From Blastocladiella emersonii ATCC 22665 (taxonomy: Eukaryota; Fungi; Blastocladiomycota): DNA of 64,000 nt. A model generated the notes under the pieces. It saw only the letters and a program-made list of their open reading frames with translations. It had not been told where the DNA came from and made no database searches. The stretch spans positions 1-64,000 of the forward strand of contig JANHCV010000007.1 in NCBI GenBank assembly GCA_025594325.1, in the 5' to 3' direction. Position 1 is the first letter of the stretch. The number at the start of each line of letters is the position of its first letter. Made by a program: the position numbers and the translations under genes. Shown one piece after another: positions 1-64,000 of this stretch.

Positions 1-445
1 CACAAGCACCAAGCTAGGGTGGCCGGGCGGCCATGGAACGTACTGCATGGGTACCATTACCGTGGACTGGCCGCGGCCATTAATCGCAGCACAGCCCTGC
101 CTGGCTCAGGACGCGGCGGGCGTGGGAGGCGGGTTGGGTAGATAGGTAGCAGCAGCAGCACCTGGCTAGCTGGCTGTCAAACAACACGAGTGAAGGGGTG
201 CGTGAGGGAGGGTGTGTTGAATGAATGGATGGGTGGATGCAAGCAGACCTTCATACGTGTCGTGCGTGATGAGGATTGGTTGGCCACCATCCACCAACGC
301 CATGGCATGGCTGCGGGTGTCGCTGCGTGCGCCTTGGCGGGTGGTGTTGGTGGGTGGTGTTGGTGGTGGGTGCTGTGGTGGTAGTGGAGCTAAAGTGGTG
401 TCGTGGGGCTCTTGGGGTCCCCTTTCCTTCCTGTCTGGCCTAGGT

Positions 446-464
446 GGGTGGGTGGGTGGGTGGG
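446..464 (+). other. G-quadruplex-forming motif GGG(TGGG)4, one per unit (representative copy)
   Basis: Five GGG tracts separated by single T. Fits the G3-N1-7 rule with 1-nt loops. Confidence 0.75.
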
Positions 465-653
465 CGGACGTAGCGCGCATGCGGGCGGGCAAGGTAGGAA
501 CGTTGCTCACGCAATGGATCATGTATTTCATGGAACGTAGTCTGGACAGCAGCAGAGAGGGGGATGTCCGGCCCAACCGGACCCTCCACGAATCACAATA
601 TGCACGCAATGAATTGACCGATGATAGGGCCGTACCAAACCAGCCACGTAGAC

Positions 654-1970
654 AATTGTCATGGTAGTCGAACAAAACCATATTCAAATCTTTGACTACA
701 CGCTTGTCCAGCTAGCCAGGGACCCATAAATCACAGTATCGACCCAACTAAATATTTGACAACAGAAAAATAGTAAACCAACCTCGTACATAATTGTCAT
801 GGTACTCAAACAAAACCATATTCAAAACCTTGACTTCCCGCATGTCCAGCTGGCCAGGGACCCACAAATCACAGTATCGAACCAACAAAGTATCTGACAA
901 CAGAAATATGGTAAAACAGCCACGCGGATAATTGTCATGGTACTCAATCAAAACCATATGTTAATCTTTGCTTTCCTGCATGTCCAGCTGGCCAGGGACC
1001 CAAAAGTCCCAGTATCGAACCAACAAAGTATCTGACAACAGAAATATAGTAAACGATCCACGCAGATCATTGTCGTGGTACTTAATCAAAACCATATTCT
1101 AATCTTTGCTTTCCCGCATGTCAAGCTGGTTGAGGACCCATAAATCGTAAAGTCGAACCAAAAAAATATCTGGCCATAGAAATATAGTAGACCAGCCACT
1201 CTGGCAATTGTCATGGTACTCAAACAAAACCATATTCAAATCTTTGACCTCCCGCATGCCCATGTGGGCAAGGACCTATAGATCAGAGTATCGTACCAAG
1301 AAAATATCTGACCATGGAAATATAGTATACCAGCCACGTAGGTAATTGTCATGGTACTCAAACGAAACCATAGTCAAGTCTTTGACTATTCACATGTCCA
1401 GCTGGTTGAGGACCCATAAATCGTAACGTCAAAGCAACAATATTTCCGACCATGGAAGTATAGTAAACCAGCCACTCTGGCAATTGTCATGGTACTCAAA
1501 CAAAACCATACTCAACTCTATGACTTCCCACATGTCCAGCAGGTTGGACACCCACAAATCACAGTATCAAACCAACAAAATATCTGACCACAGGAGTATA
1601 TATAACCGACCACGTAGGTAATTGTCTTGATACTCAAACAAAACCATATTCAAATCTTTCACTTCCCGCTTGTCCAGCTAGCCAGGGACCCATGAATCAC
1701 AGTATCACAGCAACACAATATCTGACCAAAGAAATATCGTAAACCAGCCACGTAGATAATTGTCATGGTACTCAAACAAAACCATACTCAAATCTTCGAG
1801 CGCCCCATGTCCAGGTGGGCAAGGGCCTATAAATCACAGTATTGAACCAAGGAAATACCTGACTGACGATCGGGATGTATCAAACCTGCCACGCTGATAA
1901 TTGTCATGGTACTCAAACATAACCATACTCAGCCAAATCTTCGCATACCCTCACGTCCAGGTGGGCAAGG
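654..1970. repeat. Block of 138-bp satellite monomers (representative, unit 1)
   Basis: The core AATTGTCATGGTACTCAAACAAAACCATA (or a close variant) starts at 654, 792, 930, 1068, 1206, 1344, 1482, 1620, 1758 (138-bp period) and 1899 (preceding monomer is 141 bp). Sequence between cores is homologous but diverged. Confidence 0.97.
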
Positions 1971-1974
1971 AACC

Positions 1975-2004
1975 AAAGCGCCAGATATTCAAATCTACCG
2001 CTTT
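1975..2004. other. Imperfect stem-loop at the end of the monomer block (one per unit)
   Basis: AAAGCG-cc-AGAT-attcaa-ATCT-ac-CGCTTT: the arm pairs AAAGCG/CGCTTT and AGAT/ATCT are reverse complements. Confidence 0.5.
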
Positions 2005-2973
2005 GTGCACACTCCACTAGCCAACTCTTCGATCCCCTAATTATGGAGCCCGTCGTCAAAGTACACGGTCCAATCAACCAAGTAAACAGCCAACCTGCCA
2101 ACTTGCCTACCTGCTATCCGAACACCCACACCGCCTTGCAAGTCATTGGGGGCCCGCGCTCTCTGGTTGCCGTCCCGGCCAACAAAGGAAGGAATGATGA
2201 GCCCTGGCAGCCTGGCAGCCTGCCACTCTGACAGCTCGACTGACAGCGCCCACCCAGTAGATATTATCTATCTCGTAGGTAGTCTGCGAGGACTTTGTTA
2301 GTCAATACACGACCAGTCTCCTCCTGGCTGCCGGCTCTGCTGTCCACTCCAAGTCCTGCATGATGATGGGCCATGGAGGGTTCAGAGCAGCTCCTCTGTC
2401 TATCCGCGTGAAACCACTCACCCGCTGACGGATGTACACCGCGCACCGTGCAGCGCGCACAGCACACAGCGCCCGACGCACCACGCGGTGCGCACAAGGC
2501 GCAAACGGCCACCCTGGTGTCACACACACTCGCATGAACGGCAGGCATGCAAGGCGTCCCCAACTCAACAATGATTTATCATCCAGGCTTACTACTCGCT
2601 CCAACGGGTGCGCCTGCCTGCCCTCCCAGTGCCGTTGATTGATTGATGGATGGGTGCGCCAGCCCCTATTGCCAGCCAAGTGGCAAGCAACACCACAGCA
2701 CCTGCGTCGCCCTGGCCACCGTACCTTGCAAACTGCGTAGCAGCCGTACTGCTTCACAGGGCTGCAGAGGGCTGGCTGCGGAGGGCTGAGGCGGCAGGGC
2801 TCCTCCTGCAGGAAGGAGACAGTGCTGGCGCCAAGGAGTGCTAGGGACGACAAACTGAATGGTGAATGACCCACACACCACATGCTCCTGGCAGGAGTGC
2901 GTGTGGGCGTGCGGGCTTGTGTCCGTGCGTGCCTGTGTCCGTGCGTGCCTGGATTAGACCTCCATCACAAGCG

Positions 2974-3047
2974 CCAAGTGACCAAGTGACCAAGTGACCA
3001 AGTGACCAAGTGACCAAGTGACCAAGGTGACCAAGTGACCAAGGTGA
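2974..3047. repeat. (CCAAGTGA)n microsatellite with 9-bp CCAAGGTGA variants (one per unit)
   Basis: Pattern 6x8 + 9 + 8 + 9 bp. Unit 9 (25296-25361) has 5x8, which explains its 2627-bp length. Confidence 0.97.
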
Positions 3048-3049
3048 CA

Positions 3050-5684
3050 CACAAGCACCAAGCTAGGGTGGCCGGGCGGCCATGGAACGTACTGCATGGG
3101 TACCATTACCGTGGACTGGCCGCGGCCATTAATCGCAGCACAGCCCTGCCTGGCTCAGGACGCGGCGGGCGTGGGAGGCGGGTTGGGTAGATAGGTAGCA
3201 GCAGCAGCACCTGGCTAGCTGGCTGTCAAACAACACGAGTGAAGGGGTGCGTGAGGGAGGGTGTGTTGAATGAATGGATGGGTGGATGCAAGCAGACCTT
3301 CATACGTGTCGTGCGTGATGAGGATTGGTTGGCCACCATCCACCAACGCCATGGCATGGCTGCGGGTGTCGCTGCGTGCGCCTTGGCGGGTGGTGTTGGT
3401 GGGTGGTGTTGGTGGTGGGTGCTGTGGTGGTAGTGGAGCTAAAGTGGTGTCGTGGGGCTCTTGGGGTCCCCTTTCCTTCCTGTCTGGCCTAGGTGGGTGG
3501 GTGGGTGGGTGGGCGGACGTAGCGCGCATGCGGGCGGGCAAGGTAGGAACGTTGCTCACGCAATGGATCATGTATTTCATGGAACGTAGTCTGGACAGCA
3601 GCAGAGAGGGGGATGTCCGGCCCAACCGGACCCTCCACGAATCACAATATGCACGCAATGAATTGACCGATGATAGGGCCGTACCAAACCAGCCACGTAG
3701 ACAATTGTCATGGTAGTCGAACAAAACCATATTCAAATCTTTGACTACACGCTTGTCCAGCTAGCCAGGGACCCATAAATCACAGTATCGACCCAAAAAA
3801 ATATCTGGCCATAGAAATATAGTAGACCAGCCACTCTGGCAATTGTCATGGTACTCAAACAAAACCATATTCAAATCTTTGACCTCCCGCATGCCCATGT
3901 GGGCAAGGACCTATAGATCAGAGTATCGTACCAAGAAAATATCTGACCATGGAAATATAGTATACCAGCCACGTAGGTAATTGTCACGGCACTCAAACGA
4001 AACCATAGTCAAGTCTTTGACTATTCACATGTCCAGCTGGTTGAGGACCCATAAATCGTAACGTCAAAGCAACAATATTTCCGACCATGGAAGTATAGTA
4101 AACCAGCCACTCTGGCAATTGTCATGGTACTCAAACAAAACCATACTCAACTCTATGACTTCCCACATGTCCAGCAGGTTGGACACCCACAAATCACAGT
4201 ATCAAACCAACAAAATATCTGACCACAGGAGTATATATAACCGACCACGTAGGTAATTGTCTTGATACTCAAACAAAACCATATTCAAATCTTTCACCTC
4301 CCGCTTGTCCAGCTAGCCAGGGACCCATAAATCACAGTATCACAGCAACACAATATCTGACCAAAGAAATATCGTAAACCAGCCACGTAGATAATTGTCA
4401 TGGTACTCAAACAAAACCATACTCAAATCTTCGAGCGCCCCATGTCCAGGTGGGCAAGGGCCTATAAATCACAGTATTGAACCAAGGAAATACCTGACTG
4501 ACGATCGGGATGTATCAAACCTGCCACGCTGATAATTGTCATGGTACTCAAACATAACCATACTCAGCCAAATCTTCGCATACCCTCACGTCCAGGTGGG
4601 CAAGGAACCAAAGCGCCAGATATTCAAATCTACCGCTTTGTGCACACTCCACTAGCCAACTCTTCGATCCCCTAATTATGGAGCCCGTCGTCAAAGTACA
4701 CGGTCCAATCAACCAAGTAAACAGCCAACCTGCCAACTTGCCTACCTGCTATCCGAACACCCACACCGCCTTGCAAGTCATTGGGGGCCCGCGCTCTCTG
4801 GTTGCCGTCCCGGCCAACAAAGGAAGGAATGATGAGCCCTGGCAGCCTGGCAGCCTGCCACTCTGACAGCTCGACTGACAGCGCCCACCCAGTAGATATT
4901 ATCTATCTCGTAGGTAGTCTGCGAGGACTTTGTTAGTCAATACACGACCAGTCTCCTCCTGGCTGCCGGCTCTGCTGTCCACTCCAAGTCCTGCATGATG
5001 ATGGGCCATGGAGGGTTCAGAGCAGCTCCTCTGTCTATCCGCGTGAAACCACTCACCCGCTGACGGATGTACACCGCGCACCGTGCAGCGCGCACAGCAC
5101 ACAGCGCCCGACGCACCACGCGGTGCGCACAAGGCGCAAACGGCCACCCTGGTGTCACACACACTCGCATGAACGGCAGGCATGCAAGGCGTCCCCAACT
5201 CAACAATGATTTATCATCCAGGCTTACTACTCGCTCCAACGGGTGCGCCTGCCTGCCCTCCCAGTGCCGTTGATTGATTGATGGATGGGTGCGCCAGCCC
5301 CTATTGCCAGCCAAGTGGCAAGCAACACCACAGCACCTGCGTCGCCCTGGCCACCGTACCTTGCAAACTGCGTAGCAGCCGTACTGCTTCACAGGGCTGC
5401 AGAGGGCTGGCTGCGGAGGGCTGAGGCGGCAGGGCTCCTCCTGCAGGAAGGAGACAGTGCTGGCGCCAAGGAGTGCTAGGGACGACAAACTGAATGGTGA
5501 ATGACCCACACACCACATGCTCCTGGCAGGAGTGCGTGTGGGCGTGCGGGCTTGTGTCCGTGCGTGCCTGTGTCCGTGCGTGCCTGGATTAGACCTCCAT
5601 CACAAGCGCCAAGTGACCAAGTGACCAAGTGACCAAGTGACCAAGTGACCAAGTGACCAAGGTGACCAAGTGACCAAGGTGACA
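3050..5684. repeat. Unit 2, short type S1 (2635 bp)
   Basis: Monomer 1/monomer 4 fusion at about 3793-3796 (GTATCGACCCAA|AAAAATATCTGGCC), 414 bp lost. Private variant TGTCACGGCACTC in monomer 6. Confidence 0.92.
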
Positions 5685-8600
5685 CACAAGCACCAAGCTA
5701 GGGTGGCCGGGCGGCCATGGAACGTACTGCATGGGTACCATTACCGTGGACTGGCCGCGGCCATTAATCGCAGCACAGCCCTGCCTGGCTCAGGACGCGG
5801 CGGGCGTGGGAGGCGGGTTGGGTAGATAGGTAGCAGCAGCAGCACCTGGCTAGCTGGCTGTCAAACAACACGAGTGAAGGGGTGCGTGAGGGAGGGTGTG
5901 TTGAATGAATGGATGGGTGGATGCAAGCAGACCTTCATACGTGTCGTGCGTGATGAGGATTGGTTGGCCACCATCCACCAACGCCATGGCATGGCTGCGG
6001 GTGTCGCTGCGTGCGCCTTGGCGGGTGGTGTTGGTGGGTGGTGTTGGTGGTGGGTGCTGTGGTGGTAGTGGAGCTAAAGTGGTGTCGTGGGGCTCTTGGG
6101 GTCCCCTTTCCTTCCTGTCTGGCCTAGGTGGGTGGGTGGGTGGGTGGGCGGACGTAGCGCGCATGCGGGCGGGCAAGGTAGGAACGTTGCTCACGCAATG
6201 GATCATGTATTTCATGGAACGTAGTCTGGACAGCAGCAGAGAGGGGGATGTCCGGCCCAACCGGACCCTCCACGAATCACAATATGCACGCAATGAATTG
6301 ACCGATGATAGGGCCGTACCAAACCAGCCACGTAGACAATTGTCATGGTAGTCGAACAAAACCATATTCAAATCTTTGACTACACGCTTGTCCAGCTAGC
6401 CAGGGACCCATAAATCACAGTATCGACCCAACTAAATATTTGACAACAGAAAAATAGTAAACCAACCTCGTACATAATTGTCATGGTACTCAAACAAAAC
6501 CATATTCAAAACCTTGACTTCCCGCATGTCCAGCTGGCCAGGGACCCACAAATCACAGTATCGAACCAACAAAGTATCTGACAACAGAAATATGGTAAAA
6601 CAGCCACGCGGATAATTGTCATGGTACTCAATCAAAACCATATGTTAATCTTTGCTTTCCTGCATGTCCAGCTGGCCAGGGACCCAAAAGTCCCAGTATC
6701 GAACCAACAAAGTATCTGACAACAGAAATATAGTAAACGATCCACGCAGATCATTGTCGTGGTACTTAATCAAAACCATATTCTAATCTTTGCTTTCCCG
6801 CATGTCAAGCTGGTTGAGGACCCATAAATCGTAAAGTCGAACCAAAAAAATATCTGGCCATAGAAATATAGTAGACCAGCCACTCTGGCAATTGTCATGG
6901 TACTCAAACAAAACCATATTCAAATCTTTGACCTCCCGCATGCCCATGTGGGCAAGGACCTATAGATCAGAGTATCGTACCAAGAAAATATCTGACCATG
7001 GAAATATAGTATACCAGCCACGTAGGTAATTGTCATGGCACTCAAACGAAACCATAGTCAAGTCTTTGACTATTCACATGTCCAGCTGGTTGAGGACCCA
7101 TAAATCGTAACGTCAAAGCAACAATATTTCCGACCATGGAAGTATAGTAAACCAGCCACTCTGGCAATTGTCATGGTACTCAAACAAAACCATACTCAAC
7201 TCTATGACTTCCCACATGTCCAGCAGGTTGGACACCCACAAATCACAGTATCAAACCAACAAAATATCTGACCACAGGAGTATATATAACCGACCACGTA
7301 GGTAATTGTCTTGATACTCAAACAAAACCATATTCAAATCTTTCACCTCCCGCTTGTCCAGCTAGCCAGGGACCCATAAATCACAGTATCACAGCAACAC
7401 AATATCTGACCAAAGAAATATCGTAAACCAGCCACGTAGATAATTGTCATGGTACTCAAACAAAACCATACTCAAATCTTCGAGCGCCCCATGTCCAGGT
7501 GGGCAAGGGCCTATAAATCACAGTATTGAACCAAGGAAATACCTGACTGACGATCGGGATGTATCAAACCTGCCACGCTGATAATTGTCATGGTACTCAA
7601 ACATAACCATACTCAGCCAAATCTTCGCATACCCTCACGTCCAGGTGGGCAAGGAACCAAAGCGCCAGATATTCAAATCTACCGCTTTGTGCACACTCCA
7701 CTAGCCAACTCTTCGATCCCCTAATTATGGAGCCCGTCGTCAAAGTACACGGTCCAATCAACCAAGTAAACAGCCAACCTGCCAACTTGCCTACCTGCTA
7801 TCCGAACACCCACACCGCCTTGCAAGTCATTGGGGGCCCGCGCTCTCTGGTTGCCGTCCCGGCCAACAAAGGAAGGAATGATGAGCCCTGGCAGCCTGGC
7901 AGCCTGCCACTCTGACAGCTCGACTGACAGCGCCCACCCAGTAGATATTATCTATCTCGTAGGTAGTCTGCGAGGACTTTGTTAGTCAATACACGACCAG
8001 TCTCCTCCTGGCTGCCGGCTCTGCTGTCCACTCCAAGTCCTGCATGATGATGGGCCATGGAGGGTTCAGAGCAGCTCCTCTGTCTATCCGCGTGAAACCA
8101 CTCACCCGCTGACGGATGTACACCGCGCACCGTGCAGCGCGCACAGCACACAGCGCCCGACGCACCACGCGGTGCGCACAAGGCGCAAACGGCCACCCTG
8201 GTGTCACACACACTCGCATGAACGGCAGGCATGCAAGGCGTCCCCAACTCAACAATGATTTATCATCCAGGCTTACTACTCGCTCCAACGGGTGCGCCTG
8301 CCTGCCCTCCCAGTGCCGTTGATTGATTGATGGATGGGTGCGCCAGCCCCTATTGCCAGCCAAGTGGCAAGCAACACCACAGCACCTGCGTCGCCCTGGC
8401 CACCGTACCTTGCAAACTGCGTAGCAGCCGTACTGCTTCACAGGGCTGCAGAGGGCTGGCTGCGGAGGGCTGAGGCGGCAGGGCTCCTCCTGCAGGAAGG
8501 AGACAGTGCTGGCGCCAAGGAGTGCTAGGGACGACAAACTGAATGGTGAATGACCCACACACCACATGCTCCTGGCAGGAGTGCGTGTGGGCGTGCGGGC

Positions 8601-8733
8601 TTGTGTCCGTGCGTGCCTGTGTCCGTGCGTGCCTGGATTAGACCTCCATCACAAGCGCCAAGTGACCAAGTGACCAAGTGACCAAGTGACCAAGTGACCA
8701 AGTGACCAAGGTGACCAAGTGACCAAGGTGACA
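5685..8733. repeat. Unit 3, long type (3049 bp)
   Basis: Full monomer set, ORF spacing 3049. Confidence 0.92.
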
Positions 8734-11368
8734 CACAAGCACCAAGCTAGGGTGGCCGGGCGGCCATGGAACGTACTGCATGGGTACCATTACCGTGGAC
8801 TGGCCGCGGCCATTAATCGCAGCACAGCCCTGCCTGGCTCAGGACGCGGCGGGCGTGGGAGGCGGGTTGGGTAGATAGGTAGCAGCAGCAGCACCTGGCT
8901 AGCTGGCTGTCAAACAACACGAGTGAAGGGGTGCGTGAGGGAGGGTGTGTTGAATGAATGGATGGGTGGATGCAAGCAGACCTTCATACGTGTCGTGCGT
9001 GATGAGGATTGGTTGGCCACCATCCACCAACGCCATGGCATGGCTGCGGGTGTCGCTGCGTGCGCCTTGGCGGGTGGTGTTGGTGGGTGGTGTTGGTGGT
9101 GGGTGCTGTGGTGGTAGTGGAGCTAAAGTGGTGTCGTGGGGCTCTTGGGGTCCCCTTTCCTTCCTGTCTGGCCTAGGTGGGTGGGTGGGTGGGTGGGCGG
9201 ACGTAGCGCGCATGCGGGCGGGCAAGGTAGGAACGTTGCTCACGCAATGGATCATGTATTTCATGGAACGTAGTCTGGACAGCAGCAGAGAGGGGGATGT
9301 CCGGCCCAACCGGACCCTCCACGAATCACAATATGCACGCAATGAATTGACCGATGATAGGGCCGTACCAAACCAGCCACGTAGACAATTGTCATGGTAG
9401 TCGAACAAAACCATATTCAAATCTTTGACTACACGCTTGTCCAGCTAGCCAGGGACCCATAAATCACAGTATCGACCCAAAAAAATATCTGGCCATAGAA
9501 ATATAGTAGACCAGCCACTCTGGCAATTGTCATGGTACTCAAACAAAACCATATTCAAATCTTTGACCTCCCGCATGCCCATGTGGGCAAGGACCTATAG
9601 ATCAGAGTATCGTACCAAGAAAATATCTGACCATGGAAATATAGTATACCAGCCACGTAGGTAATTGTCACGGCACTCAAACGAAACCATAGTCAAGTCT
9701 TTGACTATTCACATGTCCAGCTGGTTGAGGACCCATAAATCGTAACGTCAAAGCAACAATATTTCCGACCATGGAAGTATAGTAAACCAGCCACTCTGGC
9801 AATTGTCATGGTACTCAAACAAAACCATACTCAACTCTATGACTTCCCACATGTCCAGCAGGTTGGACACCCACAAATCACAGTATCAAACCAACAAAAT
9901 ATCTGACCACAGGAGTATATATAACCGACCACGTAGGTAATTGTCTTGATACTCAAACAAAACCATATTCAAATCTTTCACCTCCCGCTTGTCCAGCTAG
10001 CCAGGGACCCATAAATCACAGTATCACAGCAACACAATATCTGACCAAAGAAATATCGTAAACCAGCCACGTAGATAATTGTCATGGTACTCAAACAAAA
10101 CCATACTCAAATCTTCGAGCGCCCCATGTCCAGGTGGGCAAGGGCCTATAAATCACAGTATTGAACCAAGGAAATACCTGACTGACGATCGGGATGTATC
10201 AAACCTGCCACGCTGATAATTGTCATGGTACTCAAACATAACCATACTCAGCCAAATCTTCGCATACCCTCACGTCCAGGTGGGCAAGGAACCAAAGCGC
10301 CAGATATTCAAATCTACCGCTTTGTGCACACTCCACTAGCCAACTCTTCGATCCCCTAATTATGGAGCCCGTCGTCAAAGTACACGGTCCAATCAACCAA
10401 GTAAACAGCCAACCTGCCAACTTGCCTACCTGCTATCCGAACACCCACACCGCCTTGCAAGTCATTGGGGGCCCGCGCTCTCTGGTTGCCGTCCCGGCCA
10501 ACAAAGGAAGGAATGATGAGCCCTGGCAGCCTGGCAGCCTGCCACTCTGACAGCTCGACTGACAGCGCCCACCCAGTAGATATTATCTATCTCGTAGGTA
10601 GTCTGCGAGGACTTTGTTAGTCAATACACGACCAGTCTCCTCCTGGCTGCCGGCTCTGCTGTCCACTCCAAGTCCTGCATGATGATGGGCCATGGAGGGT
10701 TCAGAGCAGCTCCTCTGTCTATCCGCGTGAAACCACTCACCCGCTGACGGATGTACACCGCGCACCGTGCAGCGCGCACAGCACACAGCGCCCGACGCAC
10801 CACGCGGTGCGCACAAGGCGCAAACGGCCACCCTGGTGTCACACACACTCGCATGAACGGCAGGCATGCAAGGCGTCCCCAACTCAACAATGATTTATCA
10901 TCCAGGCTTACTACTCGCTCCAACGGGTGCGCCTGCCTGCCCTCCCAGTGCCGTTGATTGATTGATGGATGGGTGCGCCAGCCCCTATTGCCAGCCAAGT
11001 GGCAAGCAACACCACAGCACCTGCGTCGCCCTGGCCACCGTACCTTGCAAACTGCGTAGCAGCCGTACTGCTTCACAGGGCTGCAGAGGGCTGGCTGCGG
11101 AGGGCTGAGGCGGCAGGGCTCCTCCTGCAGGAAGGAGACAGTGCTGGCGCCAAGGAGTGCTAGGGACGACAAACTGAATGGTGAATGACCCACACACCAC
11201 ATGCTCCTGGCAGGAGTGCGTGTGGGCGTGCGGGCTTGTGTCCGTGCGTGCCTGTGTCCGTGCGTGCCTGGATTAGACCTCCATCACAAGCGCCAAGTGA
11301 CCAAGTGACCAAGTGACCAAGTGACCAAGTGACCAAGTGACCAAGGTGACCAAGTGACCAAGGTGACA
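8734..11368. repeat. Unit 4, short type S1 (2635 bp)
   Basis: Same M1/M4 fusion and CACGGCACTC variant as unit 2. Confidence 0.92.
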
Positions 11369-14300
11369 CACAAGCACCAAGCTAGGGTGGCCGGGCGGCC
11401 ATGGAACGTACTGCATGGGTACCATTACCGTGGACTGGCCGCGGCCATTAATCGCAGCACAGCCCTGCCTGGCTCAGGACGCGGCGGGCGTGGGAGGCGG
11501 GTTGGGTAGATAGGTAGCAGCAGCAGCACCTGGCTAGCTGGCTGTCAAACAACACGAGTGAAGGGGTGCGTGAGGGAGGGTGTGTTGAATGAATGGATGG
11601 GTGGATGCAAGCAGACCTTCATACGTGTCGTGCGTGATGAGGATTGGTTGGCCACCATCCACCAACGCCATGGCATGGCTGCGGGTGTCGCTGCGTGCGC
11701 CTTGGCGGGTGGTGTTGGTGGGTGGTGTTGGTGGTGGGTGCTGTGGTGGTAGTGGAGCTAAAGTGGTGTCGTGGGGCTCTTGGGGTCCCCTTTCCTTCCT
11801 GTCTGGCCTAGGTGGGTGGGTGGGTGGGTGGGCGGACGTAGCGCGCATGCGGGCGGGCAAGGTAGGAACGTTGCTCACGCAATGGATCATGTATTTCATG
11901 GAACGTAGTCTGGACAGCAGCAGAGAGGGGGATGTCCGGCCCAACCGGACCCTCCACGAATCACAATATGCACGCAATGAATTGACCGATGATAGGGCCG
12001 TACCAAACCAGCCACGTAGACAATTGTCATGGTAGTCGAACAAAACCATATTCAAATCTTTGACTACACGCTTGTCCAGCTAGCCAGGGACCCATAAATC
12101 ACAGTATCGACCCAACTAAATATTTGACAACAGAAAAATAGTAAACCAACCTCGTACATAATTGTCATGGTACTCAAACAAAACCATATTCAAAACCTTG
12201 ACTTCCCGCATGTCCAGCTGGCCAGGGACCCACAAATCACAGTATCGAACCAACAAAGTATCTGACAACAGAAATATGGTAAAACAGCCACGCGGATAAT
12301 TGTCATGGTACTCAATCAAAACCATATGTTAATCTTTGCTTTCCTGCATGTCCAGCTGGCCAGGGACCCAAAAGTCCCAGTATCGAACCAACAAAGTATC
12401 TGACAACAGAAATATAGTAAACGATCCACGCAGATCATTGTCGTGGTACTTAATCAAAACCATATTCTAATCTTTGCTTTCCCGCATGTCAAGCTGGTTG
12501 AGGACCCATAAATCGTAAAGTCGAACCAAAAAAATATCTGGCCATAGAAATATAGTAGACCAGCCACTCTGGCAATTGTCATGGTACTCAAACAAAACCA
12601 TATTCAAATCTTTGACCTCCCGCATGCCCATGTGGGCAAGGACCTATAGATCAGAGTATCGTACCAAGAAAATATCTGACCATGGAAATATAGTATACCA
12701 GCCACGTAGGTAATTGTCATGGCACTCAAACGAAACCATAGTCAAGTCTTTGACTATTCACATGTCCAGCTGGTTGAGGACCCATAAATCGTAACGTCAA
12801 AGCAACAATATTTCCGACCATGGAAGTATAGTAAACCAGCCACTCTGGCAATTGTCATGGTACTCAAACAAAACCATACTCAACTCTATGACTTCCCACA
12901 TGTCCAGCAGGTTGGACACCCACAAATCACAGTATCAAACCAACAAAATATCTGACCACAGGAGTATATATAACCGACCACGTAGGTAATTGTCTTGATA
13001 CTCAAACAAAACCATATTCAAATCTTTCACCTCCCGCTTGTCCAGCTAGCCAGGGACCCATAAATCACAGTATCACAGCAACACAATATCTGACCAAAGA
13101 AATATCGTAAACCAGCCACGTAGATAATTGTCATGGTACTCAAACAAAACCATACTCAAATCTTCGAGCGCCCCATGTCCAGGTGGGCAAGGGCCTATAA
13201 ATCACAGTATTGAACCAAGGAAATACCTGACTGACGATCGGGATGTATCAAACCTGCCACGCTGATAATTGTCATGGTACTCAAACATAACCATACTCAG
13301 CCAAATCTTCGCATACCCTCACGTCCAGGTGGGCAAGGAACCAAAGCGCCAGATATTCAAATCTACCGCTTTGTGCACACTCCACTAGCCAACTCTTCGA
13401 TCCCCTAATTATGGAGCCCGTCGTCAAAGTACACGGTCCAATCAACCAAGTAAACAGCCAACCTGCCAACTTGCCTACCTGCTATCCGAACACCCACACC
13501 GCCTTGCAAGTCATTGGGGGCCCGCGCTCTCTGGTTGCCGTCCCGGCCAACAAAGGAAGGAATGATGAGCCCTGGCAGCCTGGCAGCCTGCCACTCTGAC
13601 AGCTCGACTGACAGCGCCCACCCAGTAGATATTATCTATCTCGTAGGTAGTCTGCGAGGACTTTGTTAGTCAATACACGACCAGTCTCCTCCTGGCTGCC
13701 GGCTCTGCTGTCCACTCCAAGTCCTGCATGATGATGGGCCATGGAGGGTTCAGAGCAGCTCCTCTGTCTATCCGCGTGAAACCACTCACCCGCTGACGGA
13801 TGTACACCGCGCACCGTGCAGCGCGCACAGCACACAGCGCCCGACGCACCACGCGGTGCGCACAAGGCGCAAACGGCCACCCTGGTGTCACACACACTCG
13901 CATGAACGGCAGGCATGCAAGGCGTCCCCAACTCAACAATGATTTATCATCCAGGCTTACTACTCGCTCCAACGGGTGCGCCTGCCTGCCCTCCCAGTGC
14001 CGTTGATTGATTGATGGATGGGTGCGCCAGCCCCTATTGCCAGCCAAGTGGCAAGCAACACCACAGCACCTGCGTCGCCCTGGCCACCGTACCTTGCAAA
14101 CTGCGTAGCAGCCGTACTGCTTCACAGGGCTGCAGAGGGCTGGCTGCGGAGGGCTGAGGCGGCAGGGCTCCTCCTGCAGGAAGGAGACAGTGCTGGCGCC
14201 AAGGAGTGCTAGGGACGACAAACTGAATGGTGAATGACCCACACACCACATGCTCCTGGCAGGAGTGCGTGTGGGCGTGCGGGCTTGTGTCCGTGCGTGC

Positions 14301-17300
14301 CTGTGTCCGTGCGTGCCTGGATTAGACCTCCATCACAAGCGCCAAGTGACCAAGTGACCAAGTGACCAAGTGACCAAGTGACCAAGTGACCAAGGTGACC
14401 AAGTGACCAAGGTGACACACAAGCACCAAGCTAGGGTGGCCGGGCGGCCATGGAACGTACTGCATGGGTACCATTACCGTGGACTGGCCGCGGCCATTAA
14501 TCGCAGCACAGCCCTGCCTGGCTCAGGACGCGGCGGGCGTGGGAGGCGGGTTGGGTAGATAGGTAGCAGCAGCAGCACCTGGCTAGCTGGCTGTCAAACA
14601 ACACGAGTGAAGGGGTGCGTGAGGGAGGGTGTGTTGAATGAATGGATGGGTGGATGCAAGCAGACCTTCATACGTGTCGTGCGTGATGAGGATTGGTTGG
14701 CCACCATCCACCAACGCCATGGCATGGCTGCGGGTGTCGCTGCGTGCGCCTTGGCGGGTGGTGTTGGTGGGTGGTGTTGGTGGTGGGTGCTGTGGTGGTA
14801 GTGGAGCTAAAGTGGTGTCGTGGGGCTCTTGGGGTCCCCTTTCCTTCCTGTCTGGCCTAGGTGGGTGGGTGGGTGGGTGGGCGGACGTAGCGCGCATGCG
14901 GGCGGGCAAGGTAGGAACGTTGCTCACGCAATGGATCATGTATTTCATGGAACGTAGTCTGGACAGCAGCAGAGAGGGGGATGTCCGGCCCAACCGGACC
15001 CTCCACGAATCACAATATGCACGCAATGAATTGACCGATGATAGGGCCGTACCAAACCAGCCACGTAGACAATTGTCATGGTAGTCGAACAAAACCATAT
15101 TCAAATCTTTGACTACACGCTTGTCCAGCTAGCCAGGGACCCATAAATCACAGTATCGACCCAACTAAATATTTGACAACAGAAAAATAGTAAACCAACC
15201 TCGTACATAATTGTCATGGTACTCAAACAAAACCATATTCAAAACCTTGACTTCCCGCATGTCCAGCTGGCCAGGGACCCACAAATCACAGTATCGAACC
15301 AACAAAGTATCTGACAACAGAAATATGGTAAAACAGCCACGCGGATAATTGTCATGGTACTCAATCAAAACCATATGTTAATCTTTGCTTTCCTGCATGT
15401 CCAGCTGGCCAGGGACCCAAAAGTCCCAGTATCGAACCAACAAAGTATCTGACAACAGAAATATAGTAAACGATCCACGCAGATCATTGTCGTGGTACTT
15501 AATCAAAACCATATTCTAATCTTTGCTTTCCCGCATGTCAAGCTGGTTGAGGACCCATAAATCGTAAAGTCGAACCAAAAAAATATCTGGCCATAGAAAT
15601 ATAGTAGACCAGCCACTCTGGCAATTGTCATGGTACTCAAACAAAACCATATTCAAATCTTTGACCTCCCGCATGCCCATGTGGGCAAGGACCTATAGAT
15701 CAGAGTATCGTACCAAGAAAATATCTGACCATGGAAATATAGTATACCAGCCACGTAGGTAATTGTCATGGCACTCAAACGAAACCATAGTCAAGTCTTT
15801 GACTATTCACATGTCCAGCTGGTTGAGGACCCATAAATCGTAACGTCAAAGCAACAATATTTCCGACCATGGAAGTATAGTAAACCAGCCACTCTGGCAA
15901 TTGTCATGGTACTCAAACAAAACCATACTCAACTCTATGACTTCCCACATGTCCAGCAGGTTGGACACCCACAAATCACAGTATCAAACCAACAAAATAT
16001 CTGACCACAGGAGTATATATAACCGACCACGTAGGTAATTGTCTTGATACTCAAACAAAACCATATTCAAATCTTTCACCTCCCGCTTGTCCAGCTAGCC
16101 AGGGACCCATAAATCACAGTATCACAGCAACACAATATCTGACCAAAGAAATATCGTAAACCAGCCACGTAGATAATTGTCATGGTACTCAAACAAAACC
16201 ATACTCAAATCTTCGAGCGCCCCATGTCCAGGTGGGCAAGGGCCTATAAATCACAGTATTGAACCAAGGAAATACCTGACTGACGATCGGGATGTATCAA
16301 ACCTGCCACGCTGATAATTGTCATGGTACTCAAACATAACCATACTCAGCCAAATCTTCGCATACCCTCACGTCCAGGTGGGCAAGGAACCAAAGCGCCA
16401 GATATTCAAATCTACCGCTTTGTGCACACTCCACTAGCCAACTCTTCGATCCCCTAATTATGGAGCCCGTCGTCAAAGTACACGGTCCAATCAACCAAGT
16501 AAACAGCCAACCTGCCAACTTGCCTACCTGCTATCCGAACACCCACACCGCCTTGCAAGTCATTGGGGGCCCGCGCTCTCTGGTTGCCGTCCCGGCCAAC
16601 AAAGGAAGGAATGATGAGCCCTGGCAGCCTGGCAGCCTGCCACTCTGACAGCTCGACTGACAGCGCCCACCCAGTAGATATTATCTATCTCGTAGGTAGT
16701 CTGCGAGGACTTTGTTAGTCAATACACGACCAGTCTCCTCCTGGCTGCCGGCTCTGCTGTCCACTCCAAGTCCTGCATGATGATGGGCCATGGAGGGTTC
16801 AGAGCAGCTCCTCTGTCTATCCGCGTGAAACCACTCACCCGCTGACGGATGTACACCGCGCACCGTGCAGCGCGCACAGCACACAGCGCCCGACGCACCA
16901 CGCGGTGCGCACAAGGCGCAAACGGCCACCCTGGTGTCACACACACTCGCATGAACGGCAGGCATGCAAGGCGTCCCCAACTCAACAATGATTTATCATC
17001 CAGGCTTACTACTCGCTCCAACGGGTGCGCCTGCCTGCCCTCCCAGTGCCGTTGATTGATTGATGGATGGGTGCGCCAGCCCCTATTGCCAGCCAAGTGG
17101 CAAGCAACACCACAGCACCTGCGTCGCCCTGGCCACCGTACCTTGCAAACTGCGTAGCAGCCGTACTGCTTCACAGGGCTGCAGAGGGCTGGCTGCGGAG
17201 GGCTGAGGCGGCAGGGCTCCTCCTGCAGGAAGGAGACAGTGCTGGCGCCAAGGAGTGCTAGGGACGACAAACTGAATGGTGAATGACCCACACACCACAT

Positions 17301-17466
17301 GCTCCTGGCAGGAGTGCGTGTGGGCGTGCGGGCTTGTGTCCGTGCGTGCCTGTGTCCGTGCGTGCCTGGATTAGACCTCCATCACAAGCGCCAAGTGACC
17401 AAGTGACCAAGTGACCAAGTGACCAAGTGACCAAGTGACCAAGGTGACCAAGTGACCAAGGTGACA
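11369..17466. repeat. Units 5-6, long type (2 x 3049 bp)
   Basis: Full monomer sets, ORF spacing 3049 twice. Confidence 0.92.
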
Positions 17467-20400
17467 CACAAGCACCAAGCTAGGGTGGCCGGGCGGCCAT
17501 GGAACGTACTGCATGGGTACCATTACCGTGGACTGGCCGCGGCCATTAATCGCAGCACAGCCCTGCCTGGCTCAGGACGCGGCGGGCGTGGGAGGCGGGT
17601 TGGGTAGATAGGTAGCAGCAGCAGCACCTGGCTAGCTGGCTGTCAAACAACACGAGTGAAGGGGTGCGTGAGGGAGGGTGTGTTGAATGAATGGATGGGT
17701 GGATGCAAGCAGACCTTCATACGTGTCGTGCGTGATGAGGATTGGTTGGCCACCATCCACCAACGCCATGGCATGGCTGCGGGTGTCGCTGCGTGCGCCT
17801 TGGCGGGTGGTGTTGGTGGGTGGTGTTGGTGGTGGGTGCTGTGGTGGTAGTGGAGCTAAAGTGGTGTCGTGGGGCTCTTGGGGTCCCCTTTCCTTCCTGT
17901 CTGGCCTAGGTGGGTGGGTGGGTGGGTGGGCGGACGTAGCGCGCATGCGGGCGGGCAAGGTAGGAACGTTGCTCACGCAATGGATCATGTATTTCATGGA
18001 ACGTAGTCTGGACAGCAGCAGAGAGGGGGATGTCCGGCCCAACCGGACCCTCCACGAATCACAATATGCACGCAATGAATTGACCGATGATAGGGCCGTA
18101 CCAAACCAGCCACGTAGACAATTGTCATGGTAGTCGAACAAAACCATATTCAAATCTTTGACTACACGCTTGTCCAGCTAGCCAGGGACCCATAAATCAC
18201 AGTATCGACCCAACTAAATATTTGACAACAGAAAAATAGTAAACCAACCTCGTACATAATTGTCATGGTACTCAAACAAAACCATATTCAAAACCTTGAC
18301 TTCCCGCATGTCCAGCTGGCCAGGGACCCACAAATCACAGTATCGAACCAACAAAGTATCTGACAACAGAAATATGGTAAAACAGCCACGCGGATAATTG
18401 TCATGGTACTCAAACGAAACCATAGTCAAGTCTTTGACTATTCACATGTCCAGCTGGTTGAGGACCCATAAATCGTAACGTCAAAGCAACAATATTTCCG
18501 ACCATGGAAGTATAGTAAACCAGCCACTCTGGCAATTGTCATGGTACTCAAACAAAACCATACTCAACTCTATGACTTCCCACATGTCCAGCAGGTTGGA
18601 CACCCACAAATCACAGTATCAAACCAACAAAATATCTGACCACAGGAGTATATATAACCGACCACGTAGGTAATTGTCTTGATACTCAAACAAAACCATA
18701 TTCAAATCTTTCACTTCCCGCTTGTCCAGCTAGCCAGGGACCCATGAATCACAGTATCACAGCAACACAATATCTGACCAAAGAAATATCGTAAACCAGC
18801 CACGTAGATAATTGTCATGGTACTCAAACAAAACCATACTCAAATCTTCGAGCGCCCCATGTCCAGGTGGGCAAGGGCCTATAAATCACAGTATTGAACC
18901 AAGGAAATACCTGACTGACGATCGGGATGTATCAAACCTGCCACGCTGATAATTGTCATGGTACTCAAACATAACCATACTCAGCCAAATCTTCGCATAC
19001 CCTCACGTCCAGGTGGGCAAGGAACCAAAGCGCCAGATATTCAAATCTACCGCTTTGTGCACACTCCACTAGCCAACTCTTCGATCCCCTAATTATGGAG
19101 CCCGTCGTCAAAGTACACGGTCCAATCAACCAAGTAAACAGCCAACCTGCCAACTTGCCTACCTGCTATCCGAACACCCACACCGCCTTGCAAGTCATTG
19201 GGGGCCCGCGCTCTCTGGTTGCCGTCCCGGCCAACAAAGGAAGGAATGATGAGCCCTGGCAGCCTGGCAGCCTGCCACTCTGACAGCTCGACTGACAGCG
19301 CCCACCCAGTAGATATTATCTATCTCGTAGGTAGTCTGCGAGGACTTTGTTAGTCAATACACGACCAGTCTCCTCCTGGCTGCCGGCTCTGCTGTCCACT
19401 CCAAGTCCTGCATGATGATGGGCCATGGAGGGTTCAGAGCAGCTCCTCTGTCTATCCGCGTGAAACCACTCACCCGCTGACGGATGTACACCGCGCACCG
19501 TGCAGCGCGCACAGCACACAGCGCCCGACGCACCACGCGGTGCGCACAAGGCGCAAACGGCCACCCTGGTGTCACACACACTCGCATGAACGGCAGGCAT
19601 GCAAGGCGTCCCCAACTCAACAATGATTTATCATCCAGGCTTACTACTCGCTCCAACGGGTGCGCCTGCCTGCCCTCCCAGTGCCGTTGATTGATTGATG
19701 GATGGGTGCGCCAGCCCCTATTGCCAGCCAAGTGGCAAGCAACACCACAGCACCTGCGTCGCCCTGGCCACCGTACCTTGCAAACTGCGTAGCAGCCGTA
19801 CTGCTTCACAGGGCTGCAGAGGGCTGGCTGCGGAGGGCTGAGGCGGCAGGGCTCCTCCTGCAGGAAGGAGACAGTGCTGGCGCCAAGGAGTGCTAGGGAC
19901 GACAAACTGAATGGTGAATGACCCACACACCACATGCTCCTGGCAGGAGTGCGTGTGGGCGTGCGGGCTTGTGTCCGTGCGTGCCTGTGTCCGTGCGTGC
20001 CTGGATTAGACCTCCATCACAAGCGCCAAGTGACCAAGTGACCAAGTGACCAAGTGACCAAGTGACCAAGTGACCAAGGTGACCAAGTGACCAAGGTGAC
20101 ACACAAGCACCAAGCTAGGGTGGCCGGGCGGCCATGGAACGTACTGCATGGGTACCATTACCGTGGACTGGCCGCGGCCATTAATCGCAGCACAGCCCTG
20201 CCTGGCTCAGGACGCGGCGGGCGTGGGAGGCGGGTTGGGTAGATAGGTAGCAGCAGCAGCACCTGGCTAGCTGGCTGTCAAACAACACGAGTGAAGGGGT
20301 GCGTGAGGGAGGGTGTGTTGAATGAATGGATGGGTGGATGCAAGCAGACCTTCATACGTGTCGTGCGTGATGAGGATTGGTTGGCCACCATCCACCAACG

Positions 20401-23400
20401 CCATGGCATGGCTGCGGGTGTCGCTGCGTGCGCCTTGGCGGGTGGTGTTGGTGGGTGGTGTTGGTGGTGGGTGCTGTGGTGGTAGTGGAGCTAAAGTGGT
20501 GTCGTGGGGCTCTTGGGGTCCCCTTTCCTTCCTGTCTGGCCTAGGTGGGTGGGTGGGTGGGTGGGCGGACGTAGCGCGCATGCGGGCGGGCAAGGTAGGA
20601 ACGTTGCTCACGCAATGGATCATGTATTTCATGGAACGTAGTCTGGACAGCAGCAGAGAGGGGGATGTCCGGCCCAACCGGACCCTCCACGAATCACAAT
20701 ATGCACGCAATGAATTGACCGATGATAGGGCCGTACCAAACCAGCCACGTAGACAATTGTCATGGTAGTCGAACAAAACCATATTCAAATCTTTGACTAC
20801 ACGCTTGTCCAGCTAGCCAGGGACCCATAAATCACAGTATCGACCCAACTAAATATTTGACAACAGAAAAATAGTAAACCAACCTCGTACATAATTGTCA
20901 TGGTACTCAAACAAAACCATATTCAAAACCTTGACTTCCCGCATGTCCAGCTGGCCAGGGACCCACAAATCACAGTATCGAACCAACAAAGTATCTGACA
21001 ACAGAAATATGGTAAAACAGCCACGCGGATAATTGTCATGGTACTCAAACGAAACCATAGTCAAGTCTTTGACTATTCACATGTCCAGCTGGTTGAGGAC
21101 CCATAAATCGTAACGTCAAAGCAACAATATTTCCGACCATGGAAGTATAGTAAACCAGCCACTCTGGCAATTGTCATGGTACTCAAACAAAACCATACTC
21201 AACTCTATGACTTCCCACATGTCCAGCAGGTTGGACACCCACAAATCACAGTATCAAACCAACAAAATATCTGACCACAGGAGTATATATAACCGACCAC
21301 GTAGGTAATTGTCTTGATACTCAAACAAAACCATATTCAAATCTTTCACTTCCCGCTTGTCCAGCTAGCCAGGGACCCATGAATCACAGTATCACAGCAA
21401 CACAATATCTGACCAAAGAAATATCGTAAACCAGCCACGTAGATAATTGTCATGGTACTCAAACAAAACCATACTCAAATCTTCGAGCGCCCCATGTCCA
21501 GGTGGGCAAGGGCCTATAAATCACAGTATTGAACCAAGGAAATACCTGACTGACGATCGGGATGTATCAAACCTGCCACGCTGATAATTGTCATGGTACT
21601 CAAACATAACCATACTCAGCCAAATCTTCGCATACCCTCACGTCCAGGTGGGCAAGGAACCAAAGCGCCAGATATTCAAATCTACCGCTTTGTGCACACT
21701 CCACTAGCCAACTCTTCGATCCCCTAATTATGGAGCCCGTCGTCAAAGTACACGGTCCAATCAACCAAGTAAACAGCCAACCTGCCAACTTGCCTACCTG
21801 CTATCCGAACACCCACACCGCCTTGCAAGTCATTGGGGGCCCGCGCTCTCTGGTTGCCGTCCCGGCCAACAAAGGAAGGAATGATGAGCCCTGGCAGCCT
21901 GGCAGCCTGCCACTCTGACAGCTCGACTGACAGCGCCCACCCAGTAGATATTATCTATCTCGTAGGTAGTCTGCGAGGACTTTGTTAGTCAATACACGAC
22001 CAGTCTCCTCCTGGCTGCCGGCTCTGCTGTCCACTCCAAGTCCTGCATGATGATGGGCCATGGAGGGTTCAGAGCAGCTCCTCTGTCTATCCGCGTGAAA
22101 CCACTCACCCGCTGACGGATGTACACCGCGCACCGTGCAGCGCGCACAGCACACAGCGCCCGACGCACCACGCGGTGCGCACAAGGCGCAAACGGCCACC
22201 CTGGTGTCACACACACTCGCATGAACGGCAGGCATGCAAGGCGTCCCCAACTCAACAATGATTTATCATCCAGGCTTACTACTCGCTCCAACGGGTGCGC
22301 CTGCCTGCCCTCCCAGTGCCGTTGATTGATTGATGGATGGGTGCGCCAGCCCCTATTGCCAGCCAAGTGGCAAGCAACACCACAGCACCTGCGTCGCCCT
22401 GGCCACCGTACCTTGCAAACTGCGTAGCAGCCGTACTGCTTCACAGGGCTGCAGAGGGCTGGCTGCGGAGGGCTGAGGCGGCAGGGCTCCTCCTGCAGGA
22501 AGGAGACAGTGCTGGCGCCAAGGAGTGCTAGGGACGACAAACTGAATGGTGAATGACCCACACACCACATGCTCCTGGCAGGAGTGCGTGTGGGCGTGCG
22601 GGCTTGTGTCCGTGCGTGCCTGTGTCCGTGCGTGCCTGGATTAGACCTCCATCACAAGCGCCAAGTGACCAAGTGACCAAGTGACCAAGTGACCAAGTGA
22701 CCAAGTGACCAAGGTGACCAAGTGACCAAGGTGACACACAAGCACCAAGCTAGGGTGGCCGGGCGGCCATGGAACGTACTGCATGGGTACCATTACCGTG
22801 GACTGGCCGCGGCCATTAATCGCAGCACAGCCCTGCCTGGCTCAGGACGCGGCGGGCGTGGGAGGCGGGTTGGGTAGATAGGTAGCAGCAGCAGCACCTG
22901 GCTAGCTGGCTGTCAAACAACACGAGTGAAGGGGTGCGTGAGGGAGGGTGTGTTGAATGAATGGATGGGTGGATGCAAGCAGACCTTCATACGTGTCGTG
23001 CGTGATGAGGATTGGTTGGCCACCATCCACCAACGCCATGGCATGGCTGCGGGTGTCGCTGCGTGCGCCTTGGCGGGTGGTGTTGGTGGGTGGTGTTGGT
23101 GGTGGGTGCTGTGGTGGTAGTGGAGCTAAAGTGGTGTCGTGGGGCTCTTGGGGTCCCCTTTCCTTCCTGTCTGGCCTAGGTGGGTGGGTGGGTGGGTGGG
23201 CGGACGTAGCGCGCATGCGGGCGGGCAAGGTAGGAACGTTGCTCACGCAATGGATCATGTATTTCATGGAACGTAGTCTGGACAGCAGCAGAGAGGGGGA
23301 TGTCCGGCCCAACCGGACCCTCCACGAATCACAATATGCACGCAATGAATTGACCGATGATAGGGCCGTACCAAACCAGCCACGTAGACAATTGTCATGG

Positions 23401-26400
23401 TAGTCGAACAAAACCATATTCAAATCTTTGACTACACGCTTGTCCAGCTAGCCAGGGACCCATAAATCACAGTATCGACCCAACTAAATATTTGACAACA
23501 GAAAAATAGTAAACCAACCTCGTACATAATTGTCATGGTACTCAAACAAAACCATATTCAAAACCTTGACTTCCCGCATGTCCAGCTGGCCAGGGACCCA
23601 CAAATCACAGTATCGAACCAACAAAGTATCTGACAACAGAAATATGGTAAAACAGCCACGCGGATAATTGTCATGGTACTCAAACGAAACCATAGTCAAG
23701 TCTTTGACTATTCACATGTCCAGCTGGTTGAGGACCCATAAATCGTAACGTCAAAGCAACAATATTTCCGACCATGGAAGTATAGTAAACCAGCCACTCT
23801 GGCAATTGTCATGGTACTCAAACAAAACCATACTCAACTCTATGACTTCCCACATGTCCAGCAGGTTGGACACCCACAAATCACAGTATCAAACCAACAA
23901 AATATCTGACCACAGGAGTATATATAACCGACCACGTAGGTAATTGTCTTGATACTCAAACAAAACCATATTCAAATCTTTCACTTCCCGCTTGTCCAGC
24001 TAGCCAGGGACCCATGAATCACAGTATCACAGCAACACAATATCTGACCAAAGAAATATCGTAAACCAGCCACGTAGATAATTGTCATGGTACTCAAACA
24101 AAACCATACTCAAATCTTCGAGCGCCCCATGTCCAGGTGGGCAAGGGCCTATAAATCACAGTATTGAACCAAGGAAATACCTGACTGACGATCGGGATGT
24201 ATCAAACCTGCCACGCTGATAATTGTCATGGTACTCAAACATAACCATACTCAGCCAAATCTTCGCATACCCTCACGTCCAGGTGGGCAAGGAACCAAAG
24301 CGCCAGATATTCAAATCTACCGCTTTGTGCACACTCCACTAGCCAACTCTTCGATCCCCTAATTATGGAGCCCGTCGTCAAAGTACACGGTCCAATCAAC
24401 CAAGTAAACAGCCAACCTGCCAACTTGCCTACCTGCTATCCGAACACCCACACCGCCTTGCAAGTCATTGGGGGCCCGCGCTCTCTGGTTGCCGTCCCGG
24501 CCAACAAAGGAAGGAATGATGAGCCCTGGCAGCCTGGCAGCCTGCCACTCTGACAGCTCGACTGACAGCGCCCACCCAGTAGATATTATCTATCTCGTAG
24601 GTAGTCTGCGAGGACTTTGTTAGTCAATACACGACCAGTCTCCTCCTGGCTGCCGGCTCTGCTGTCCACTCCAAGTCCTGCATGATGATGGGCCATGGAG
24701 GGTTCAGAGCAGCTCCTCTGTCTATCCGCGTGAAACCACTCACCCGCTGACGGATGTACACCGCGCACCGTGCAGCGCGCACAGCACACAGCGCCCGACG
24801 CACCACGCGGTGCGCACAAGGCGCAAACGGCCACCCTGGTGTCACACACACTCGCATGAACGGCAGGCATGCAAGGCGTCCCCAACTCAACAATGATTTA
24901 TCATCCAGGCTTACTACTCGCTCCAACGGGTGCGCCTGCCTGCCCTCCCAGTGCCGTTGATTGATTGATGGATGGGTGCGCCAGCCCCTATTGCCAGCCA
25001 AGTGGCAAGCAACACCACAGCACCTGCGTCGCCCTGGCCACCGTACCTTGCAAACTGCGTAGCAGCCGTACTGCTTCACAGGGCTGCAGAGGGCTGGCTG
25101 CGGAGGGCTGAGGCGGCAGGGCTCCTCCTGCAGGAAGGAGACAGTGCTGGCGCCAAGGAGTGCTAGGGACGACAAACTGAATGGTGAATGACCCACACAC
25201 CACATGCTCCTGGCAGGAGTGCGTGTGGGCGTGCGGGCTTGTGTCCGTGCGTGCCTGTGTCCGTGCGTGCCTGGATTAGACCTCCATCACAAGCGCCAAG
25301 TGACCAAGTGACCAAGTGACCAAGTGACCAAGTGACCAAGGTGACCAAGTGACCAAGGTGACACACAAGCACCAAGCTAGGGTGGCCGGGCGGCCATGGA
25401 ACGTACTGCATGGGTACCATTACCGTGGACTGGCCGCGGCCATTAATCGCAGCACAGCCCTGCCTGGCTCAGGACGCGGCGGGCGTGGGAGGCGGGTTGG
25501 GTAGATAGGTAGCAGCAGCAGCACCTGGCTAGCTGGCTGTCAAACAACACGAGTGAAGGGGTGCGTGAGGGAGGGTGTGTTGAATGAATGGATGGGTGGA
25601 TGCAAGCAGACCTTCATACGTGTCGTGCGTGATGAGGATTGGTTGGCCACCATCCACCAACGCCATGGCATGGCTGCGGGTGTCGCTGCGTGCGCCTTGG
25701 CGGGTGGTGTTGGTGGGTGGTGTTGGTGGTGGGTGCTGTGGTGGTAGTGGAGCTAAAGTGGTGTCGTGGGGCTCTTGGGGTCCCCTTTCCTTCCTGTCTG
25801 GCCTAGGTGGGTGGGTGGGTGGGTGGGCGGACGTAGCGCGCATGCGGGCGGGCAAGGTAGGAACGTTGCTCACGCAATGGATCATGTATTTCATGGAACG
25901 TAGTCTGGACAGCAGCAGAGAGGGGGATGTCCGGCCCAACCGGACCCTCCACGAATCACAATATGCACGCAATGAATTGACCGATGATAGGGCCGTACCA
26001 AACCAGCCACGTAGACAATTGTCATGGTAGTCGAACAAAACCATATTCAAATCTTTGACTACACGCTTGTCCAGCTAGCCAGGGACCCATAAATCACAGT
26101 ATCGACCCAACTAAATATTTGACAACAGAAAAATAGTAAACCAACCTCGTACATAATTGTCATGGTACTCAAACAAAACCATATTCAAAACCTTGACTTC
26201 CCGCATGTCCAGCTGGCCAGGGACCCACAAATCACAGTATCGAACCAACAAAGTATCTGACAACAGAAATATGGTAAAACAGCCACGCGGATAATTGTCA
26301 TGGTACTCAAACGAAACCATAGTCAAGTCTTTGACTATTCACATGTCCAGCTGGTTGAGGACCCATAAATCGTAACGTCAAAGCAACAATATTTCCGACC

Positions 26401-29400
26401 ATGGAAGTATAGTAAACCAGCCACTCTGGCAATTGTCATGGTACTCAAACAAAACCATACTCAACTCTATGACTTCCCACATGTCCAGCAGGTTGGACAC
26501 CCACAAATCACAGTATCAAACCAACAAAATATCTGACCACAGGAGTATATATAACCGACCACGTAGGTAATTGTCTTGATACTCAAACAAAACCATATTC
26601 AAATCTTTCACTTCCCGCTTGTCCAGCTAGCCAGGGACCCATGAATCACAGTATCACAGCAACACAATATCTGACCAAAGAAATATCGTAAACCAGCCAC
26701 GTAGATAATTGTCATGGTACTCAAACAAAACCATACTCAAATCTTCGAGCGCCCCATGTCCAGGTGGGCAAGGGCCTATAAATCACAGTATTGAACCAAG
26801 GAAATACCTGACTGACGATCGGGATGTATCAAACCTGCCACGCTGATAATTGTCATGGTACTCAAACATAACCATACTCAGCCAAATCTTCGCATACCCT
26901 CACGTCCAGGTGGGCAAGGAACCAAAGCGCCAGATATTCAAATCTACCGCTTTGTGCACACTCCACTAGCCAACTCTTCGATCCCCTAATTATGGAGCCC
27001 GTCGTCAAAGTACACGGTCCAATCAACCAAGTAAACAGCCAACCTGCCAACTTGCCTACCTGCTATCCGAACACCCACACCGCCTTGCAAGTCATTGGGG
27101 GCCCGCGCTCTCTGGTTGCCGTCCCGGCCAACAAAGGAAGGAATGATGAGCCCTGGCAGCCTGGCAGCCTGCCACTCTGACAGCTCGACTGACAGCGCCC
27201 ACCCAGTAGATATTATCTATCTCGTAGGTAGTCTGCGAGGACTTTGTTAGTCAATACACGACCAGTCTCCTCCTGGCTGCCGGCTCTGCTGTCCACTCCA
27301 AGTCCTGCATGATGATGGGCCATGGAGGGTTCAGAGCAGCTCCTCTGTCTATCCGCGTGAAACCACTCACCCGCTGACGGATGTACACCGCGCACCGTGC
27401 AGCGCGCACAGCACACAGCGCCCGACGCACCACGCGGTGCGCACAAGGCGCAAACGGCCACCCTGGTGTCACACACACTCGCATGAACGGCAGGCATGCA
27501 AGGCGTCCCCAACTCAACAATGATTTATCATCCAGGCTTACTACTCGCTCCAACGGGTGCGCCTGCCTGCCCTCCCAGTGCCGTTGATTGATTGATGGAT
27601 GGGTGCGCCAGCCCCTATTGCCAGCCAAGTGGCAAGCAACACCACAGCACCTGCGTCGCCCTGGCCACCGTACCTTGCAAACTGCGTAGCAGCCGTACTG
27701 CTTCACAGGGCTGCAGAGGGCTGGCTGCGGAGGGCTGAGGCGGCAGGGCTCCTCCTGCAGGAAGGAGACAGTGCTGGCGCCAAGGAGTGCTAGGGACGAC
27801 AAACTGAATGGTGAATGACCCACACACCACATGCTCCTGGCAGGAGTGCGTGTGGGCGTGCGGGCTTGTGTCCGTGCGTGCCTGTGTCCGTGCGTGCCTG
27901 GATTAGACCTCCATCACAAGCGCCAAGTGACCAAGTGACCAAGTGACCAAGTGACCAAGTGACCAAGTGACCAAGGTGACCAAGTGACCAAGGTGACACA
28001 CAAGCACCAAGCTAGGGTGGCCGGGCGGCCATGGAACGTACTGCATGGGTACCATTACCGTGGACTGGCCGCGGCCATTAATCGCAGCACAGCCCTGCCT
28101 GGCTCAGGACGCGGCGGGCGTGGGAGGCGGGTTGGGTAGATAGGTAGCAGCAGCAGCACCTGGCTAGCTGGCTGTCAAACAACACGAGTGAAGGGGTGCG
28201 TGAGGGAGGGTGTGTTGAATGAATGGATGGGTGGATGCAAGCAGACCTTCATACGTGTCGTGCGTGATGAGGATTGGTTGGCCACCATCCACCAACGCCA
28301 TGGCATGGCTGCGGGTGTCGCTGCGTGCGCCTTGGCGGGTGGTGTTGGTGGGTGGTGTTGGTGGTGGGTGCTGTGGTGGTAGTGGAGCTAAAGTGGTGTC
28401 GTGGGGCTCTTGGGGTCCCCTTTCCTTCCTGTCTGGCCTAGGTGGGTGGGTGGGTGGGTGGGCGGACGTAGCGCGCATGCGGGCGGGCAAGGTAGGAACG
28501 TTGCTCACGCAATGGATCATGTATTTCATGGAACGTAGTCTGGACAGCAGCAGAGAGGGGGATGTCCGGCCCAACCGGACCCTCCACGAATCACAATATG
28601 CACGCAATGAATTGACCGATGATAGGGCCGTACCAAACCAGCCACGTAGACAATTGTCATGGTAGTCGAACAAAACCATATTCAAATCTTTGACTACACG
28701 CTTGTCCAGCTAGCCAGGGACCCATAAATCACAGTATCGACCCAACTAAATATTTGACAACAGAAAAATAGTAAACCAACCTCGTACATAATTGTCATGG
28801 TACTCAAACAAAACCATATTCAAAACCTTGACTTCCCGCATGTCCAGCTGGCCAGGGACCCACAAATCACAGTATCGAACCAACAAAGTATCTGACAACA
28901 GAAATATGGTAAAACAGCCACGCGGATAATTGTCATGGTACTCAAACGAAACCATAGTCAAGTCTTTGACTATTCACATGTCCAGCTGGTTGAGGACCCA
29001 TAAATCGTAACGTCAAAGCAACAATATTTCCGACCATGGAAGTATAGTAAACCAGCCACTCTGGCAATTGTCATGGTACTCAAACAAAACCATACTCAAC
29101 TCTATGACTTCCCACATGTCCAGCAGGTTGGACACCCACAAATCACAGTATCAAACCAACAAAATATCTGACCACAGGAGTATATATAACCGACCACGTA
29201 GGTAATTGTCTTGATACTCAAACAAAACCATATTCAAATCTTTCACTTCCCGCTTGTCCAGCTAGCCAGGGACCCATGAATCACAGTATCACAGCAACAC
29301 AATATCTGACCAAAGAAATATCGTAAACCAGCCACGTAGATAATTGTCATGGTACTCAAACAAAACCATACTCAAATCTTCGAGCGCCCCATGTCCAGGT

Positions 29401-30633
29401 GGGCAAGGGCCTATAAATCACAGTATTGAACCAAGGAAATACCTGACTGACGATCGGGATGTATCAAACCTGCCACGCTGATAATTGTCATGGTACTCAA
29501 ACATAACCATACTCAGCCAAATCTTCGCATACCCTCACGTCCAGGTGGGCAAGGAACCAAAGCGCCAGATATTCAAATCTACCGCTTTGTGCACACTCCA
29601 CTAGCCAACTCTTCGATCCCCTAATTATGGAGCCCGTCGTCAAAGTACACGGTCCAATCAACCAAGTAAACAGCCAACCTGCCAACTTGCCTACCTGCTA
29701 TCCGAACACCCACACCGCCTTGCAAGTCATTGGGGGCCCGCGCTCTCTGGTTGCCGTCCCGGCCAACAAAGGAAGGAATGATGAGCCCTGGCAGCCTGGC
29801 AGCCTGCCACTCTGACAGCTCGACTGACAGCGCCCACCCAGTAGATATTATCTATCTCGTAGGTAGTCTGCGAGGACTTTGTTAGTCAATACACGACCAG
29901 TCTCCTCCTGGCTGCCGGCTCTGCTGTCCACTCCAAGTCCTGCATGATGATGGGCCATGGAGGGTTCAGAGCAGCTCCTCTGTCTATCCGCGTGAAACCA
30001 CTCACCCGCTGACGGATGTACACCGCGCACCGTGCAGCGCGCACAGCACACAGCGCCCGACGCACCACGCGGTGCGCACAAGGCGCAAACGGCCACCCTG
30101 GTGTCACACACACTCGCATGAACGGCAGGCATGCAAGGCGTCCCCAACTCAACAATGATTTATCATCCAGGCTTACTACTCGCTCCAACGGGTGCGCCTG
30201 CCTGCCCTCCCAGTGCCGTTGATTGATTGATGGATGGGTGCGCCAGCCCCTATTGCCAGCCAAGTGGCAAGCAACACCACAGCACCTGCGTCGCCCTGGC
30301 CACCGTACCTTGCAAACTGCGTAGCAGCCGTACTGCTTCACAGGGCTGCAGAGGGCTGGCTGCGGAGGGCTGAGGCGGCAGGGCTCCTCCTGCAGGAAGG
30401 AGACAGTGCTGGCGCCAAGGAGTGCTAGGGACGACAAACTGAATGGTGAATGACCCACACACCACATGCTCCTGGCAGGAGTGCGTGTGGGCGTGCGGGC
30501 TTGTGTCCGTGCGTGCCTGTGTCCGTGCGTGCCTGGATTAGACCTCCATCACAAGCGCCAAGTGACCAAGTGACCAAGTGACCAAGTGACCAAGTGACCA
30601 AGTGACCAAGGTGACCAAGTGACCAAGGTGACA
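17467..30633. repeat. Units 7-11, short type S2 (2635, 2635, 2627, 2635, 2635 bp)
   Basis: Monomer 2 is followed directly by monomer 6 (CCACGCGGAT-AATTGTCATGGTACTCAA-ACGAAACC, junction about 18396-18413), so monomers 3-5 are lost. Confidence 0.92.
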
Positions 30634-32677
30634 CACAAGCACCAAGCTAGGGTGGCCGGGCGGCCATGGAACGTACTGCATGGGTACCATTACCGTGGAC
30701 TGGCCGCGGCCATTAATCGCAGCACAGCCCTGCCTGGCTCAGGACGCGGCGGGCGTGGGAGGCGGGTTGGGTAGATAGGTAGCAGCAGCAGCACCTGGCT
30801 AGCTGGCTGTCAAACAACACGAGTGAAGGGGTGCGTGAGGGAGGGTGTGTTGAATGAATGGATGGGTGGATGCAAGCAGACCTTCATACGTGTCGTGCGT
30901 GATGAGGATTGGTTGGCCACCATCCACCAACGCCATGGCATGGCTGCGGGTGTCGCTGCGTGCGCCTTGGCGGGTGGTGTTGGTGGGTGGTGTTGGTGGT
31001 GGGTGCTGTGGTGGTAGTGGAGCTAAAGTGGTGTCGTGGGGCTCTTGGGGTCCCCTTTCCTTCCTGTCTGGCCTAGGTGGGTGGGTGGGTGGGTGGGCGG
31101 ACGTAGCGCGCATGCGGGCGGGCAAGGTAGGAACGTTGCTCACGCAATGGATCATGTATTTCATGGAACGTAGTCTGGACAGCAGCAGAGAGGGGGATGT
31201 CCGGCCCAACCGGACCCTCCACGAATCACAATATGCACGCAATGAATTGACCGATGATAGGGCCGTACCAAACCAGCCACGTAGACAATTGTCATGGTAG
31301 TCGAACAAAACCATATTCAAATCTTTGACTACACGCTTGTCCAGCTAGCCAGGGACCCATAAATCACAGTATCGACCCAACTAAATATTTGACAACAGAA
31401 AAATAGTAAACCAACCTCGTACATAATTGTCATGGTACTCAAACAAAACCATATTCAAAACCTTGACTTCCCGCATGTCCAGCTGGCCAGGGACCCACAA
31501 ATCACAGTATCGAACCAACAAAGTATCTGACAACAGAAATATGGTAAAACAGCCACGCGGATAATTGTCATGGTACTCAATCAAAACCATATGTTAATCT
31601 TTGCTTTCCTGCATGTCCAGCTGGCCAGGGACCCAAAAGTCCCAGTATCGAACCAACAAAGTATCTGACAACAGAAATATAGTAAACGATCCACGCAGAT
31701 CATTGTCGTGGTACTTAATCAAAACCATATTCTAATCTTTGCTTTCCCGCATGTCAAGCTGGTTGAGGACCCATAAATCGTAAAGTCGAACCAAAAAAAT
31801 ATCTGGCCATAGAAATATAGTAGACCAGCCACTCTGGCAATTGTCATGGTACTCAAACAAAACCATATTCAAATCTTTGACCTCCCGCATGCCCATGTGG
31901 GCAAGGACCTATAGATCAGAGTATCGTACCAAGAAAATATCTGACCATGGAAATATAGTATACCAGCCACGTAGGTAATTGTCATGGCACTCAAACGAAA
32001 CCATAGTCAAGTCTTTGACTATTCACATGTCCAGCTGGTTGAGGACCCATAAATCGTAACGTCAAAGCAACAATATTTCCGACCATGGAAGTATAGTAAA
32101 CCAGCCACTCTGGCAATTGTCATGGTACTCAAACAAAACCATACTCAACTCTATGACTTCCCACATGTCCAGCAGGTTGGACACCCACAAATCACAGTAT
32201 CAAACCAACAAAATATCTGACCACAGGAGTATATATAACCGACCACGTAGGTAATTGTCTTGATACTCAAACAAAACCATATTCAAATCTTTCACCTCCC
32301 GCTTGTCCAGCTAGCCAGGGACCCATAAATCACAGTATCACAGCAACACAATATCTGACCAAAGAAATATCGTAAACCAGCCACGTAGATAATTGTCATG
32401 GTACTCAAACAAAACCATACTCAAATCTTCGAGCGCCCCATGTCCAGGTGGGCAAGGGCCTATAAATCACAGTATTGAACCAAGGAAATACCTGACTGAC
32501 GATCGGGATGTATCAAACCTGCCACGCTGATAATTGTCATGGTACTCAAACATAACCATACTCAGCCAAATCTTCGCATACCCTCACGTCCAGGTGGGCA
32601 AGGAACCAAAGCGCCAGATATTCAAATCTACCGCTTTGTGCACACTCCACTAGCCAACTCTTCGATTCCCTAATTAT
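30634..32677. repeat. Unit 12, long type, truncated at unit position 2044 by the retroelement
   Basis: Full monomer block, then TTCGATTCCCTAATTAT joined to non-array sequence CGTCTTTT instead of GGAGCCCG. Confidence 0.93.
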
Positions 32678-32686
32678 CGTCTTTTA

Positions 32687-32716
32687 TTTTGGAACCTTTG
32701 ATTTATCCCTTCACAG
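32687..32716. repeat. Left copy of a 30-bp imperfect direct repeat flanking the LINE
   Basis: TTTTGGAACCTTTGATTTATCCCTTCACAG, 27/30 identical to 36689-36718. Confidence 0.9.
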
Positions 32717-33034
32717 CGGTTGTAACCTGCAAGCAGAGTATCCACTGTACGACAGGCCCCGGCCTTTTCTGGCAGAGCTGCAATGCAGCAAGGCCTGGAC
32801 CACCCACGTCGAGGAGCAAAGGGGAAGAAGTGAGGGAGGGAGGGAAGATAGGACAAACGGACGGAGCAAAGCAGTCCAGTAGCGTCAAACGAGCAGTAGC
32901 GAGAGAGGGAGCGAATGAACAATAATCGAGACCGAGCAGGGCGACATGCTGGGCTGGCCAGCGAGAGAGCGAGGGCACGCCGGAAAGCCAGTAGCAGTAC
33001 TGTGGCTTTGGCCGTGGCCCGAGAGGAATTCCAG

Positions 33035-33100
33035 GTTTTCTTTTTCTTCTCCTGTTTTGTCTTTTCTTTTCTTTTCTTTTCTTTTCGTTTCTTTTCTTTT
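33035..33100 (-). repeat. (AAAAG)n A-rich tract downstream of the LINE stop codon
   Basis: The plus strand shows TTTTC repeats about 60-125 nt past the stop at 33162. Confidence 0.85.
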
Positions 33101-33161
33101 GTGTCAATCCATGCACCGATGGGCATGATTCAGCGACGACCACGCGGTTCCTTCGGACTTG

Positions 33162-36100
33162 TCACTTCAGGATGTGCCTTGGGGAGCCGAGCAGCCAAAG
33201 ACGGACGGAGGGATCTGCAGCAAGAGCCGCCTGGGCCACAGTGGTGGACGGGCACACGGGCGGGTCTTCTTCACGCCCAGAGGGGTTGGGGGCGTGGGAG
33301 TGCATCGAGTGCAAGCACCGCGTGCAGTAGTGGTGTTTGTTGATGAACTTGAGGGCGGCCCTGTGTTGGCCAAATGGACGTCGGACGCGTGCGCTCGCCT
33401 CGCGGGGCGGCACGTCGGAAAAGTTGAGCGGGTCGACCTCGGCGCACCCAGCGGCATGGGGGAGCCAGCCGAGTCGCCAGAGGGAGCGCGAGGCCACGGA
33501 GGTGATGGCCGCGAGGACGGGCCAGGTGAGGGCGCGGTCGAGTTGGAGGGCCCGCGAGCCGAAGGACACGTCGCGAACGCGTAGAGCGCAGCCGGCGAGG
33601 CGGGAGAGGGCGTCAGGGTCGAGCCAGATGGAGGCCGCGAGTCGAGTGCCAAAGTTGTGTAGGGCGTCGGTTGCGCCAGCAATGGGTTCGCCGACCATGG
33701 TGTAGCCGGGCGTGCTGAGGTCCTCGCCTTGGACAGGAGAGAGAGGCGGTGGTGGTGCAGGTGGAGGTGGAGGTGGAGTGGGCGCATTCGGTGCTCGTTC
33801 AGCGGAGGCGGCGGCGGCGGCAACAGAGGCAGCGGCGCGGCGAGCATAGCGCTCAATGGACTTTTGGGCAGAGCCCAGCGCGGCGGACACGGCCGCGGCG
33901 TTACGGGTGCAGATCATCCAGTGGCTTCCGTCGTCAATAGCTACTTGGCACCTAGGACACACCGGTGAAGTGACTAGAGTAGGATGGCGGGCGTGCAGTA
34001 GTGAGCGAGTGGGTGTGATCCCAAGGAGGTGGCGAACGCGATAGACGATGTCGCGGTTCGCAGCGCTGGAGGTGCGCTTATCGAGCGGGCGGGAGCCGGA
34101 GCCAATGGCCAGTGAGGTCGCAAGCATGTCAGGGTGCTCATCGGGGTCAGGGGAGGTGTGGAGGGAGGAGAGGAGGGCGGACTTGGAGCGCAGGGTCGCA
34201 TCGCAGCGTGCAGTGGACAGGAACTTGAGGAACGCGGTGGAGGGAATCGGAACAGGAACGTCATCAAAGTGCAACACATGCTGAACATCTAACCGGATCT
34301 GTTTGGCGAAGGGGGGAGCGAGGACGAGCTCTTGGGCCAGATTGACCCTGTCAGCGGCGAGCCCGTCAGCGATCTCGTTCCCCTCAACGCCGGCGTGCCC
34401 GCGGACCCAGAAGACTGTGAAGGTCACGCGGCGGGCACGCGCGGCTGCCACTGCAAACGACCATGCGTCGGTAGAACTGAGGGAAGAAGGAAAGCCAGAA
34501 TCAGACGAGGAGGAGGAAAGGAACGATAGGACGCGGATGGCCGATGCAATTGCAGCCTGGGAGTCAGAGTAGATGTGGATCCGCAAGCGCTGTGGTGCCG
34601 CGGCGACCGCAAGCGCGATCGCCCACGCCTCGGCTCGCGTAGAAGAAGCTACGCCAGGCGAGACGCGCGCTGACAGACGGACACCAAGCGTCGGGAACCA
34701 CACGCCCGCTCCAAGGCGGGACGACCCGACCCCGTCCGCAGCTGGCACCATGGAGCCGTCCGTGTAGACAGGCACCAGTGCAGGATCGAGGTCGAGCGGG
34801 CCCGCCTGAGCCGGGACTTGTGTCACGTGAAGACCTGCGGTGAAGGCCTCGCGGATGTTGATGGGTGGGGCAACTTGGTCGTCAACACTGAGTGGGTAAG
34901 GCTCGCGGGTGCGAAAGGCTGCACACGGGCCCCACTGTGGATGGGCATGAGGGTCGGCGAGATAGGCCTGGAGCAAGCAGGTCGCGAGATTGATGAACTG
35001 GGTTCGCTCAGGGACTTGCACAAAACACCTGGTCGCTGGGTTGAAGCGGCCCGAGAGCAATTCCTCAGCGCACTGTGAGTTGATGCCATCTGCAATCTTG
35101 CCATGCTGAGTAAGCTGCGAGACGTTCGAGATGAAGTAGCCCCGCATGGCGCGGCGGACAGTGGGAGGGATCTGCCCCCAGGGCACCAGCTGGCGAATCG
35201 GCAAGTCCGTGGCGGGGTTGCCGATCGTATACTCGCCGCTAAGATCGGCAATCGAGAGGCGCCGGACGCGCATGAGTTCGAGCAAGCCGCCAAAGTAACA
35301 TGGAATCTCCGCAGTCGGCTCGCTGGTTGGGGCGGCAAGCGGCGAGTAAGGGACCGTGAGATACGTCTGCAAAGCTGAGAGCGAGCAGCGGACTGCCGTG
35401 CGGATCATGATATCGCAGTGGTTGAGAGAAGAGATGACCGCCTTCATGTGGTACCGGGTGACCTGCTCCTCGATGGACGCAAGCGCGAGGATCGCGGGAT
35501 GGTGGAGCGCTGACGCGTGGAAGGTGCTCGCGACATGCAGCTTCTTGCGAATGAGAGCACGCGCGGACGCGTCCCACTTCTGCAAGCGGCGGAGCTTGGG
35601 CACAAAGTTGCGAGAGCGGTACACCATGGCAGGCCGGACGACCGCGTTGAGCACGTACACGGCCATCTTGGCGGTGATCTTCTTGTTTCGCAGCGAGAGC
35701 ATCGCGCGCCCAAACGTCTCCTCCATCGCCTGTACGTCGGGGCCACCCGTGCCCGTCGCGTTGAGGAAGACGCCCAGGTAGCGAAACGCTCCATCGCTCG
35801 AAATCCTTGGCACCTCGACGTCGTTGGACTTGATCAGCGGCTCCCGTTTAGAGTTGATTGACAGCACGGCGCCCTTGGCGGCATTGGAGCGAATGCCGGA
35901 GGCCGCGTTGAACGAGTCGACGCGTGCCACGGTGCGGTGGAGCCCGCCTGGCGTGCACGCGAAGAAGGCCGCGTCGTCCACGAACGACAGGTTGTTGAGC
36001 TTGACGGGTGGGCGGTGCTTGGTGCCAGGGAAGAGTCGTCTCGGCGGGGTGTAACCAGGCCGAGTGTGCGCGGACTTGAAGGAACCGCCGCGACCTGCAT

Positions 36101-36686
36101 ACGGGAGGAGACGGAAAGCGTCATCTGCGCCTTTCGAAATATCGTTACAAAGGAGGGGATCGTAGACACAGGACCACATTAGCGGAGACTCAACGGCGCC
36201 CTGGGGCACGCCGCGGAGACCCGGGATCGGTTCGGTGAGCCCATACGCGGTGATCACGCGCGATGTGCGACCCTCAAGGAACTGCATGCAGTACAACTGA
36301 ATGAACGGCTCAGGCAGGCGGATGCGGCGCAGGGCCAGCCGCAGGATCGAGTGCGGGACCGTGTCGAACGCCTTGCTCTTGTCCTCAAAGTACACGTACA
36401 TGGCCTTGTCCGAGTCGCGGGCATGGTCAATGGCGGACGAGAGGAGCTGGATAGGGACGGCCATATCTGTCCCAGGCAGGACAGAGTACTTTGCGCCGCG
36501 CAGCACGTCGTGCTGAACGAGGACGGGCATCATGCGCGACACGAGGATCTTCATAAACAGCTTCGACGCGGTCTCCATGAGCGTAATGGGCCGGATCGCC
36601 GCAGCGGTGCCCGCGTACCCCGCGTCGGACTTCAGGATCTGGTAGATGGAGCCCTCGCGCCACTGAGCGGGAGCGACGCCCGTGCT
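33162..36686 (-). CDS. RT-RNase H polyprotein, N-terminally truncated but uninterrupted
   Basis: The 1138-aa ORF from Met 36578 stays open 36 codons further upstream (STGVAPAQWREGSIYQILKSDAGYAGTAAAIRPITL) up to the T7 run at 36686-36692. Confidence 0.88.
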   Translation of the reverse strand, partial: STGVAPAQWREGSIYQILKSDAGYAGTAAAIRPITLMETASKLFMKILVSRMMPVLVQHDVLRGAKYSVLPGTDMAVPIQLLSSAIDHARDSDKAMYVYFEDKSKAFDTVPHSILRLALRRIRLPEPFIQLYCMQFLEGRTSRVITAYGLTEPIPGLRGVPQGAVESPLMWSCVYDPLLCNDISKGADDAFRLLPYAGRGGSFKSAHTRPGYTPPRRLFPGTKHRPPVKLNNLSFVDDAAFFACTPGGLHRTVARVDSFNAASGIRSNAAKGAVLSINSKREPLIKSNDVEVPRISSDGAFRYLGVFLNATGTGGPDVQAMEETFGRAMLSLRNKKITAKMAVYVLNAVVRPAMVYRSRNFVPKLRRLQKWDASARALIRKKLHVASTFHASALHHPAILALASIEEQVTRYHMKAVISSLNHCDIMIRTAVRCSLSALQTYLTVPYSPLAAPTSEPTAEIPCYFGGLLELMRVRRLSIADLSGEYTIGNPATDLPIRQLVPWGQIPPTVRRAMRGYFISNVSQLTQHGKIADGINSQCAEELLSGRFNPATRCFVQVPERTQFINLATCLLQAYLADPHAHPQWGPCAAFRTREPYPLSVDDQVAPPINIREAFTAGLHVTQVPAQAGPLDLDPALVPVYTDGSMVPAADGVGSSRLGAGVWFPTLGVRLSARVSPGVASSTRAEAWAIALAVAAAPQRLRIHIYSDSQAAIASAIRVLSFLSSSSSDSGFPSSLSSTDAWSFAVAAARARRVTFTVFWVRGHAGVEGNEIADGLAADRVNLAQELVLAPPFAKQIRLDVQHVLHFDDVPVPIPSTAFLKFLSTARCDATLRSKSALLSSLHTSPDPDEHPDMLATSLAIGSGSRPLDKRTSSAANRDIVYRVRHLLGITPTRSLLHARHPTLVTSPVCPRCQVAIDDGSHWMICTRNAAAVSAALGSAQKSIERYARRAAASVAAAAASAERAPNAPTPPPPPPAPPPPLSPVQGEDLSTPGYTMVGEPIAGATDALHNFGTRLAASIWLDPDALSRLAGCALRVRDVSFGSRALQLDRALTWPVLAAITSVASRSLWRLGWLPHAAGCAEVDPLNFSDVPPREASARVRRPFGQHRAALKFINKHHYCTRCLHSMHSHAPNPSGREEDPPVCPSTTVAQAALAADPSVRLWLLGSPRHILK

Positions 36687-36688
36687 TT

Positions 36689-36718
36689 TTTTGTAACCTT
36701 TGATTTATTCCTTAACAG
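36689..36718. repeat. Right copy of the 30-bp imperfect direct repeat
   Basis: TTTTGTAACCTTTGATTTATTCCTTAACAG. Confidence 0.9.
36704..36709 (-). terminator. Probable AATAAA polyadenylation signal of the homeobox gene
   Basis: On the minus strand AATAAA lies about 47 nt after the predicted stop and is followed 11 nt later by an A7 run. Confidence 0.5.
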
Positions 36719-36755
36719 TCTTACGTAAGGTTCGCCGGCTAGCCGTTGGCGTGGG

Positions 36756-38223
36756 TTAGAATGAGGGCCACCTCCTTAAAGAAATTGTTACAGCAAGGAC
36801 GACTTCATAAAAACGTACCGTGCGTTCACAAAATAATTCTTGATCTGGTTCAGAGTAAGACCAGTTGCCTCAGCAAGCGCTCGTTTCTCACCCTCAGTGG
36901 GGTATGGGTGCTAGGGAGGGCCCAAGGGGGGCGTGAGCGCGGCTTCTCATTGTGCATGTACTTGCGTGTACTTCTGTACTTCTGCCGTACCTCAAGATGT
37001 TCTTCAAGCCAAGTTTGAAGTATGAGGCGAGTTTCATACGAGAAGTTAGCCCGCTTTTTTGGCCCGTCCGGCGCAAATGGCTGTCGATCTGGGTTCCTTT
37101 GCGTTTGTTGAACGGCGTGGCATAGGGACTCTGTCTCTTGCTGAGGCCAGGCTAGGGTTTCTCCTTTGAGGGGAACATTGTGGCGTCCTGTGCTCGCGAT
37201 GGGGGTGCGGTAAGCTGAGTCCACAAGGTACGCGGAGCTTCGCTGATCAGAGCTGTTGTTACCGCCATCGTTTGAACCAGCGCCTACGCCTGGAGCGCGT
37301 TTCGGACTACGACTACGACTACGACTACGACGACCGCCGTGACTGCAGCTAGTCCCGGAGGGAACCCGATGCCGGGGAAGGTAAAGCGCGCCTTGATCCA
37401 ACAACGCTCCACGCGGCTCTTGAGCACCTCCTTGTTGGTAATAAAAGGTGTAGTGAGATTGCACTCGAGGTTGGAGAACGTTGTAATGCCAAGACTTGTG
37501 GTGAATGTGGTTTGGCTGATTGGCCCATGCTGGCTCCCAGGCGGAATTCTGCGAATCGTGCTCTTGATAACGAAAGTGGCACGTGCTGACAGGTGGCCTG
37601 TCGCGAGTGTCGTAACAGCTGTCCTGTGAGCTGCAGTGGAATCTTGGTGGCATCGGATGCTCCGTGGGTGGACCAAAGTATTGGTTGTCGTGTGCAATAT
37701 AAGGAAGTGAGCTGTGCTGGTCTGAGTACGCAGTCCTGGGGAGGTGATGGCGAGTGGACAGCACTTGAGGTTGGGGCAGACGAGGGCCGTGGCAACACGT
37801 GCAAGAAAAATGCGGATGCACGTGTGGGTGAGCGTGTGGGTGAGGGTGCACGTGCTGGTGTGCGTGCCAGTGCAGGGATGATGATACCCCACTGTCGCCA
37901 AATGCACGTAGCGGCCGCTCCAAAGAAAGAACTGGTTGCTGAGGTGGACCAAATGTAGCCGCGGTCGGATAGCTGTGATAACGGCGTAGGGCTTGAGCAG
38001 TGTCAACAGGAACGGTGCCATCCGGGTTGGTGCGGCTTAAGCGTGGTGGCATTACAGGTGGCGGGGTTGGCTCATGTTGGAGTCCATAAGGTTGCGCGCC
38101 AAATTCGTCACTTTGCCAACGGCCGGAAGCATAAGGTCCCGCTTGCAGGGCAGGAGGAGCTGCTGAAACAAACGCGCTGCTGGGATTCCCACCCTGAAGA
38201 GTTTGATCAGGACGCGTGTCCAT
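36756..38223 (-). CDS. TALE-class homeodomain transcription factor (spliced; start codon uncertain)
   Basis: Removing GT-AG introns 36911-36990 and 36775-36818 gives [59 protein letters not shown]. This has the three-residue loop extension before PYP and R5, F8, L16, F49, N51, R53. The N-terminus is low complexity with His-rich and RS tracts. Confidence 0.85.
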
Positions 38224-39338
38224 GTCAAAGTGGCCACAGTTGCACAGAGCGTTCCCTGTGAATGAAAAAACCTCTAGAATCCTAAAATTGTCGGGAATGT
38301 GGTGAGTGACGAACGCACTTGGGCGGTTCGGGCCAGCCGTGGGTCGGCGGAAGTAAACGGCGGGCAGCAAAGTACGCGAGGACAAGATGGCAACAGCCAA
38401 TGGCCAAGCCAAGCGTGCTTGTTTTCTTGCAGCAAGTTAGAGCGGGTCGATTTGTGTACCGAGTCAGAAGGGTCACGGCACGCCAGGGGGCATGGCCTTC
38501 GTGCAGACGCCAAGCCTCGCCCAGCCTCGCCCGGCCTGGACCTGGGCCTGGACCGCTGAGTCCCTGCTGAGTCCCGGCTCCCAGGTTCGGCGTGCCCTCT
38601 CGCCCCGAGATGCCAGTCCGGGCAACCCCGAACGCATGCACGAACTGCGTGTCAGTTTAAAAGTTTCGCTCTTGCGGCGTGAGGCCGCCCGCCTTCGGCG
38701 GACGGATCGAATGTTCAACAGGGGGTGACGACGTGCTCGCAGTCCCAACCTGGTTCTGTATTTTTTCACGCCTCCGCCTCCTGAATGTGGAGAGCGGCGG
38801 ACGGCACCCTCGCAGCGTAGCGTGCCTGGCTGACTGAGGGTGGAGTGCGTCGCGCGCCCTCGCGTGTGATGGTGTCCATCAGCAGAGTAACAACACTCAG
38901 CGCGCATGCGGCGCACTTTTTTGACGGGTGTTTCTCGTTGATCAAGCTCAGATCGACATCGCGCGTCGGCGATGGCGCACGCGAGTTGGTTGAGAGCTGG
39001 CCAAACGCGAAAAATGTTGATGACCTGAAGAACGGCCGCATCCTTAGCAAGGGGCCGTGCCCGTCGACGCGCGCTGAAAACGACTGAACTCAGCGTTTGG
39101 GTGGGTGTTCAAATAAACGTCAGCTTGTTCAATCTGGTTGGAGTTTCAAGTTGACGTGCGAAGGATGGTAGACGTGTGTGGGTGTTCACTCATCCGGCTT
39201 ACCGTGCCACTCCCGCGCCCTATACATCGAGCAGATCTTTCGGTAAGCGGAAGCGCCGCATCTTGACTTGCTCGAGGATCCAGATTCTTGTACCATCAAG
39301 TTCACACGCTGTGCGTGGCTTTGGGTGCAAGTACGTCA

Positions 39339-39672
39339 TCACGGTCGCTCCTCCGACGAGGGCACCCATTCACGCCTGCAATTCGGGCAGGTTTCGCTCT
39401 TCTCGAGCCATCGCTCAATGCAGTGGATGTGGAAGACGTGTTTACAATCGCTCCAAACTACAAGAACCCAGGTCTGGCTTAGCGCCGCCTGACCTTCTCC
39501 CGACCGTCAAGGCCACCAAGGAGCGAAGCTCACCAAGGGCACATTCATCACCAGGGTACACGCAGTGCCCGCATGTCGCCTCAAGGGCGTTCGAGCAGAC
39601 CGTGCACTGTTCCTCAGATGTGTCCCAGGTCCATTGCGCTGGGCAAAGCCACTTCTTTACATGGAGCTTCAT
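39339..39672 (-). CDS. APC11: Anaphase-promoting complex subunit 11 (RING-H2)
   Basis: With intron 39458-39533 removed: [77 protein letters not shown]. This matches the APC11 pattern (PGDxCxLVW..C.H.FH.HCI..WL..CP.CR..W). Confidence 0.9.
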
Positions 39673-39886
39673 TGGGTGGTATGAGTTGTATGCGTTTTGA
39701 ATGGGTCGGTGCGGACTGTCGCCGCCCGCCCGCTGAGCACGAGTTTGCTTGCCTTGAAGGGCCTTCAAACCGGCCTGGCAACCACTCACCTGACGGTCAC
39801 GTGAGATGCAATGTGGTGTGCTCCGCGCTCCTTCGCGACCCTTGCAGCGCACTTCGCCCGGGGCTCGTTCCACGCTTGGCTTGCAA

Positions 39887-42319
39887 ATGGACTCAACGAA
39901 AATGGAGAAAAAAGCCAAACAGAAGCGCAAACGGACCCAAGAGGCGGAGCCTCTCGTTGATCTTTCGCCCACCAAGAGCGTTGTCGCCTTCGCCGCCATC
40001 ACCGACTTCGCTCGGGACTCCGCTGTGTCTCCTTCTGTTGCCACAGAGCCGGCAGTGCGTGGCGTCCCCGTCCTGACTTCGAACCAAGAGACTTCTTCCG
40101 CCAGCAGTCCGGCAAAGGAGCCGCAGTACGATCTCTTCTTCCCCGAGTTTGAAGACTCCACGCGTCTGTCGCGCGAGGAGCAGAAGCGCCTCAAGCGGGC
40201 TGCACTTCCCTCATGGCTCGCCAATCCCGAACTTGTTCCCCAAGATTCGGGGGATCTACTGGCTCCTTCCGTCAACGAGCAAGACGAGCACGGTGCTCGA
40301 GCCGACTTGTCGGACGCGTCGCTCACTCACCCGGGGCCCGAGCTGGAGGCCACCGAGCTCAGCACCTTTGGCCTCGACCCACGGCTCGTGACCGTTTGCT
40401 CTCGCCTTGGCATTCAGCACCTGTTCTCGATCCAGCGCACCGTTGTCCCTCGCCTGCTCAACGCTGAGTTTCCGCACGACCTGCTGGTCTCGGCACCAAC
40501 GGGTTCCGGTAAGACGCTTTCGTACGTCTTGCCCATCGTCCATCGCCTGGCGCAGCGCACGGTCCCTCGCCTGCGCGCTCTCGTTGTTGTACCAACTCGC
40601 GATCTTGTACGCCAAGTCTACGAGACTTTCTTGCCTTTTGCCACTGCCACCGGCCTGCGCGTGACTTATGCTGCTGGTGGATCTGCCCGCGCAATGCAGG
40701 CCGAACAGAGCCGGTTGGCTGGGCGTCCTGAAGATAGTCATGTACCGTCCTCTTCTGCCCTCGCCTCGAAGTACTTGCAACACCATCTCAACGTACACTC
40801 CAGTGGTGTGCTTCCCCCCAAGGGGATTTCACTCTCAGGCGGCCACAGCAACTACGATGTGCTGGTTGCCACCCCTGGACGACTTCATGATCATCTGACA
40901 CGTACCCCGAACTTTACGCTGCAGCATCTCCAGTTTCTCGTCGTGGATGAGGCAGATCGCATTCTTAACTCTTCCGAAACTGAGTGGCTTGACCTCGCGC
41001 TCGAGTCCATGCGCACCCCGTCGTCAACGGGGACGACCAATGGTCCGATTCATTCGCGCTCGCCACTATTCCGTCCTCCCCCTGGTTCTATGTTTCAGCG
41101 CAGAGTGCCAGTTTCCCCCAAGAAGCTCCTTTTCTCAGCGACTCTTACTCGTAACCCAGAGAAACTTGCCATGCTGCAATTGCACAATCCTACGATGATT
41201 GCGGCTACTGCAGCGGTTCGACCTGACAGTCAAACAATCGATGCCAATGGCGCCAGCGCGTCGTCCTTCGAAGATCAGCGTTACGTTTTCCCAACGACCC
41301 TTCACGAGTCGATGGCCACAATGGCCACCGTAGCCGATAAGCCCATCGCGCTTCTGGACCTTATTCGGTCCATGGAATGGGCTCTGGAACACGGTACCCT
41401 TGAAACCGACATTGCCTGCATCGGCGCGAAGGGGTCGCTTGTGGCTACCAAGATGACCCACGCATCTCCATCGCTCGAAGCTCTCACTCAGCTGTCGGCA
41501 ACCGCTCGTCAACTTTTGCGCTCTCTTATCGCGTCCATGCAGCAGGGCCAGAAGCCATCCCGATCCGTGTGGAGGGTACTTGTCTTCACCAAGTCCATTG
41601 AGTCAGCTCGGCGGCTCACCAGGGTTCTTGCTGCTGGTGCCGGGCCCACGGCCGCTATTTCACTCTTTTCGCGCGAGCTCGTCCAGTCCGATCGTAACTC
41701 CTTGCTTCGCGCTTTCCGTGCGGAGCCTTCGACCTCAGTCCCCACACCAGACTCAACTGCTGTACCTCGGGTTCGCGTCCTTGTTGCCTCCGATATCATC
41801 GCCCGCGGTATCGACCTGCCAAAGGTGGACATTGTCGTCAACTACGACCCGCCTACTTATTTCCCGCAATACGTTCACCGTGTTGGCCGTACGGCCCGCG
41901 CAGGAGCCACCGGCGCAGCGCTCACCCTGCTGGCTACACACGAGGTTCGCTTCTTCAAGGACCTCATGTTGACGAAGCGGGGAACTTCCTGGCGAGCGGC
42001 TGTGCAGAGCCTGCGCGTGCGCAACTCTTACGACCAGCTGCGCGGCCTCGATGCCATCATGCGACAGGTCCAGGGACTTCCGGAGAATGAGGCAGGCGAG
42101 GACCCAGGCCACGTCGACGTGCCGACGGAGTATGGAGCGGAGCCGGTCGACGCAACTGAGGTCGACGATACCCTCGCGTATCTGGATCACGACGAACCTG
42201 ACAACGAGGCCTTCGCCCTTACCGAGGTCCGCAAGCAATGGGAGCGACCGAGCGGACTTACAACCTTTTCGTCGGACGAGGAGGAGAGCGATGACGGCAT
42301 GGACATTGATGACGAATGA
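39887..42319 (+). CDS. DBP6: DEAD-box RNA helicase, Dbp6/DDX51 family
   Basis: APTGSGKT, PTRDL, TPGRL, DEADR, LFSATLTRNPEKL, ARGID, YVHRVGRTARAG. The SATLTRNPEKL..LQL.NP segment is typical of Dbp6/DDX51. Start set at MDSTK. Confidence 0.88.
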   Translation: MDSTKMEKKAKQKRKRTQEAEPLVDLSPTKSVVAFAAITDFARDSAVSPSVATEPAVRGVPVLTSNQETSSASSPAKEPQYDLFFPEFEDSTRLSREEQKRLKRAALPSWLANPELVPQDSGDLLAPSVNEQDEHGARADLSDASLTHPGPELEATELSTFGLDPRLVTVCSRLGIQHLFSIQRTVVPRLLNAEFPHDLLVSAPTGSGKTLSYVLPIVHRLAQRTVPRLRALVVVPTRDLVRQVYETFLPFATATGLRVTYAAGGSARAMQAEQSRLAGRPEDSHVPSSSALASKYLQHHLNVHSSGVLPPKGISLSGGHSNYDVLVATPGRLHDHLTRTPNFTLQHLQFLVVDEADRILNSSETEWLDLALESMRTPSSTGTTNGPIHSRSPLFRPPPGSMFQRRVPVSPKKLLFSATLTRNPEKLAMLQLHNPTMIAATAAVRPDSQTIDANGASASSFEDQRYVFPTTLHESMATMATVADKPIALLDLIRSMEWALEHGTLETDIACIGAKGSLVATKMTHASPSLEALTQLSATARQLLRSLIASMQQGQKPSRSVWRVLVFTKSIESARRLTRVLAAGAGPTAAISLFSRELVQSDRNSLLRAFRAEPSTSVPTPDSTAVPRVRVLVASDIIARGIDLPKVDIVVNYDPPTYFPQYVHRVGRTARAGATGAALTLLATHEVRFFKDLMLTKRGTSWRAAVQSLRVRNSYDQLRGLDAIMRQVQGLPENEAGEDPGHVDVPTEYGAEPVDATEVDDTLAYLDHDEPDNEAFALTEVRKQWERPSGLTTFSSDEEESDDGMDIDDE

Positions 42320-42401
42320 GCCCGAACTGTAATGGCCAGATAAATTAGTTGATTGAAAGTGCATCGTTTGTATATTGGAGGAAGCAGCGGGAGTCAATCA
42401 A

Positions 42402-45400
42402 TTACAGTGCAGCCCCAGTGGCGATCGCACGAATGGTCCGGTCCACCTGCACGCGGGCCTGCTGCTCCGAGATCTCAAACTTTTTAGCGATTTCCTCGAG
42501 CTGGCGGGCTGACGCAGCTTTGTCGTTGGACTTGGCAATCGCAGCGAGTGCGTCCCGGACGTCAGGGCTGCATCGATCGAGGGTCATGACGCTGAGTCGC
42601 TGCATTGTGGACTGAAACCCATCAAGGAAGAGGGGGGCAAGGACGGGTGCGTCGAGGTACGCCATCAAGTCAGGAATCAACCCATCTTTGAAGCGCGTGG
42701 CAATGTTGTTGAGATACTGCTCGTGTACACCGTAAAGCCCAATGAGTCGGTCGCGGTCAATTGGCCTCGCACCGAAATAGCGGATCTTGGTAATACGGCG
42801 CCGCTCGTCAAGCGTGATTTCCATGTGCGCAAGCAACGGCGATGTGACTGTAGTCGTAAGCGTTTCGCCCCCAGCAATCCCAGCCTGAAGCTTGGCCGTC
42901 CGCGTAAACGGTACTGGCGTAACACATTCGAACAAGTAGAGTGGTCCCAAAAGCTCAAAGCAAGAGACAACTGGCCGCTGGTAGTAGTGCGTAGGGGTCT
43001 CGTTACCGCCGCCATCGGACACGGATTCCAGCGGGTGGAGAGCTCGTGCAACGCGCTGACCGACTTCGCGGCTATCAACCTGAGACAGCGACCAGGGAAT
43101 GTGTTCGCGGCGCGAAAAGCGAGTGCACGTGCCCGTTGCAATTCTATACACGAGAGCAACATAACGGGATTAGCCTGGTTCCGCCATAGTAGGAAGGAGC
43201 AGGGATTAGGCGGTGGGAAAATACGTGGACGTACATGAGAGGGTCACAAGTGAGAAAATCACCACTAATGACTAACCCGTGGTCAAAGACGAGGGATGCA
43301 TCGTGAACGAGCTTGAAATTAAGCGCCGAGACCTCCTGCGTATCGGCGAGGACGACCAGGTCGCACGACACGGTGGCAGGCGATCCAGTATTGCCAAACT
43401 GGACTCCCGTAACGCGATCAAGCGGGGACTTGACAAGCCCGATCACAGGGTCCTCCAAAAGTCGGACCCCAAGGTTCGTGTAGGCGCTGCGAACGTCCTG
43501 GGCCCACGGGGCAAGGATACCCCACGATTCCGACGGGCGACCCACGAGATGCGTTATGAGCCCCGATGGGTACCCGTACGCAATCAGCGCGTGAACGCAG
43601 TGAAAAGCAGCAGGGTGTCCACCTACAACAACCACGCCGCCGCGATAACGATCCTTGGCTCCGGCAAGGTGGTGGACATGGGCGAGCCCAAGCGGAATGA
43701 GGTTCGGAATGTGGGCGACGCTGGGATCCATGTCGGGTGGGCAACACGCCAATGAAGTGAATGCCCGGCCAAAGCCAAGGACGAGCCGATCGTACTTGAC
43801 TGTCCCACTCTTGCGCATCCGAACGCGCTTGTGAAGGCGCTGGACACCTGCCATGGAGTCCCGCATGATCAAGCAGTAGATCGGAAACCCGACGCAATCC
43901 GGACTACGCGGATATCGCGCAACATAAGGTCACAAAGAGTTGATGAAAGGCAGAGCCTGGACCACACCATGACGATGACGTACCGAATCAGCGAGCGCGT
44001 CTGGGCAAACTCCTTTGGGTTCACGTAACCCTCGGGAGAAATCAGCGAGAGGTTAGAGTACCTGAAGTGTTCGTCCTAGCAATTCAGGCCGTTATGTTAT
44101 CTGTAAAGCCCAGTAGGAGCTTGTCAGCAGCCATGATGATCGTACCATGATGAGCTCTTCCAGGGACGACAAGTTGCAGTCCGAGGCGCCAACGAAGACG
44201 AGCCTATCGTTCACGGCACACTATCGGGTGCCCCGAGAACGCGAAAGTTAAATGAGTGACGTGTGCGATTGAAGGTGAAGCACATCGTACCCGGGGCTCG
44301 AAAAGAATGCTAGTTGAAATCATCCAGACGGGATGCTCCATAGTTGAAGCCGACGCACGACGGGGCCGGAGAGGAATCATCTCCTCACGAAGCACTTTGA
44401 TGGACATGTAATCGATGGGGCACTTGCACTCGTAGAACAAGACGGTGTTCTCCGCGAGCACCATCAAATCCTACAGAATCGGACGACGTTGATTAGCGCC
44501 GCGGGCTGCACACAAGGCGGAAGGGGACAAAATCGTGTCCGTGCCTGCAAAATCCATCGCGTGTGACCTTCGAAGAGCGGATTGATCACCAGCATTTCAA
44601 GAATGTTAAGCTTTCCCGCCGTGTCATGGAGGTCAGGCTCAATCCATCGATGTACGTCGAACTCTCGGACGAAAGGTGCAACCGAAGAATGCCGAAGAAC
44701 TGCAACCCCGATTGTTTGCATGTACGCCTCGACGACGTAAAAAGACCCTACGAGATGACACCAGCGCACAGTCAGAGATCCTGAAGGCCAGGGCGAGTTG
44801 AATGTTCTGGGCACATACGTCCTTCTTGGCGAATCGGCTCGAATTCATCGTCGCAGGAGCGCAGCAACGGCTCCAACGATTTGTTTTGGAGAAGCTCGAG
44901 TGCATTTTTGATGTCTTGGGCTGAACCCCGACGGAGTCGGACACGGTCTTGGTGGCCGTAGCGATGGGCAAGATACAGGCAGTGATTTGGCTGCTTGTTG
45001 GGAAGGGGCGGGACCCGCGTGAAATGACTCCGACCACCCGGCGGAGCAAGAAGTGGAAGCTCCCGGCACGAGGTCGGCTGCGAAAGTAAGCAATAGTCGA
45101 GGTCCGGGAGCGCCTCAAAGAGTGGCTACAATCAACGATGAGCAGCGGCGTCAGTAATGAATGGAATCGCACTGGAGACCACATTAGAATACCGAGGGTA
45201 CCTTGACGAACTCGGTGCTATGGTGAGCGAAGCGGTCATCGATGCAGAAGAGTTTGATCGCGAAGGCGTTGTGCAAGCGCACGTCGGTTTCTACCTTTGC
45301 TGATCTTTTGATTGATTTCGCCAGCTCGCTTACCATGTTGGCGTGTGCAGTCTCCGTGGTCCCACTGGCGAAATCCGCGATATCGTCTTCGGGTACAGAA

Positions 45401-46470
45401 TCGACCGGATCGCCTAGAGGGAGGGCGCTCAAGTTTTGGGCCGAGGCGTGAATGGATGCGACCTTGGAGAGCTCAACCCGGTCTTCGTCAAAACGTCCCG
45501 CTGAGGAAATCAAGCAATGAGCAGGGTCAAATTGGTTAGTATCCGGGTACTGGCTTTAAAGAACAACGCGGGGCTCCAGAGGGCAAACGAACCTTCGTCC
45601 GTGAGGTCGGAATAAACGTCGAGGGCATACGACTTCGCGAGGACTTCAAGATCGATGTCAGAGGTAACGCTCACGAATCCGACGGCCGTTCCGCGCCACT
45701 CGGCGACGAGCGAAAGAACTCTAGGATCCTTGCTCTCGAGCACCTCTGCAACATGATAGTCACCTGCGTCAGCGGGAAGCATCTACGTAGGGAATGAGAG
45801 ACGGTTGTGAGTCTTTACGCAAGTTATTGCAGTGACGGTCAGCTCTGTACCTGGCACCGCTTGAAGAGGGGAACCAAATCGTCACAATCTTCCACCCGTG
45901 CCTTGCGGATACTAAGCGGAGGGCAAATGGTCCCGCGCATGCAGACGAAGAGCGAGAATGCTGCACCAGAAGGATGGCGCGGCGGGACTGTGTCGAAGCA
46001 AGGCCGAGATAGGTTGGCCTTGAGGCCGGGAAGAACGACCAGATTTGAAGTCCACCCAGGTGCAGTAAAGTTGGCCGGGACGATGAGGGCAATCTGCTCG
46101 ACACGGGGCTGTAAGACAAAGACCGTGTTCAGGCACTGGATCAAGAACTCGTGGTCGCCCGCTTCCTCCAGGTCAGTAAAGAAACGGGTCAAGAACAGGG
46201 TGTTGGAACGCTAGAGTTGAAAATGACAGGATTTAGTGCAAGAGCGCGCAAGGTAGCTGTCCAAGAAGGTACCTTGAGGAAAGGTGCGCGGAACTCGCGG
46301 CGTATGTACTCGTCCCATCCCGCCCGCCGAAGCTCGCGCTGCAGGTTCGCATCGAAACGATCCATGCGAGGGCCTGCGCTGAGAGAGAAGAACGCAATGA
46401 TACCCTGCGGAACGTTATTGTCTCGATCAACTGCCTCGTCGCTCGCGGGAGAGCTGACGAGGCTCAACAT
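42402..46470 (-). CDS. CFAP61: Cilia- and flagella-associated protein 61 (multi-exon; 5' end uncertain)
   Basis: Successive exon ORFs carry CFAP61-type blocks: PPLSIRKARVEDCDDLVPLF, AVGFVSVTSDIDL, NAFAIKLFCIDD, INPLF, EMIPLRPRR, RYSNLSLISPEG, LYGVHEQYLNNIATRFKDGLIPD. Recognised from memory of the family, not by a search. Confidence 0.8.
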
Positions 46471-46493
46471 AGCCGTGTCTCTGTAACTCCGCG

Positions 46494-46535
46494 AGTCAGC
46501 GTCCGAAGCTCAAGTCAGCGTCCGAAGCTCAAGTC
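46494..46535. repeat. 19-bp perfect tandem duplication just upstream of the CFAP61 ORF
   Basis: AGTCAGCGTCCGAAGCTCA x2 followed by AGTC. Confidence 0.9.
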
Positions 46536-47102
46536 TAGAAGGGAGCGAGCGACCGTCGCACGTACATGTCGCGAGCAGCATCATGTGGTCCAAAGGTTTG
46601 TGAGACCGACGGGGGACTCTTGAGGAGCAGCGCTTCGACGAAGGGCGCGTCAGCGGTCGTCGCGCGCCGCAGAGATAGCCTCGTCGCGTTCATGGTGCAG
46701 TGACTGGCCCGCACTGCCAGTTGTCAGGCTGGCTGACAGAGGAAGTCGGTTCCATGAATGCAATCGTGGATCCGCGGCGCCGCGAGAGGCGAACCCGCAC
46801 GCGTCACAGGGCTTGAGGTGCCCACGTGATCCGACGCGTCGCGCCACTTTCCACCGCGGGAGCGAGGCCGTATGCCGCTCGGGCCCGAGTGCCGGGCAAC
46901 CCAGCGGGCAACCCCGATCTTGGCTCGTTTCACACTTCATGCATCAGCCGCACAACGCAACGAGTGGATGAAATGTCAACGATGTGGAGGCTAGGCTTAC
47001 TTTCAGCAGAGAGCGTTGCTCAGTTCTCAGCTGGTGCGTCGCGCTCGTGCCAGCAGCCCGCCAGCCTCCACTCGCGATTACTCACGTCAAATATGTCTAG
47101 GC

Positions 47103-49077
47103 ATGGGTCCGGAGAGTAGCACGGAAAACATTGAGCATTGGATCCCTGACCTCTCCAACGACTTTAAAGTACGTCTCGCGTCGTCCCAAACGAAAGTCAC
47201 TTCATTAATCACACGTCTCACGACTCTTCGCAGTACCGGCTGCTCGTCATGTTTTCTACCGTTGCAGCTGCGGCAATGGCCTTGTTTAGTTTGTACCGCC
47301 TCGCACTCGCTGTCAAGCGCATCCAGGATGAGTGGTCCGCGTCCGGCGACCATTCCTTGCAGCTCGCGGTCGGTGCTCGCTCCCTCGAGGTCCTGCAGGC
47401 GGCGATTGTCCTGACGGCCGACGGCCTGTACATCATGCTCACGTACACACGATTCGGCACTCGGGCCGTCAGCGTGGCCGCCAGCTTTTTGACCATCTTG
47501 ACGATTTATCTCCAGCCCATTGCGTGCCAAGCTGTGACCGCGACACTCCTTCTTCGATGGTTTCCGCAGCCAACACGGCGAGCTCGCGCCATGGTGGCGA
47601 CCCTGGCCGGCCTGAATCTCATCCCCTTCCTGTTAAGCATCACCTCCCTTGCGACCAAACGGTTCCTCGAGGTTCAGTGGCTCGCTTTCACAATTGTGTG
47701 TGCTGGTACGAATCTGCCAAGACCGGACTTGCGGCGGCCTTTAGCTAACACGCAGACGCACTGCCCTTTTCTTTTGGTAGGAAGCATCCTTTCACTCATT
47801 GTCATGCGATTCCACCTGTTTTGGATGACGAGCAAGTTCCCAACCATGGCTTACAACGAGGTCAACTCCAAGGTCATCCAGGGCAAGATTGTGATTCTTT
47901 ACCTGAGCGGCATCATCGACTGTGCCGTCATCCTGATCTGCATGGACCAGCCATTCATTCTCAACTTGATCATCGACTTTCTGCTGTACGTGACCTCGTT
48001 CTGTTTCAGTTTGGCAATGACTCGGACTCATTTTGTTTCGACCTTAGCTTCCACGTCAAAATCATCCTCTCCCTTGGGCTCTCACTCGACCTTGACAAGC
48101 TTACGCGTCCGATTCTTCCCGACTACGTTGCGCTCATGGATCAACCGATCATCGAACCTGGCCTCGCGCGGCCCCGCACCATGTCGCACGCGTCGGTGCT
48201 CCGGCGGGGAACAAGCCAGAAAGCCACCAATCCGCGGATTCCTCCAGGCATGACACCCCACATTGGCGTGAGCGACTACTCGCGAACAGACGGAAGCAAC
48301 GTGCCGATTGCAGTTTCTGATGACGGCGGTGCGGGTTCTTGGCCTCCCTGACGTTACTCCCAGTCGGCCACTGACCCTGTTCAATACTCGTCGCGTCTAG
48401 GACTCCCGCGTCCGCTGGTTGAGACAATTCCATCCGTGCAGGTGAGCTACGCCTCGCTCTCGAGGGATACCGAAGACTCTGTGCGCGCCCCTCCCCAAAC
48501 CATCGCTCAAGCCGAGCCTCTCATAGCGCTAGACGAGCCTGGTCCCACAGCCGCTGCGGGTCCGCTTCCGAGCGGTCCCGAGAAACCGCCAGCAGAGTCA
48601 AACCAGCCAATTTTACCGTCAAGTAAGGACACCAACGGGCCTCTAGACGACGAGACGGAAGGTACCAGCTCGATCGACAGCTCCACGCACATTCTCAGCC
48701 AACCGCTCTGCGACGAGGCCCGCGAAAACGGCGGCAGCGGACACGACATGAAGCGCGCGTCCTCAACATGCGACACTGGCTCGACTGGCGCATCCATGGA
48801 CCTTGTTTCTGAAGGGCAACGCAAGGAAGGCGGTGTAACCTCGTCGCAGGGCGTACTGGACAATCTCATGCGCCGTGGATCGGTTTCGAGTCGGCGCGAG
48901 CATGCCATGGGCAGCGGGGCAAAACTTGACGTTGGTTCGGCACGGGCCTCCGTGCAAGCGCTCTTCAAGCCGCTTCCCGACTCGGTTGCGTGCCTCCACA
49001 TGCTCGACCCTGAAGCAGAGGGGGAGCAGGAGGTGGCGGACGCGGATGATGATGATTCTGAGCGGCTGGAAGGTTGA
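47103..49077 (+). CDS. Orphan seven-transmembrane (GPCR-like topology) protein with long disordered C-tail
   Basis: Introns 47169-47233, 47706-47780, 47986-48047 and 48329-48400 (all GT-AG, frame-consistent) join ORFs 47249, 47821 and 48436 into one protein with seven hydrophobic segments counted by eye. Confidence 0.7.
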
Positions 49078-49171
49078 TTTGTTGAATGCGTAATCTGTTT
49101 TGTTTCACACAGTCGATGGCACCCGTAGACAGATGACTAGAATCGTATATACCGGATGGGAGCGAGTACGG

Positions 49172-50160
49172 TCACTCGTCGTCGCCCATCTCGTGGTCAG
49201 TCGGCTCAGTGGGCTCAAGGTCCTCGCCGTACTGCACTGCATGGTCAATCTGCATCAACAACGCTTCGACAGAGTCCTCGTCCGTGATGTCAAGCGGGAT
49301 GAACGAGACCATGCTGTACGAATCAATCTACACACGATTTGGCCACACGCGTCAGGATGGCGTATTGGCCCCGTGGGCGGGAGGCTGAACGGCGGACGAA
49401 CCAGATGCGATACGGCCTGGTTGAGGCCCTTCCACTTGTTGGAGGCCCACTTGCCCTCGCCCTGCGCCCACTCGTCCATGAGTGACGGGTCGGGCCAGAG
49501 GTAGCGGTCGAGGCTACGCAGATGGAACGGCCAATGTCAGCAGCCATTCGGCTAACCGGATCAGCTTGCGGGCGGGTCCGGGTTCACGTACTGCGCGGGG
49601 TTGACCTGGTCCTTGATGAGATCCACCTTGGTCAGGACATTGACGTGCGGAATTTCGAGCTGGATCATGGCCGACATGGCCGAAAGGCAGCCCGAGAAGA
49701 ACTTGAAGGGGTCCGTGATGAAGGTGGCCTCCATGCAGTACACGCCGCAGATGGTGAAGCCCTTGGACGTGAGGTGCTGCACAATGGCGCGCATGATCGG
49801 GAAGTGCGTGTAGAGCTCGATTTGGCCGGGGCAGTCGATAATCCAGTAGTCGTCGGCCTCGACGGCCGTCTCGTCGATGGCAAGAGCATCGTCAAGCCAG
49901 TCCATGTTCTCGACGAGGTACTCCATGCAGTATACGAGGCCGCCGTTCGGGCCGTAGCCAAGCTCCTCGGCCACGTCCTCGAGCGTGACCAGATCGCGCA
50001 CGTCCGCGTAGGGCTCGTACTCGAAGTGCTCGGCGGCCGGGTCCAGGTTCAGCAGCTTGGCGGACCGGTTGGCCGCCTGCAGGTGTGTCATCAGAGTCGA
50101 GCAGTACGTCGACTTGCCCGTGCCCGCAGGGCCCATGACGAGCTGGCACTTGCGACCCAT
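49172..50160 (-). CDS. GPN3: GPN-loop GTPase 3
   Basis: MGRKCQLVMGPAGTGKSTYC, NLDPAAE, GPNGGL, DCPGQIELYTH, NVLTKVDL. Spliced C-terminus IDSYSMVSFIPLD..IDHAVQYGEDLE. Confidence 0.9.
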
Positions 50161-50452
50161 GTTTCTGTCGTAGGGCTGTGCTTGAGGGTGATGGGTGTGG
50201 CTGAGACGGTACAGGCAGGCCGACGGTTCAGCAGGCAGCTCCTCGATACGTTGCAGTAAGTGAGGGTTCGCAGATAGCCTGCGGTCGGGCCGGCCGCTGC
50301 GTCGAAGGGAGGAAGGACATGGACTGCCGGCAGGGTCGACCGGCGGAGCGACCAGCCGACAAGCCAGCCGAGCGACCAACTGCTCGGTCAGCTGTCGCCT
50401 TCTCTCGCTCCCGCACCCTCCAAGGCCTACGAAAGTAATCACGACGAAGCTA

Positions 50453-52174
50453 ATGCAACCTGAAGATCTCATGGGCGACGACGACACAGCGGCCCCGCTT
50501 CGCAAAAGTCGTCCCGCCCCGGCCGCATCCACCTCGCGAGCAGGTGCTGCTGAGCCAGGACCCGTTGGCGACCCTGTTGATGGACAGCCAGCAAGCAGCA
50601 CCTTGACTCGCGAGCATTACACGACATTGCGCTATTGGTATGCCCTTGCGTTTGCCCTTGCAACTGCTCGCGAGTGACTGACCGAGAGGCTCGCGCCGGC
50701 GGAACTTAGGCTTGGAGCGACTTCCCCGGACCCGGCCGTCATCTGGGAGGACATCTACGGTTGTACCAAACCAATCAAATTACCAGCCGGCGGTGCCGCT
50801 CTGCCCGTCCCTTCCTCGTCCGAGTTTGAGCAAACTGCCAACTCGGCCCAGCTTACGCACTGCCCGCTGAGTCGAATTCTCGTGCAACGCGGCCCGCCCG
50901 GAAGCCCACTCAACGTGTTCATGGTCGGCGTTGTCACGAAGCTGGACGTTGTGGCGAAGCAGGCTCGGGGCTTCTCGCTCTTCCGCCTCGCCAATCCCGG
51001 CGATTCCAACGTCACGGACGTTCCTTTTATCTATGTCTTTATTACCTCGAAAGCAGCGCTCAAAATCGATGTGGGCGACCTCGTTGTCGTTCGACTTCCG
51101 ACCCGCCTCCGTGCCACCGACGTATGATCCCAGCTTGTCGACGCAGATGCTTACCAACGGCTTACTCACCCGTACCACCACGCGCTTGTAGCTTGACGCA
51201 CCGCCAGCCGTGTCGATTCCGGCTCGCTCGCTCACCCGTCTGGGCAGGGCGGCCGACTGCCGCAAATGCAGCACCACTTCTTGCCACCAGCTTGTGCTCC
51301 AGCGCGAGGCTCTCCTCGACGACTGTCTCCGAAACCCCGATTCTGCTCAAAGCGCAAGGCCGCCGCGTTGTGAGTTTCATGAGATTGAGCGAGTCCATCG
51401 ATCGCTTCACAAGCGTCTCGAGCTTTCCAACTGCAACACTGCTCCATTTCGCGTGACTAATATGCTCAGTTTGGCGGCCCAGTCCAACTCGGCCGGAACC
51501 GCAACGGGTCACAAGTCTCAGCGCACCTTCAACAGCAGTAACTCGCGTGCAGGAGCGGCTGCGCGTGTGTCTGACATGCAGCGGCAGGCTGGGCTCGCCG
51601 ACCAACCAGTCAGCTACTTTCTTGGTAAAGAGCTCGTTTCCACTCACGTTGCCCCCGTGGCTGAGGTCAAGGCCAACCCGGAGCGTAAGCGTGTCATTGA
51701 GTATGGCCTGGCCCAGTCCGTGAACCTGGGCGGATCACAGCTAACTTGTTGGTGACTCCGCCCGTTTAGAGCTGTCATCGCCAACTGTGGAAGCGTTGGC
51801 GCCCAATACCTACGACGGTCCCGCAATATTGCCGAGGAGGCACTCCAGGGTACCAATCGATTTTGATCACCATCACTGATTTTGCCTTGCACTGACAATT
51901 CACGCACATGGCTCGCGTAGACGCGTCGCTGCATCAACAGAAGGTCGAGGAGCGCCAGCAACGCATTAACGACTACCGCATGACCCTGAAGCGGGCCTTC
52001 GACGAGCAAACCTCATCACGACAGGCCCTTCAGCAGGAGAAGCGCCAGCGTATCTACGTTCAGGCGTCATCAACCGCTGCTGAGTCTGCCGCTGTTCCGG
52101 CTCTCTCGCAACCGGCCCCTGGCAGTGATGCGACCGAGGACATGGTGGAGCTCTCGGATTCGGATTCAGATTAA
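50453..52174 (+). CDS. MCM10: MCM10-like replication initiation factor (multi-exon)
   Basis: OB-fold-like segment (NVFMVGVVTK..FSLFRL..YVFIT..IDVGDLVVV), then LGRAADCRKC..C..CEFH..RLEL (Mcm10-type CCCH finger), a later SVGAQYL block and an acidic end VELSDSDSD. Family assignment is by motif recall. Confidence 0.6.
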
Positions 52175-52665
52175 GTAATACGAGTTAACTTCGATCCAAC
52201 TAAAAACTTTGCTCTCCGACGCCGTATCCATCAGGGTAAACTTCAAACAGATGCGGTCGGCGGTCGGCGTGGCGTGGAATGTTGACGGCGTCCAACGCAC
52301 ACACTCTGGCCGTATACGCGGCACGTAGCGCTTATTGACGCCGCCGCGCCCATAGAGCTTCTAGGGCGCAGCGAGACGCGTGGGTCTGCAAAGCTTGTGG
52401 TCAGAGGGGGAGCACGACCGCCTCTTCGAGCGCTAGGGCGAGAGGTTGTCCCGGCCATGATCAATACGACCGTGAGCTGGTAAGCGCGGACCTCGATCAG
52501 GCAGTGGCGGATCTCTAAGGCCGCTCGTGGGTTGTCCGATGCAACGGGCTTGGTGGTGGCTATCGTCAAGAGCAGCGGACAGGAGTGTAAGTCACCGCCA
52601 TGCGACGCGGGCCTAGTCGCTGATACGGTCCACGAGGCCAAAGTACTATGGCCCTCTGACACGAC

Positions 52666-52726
52666 GATCCTGACTAAGGACCCTTCTTTTGAAAATTCGC
52701 CCAGGTGTGATCCTGACTAAGGACCC
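52666..52726. repeat. 18-bp perfect direct repeat flanking a 25-bp spacer
   Basis: GATCCTGACTAAGGACCC at 52666-52683 and 52709-52726. Confidence 0.9.
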
Positions 52727-52933
52727 GTTGATCACGCGTGTTGAGTCAGTTGCTCGCGGCGGGGGCCTTGGTCGCGGTACACTACTGCGTTCCTGCCACG
52801 CGCTAGTGGTCCAGGAACCCCTGTTGGCGGTCGCATACGGGGACAGCACCTCATGCCACTGAAGCACCATGAGTGAAGTAACCAAGTGTGATGAAGAAAT
52901 TCCAGTCATGCACCACGGTCTAGTAATTCTATT

Positions 52934-55090
52934 TCACGCGTCGTCATCTCCAAGGACCAGCCGGACATCGTCAACGCGTTCAAGGTCCATGAGAAACGGA
53001 ATGAGGTCCAGAAGCTCGGTGTCGTTGGGGTCATTGAACCAGGACGTGATGGGGATGGCGTTGCTGCGGTGGAAGAGGTACGACGCGGGCGAGTTGTCGA
53101 TGATGATCACGTTACGGAGATCACGGCCGAGCATGCTCAGGTCCTTGACGTAGTTGCCCTTGTGGTGCACGCACGACTCGCGGAACAGGCGGTGCTGGAC
53201 GACCTTGTACTTGTCGAGCATGTCGATGACGGGCTGGCCGTAGACGGCCAAACTGGCCGTGTGGATGACGGTCTCAAACTTTTCGCCGACCGCCTTCATG
53301 AAGGTGTCGAGGCCGGGCCGCTTGAGCACGTAGACGCTGTGCTCGATGCCGTCCAGCATGACCGGGATGATGATGTCGGCGTTGGGCGTAAGTTTGAAAG
53401 AGCTGTGGACAAGCGTCTCGTCGAGGTCCAGCACGAGGCACTTACGCCCAGCGTGCTCGGGGGCCAGCGGCGGAAGCAGCGGCTTGGCCGTGGCAGCGTG
53501 CTGCTGCGTCGCGGCGCCCGCCCGGGAAGCGGTGCTGTTGGTATTGTTTCTCCGCCAGGATGGGACGTGGAGGAGGGAGCTGAGAGTAGTAGAATGGGTT
53601 TGGGTGGTGGTCGGCGTGGGCTGGACCTGGGTAATGATGCTGCTGGCGAGGAAGGTCGATGGAGGCGCTACCTGGTTGATGGGGCTGTTGAGCGGGCGGT
53701 CCAGGTCGTCGTCAGCTGCATCGGAGGCGTTGGTGCCGTTCCCGCCCGAGGCGCCGGCGCGGGACGCGTCTACGGGAGCGCCCGGGCCGCCGAGGTTGGT
53801 GATGATGGATGGTGGCTTCTTCCCATTACTGGATTTCCCGTTGGTGGAGGCTGTTGTCGAAGGCGACGCGGCGCCCTGCGACGAAGCCGGAGTCGTCGAC
53901 GTGGGTGGGCGGGCGGGCGCGGATTTGGAAGGGCTGGTGGCGGGCGAGACGGGTTTCGCGACGGCATCGCCGGGGGCGACGTGGGTGATGGGGCCCGCCA
54001 CCGACGAAGGAACGGCGGCGTAGTGCGGCGGGCTGGACGACGAAGACGCGCCGCCCGGCACCACGGCAACCCCGACGCCCGCATCGTCATCGGCGCCCGT
54101 ACTGGCTGGCCGGCCAGCGCCAGCCCCAATCGGAGGGCAGAGGCAGAAAGAGAGGCTGCGCCGCACAGCAGCACCCACCTTGGAGAAGATGCCCGAGGAT
54201 CGCTGGCGACCACCCGAACGGTGGGTCGCAGGGGCGTGGCTCGCGGCGACCGGCCCCTGAAGCGACAAGGGAGGGTGGGAAGGCGAGGTGGACGAGGCAT
54301 GGGGCACGAGTACCGGCCGTGTCGACGGGGTTTCACCGGAAGCGGGTGGTGGTGCCGCGGCAGCCTGCGGTTGTGCATGGTCCGAGGCACCAAGGTTGGT
54401 GAGGGGGTGCGGGTTGCCGGTGGGCGCAGCGCTCGAGGTGCTCGAGGAGTCGTCCGGGCCGGACAAGATGGCCTCGTGGGATCCGATAGGGGACATGACG
54501 ACAGGCGTGCCCGCGGGCGAGATGGAGCGAGGCGAAGCCGTCGGGGCAAGAGTGGAAGCGGACAGGGCAGCGGAGCCGGGCCCATGGTCGGCGTCGAGCG
54601 GCAGGCCGGCGGACCGAATTGCTGGCGGGGACAGCGGGATGGGTGCGGTCGGGTTCAAGCCAGCCTTCTCCGCGGGCGAGTCGGCCGGCGGAGACACGGA
54701 AGCGAGGGTAGTGGCGGGCGCATCGTAGGGAGCCGGGGAGGGAACGCCAGAGACGGGTAGCGCCGCCGTCATGGCGGGGATCGGTGGGGCAGCGGCCGGC
54801 AATGGAGGAGCAAGGCCGGCGGGCAGGAGGGAGGCCTTGTCAGGGAGGCGGACGGCAGGAGCGACAGTGCCGGCGGCGGCGGGGACGGCGAGCTCGGCCG
54901 ACGGGGCCTCGGAGATGCAGACCGTGTCCTGGCTCGCGGCGGAGAAGGGCGCGACGGCGGCGAGGGCGGCGATCGGGGCGGGGACGGCGGCGGCGGCCTT
55001 TTCCGGCGAGAGGGGCAGCGGGTGCACGGTGAGCGCGGAGGCGCCGAGGGTCGGCATAGAGATACCGAGATGCGCTGCGCAAAGTTGCAT
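52934..55090 (-). CDS. PSR1: FCP1/SCP-family HAD phosphatase (Psr1/CTDSP-like) with low-complexity N-terminus
   Basis: [72 protein letters not shown]. Intronless; start uncertain. Confidence 0.88.
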
Positions 55091-55429
55091 GGAGCCTCGA
55101 GGGGCGGGCGGGGGGTTGCGGGCGCCGGCGGGGGCGGGCGGGCGGCGCGGCGAAGGGGGCGTGTCTGGGGGAGTGTGGCGGCGGCGCGGCGGCGACGTGG
55201 CGCCCGTCTCGCAGCCGGCGCGCCACAGTCACATGAGCCGCGCGCACCAGATGCACCCGCGCGGCGTCGCCACGCAGGCCGCCGTTGCCGCCAGAACCCC
55301 TGTGCCGCGGCTGCTGCCCGCGTCGGTGCTCTCCCCGCGCTGCCGCTCGCGAACAACACGGGCGGCTCTGTGGATGTGGACGGCGATTGTATCGCTCACC
55401 GTAGCAGTATATTGTGTGCAATTACATGT

Positions 55430-57731
55430 TCATGTGCGGTCGCGATCGATCAGCGCGTCCACCAGCGTGTCGAGATCCACGCCCTCGAGGTTTCCGTTGC
55501 TTGCTTCGAGCTGCTCGAGGCAGAGCCGCAGGAAGTCGTCGTCCACCGCGGGGTCGCCGCCGTCCTCGCTTGACTCGAGCGCCGCTGCCGCATCGAGGCC
55601 GCCCTTGGCCAGAGTCCACCATTCGGACATGTCCTCCTCGCCCTTGCCCGCCGAGTCGGCGCTCGCACTGCTCCCTTGCCGGAGGTGCCGACGCGCTGCA
55701 TGGTACAGGGCAAGCTGCTGGACAACTTGGCGGCTGTTGGGACCGGCTTCAGCGTTGAACCCCGGGAGCCCTGGGGCTTGGCCTGAAAGAGCGGACAGCG
55801 CGAAGTGGTCGAGCGCAAAGTTGCCCTCGTCCATGTCGTCGTCAAGGAGGGCATCACCTGCGACCTCGTTGGGGTCTGCTTCGTCGCCAAACTGCGCAGA
55901 GTCGTAGTGGTCGGGGTCGCGGAACCCAAAGTTGAGGGCACCGGGCGTTGCCAGGGAGTTGAACACAAACGACAGGAACTCGGGATCGTCGGCAACCTCC
56001 TCGCCATTGTCGCGCGGCTCGGGCTCAGATGGGGACCGGTAGCTGGAGAAAAGCTGGGCAACCTTGTCCATGGCCGCGACCGGCCGATCAACTGCCCGGA
56101 AATCATTGAGCCGTGCGCTCATCGTGAAGCGGAACCCGGCGTCCATTGGGTTTTCGTACGCGAACCGGAACAGCGAGAGCGCCGCGGGGGCACGGTGGAG
56201 CGGCCGGACCGTCTCAAACGCCAGCCGCACGTGGTACGGGGCGGACCCCTGCAGCAATGCGTTGGCCTTGAACTGCGCGATACGAGGGTTCGGGTCCAGC
56301 GGGTACGTGCGGACGAGATCGGCGGCCCGCGGGTCGTTGAGGAAGATTGCAAGCTCCGCCGCATCCACTCCTGCGTAGTGGTCAAGGACAACGCTAAAGA
56401 AGGCTTGCCAATCGTTGATGGGCGAGAGCGGAATCTGGCGAAGCTCCCGCAGCATGAGCCCCATGTCTCCGTGGTCGCGCTCGTAAAGTCGCAGGGTTCT
56501 CGGGTACGCTGCACACAAGAAATTGGCCATTTCGGTTGCGCTGCTGAACGCTTCGAAGAATCCGCTCAGCAGAGAAGCCATGCAGAGAGGATTCCACCCG
56601 GCCGCGGCGCGAGCAACTGCTGTGAAGTGCGATGTGAGCGATTGATCAAATGAACCGGAACCCCACGGGTCAGTGAAGCGCGCTTCTTGGACAGAAAGCG
56701 CCGCAATGGTCGGGTCCGACTCGACCGGCATGCTAGCAACTCGCGCAAGGGTGGCTGCAAGTTCCCCGACAAGGACGAGGTCGCTTGGCTTGTTGCAAGG
56801 ACCAACCATCCACGCTATGCACGCAAGATCGGACTCGGAGCTGCCGCCGGGGACTCCGCCAGTCCAGTTAAGCAGCGCACGGGCAAAGATCGGAAGCGGG
56901 AAGGCAGACCGGAGTTGAGGCAGAATAACGGACGCGCACACCTCGGGGTATGCCATGATTGCGGTGATCATGGCGTAGGCCGACTGCAAGAGCTCCTCGA
57001 CCTCGGTGGCCGACCAATCATCATGCTCCTCGTTGAAGAACGAGTACAGGGCCACGTCCACTTCTACAGGTGGCAGGACAGTCAGTGGATGGCGACTGCC
57101 GTATCAAGGAAGGTGGCAGCGGACCTGTGCCAATATGATGTATCAGCATCTGGTCGGTTTCGTCAAACTCGTAACCGTCGAGAGTCCCTTTGAATGAGAG
57201 AAGCCCTTCCGCAAGCTGCTCGAGGCATGCCGCGACGCGCGGGGACTTTGCCTCGCACAACTCTAGCGGGATAGAACTACCGAGCCCGAATTCGTCTTCG
57301 GCCGCGCTCGTGGCGAAAAGCTGGTCCGTCTCGTGGTCAAAGAGCTCGGCCTGCATGCCTTCAGCGGCGTCGATAAGTTCGTCGTCAGATACATGGTCTT
57401 CACCGCCTGTAATGCGGCTAGTCATTGGGTTCATGGTGGGTTTGCGTCGAGTGCTGTAGCCTGCCAGAGCGGAGGTGGCGGCAGCGGGTCGAGCTGGCAC
57501 GGCGCCCTCGCGGCGCAGCTCAGCGACTTGGCCGGCCGGCGCGTCACCTGACATATCAGATGATTTCGCGACGCGTGCCCCGACCGAAGAAGCACCCACC
57601 TCGATGACAAAGGCAACCAATGCTGCGGGCTGCATAGATTCACGCCGAGTATGAGAAAAATCTTGAGCGGGACTTGAGGCGAGGGCCAAAAGGGAGCGTA
57701 ACAACGGCTCCAGTACCATTCCATAGTACAT
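55430..57731 (-). CDS. Hypothetical protein, no recognised domain
   Basis: Intron 57064-57124 (GTCCGC..ACTGAC..TAG) joins ORF 57021..57887 to the 543-aa ORF in frame (IGT-E-VDVALY). Composition is protein-like; start uncertain. Confidence 0.65.
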
Positions 57732-59480
57732 CAACCAATACACGAGCGAGCGGAGAGATGGGGGTCGAAGGAGAACGAGTACGAGCAAATGAGAGTTGAG
57801 TACGAACGAGAGAAAAGGAGTCGAGTGCGAGCGAATGGGAAGGATAACAAGTAAAGGGAAGAGAAAGGTCGCGAATCCTAGCGGCACGGTCCTCGGTCAG
57901 CGCGCCCAGCGCCGGCACGGTGTTGATGATGATGATGATGTCGTTGTTGCTCTCGAGCTGTTATGGTGGTGTTGAGGTTGTTGAACTTGCGGAAGCGTGG
58001 ATGCAGTTGCAGTCGAGCTCGAAGTGGTGCAGGTGCCGGTGCCGGTGGTGGTGCGGGTGTGCATGGGGTGGGGTGCGGGTGTGAGGAGAGGGAGTGAGGA
58101 AAATGTTGACGAGGCGGGCGCGCTGACCGAGCAGGCTGAGTGTTGAGGGTGTTGAGGGTGTTGAGGTGTTGAACTCGAGGGTGTTGATGCTTGGGGTTGT
58201 CGATGCTTGAGTGTTGATGAACCGACCGGCCTACACGCGCGCGGATCAGGTCAGTCAACGGGCCGACGATGCGTGAGCGAAGCGAGAGAGTGTGGACATA
58301 CACTGCATGTGCGGGTCGTAGTCGACGCCGTCGCGACCACGCGCACCCATCGATCGGGGCACGCACGGATATCGCGCGGCTGGCCAACCTCGCTTGAGCG
58401 AGTGGCCGAAAACCGGCCTCCGGCCTACACGGTGCGAGCGCAAACGAGTCAGTCAACCGGATCAGGCGAGGGAGGCCAAGGAGAAGAAGGCAGAAGACGT
58501 ACGCCTACAGCGCGGGGCGGGCTCTGCCGCTACGCGCACCTCAACTGGGCGCGCGGTCTCTGCGGCTTACCACCTCGCGCCTTGCGCGCGAGGGGCCAGG
58601 GGGCTGGGCCGGGCCTACACGGAACATACACACGCGCGCGAGTTAGTCACGGAGATCGATCGTCGATACGCGCAAAAGTGCCGAGGACGTACGCTTTGCG
58701 CGCGGCCGAACCCACTGGTCTTGTGCCCCGCGCGTGCAGCAGAGCGCGGGTCCACCGGTTCGCAGCACCGGCCTCTCACGGGCCAGGCGCGACACCGGGC
58801 CACGCACGCTCGCGCATCAAACGCGGGACTTTTTTTTCTTGCCTCGCCCGCACACCCGAATATGGCCTCGAAGAGGCCCTCGTGGCGTGCGGCGCTGAGG
58901 CCCCGGTCCGACCCCGGTCGCGATCCGCTCGGTCGCACCGTCGCGACACACACTCGCACTCTTGGCGAGCGGCGCGGCGGTGCGGCCACGCTCCTTGGCG
59001 CGGCTGTCGGCGGAAGGGGACCCGTGTGGACGGCGGCCGCGGCGCCCCCGCGAGGGAACGCGCCGCAAGGGCCGCCGTGGTCGAACCGGAATACTTGCGG
59101 CCGCTGTGCGTGCCGGGCACTATTGGCCCGCAACACGCTCTGCTGGCCGCTCACCGTAGTTGTAGTGGTGTCGATGAGCTGGTGGTGGTGGTGGTGGTGG
59201 TGGTGGTGGTGCCTTCCGAGGTGAGCCGTCAAGGCTGCCGGTGGTGGCAGCCTGCGACTCGACCTGGATGGCGAGGGTCCCCGGGCAGTAGCACGCGCGA
59301 AATGCTCGCGGCGGCGGCGAGCGGCTCGAGTGAACCACCCACACACACGCGTACGCGAGCAAGTGCGGTACCCGCTACCCGAGGCGACGTGCCGAGGGAA
59401 CCGCCGTCGCGGCGCGCTTGACTTGACTTGAGGAGCAGGCCGCGGAGCGAGCGCGTTGGGGTCGTACTCGCTGCGGCCTC

Positions 59481-60656
59481 TCAGCGCGCGACGGCGGATG
59501 TCGGGACGTCGTAGCTAACCGTGACGGGCTGGACCGCGTACAGCTGGGGCGAGGAGAAGGAACTCGAGAACTCGGGCTGGGAGCCCTCGAGGTCGTCGTC
59601 TCTCGCGCGAGCTGCTTGAGGGTCGGGACCGAGGAGGAGGCGTGGCGGCGACGCAGAAAAGGGTCGGGTGCGTCGCCGCGCCTCGGTCCACGCGGTAGAG
59701 CCGGTCGGGCACGCCGGCGCGCGGGCCACTGTGATCGGTGACAGCGACGTTGCGAGACCGGGACAGCGAGGAAGCGTGGGGAGCGGGCGCCCGTCGGCCT
59801 GCGGGGTGCAGGCGACACGGCAACCCGGACCCTTCTTCATCACCGTCCCTTGCCCGTCTGTGGGGCGTGGTCTCGCGCGGAAGCCGTCGGACCCGCGAGT
59901 ACCGGAGGTGCTGAATGAACGTGGTGGTGGGGCAATCGAGTCGAGCTGCGTGATCTGGCGCGAGCTCGGCGGTACTCGATGGCGGCCGTGGCGGTCGCGA
60001 CGGCAGCGGCGGCAAACGTGGGGCCGCCGCGCGTCGGACGCGCGCGTGTGTGGACCGCGCGACAGGATCGGGTGCGAGGAGGCGATGGGCGAGCGAGCGA
60101 ACCGCGGGACGTGGCGGCGCTGCTGGTGCCGTTGACTCGCGCGCGGGATCGGGATCGGGAACTGGTCGTAGTAGTAGTATCGCGACCGGTGGTGTCGACC
60201 GTCTTGCCAGCGAGCCTGGCTGGCAAGTGCGTGCGAAGAAATGGACCGGTAGCGGCGCCCCGCGGGGCTGGCCGACTCGAGAAAGGGCACGAGTGCGGCT
60301 GTGGCTGCGGGTGGCGGGAAGCAGTCTCGAGCGTGTGACGCTGGGCGGTCGACGCGAGAGAAGGTTTGCGGGGGCGTAAGCGCGTCGTCCAGCGCGATGA
60401 TCTTGGTAGTTGGACGAGAGCCGCCGATCTGCTCCTGGTACGAGTACAGGTACTGGCCGAGGAACGAGGTGGCGAGCAGGTGCGGCGGACTTGGTGGTGG
60501 TGGTGGTGAGACGCCGGCCGTGGCCGAGCGGCGACAGGTCGTCGCGGCTGCGGGACGCGTCTTGAGAACGACGCGAGCGTGACCATGGTCATGGCCATCG
60601 TGGTAGTGCGCGGGTACTGGGCGCGGTCTCGGCGAGCGAGATCTGGAACACGTCAA
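59481..60656 (-). CDS. Possible low-complexity hypothetical protein
   Basis: 391-aa Pro/Arg/Ser-rich ORF with no motif. In this GC-rich DNA it could be a chance ORF. Confidence 0.25.
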   Translation of the reverse strand: MTCSRSRSPRPRPVPAHYHDGHDHGHARVVLKTRPAAATTCRRSATAGVSPPPPPSPPHLLATSFLGQYLYSYQEQIGGSRPTTKIIALDDALTPPQTFSRVDRPASHARDCFPPPAATAALVPFLESASPAGRRYRSISSHALASQARWQDGRHHRSRYYYYDQFPIPIPRASQRHQQRRHVPRFARSPIASSHPILSRGPHTRASDARRPHVCRRCRRDRHGRHRVPPSSRQITQLDSIAPPPRSFSTSGTRGSDGFRARPRPTDGQGTVMKKGPGCRVACTPQADGRPLPTLPRCPGLATSLSPITVARAPACPTGSTAWTEARRRTRPFSASPPRLLLGPDPQAARARDDDLEGSQPEFSSSFSSPQLYAVQPVTVSYDVPTSAVAR

Positions 60657-61384
60657 ATGACGCGCTCAGCAAAGAAACTACAGCCGAGGCGGGACGAGGT
60701 GGGTCAGACGCGGTCCTTTCTCGCGGAAACACGTCGAGCCGTACCGTTGAGCGGGGTCTCCAAATTGAGGAACACCCGCGGTCGTCATGGACGTGAACGT
60801 GAAGAAGAAGAAGCAGATGCCGGCGCCTTGAGAAAAGCGCGCGGATGTACGACAAAAGGCGAGAACTGGTCATTCCCCACTGGCTTGGCATCGCGCACAG
60901 GGTGCCGAGGTCTAGGCGGTGCTCGCGCTCCGAGGCGCAGTCAGCGTCCACGGCTGCTGGGCCTCGCGATCGTCATGTGTCCCGCTCGGAAATGAGCATG
61001 CGGGGCGATCGAGTAGTGGTAGTAGTAGTAGAGCGGTGCGAGCGCTGTGTCGATGCCGTCCTTGTCAGTGAATCGTGGACCAGAGTGATTTGGGCCTTGG
61101 TCGTGTTGGCGGGTCGCGATGGACTCGCGCGCGGCGGTAGTGGGCGCCAGCGACGAGTCGGTGCGGGAGATCGCTCGGTCAGGTTGATCAGGTCGACCGA
61201 GTAGACGGATGGTCGGTCGTGGCGAAAGCGCGCCGCGACGTGGCGGGCCGGCCGGTTGCCGTGTACCGTGGGTGGGTGATGTGGTGGAACCGGGTGCGGC
61301 CGCGGATGGGTCGAAAATGAAAAGAACAATACACGGGCATCGAGGTGCGTCTTGCACTCTACACGGGCGACGCGACGCGACGAG

Positions 61385-62467
61385 TCAGCTGGCCGTGTCC
61401 ATCGAGGCGAGCAGCAGCAGCAGCGCGAAATCCGTACCGAGGCCTGGATCTCGGTGTGGTGCGGCGGGTCGCGACTCTTGAAGGAGCTGGTACTGGTGGT
61501 ACTGCCGGTACTGGTAGTCCTGGAGGTGTGCGAACCCGGGTACGCGTGGCGCGAGGAAGTCGAGGCCGGGGCGTGAGCTGCGAGACGATCTCTCGCGGTC
61601 GCGGCTGTCAGTCGACCTGGCCGTGAGCGTGAGCGTGTAGGTACCGCCGTAGTTGAGCGTGGCGGCGAAAATCGTCGATCTAGTCGGCGCGCATGGGGCT
61701 GGATGACGGGCGCGCGCGAGATCGACGACAATCTTCCCACTGGCCCGGCATCGGTGCATGTGAACGTATGGCGTTCGGGGCCACTCCGAGAGCTTTGGCG
61801 GCGTCCACGGATCCGCCGCTCTCGCCCGACCCACCAAAAAGTACGGAGGTATGGGGGGTCGAGGCCATGGGAGCGAGTGGGCAATGCACCGATGCCGTCC
61901 GTACCAGTGGGTCGTGGACGTTGTTGAGTTTGGCCGAGTGCTCGCCGTCGTACCCTTGCAGGATGGCCGGGACGACTTGAGCTGCTGACCTGGGGCACCG
62001 AGTCGCGGACGGCGGGGGGCCATGCCATACGTGTACGAGATGCGCTCGGTGCGGGCGCTACGACGACTCGATCGGGACGAGCGCGATCTTGGTCTGCGTC
62101 CGATGGTGGCGATGGCGCGCGAGTCGTTCGTGTAGTAGCGGGTTGCGGCCGTGCAGAGCGAGAAGGCCGGCGTCGAGTGACGGGCGGTCGTTGCTCGGGG
62201 CCGAGGCCGAGTAATCGACGTGGAGCTGGCGTCGATGGCCGATGGTCGCCGCCGCGGGCGCGTGCCTGCGAGCGAGCCGAGCAGGTGCGCGGGACTATGG
62301 CGAGCGGTGGTGCGAGGACACGCCGGGTAGTAGATGTCGCGCGAGCTGGGCCGATCCGGGTCTCGGTGTCGGCGGGCGCGGCGCGGGACCGGTACCGACA
62401 TGGCGCGACTCGAGGTCGCAGTGGCCGTGGCCGAGAAGGGCGCGCACGCTGGAGGGCGCGCGTACAC
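61385..62467 (-). CDS. Possible low-complexity hypothetical protein
   Basis: 360-aa Arg/Ser/Thr-rich ORF with a short internal repeat (TTARHS). No domain recognised. Confidence 0.2.
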   Translation of the reverse strand: MYARPPACAPFSATATATSSRAMSVPVPRRARRHRDPDRPSSRDIYYPACPRTTARHSPAHLLGSLAGTRPRRRPSAIDASSTSITRPRPRATTARHSTPAFSLCTAATRYYTNDSRAIATIGRRPRSRSSRSSRRSARTERISYTYGMAPRRPRLGAPGQQLKSSRPSCKGTTASTRPNSTTSTTHWYGRHRCIAHSLPWPRPPIPPYFLVGRARAADPWTPPKLSEWPRTPYVHMHRCRASGKIVVDLARARHPAPCAPTRSTIFAATLNYGGTYTLTLTARSTDSRDRERSSRSSRPGLDFLAPRVPGFAHLQDYQYRQYHQYQLLQESRPAAPHRDPGLGTDFALLLLLASMDTAS

Positions 62468-62576
62468 CAGGTCGAAGCTTTTTTTTTTTTCGTGGGTTTC
62501 GTTGGGGTTTTCGGTGACGAGAAAGCAAGACGGAAAGCAAAAGTAAATGGCGGGGAAGGGAGGAGGCGAGCGCTAC

Positions 62577-64000
62577 CTAATCCCAGTCATCACGATCAGA
62601 GATGATGAAGAGCGTGATCTGGAAATGCTCGGGCACGACGTCGTGGAAGAACACAGGGAATGTCTCGTGTTTGATGATGGGGCAGGCCGTGTAGAGCGGA
62701 CTCGCCGACGACCAGACCATTGGCGGGGACTCGCGGTGCGACGGGACGTACCATACGTTGTCGGCGGGAACAAGAACCCCCTCCGCGTCCAGGTCGCACA
62801 TGTCGTACGCGCCGCACCGGCAGTGGTCCTCCGCCTGGAAGCAGATGCACTCGTCCCAGTCCGGGAGCGGGGGCAAGATCATCTGCAACCAGTTGAACAG
62901 GTCCGTGAGCCCGATGGGCTTGACCTCGGCCGCGGCCTTGCCCGTCACCAGCTCGGCGCGGCGCTCCTTGACCGCCCCCAAACGCGAGGCCCCAATGGCA
63001 GCGAGGCGGGCACGCAGCGAGGAGGCGGTCGAGGTCTTGCCCTTGACCGCGTCGTGCTTCGCGACGCAGTTGAACAGGTCCGTGGGCTCAATGTGCTTGA
63101 CCTTGGCCATGCCCTGCTCGGAGTGGGGTTGATTACCTGCCGCCAATCTCCGGGCATTAATCGCAGCGAGGCGGGCGCGCAGGTAGGCAATGTGGGCCTT
63201 GCCTTTGAGCATGTCGTAACCCTTGGCCTGCGGGATCCGCGCCTCGGGCTGCAGGCCGACGTCGCCCGTGATCTCGGCGCGCAGTTTGGGCTCGAGGCCC
63301 GTGAAGGAAGGAACGTCGGGGGCGAGCACGCAGCGGCGGGTACGGTCGGCGAGGACCTGGGCCGCCTCCCGGTCGACTTGGAACCCGGCGGCGCACGCGA
63401 GGATGATGGCCGCCGCCACGTAGCGCTGCCGTTGCCGCTGCTGCTGCTGCCGCTGGACGAGCATGGAGGCGAAGCACGCGACCATAGCGTGGATCAGCTG
63501 GGTGTCGGAGATCTTGGGCGCGGCCGGCAGGTAGACCGTGTTGAAGCGCACGGGGTACGAGAGGCGGTGGTGCTTGGTGGCTGGGCGGGAAGAAGTCGGC
63601 GCACGGGCCGCCTTGACCGCGAGCCGCTCAAAATCGAGCATGGCGCCGGCGAGCGCCGGATAGCGGCTGCCGATCCAGGGAAAGAAGGTGGTGATGGTCA
63701 TGACCTGGCCCGCCATGTGCCCGTCGATCTTAATGTTGATGATACCCCGGTTGAGCAGCCTAACGCACGCGTGTACAGATCGAGGTTAGTGGTCTTGGCT
63801 CTCCCGGCACGAGTCGAGTGGGAAGGCGCAGAACGTACAGCACGCGGGTCCACTTGACCTCCTGGCCGGCCTTGGGCGTGATCTCCTCAATGTCGAGCTC
63901 GACGGCGCTGTCGGTGCGCGACGCGTTGACCGAGAGCGCGGACTGGAGCCGGCGAATGTGCTGGCTCGTGGAGCCGACGTGGAGCAGATCCTGGGGAACG
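62577..64000 (-). CDS. 3' part of a hypothetical protein with an internal duplication and a Cys/His-rich C-terminus; runs off the window
   Basis: Intron 63760-63838 (GTACGT..CTAAC..TAG) links an open frame from the window edge (..VKWTRVL) to LLNRGIINIKIDGH-MAGQV.. of the 379-aa ORF. Confidence 0.7.

Follow-up and report, generated by a model that had tools for sequence, protein, structure and literature searches.

The centromere types on record for fungi are point, small regional, inverted-repeat, transposon-rich and mosaic. Macrosatellites such as D4Z4 and DXZ4 are confined to one or a few loci and frequently include an ORF or a promoter. At Drosophila chromosome ends the non-LTR elements HeT-A and TART form head-to-tail arrays, and LINEs can insert at DNA ends independently of an endonuclease. 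Repeat-based centromeres have not been described in fungi; a review naming centromeres 43 times never mentions satellites, and a 2026 methods paper considers alpha-satellite architecture generally absent from fungi (PMC13682844). In Mucor circinelloides, where the centromeres were mapped experimentally, the Grem-LINE1 elements are pericentric-specific, mirror-oriented about the core and situated at non-telomeric scaffold ends (bioRxiv 10.1101/706580). Blastocladiella emersonii is an established laboratory model. Its assembly, made from HiFi reads of 10.5 kb mean length with purge_dups applied, comprises 21 contigs with an N50 of 2.02 Mb; the telomere repeat is AAACCT, at least six chromosomes were inferred from telomeres, and the genome paper mentions neither centromeres nor satellites (PMC9730499).

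The window analysed here, 64,000 nucleotides at the start of contig C19 (C19:1-64000), opens in a satellite array which belongs to a genome-wide family. Like primate alpha-satellite higher-order repeats (HORs) and plant CEN180-type satellites, this family has near-nucleosomal diverged monomers (here 138 bp, 70-86% identity) in multi-kb units more than 99.5% identical. It also shares with them chromosome-specific variants, arrays of hundreds of kb, retroelements at the edges, assembly breaks, and an internal array, one per chromosome (here for four resolved chromosomes). Unlike these systems, nearly half of the Blastocladiella unit is GC-rich and non-monomeric, and the arrays have sharp edges with no diverged monomeric flank and with genes within 4 kb.

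Composite unit of the satellite array

Positions 1-32,677 of the window are occupied by a tandem array with 11 complete units and two partial ones. A 40-mer anchor recurs at 335, 3384 and so on up to 30968, with spacings of 3049, 2635 and, once, 2627 bp. The units are 3,049 bp (L) or 2,635 bp (S1 and S2 each) long, and the length variants differ by 414 bp, exactly three deleted 138-bp monomers. Apart from these whole-monomer deletions, the 11 complete units differ from one another by 0-15 substitutions (identity at least 99.5%).

1-334, plus strand: partial unit truncated at the start of C19 (unit positions 2716-3049), without telomere repeat; the first anchor follows at 335
335-30967, plus strand: 11 whole units, arranged L S1 L S1 L L S2 S2 S2(-8 bp) S2 S2, with 3049/2635/2627-bp anchor spacing
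6321-7700, plus strand: monomer block of one L unit as an example, with ten monomers of 138 bp at 70-86% identity, the conserved core AATTGTCATGGTACTCAAACAAAACCATA and 42% GC
7701-9067, plus strand: representative GC-rich non-monomeric part, 59.5% GC, without Pfam or Rfam signal
30968-32677, plus strand: L unit broken off at the array edge (unit positions 1-1710), with 99.9% identity to the units further inside

Tandem Repeats Finder (TRF) detected the 138-bp period in every unit, as 9.4 or 6.4 copies with 77-79% matches and almost no indels. Each unit contains 7-10 monomers with a mean pairwise identity of 77%, and the conserved monomer core has 94 matches in the window vs 0 in shuffles. The monomer block has 41.7% GC and the remainder of the unit 59.5%. 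About 1.45 kb of the 3.05-kb L unit (~48%) is GC-rich and without 138-bp periodicity. This part runs on for 302 bp into the following unit and contains the microsatellites (GGCTGCAGAGGGCT)2, (GTGCCTGTGTCCGTGC)3.4 and (CCAAGTGA)9. The monomers are thus far more diverged than the units, as in an alpha-satellite HOR; the unit is not made wholly of head-to-tail monomers, and the ~48% of L that is non-monomeric makes it a composite macrosatellite rather than a pure HOR. As in satellite centromeres, the array is long, homogeneous and non-coding, and it is AT-richer than the genome around it only in the monomer block (42% vs ~60% GC). We know of no CENP-B-box-type function for the unit. The monomers gave no signature of dyad symmetry or non-B DNA (z +0.4 to -1.0) and no inverted repeats were found in the unit. 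A short hairpin, ATGGT-N11-ACCAT, is predicted in three of four monomers and is energetically ordinary. A search of metagenomes with the monomer core returned no match.

Much of what the initial annotation had proposed for this array was confirmed, namely the diverged 138-bp monomers nested in near-identical units of 2.6-3.0 kb, the AT-rich monomer part and a length of at least 32.7 kb, which is a lower bound since the array start is lost at the start of C19. Its alpha-satellite-like HOR holds for the nesting and fails for the half of the unit that is non-monomeric, and its third tier, blocks of units, reduces to local clustering of deletion variants, represented by two L-S1 pairs and a single S2 run of five. 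As assembled, these five units (13 kb) are identical apart from the one with -8 bp; unit copy numbers, the S2 count among them, are those of the assembly. The terminal unit has one mismatch up to 32,677, after which identity is lost.

LINE caps at the array edges

The initial annotation had the array end at an RT-RNase H LINE. This is correct for the window, where the LINE tail starts at 32,678, and the same kind of boundary is seen at all 12 array edges examined.

32678-36685, minus strand: dead LINE copy, 5'-truncated inside the RT, with its A-rich 3' tail (GGTTCCAAAATAAAAGACG) abutting the array
33036-33100, minus strand: (GAAAA)n microsatellite in the LINE 3' UTR, of varying length between copies
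36686-36718, minus strand: 34 nt repeating the LINE 3' tail, directly next to the 5' break of the main LINE copy
36705-38412, minus strand: TALE-type homeobox-like gene, first host gene after the LINE cap, exon pieces translated separately
39806-42319, plus strand: DEAD-box helicase gene (Pfam DEAD 5e-33, Helicase_C 6.5e-17)

The LINE ORF (33,162-36,578, 1138 aa) contains RVT_1 and RNase_H domains (Pfam). Together with this ORF, the A-rich 3' tail, variable 5' truncation and lack of terminal repeats identify the element as a LINE; a clade search against PDB gave weak R2-type RT matches only. Every copy examined is 5'-truncated, and the endonuclease domain is therefore unseen. The copy on contig C4 continues upstream through ...LIPK...RPITLMET, the RT N-terminus, which rules out a 4-kb element lacking an endonuclease. 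Copies beside other arrays are 93-96% identical, and their matches all break between query positions 539 and 569, at (GAAAA)n. The 34-nt tail copy represents either head-to-tail stacking or a template switch. The last codons, stop and AATAAA of the homeobox-like gene lie inside it; the 520-aa ORF of this gene has no Pfam match. No array remnants were found beyond the LINE of the window and ordinary genes resume 4-7 kb past the array edge. Since genes are back within ~4 kb, a broad pericentric zone is absent.

Array edges were sampled in short stretches, and all 12 examined carry a dead copy of this same LINE family, always turned with the 3' end towards the array. At 10 of them the poly(A) tail joins the array directly, at differing unit positions (~1, 455, 477, 1710, 2042, 2731, 2995 and inside monomers), a scatter which excludes site-specific insertion. 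Seeding of arrays by 3' transduction was rejected because LINE and array occur in both relative orientations. Each edge has one to three copies, and 12 of the 16 young LINE 3' ends in the genome lie within ~10 kb of an array edge. The order of the stacked copies by age is unlike between contigs C20 and C7. This inward-only polarity goes beyond what simple insertion explains.

The parallel with Mucor Grem-LINE1 drawn in the initial annotation can be kept in part. In both fungi a single LINE family is almost confined to the array or centromere edges, as mirror images on the two sides. Unlike the satellite arrays of 40 to >260 kb here, the Mucor core is a ~200-bp AT-rich stretch with a 41-bp motif, and its pericentric regions are 15-75 kb long and gene-free. 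Grem-LINE1 is described as pointing away from the core whereas the Blastocladiella 3' ends face the array. The domain sets, compared by description, also differ: in Grem, ORF2 combines AP endonuclease, RVT and zf-RVT, and the 5'-truncated Blastocladiella LINE has RVT_1 and RNase_H and no zf-RVT. Mucor is without CENP-A, while the B. emersonii genome encodes at least CENP-C, as a cupin protein whose gene lies at C16:633 kb. The head-to-tail stacking, variable 5' truncation and 3' tails on pre-existing priming DNA are shared with HeT-A/TART, a likeness in mechanism that is read from geometry alone. Unlike at Drosophila ends, the priming DNA here would be an internal satellite array, with one to three copies per edge and no telomere function implied.

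Chromosomal placement and genome-wide family

Contig C20 ends in L-type 3049-bp units which are, over whole units, 99.84% identical to those of the window and in the same orientation. That array is bounded on its left by the same LINE family, with 1.79 Mb of unique DNA beyond. Because the end of C20 is thus the same array as the start of C19, the array most likely lies between the two contigs, and the window most likely holds the right-hand part of an internal array on a ~3.85-Mb chromosome, its left part being on C20; the join is based on sequence identity and not on spanning reads. C11 was rejected as a partner of C20 or C19 (90-96% identity, 7 monomers, an extra segment of ~740 bp), as was C17 as a partner of C19 (4.15-kb units with a built-in LINE fragment, 90-95% identical). 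That C10 is a haplotig of C17 is not supported, as its start is unique. The outer contig ends carry shared terminal repeats reading outward; the start of C20 is the reverse complement of the C4 and C15 ends at 100%, and the end of C19 that of the C6 start at 99.3%. True telomeres, (AAACCT)n, were found only at the starts of C2 and C11; the repeat is TTTAGG, and TTAGGG telomeres are absent.

The same monomer family forms ~7 chromosome-specific arrays of ~40 to >260 kb, ~0.75-1 Mb in total. The genome contains 2,226 matches to the monomer core, all on array-bearing contigs among the matches listed; at 2.87 hits/kb this number corresponds to ~775 kb, in agreement with the mapped arrays. Thirteen contig termini bear arrays, all with the same architecture, unique LINE junctions and chromosome-specific unit variants. 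Pairing by identity joined C2e with C5 (99.7%), C6e with C21e (100%) and C7 with C4 (98.9%), and with C20/C19 four resolved chromosomes have a single internal array between megabase arms. Five array-bearing ends (C9, C10, C11, C16 and C17) are without an assigned partner. As the array-less contigs C1, C3, C8, C15 and C18, together ~12 Mb, are unplaced in linkage, exactly one array per chromosome is shown for four chromosomes only. No contig has two arrays. No other large gene-free tandem blocks were seen, and the arrays account for the main assembly breaks. The genome-wide mapping suggested in the initial annotation reveals about seven arrays and not a single locus, with one internal array per chromosome established for the four.

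Centromeric reading and rival explanations

With the window holding the right part of a single internal array, the family of ~7 arrays most likely marks regional, repeat-based centromere sites (probability about 0.6), and the arrays are the best candidates for centromeres in B. emersonii. They would then carry CENP-A chromatin and kinetochores. The initial annotation had offered a centromeric or pericentromeric domain; internal position and about one array per chromosome agree with it, and centromere function is the part that is still inferred. The CENP-C gene and the mirror-oriented LINE caps, with their counterpart at mapped Mucor centromeres, also favour it; against it stand the ~12 Mb of array-less contigs and the five unpaired ends, the monomers' lack of a dyad or non-B DNA signature, and the return of genes within 4 kb of the edge.

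The main competitor, to which we give a real but minor chance, is that the arrays are non-centromeric heterochromatic macrosatellites of knob or DXZ4 type which are chromosome-internal by chance, the true centromeres lying in short AT-rich or unique regions or in the unassembled array middles. Kinetochore binding of the arrays is so far a prediction, several large contigs are array-less, and the monomers lack dyad symmetry. The GC-rich non-monomeric half of the unit is unlike classical centromeric satellites; kb-sized composite units with internal short repeats, tandem homogenisation and partly GC-rich sequence are features of D4Z4 and DXZ4 too. Unlike those loci, the Blastocladiella arrays number about one per chromosome and have no ORF or RNA-family signal. 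Their number (~7) against at least six chromosomes inferred from telomeres, the single array between megabase arms in each resolved chromosome, the lack of any contig with two, and their being the sole large gene-free tandem blocks, which cause the main assembly breaks, all count against chance placement, as do the array-specific mirror-oriented LINEs, which parallel mapped Mucor centromeres. A subtelomeric block extending past the contig start towards a telomere missing from the assembly, a reading that the initial annotation had kept as an alternative, is rejected as scarcely credible. The array does run off the start of C19, and the window has no unique DNA to its left; its LINE-capped continuation on C20, the arrays of the telomere-bearing C2 and C11 at the opposite contig end 1.7-2.8 Mb away, and the finding of no telomere repeat next to any array place the family away from chromosome ends.

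Two further explanations concern the unit itself. It is improbable that it represents an amplified functional cassette, whether encoding a 46-codon repeat protein or an ncRNA or resembling an rDNA spacer. The strictly conserved 138 bp equal 46 codons and minus-strand ORFs of 173 and 193 aa recur; against this, every reading frame of the monomer block has 12-25 stops and the substitutions in the units show no 3-nt codon periodicity (p=0.33-0.57), which rules out a coding origin of the monomer. The unit ORFs have no Pfam match at E<=1, the unit has no Rfam match, whether the gathering threshold or E<=1 is applied, and no tRNA was found in the array, so that nothing marks it as rDNA, spacer or tandem RNA genes. 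The array is thus non-coding, as initially annotated, though an unannotated lncRNA in the unit is conceivable. That the regularity and unit order result from repeats collapsed or wrongly ordered in assembly, or from haplotype duplication, is very improbable. The contig breaks within the array, the five S2 units exceed the mean read length and purge_dups was applied; the 13 termini of one architecture with their unique junctions and variants, the diagnostic substitutions of the units, their defined succession of three length classes, and the unique start of C10 speak against an artefact. Existence of the array is beyond doubt, and doubt is confined to copy number and the gap.

For the centromeric reading, a history can be proposed. 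Unequal exchange or gene conversion would keep the units near-identical, and near-identity indeed persists up to the truncated edge units. Length variants arose by whole-monomer (414-bp) deletions and now stand in local runs. Target-primed reverse transcription has an established polarity, and from this and the tails facing the array we infer that array DNA gave the priming 3'-OH in each capping event; the LINE 5' end would then have joined arm DNA, with loss of the outer array. It is a speculative, rather doubtful extension that the arrays are functional CENP-A-bound centromeres whose mirror-image LINE caps, in principle a trait of Mucor too, record a process linked to centromere biology, with array ends repeatedly priming LINE reverse transcription. 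Replication forks leaving the arrays outward might account for such priming; alternatively, arrays may break and LINE cDNA may bridge the breaks to the arms. LINEs would in that case define and reset centromere boundaries.

If the arrays bind kinetochores, chromosome-specific higher-order satellite centromeres would reach an early-diverging flagellated fungal lineage. Satellite centromeres with HOR-like organisation would then be known from fungi for the first time, which matters for the question of whether opisthokonts had repeat-based centromeres ancestrally. The inward LINE caps, set beside the mirror orientation in Mucor, offer a tractable case of retrotransposons and centromere boundaries shaping each other. 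The array pairings also allow at least eight contigs to be joined into four chromosomes.

Organization of the window array

Tandem Repeats Finder detected a 138-bp period in each unit of the array, in 9.4 or 6.4 copies with 77-79% matches and almost no indels. A 40-mer anchor recurs in the window at 335, 3384, 6019 and onwards to 30968, successive copies lying 3049, 2635 or, once, 2627 bp apart, and alignment of the 11 complete units gave only 0-15 pairwise substitutions. Three length classes were distinguished, L (3049 bp), S1 and S2 (both 2635 bp). S1 and S2 represent two distinct deletions, each of exactly 414 bp or three monomers, and one S2 unit is short of 8 bp more. As assembled, the units run L S1 L S1 L L, followed by five S2 and a partial L. 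Within an L unit, the ten monomers share 70-86% pairwise identity (mean 77%), and the GC content of the monomer block is 41.7% versus 59.5% in the remainder of the unit. Base-for-base unit identity runs to 32,677 and is lost from 32,678, so the array end given in the initial annotation is exact.

The 138-bp monomers inside near-identical units, described there as a higher-order repeat (HOR), were recovered. Every unit also holds about 1.45 kb of non-monomeric sequence, however, which makes the array a composite macrosatellite whose monomers form an internal block, rather than a pure HOR. The proposed third tier amounts to variants clustering locally, since two L-S1 pairs and a single run of S2 units underlie it. 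In-register whole-monomer deletions, near-identical units and local variant runs are the marks left by unequal exchange and gene conversion acting on monomers as well as on whole units.

The array was confirmed as non-coding. It showed no Rfam family at the gathering threshold or at E<=1 and no tRNA, and the recurrent ORFs of the unit had no match in Pfam. All frames of the monomer block contain 12-25 stops, and 3-nt periodicity is absent from the substitutions. All monomers, including those at window 6338-7611, carry a 29-nt conserved core that contains ATGGT-N11-ACCAT and a TGTCA (TGACA) site. No other stretch was better conserved between arrays, in a monomer sample biased by the mode of selection, and the core may be a box for protein binding, although it has no unusual fold energy.

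Distribution of the arrays in the genome

The assembly comprises 32.65 Mb in 21 contigs (C1-C21; N50 2.02 Mb; telomere motif AAACCT), and the window opens contig C19 (2,017,170 bp). The published ATCC 22665 assembly was made from HiFi reads with LJA, and its paper is silent on centromeres and satellites (PMC9730499). A whole-genome search with the 29-nt core, allowing <=3 mismatches, gave 2,226 matches. At the window density of 2.87/kb this corresponds to about 775 kb, in agreement with the 0.75-0.98 Mb obtained by summing the mapped arrays. Arrays contain thirteen contig termini, and sequence identity gave the following pairs among them.

Array termini paired by sequence identity
C2 end + C5 start, 99.7%
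C6 end + C21 end (reverse complement), 100%
C7 + C4, 98.9%
C20 + C19, 99.8%

No telomere repeat was found where the window array runs off the start of C19. The terminal 300 bp of C20 match the window unit at 100%, and the 10 kb examined there consist of L-type 3049-bp units, 99.84% identical to those of the window and in the same orientation. Two other contigs were ruled out as partners, C17 with units of 4.15 kb at 90-95% identity and C11 with units of seven monomers plus about 740 bp of extra sequence, at 90-96% identity. The end of C20 and the start of C19 are therefore most probably the two sides of a single array. The joined array covers at least 43.5 kb as assembled with both edges mapped, its left boundary being the tail of the window's LINE family at C20:1,790,705. 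In reverse complement, the C20 start matches the C4 and C15 ends at 100%, and the C19 end matches a subterminal region at the C6 start at 99.3%. All these shared terminal sequences read outward like subtelomeric elements, and the outer ends of C20 and C19 look like chromosome ends. Given the probable join, the window array would lie at about 47% of a chromosome of about 3.85 Mb, and this internal position refutes the subtelomeric alternative of the initial annotation.

The termini in C9, C10, C11, C16 and C17 have no identity partner. C10 was rejected as a haplotig, its start being found nowhere else in the assembly. Genome-wide mapping of the unit showed a single internal array in each of the four resolved chromosomes, and these four are the basis for "one array per chromosome". 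In total there are about seven arrays; the chromosome number was inferred by the authors of the assembly from telomere counts as at least six (PMC9730499). No contig has two arrays, and in the true-telomere contigs C2 and C11 the array is at the opposite end, 1.7-2.8 Mb off.

By sequence comparison the arrays are chromosome-specific. Identity to the window unit is 90-98% for C17, C10 and C11, about 87-90% for C4/C7 and about 77-80% for C2/C5 and C6/C21, and monomer order is colinear among the closer arrays. In the unit of the C17 array (C17:2,060,300-2,209,773, about 149 kb), positions ~264-578 have given way to about 1.1 kb from the 3' end of an old LINE, a piece with 72-79% identity to the young LINE that was amplified along with the unit. 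This capture indicates that the association of LINE and array is long-standing.

LINE caps at the array edges

Two features follow the window array:
32,678-36,685, minus strand: LINE with a 1138-aa ORF containing RVT_1 and RNase_H
36686-36949, minus strand: 3' end of a TALE-type homeobox-like gene, read as separate exon pieces

The window LINE is 5'-truncated within the RT, since the C4 copy reads on upstream via ...LIPK...RPITLMET. Its 3' end is ...AATAAATCAAAGGTTCC(A)n. Copies of 93-96% identity adjoin arrays in C4, C5, C7, C9, C10, C11, C16, C17, C20 and C21. Junctions were read to the single base, and the A-rich tail directly abuts the array at ten edges (C19 right, C20 left, C17 left, C16, C4 right, C7 left, C10 left, C11 left, C21 left and C5 right). 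These junctions fall at unit positions ~1, 455, 477, 1710, 2042, 2731 and 2995, with others inside monomers, and are therefore independent insertions without specific target site. At the C2 left and C6 edges (C2:1,675,998-1,677,213; C6:1,223,889-1,224,352) an older LINE also points inward and is 3'-truncated at the junction, the array beginning at LINE position ~1972 or 1772 and the 3' 1.8-2.0 kb missing. This suggests that arrays can erode or overwrite their own caps as well. At the C2 edge a younger LINE is nested within the older one in opposite sense.

The LINE boundary noted initially holds at every edge examined. An inward-pointing LINE is present at 12/12 edges irrespective of array orientation (two-sided sign test, p ~5e-4), and both sides are capped in 4/4 resolved arrays. 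The LINE 3'-end 23-mer (<=2 mismatches) has only 16 matches genome-wide, 12 of them no more than about 10 kb from the edge of an array. Head-to-tail stacking was observed at C20, C7 and the window (34-nt second tail, 36,686-36,718). No array remnant was found beyond the window cap; C20 has one of 113 bp outside its cap. In the C20-C19 array the left and right LINE copies differ by about 6% and the units, truncated edge units included, by about 0.2%, so homogenisation continued up to the caps after LINE insertion.

In target-primed reverse transcription, the DNA supplying the 3'-OH ends up joined to the 3' tail of the element. Combined with the tail-to-array geometry, this polarity suggests that array DNA primed each capping event and that the LINE 5' end became attached to the arm, either with loss of outer array or by bridging a break. 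A LINE flanked by array on both sides could be removed by array recombination and one with a unique flank could not, which would explain why only caps survive. Same-sense stacking could stem from re-insertion into a resident A-tail, but the age order of the stacked copies differs between C20 and C7. For priming from the array side, outward-moving replication forks or breakage within arrays may be hypothesised.

The 34-nt LINE-tail copy gives the TALE-type gene its last four codons, TAA stop and AATAAA signal; the exon pieces, translated separately, are a 30-letter piece (letters withheld) and RRTLRKTVKE*. A similar case is seen in C4, where a GRDP-like host gene of the same orientation stops about 100-150 bp short of the truncated LINE 5' end.

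Candidate centromeres and other contig ends

We infer a candidate centromere function of the arrays solely from their position, number, composition and the parallel with Mucor. At C16:633010-633261, minus strand, a 1644-aa open frame encodes a cupin domain of CENP-C (PF11699, 80.6 bits), which makes a conventional kinetochore plausible in B. emersonii. The literature search found no paper on this satellite or on any centromere in Blastocladiomycota. In Mucor circinelloides, with ChIP-mapped centromeres, Grem-LINE1 is specific to pericentric regions and non-telomeric scaffold ends, and is "oriented away from the core" on both sides (bioRxiv 10.1101/706580). Mirror symmetry of LINEs around the core is common to both species, whereas the polarity of Grem-LINE1, as described, is opposite to that of the inward B. 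emersonii caps, and the core and the LINE domain set are also different.

Among the contig ends, two families of terminal sequence recur, all reading outward. Family X, which includes the C20, C4 and C15 match given above, is 100% identical among the C20 start, C4 end and C15 end and 80% at the C16 end; family Y is 99.7% identical between the C21 start and C5 end and 84% at the C3 end. Both are probably subtelomeric elements where contigs stop short of the telomere. In C12 (59 kb) and C13 (32 kb), the terminal 300 bp are the exact reverse complement of the first 300 bp, and these hairpin-like contigs are probably assembly artefacts.
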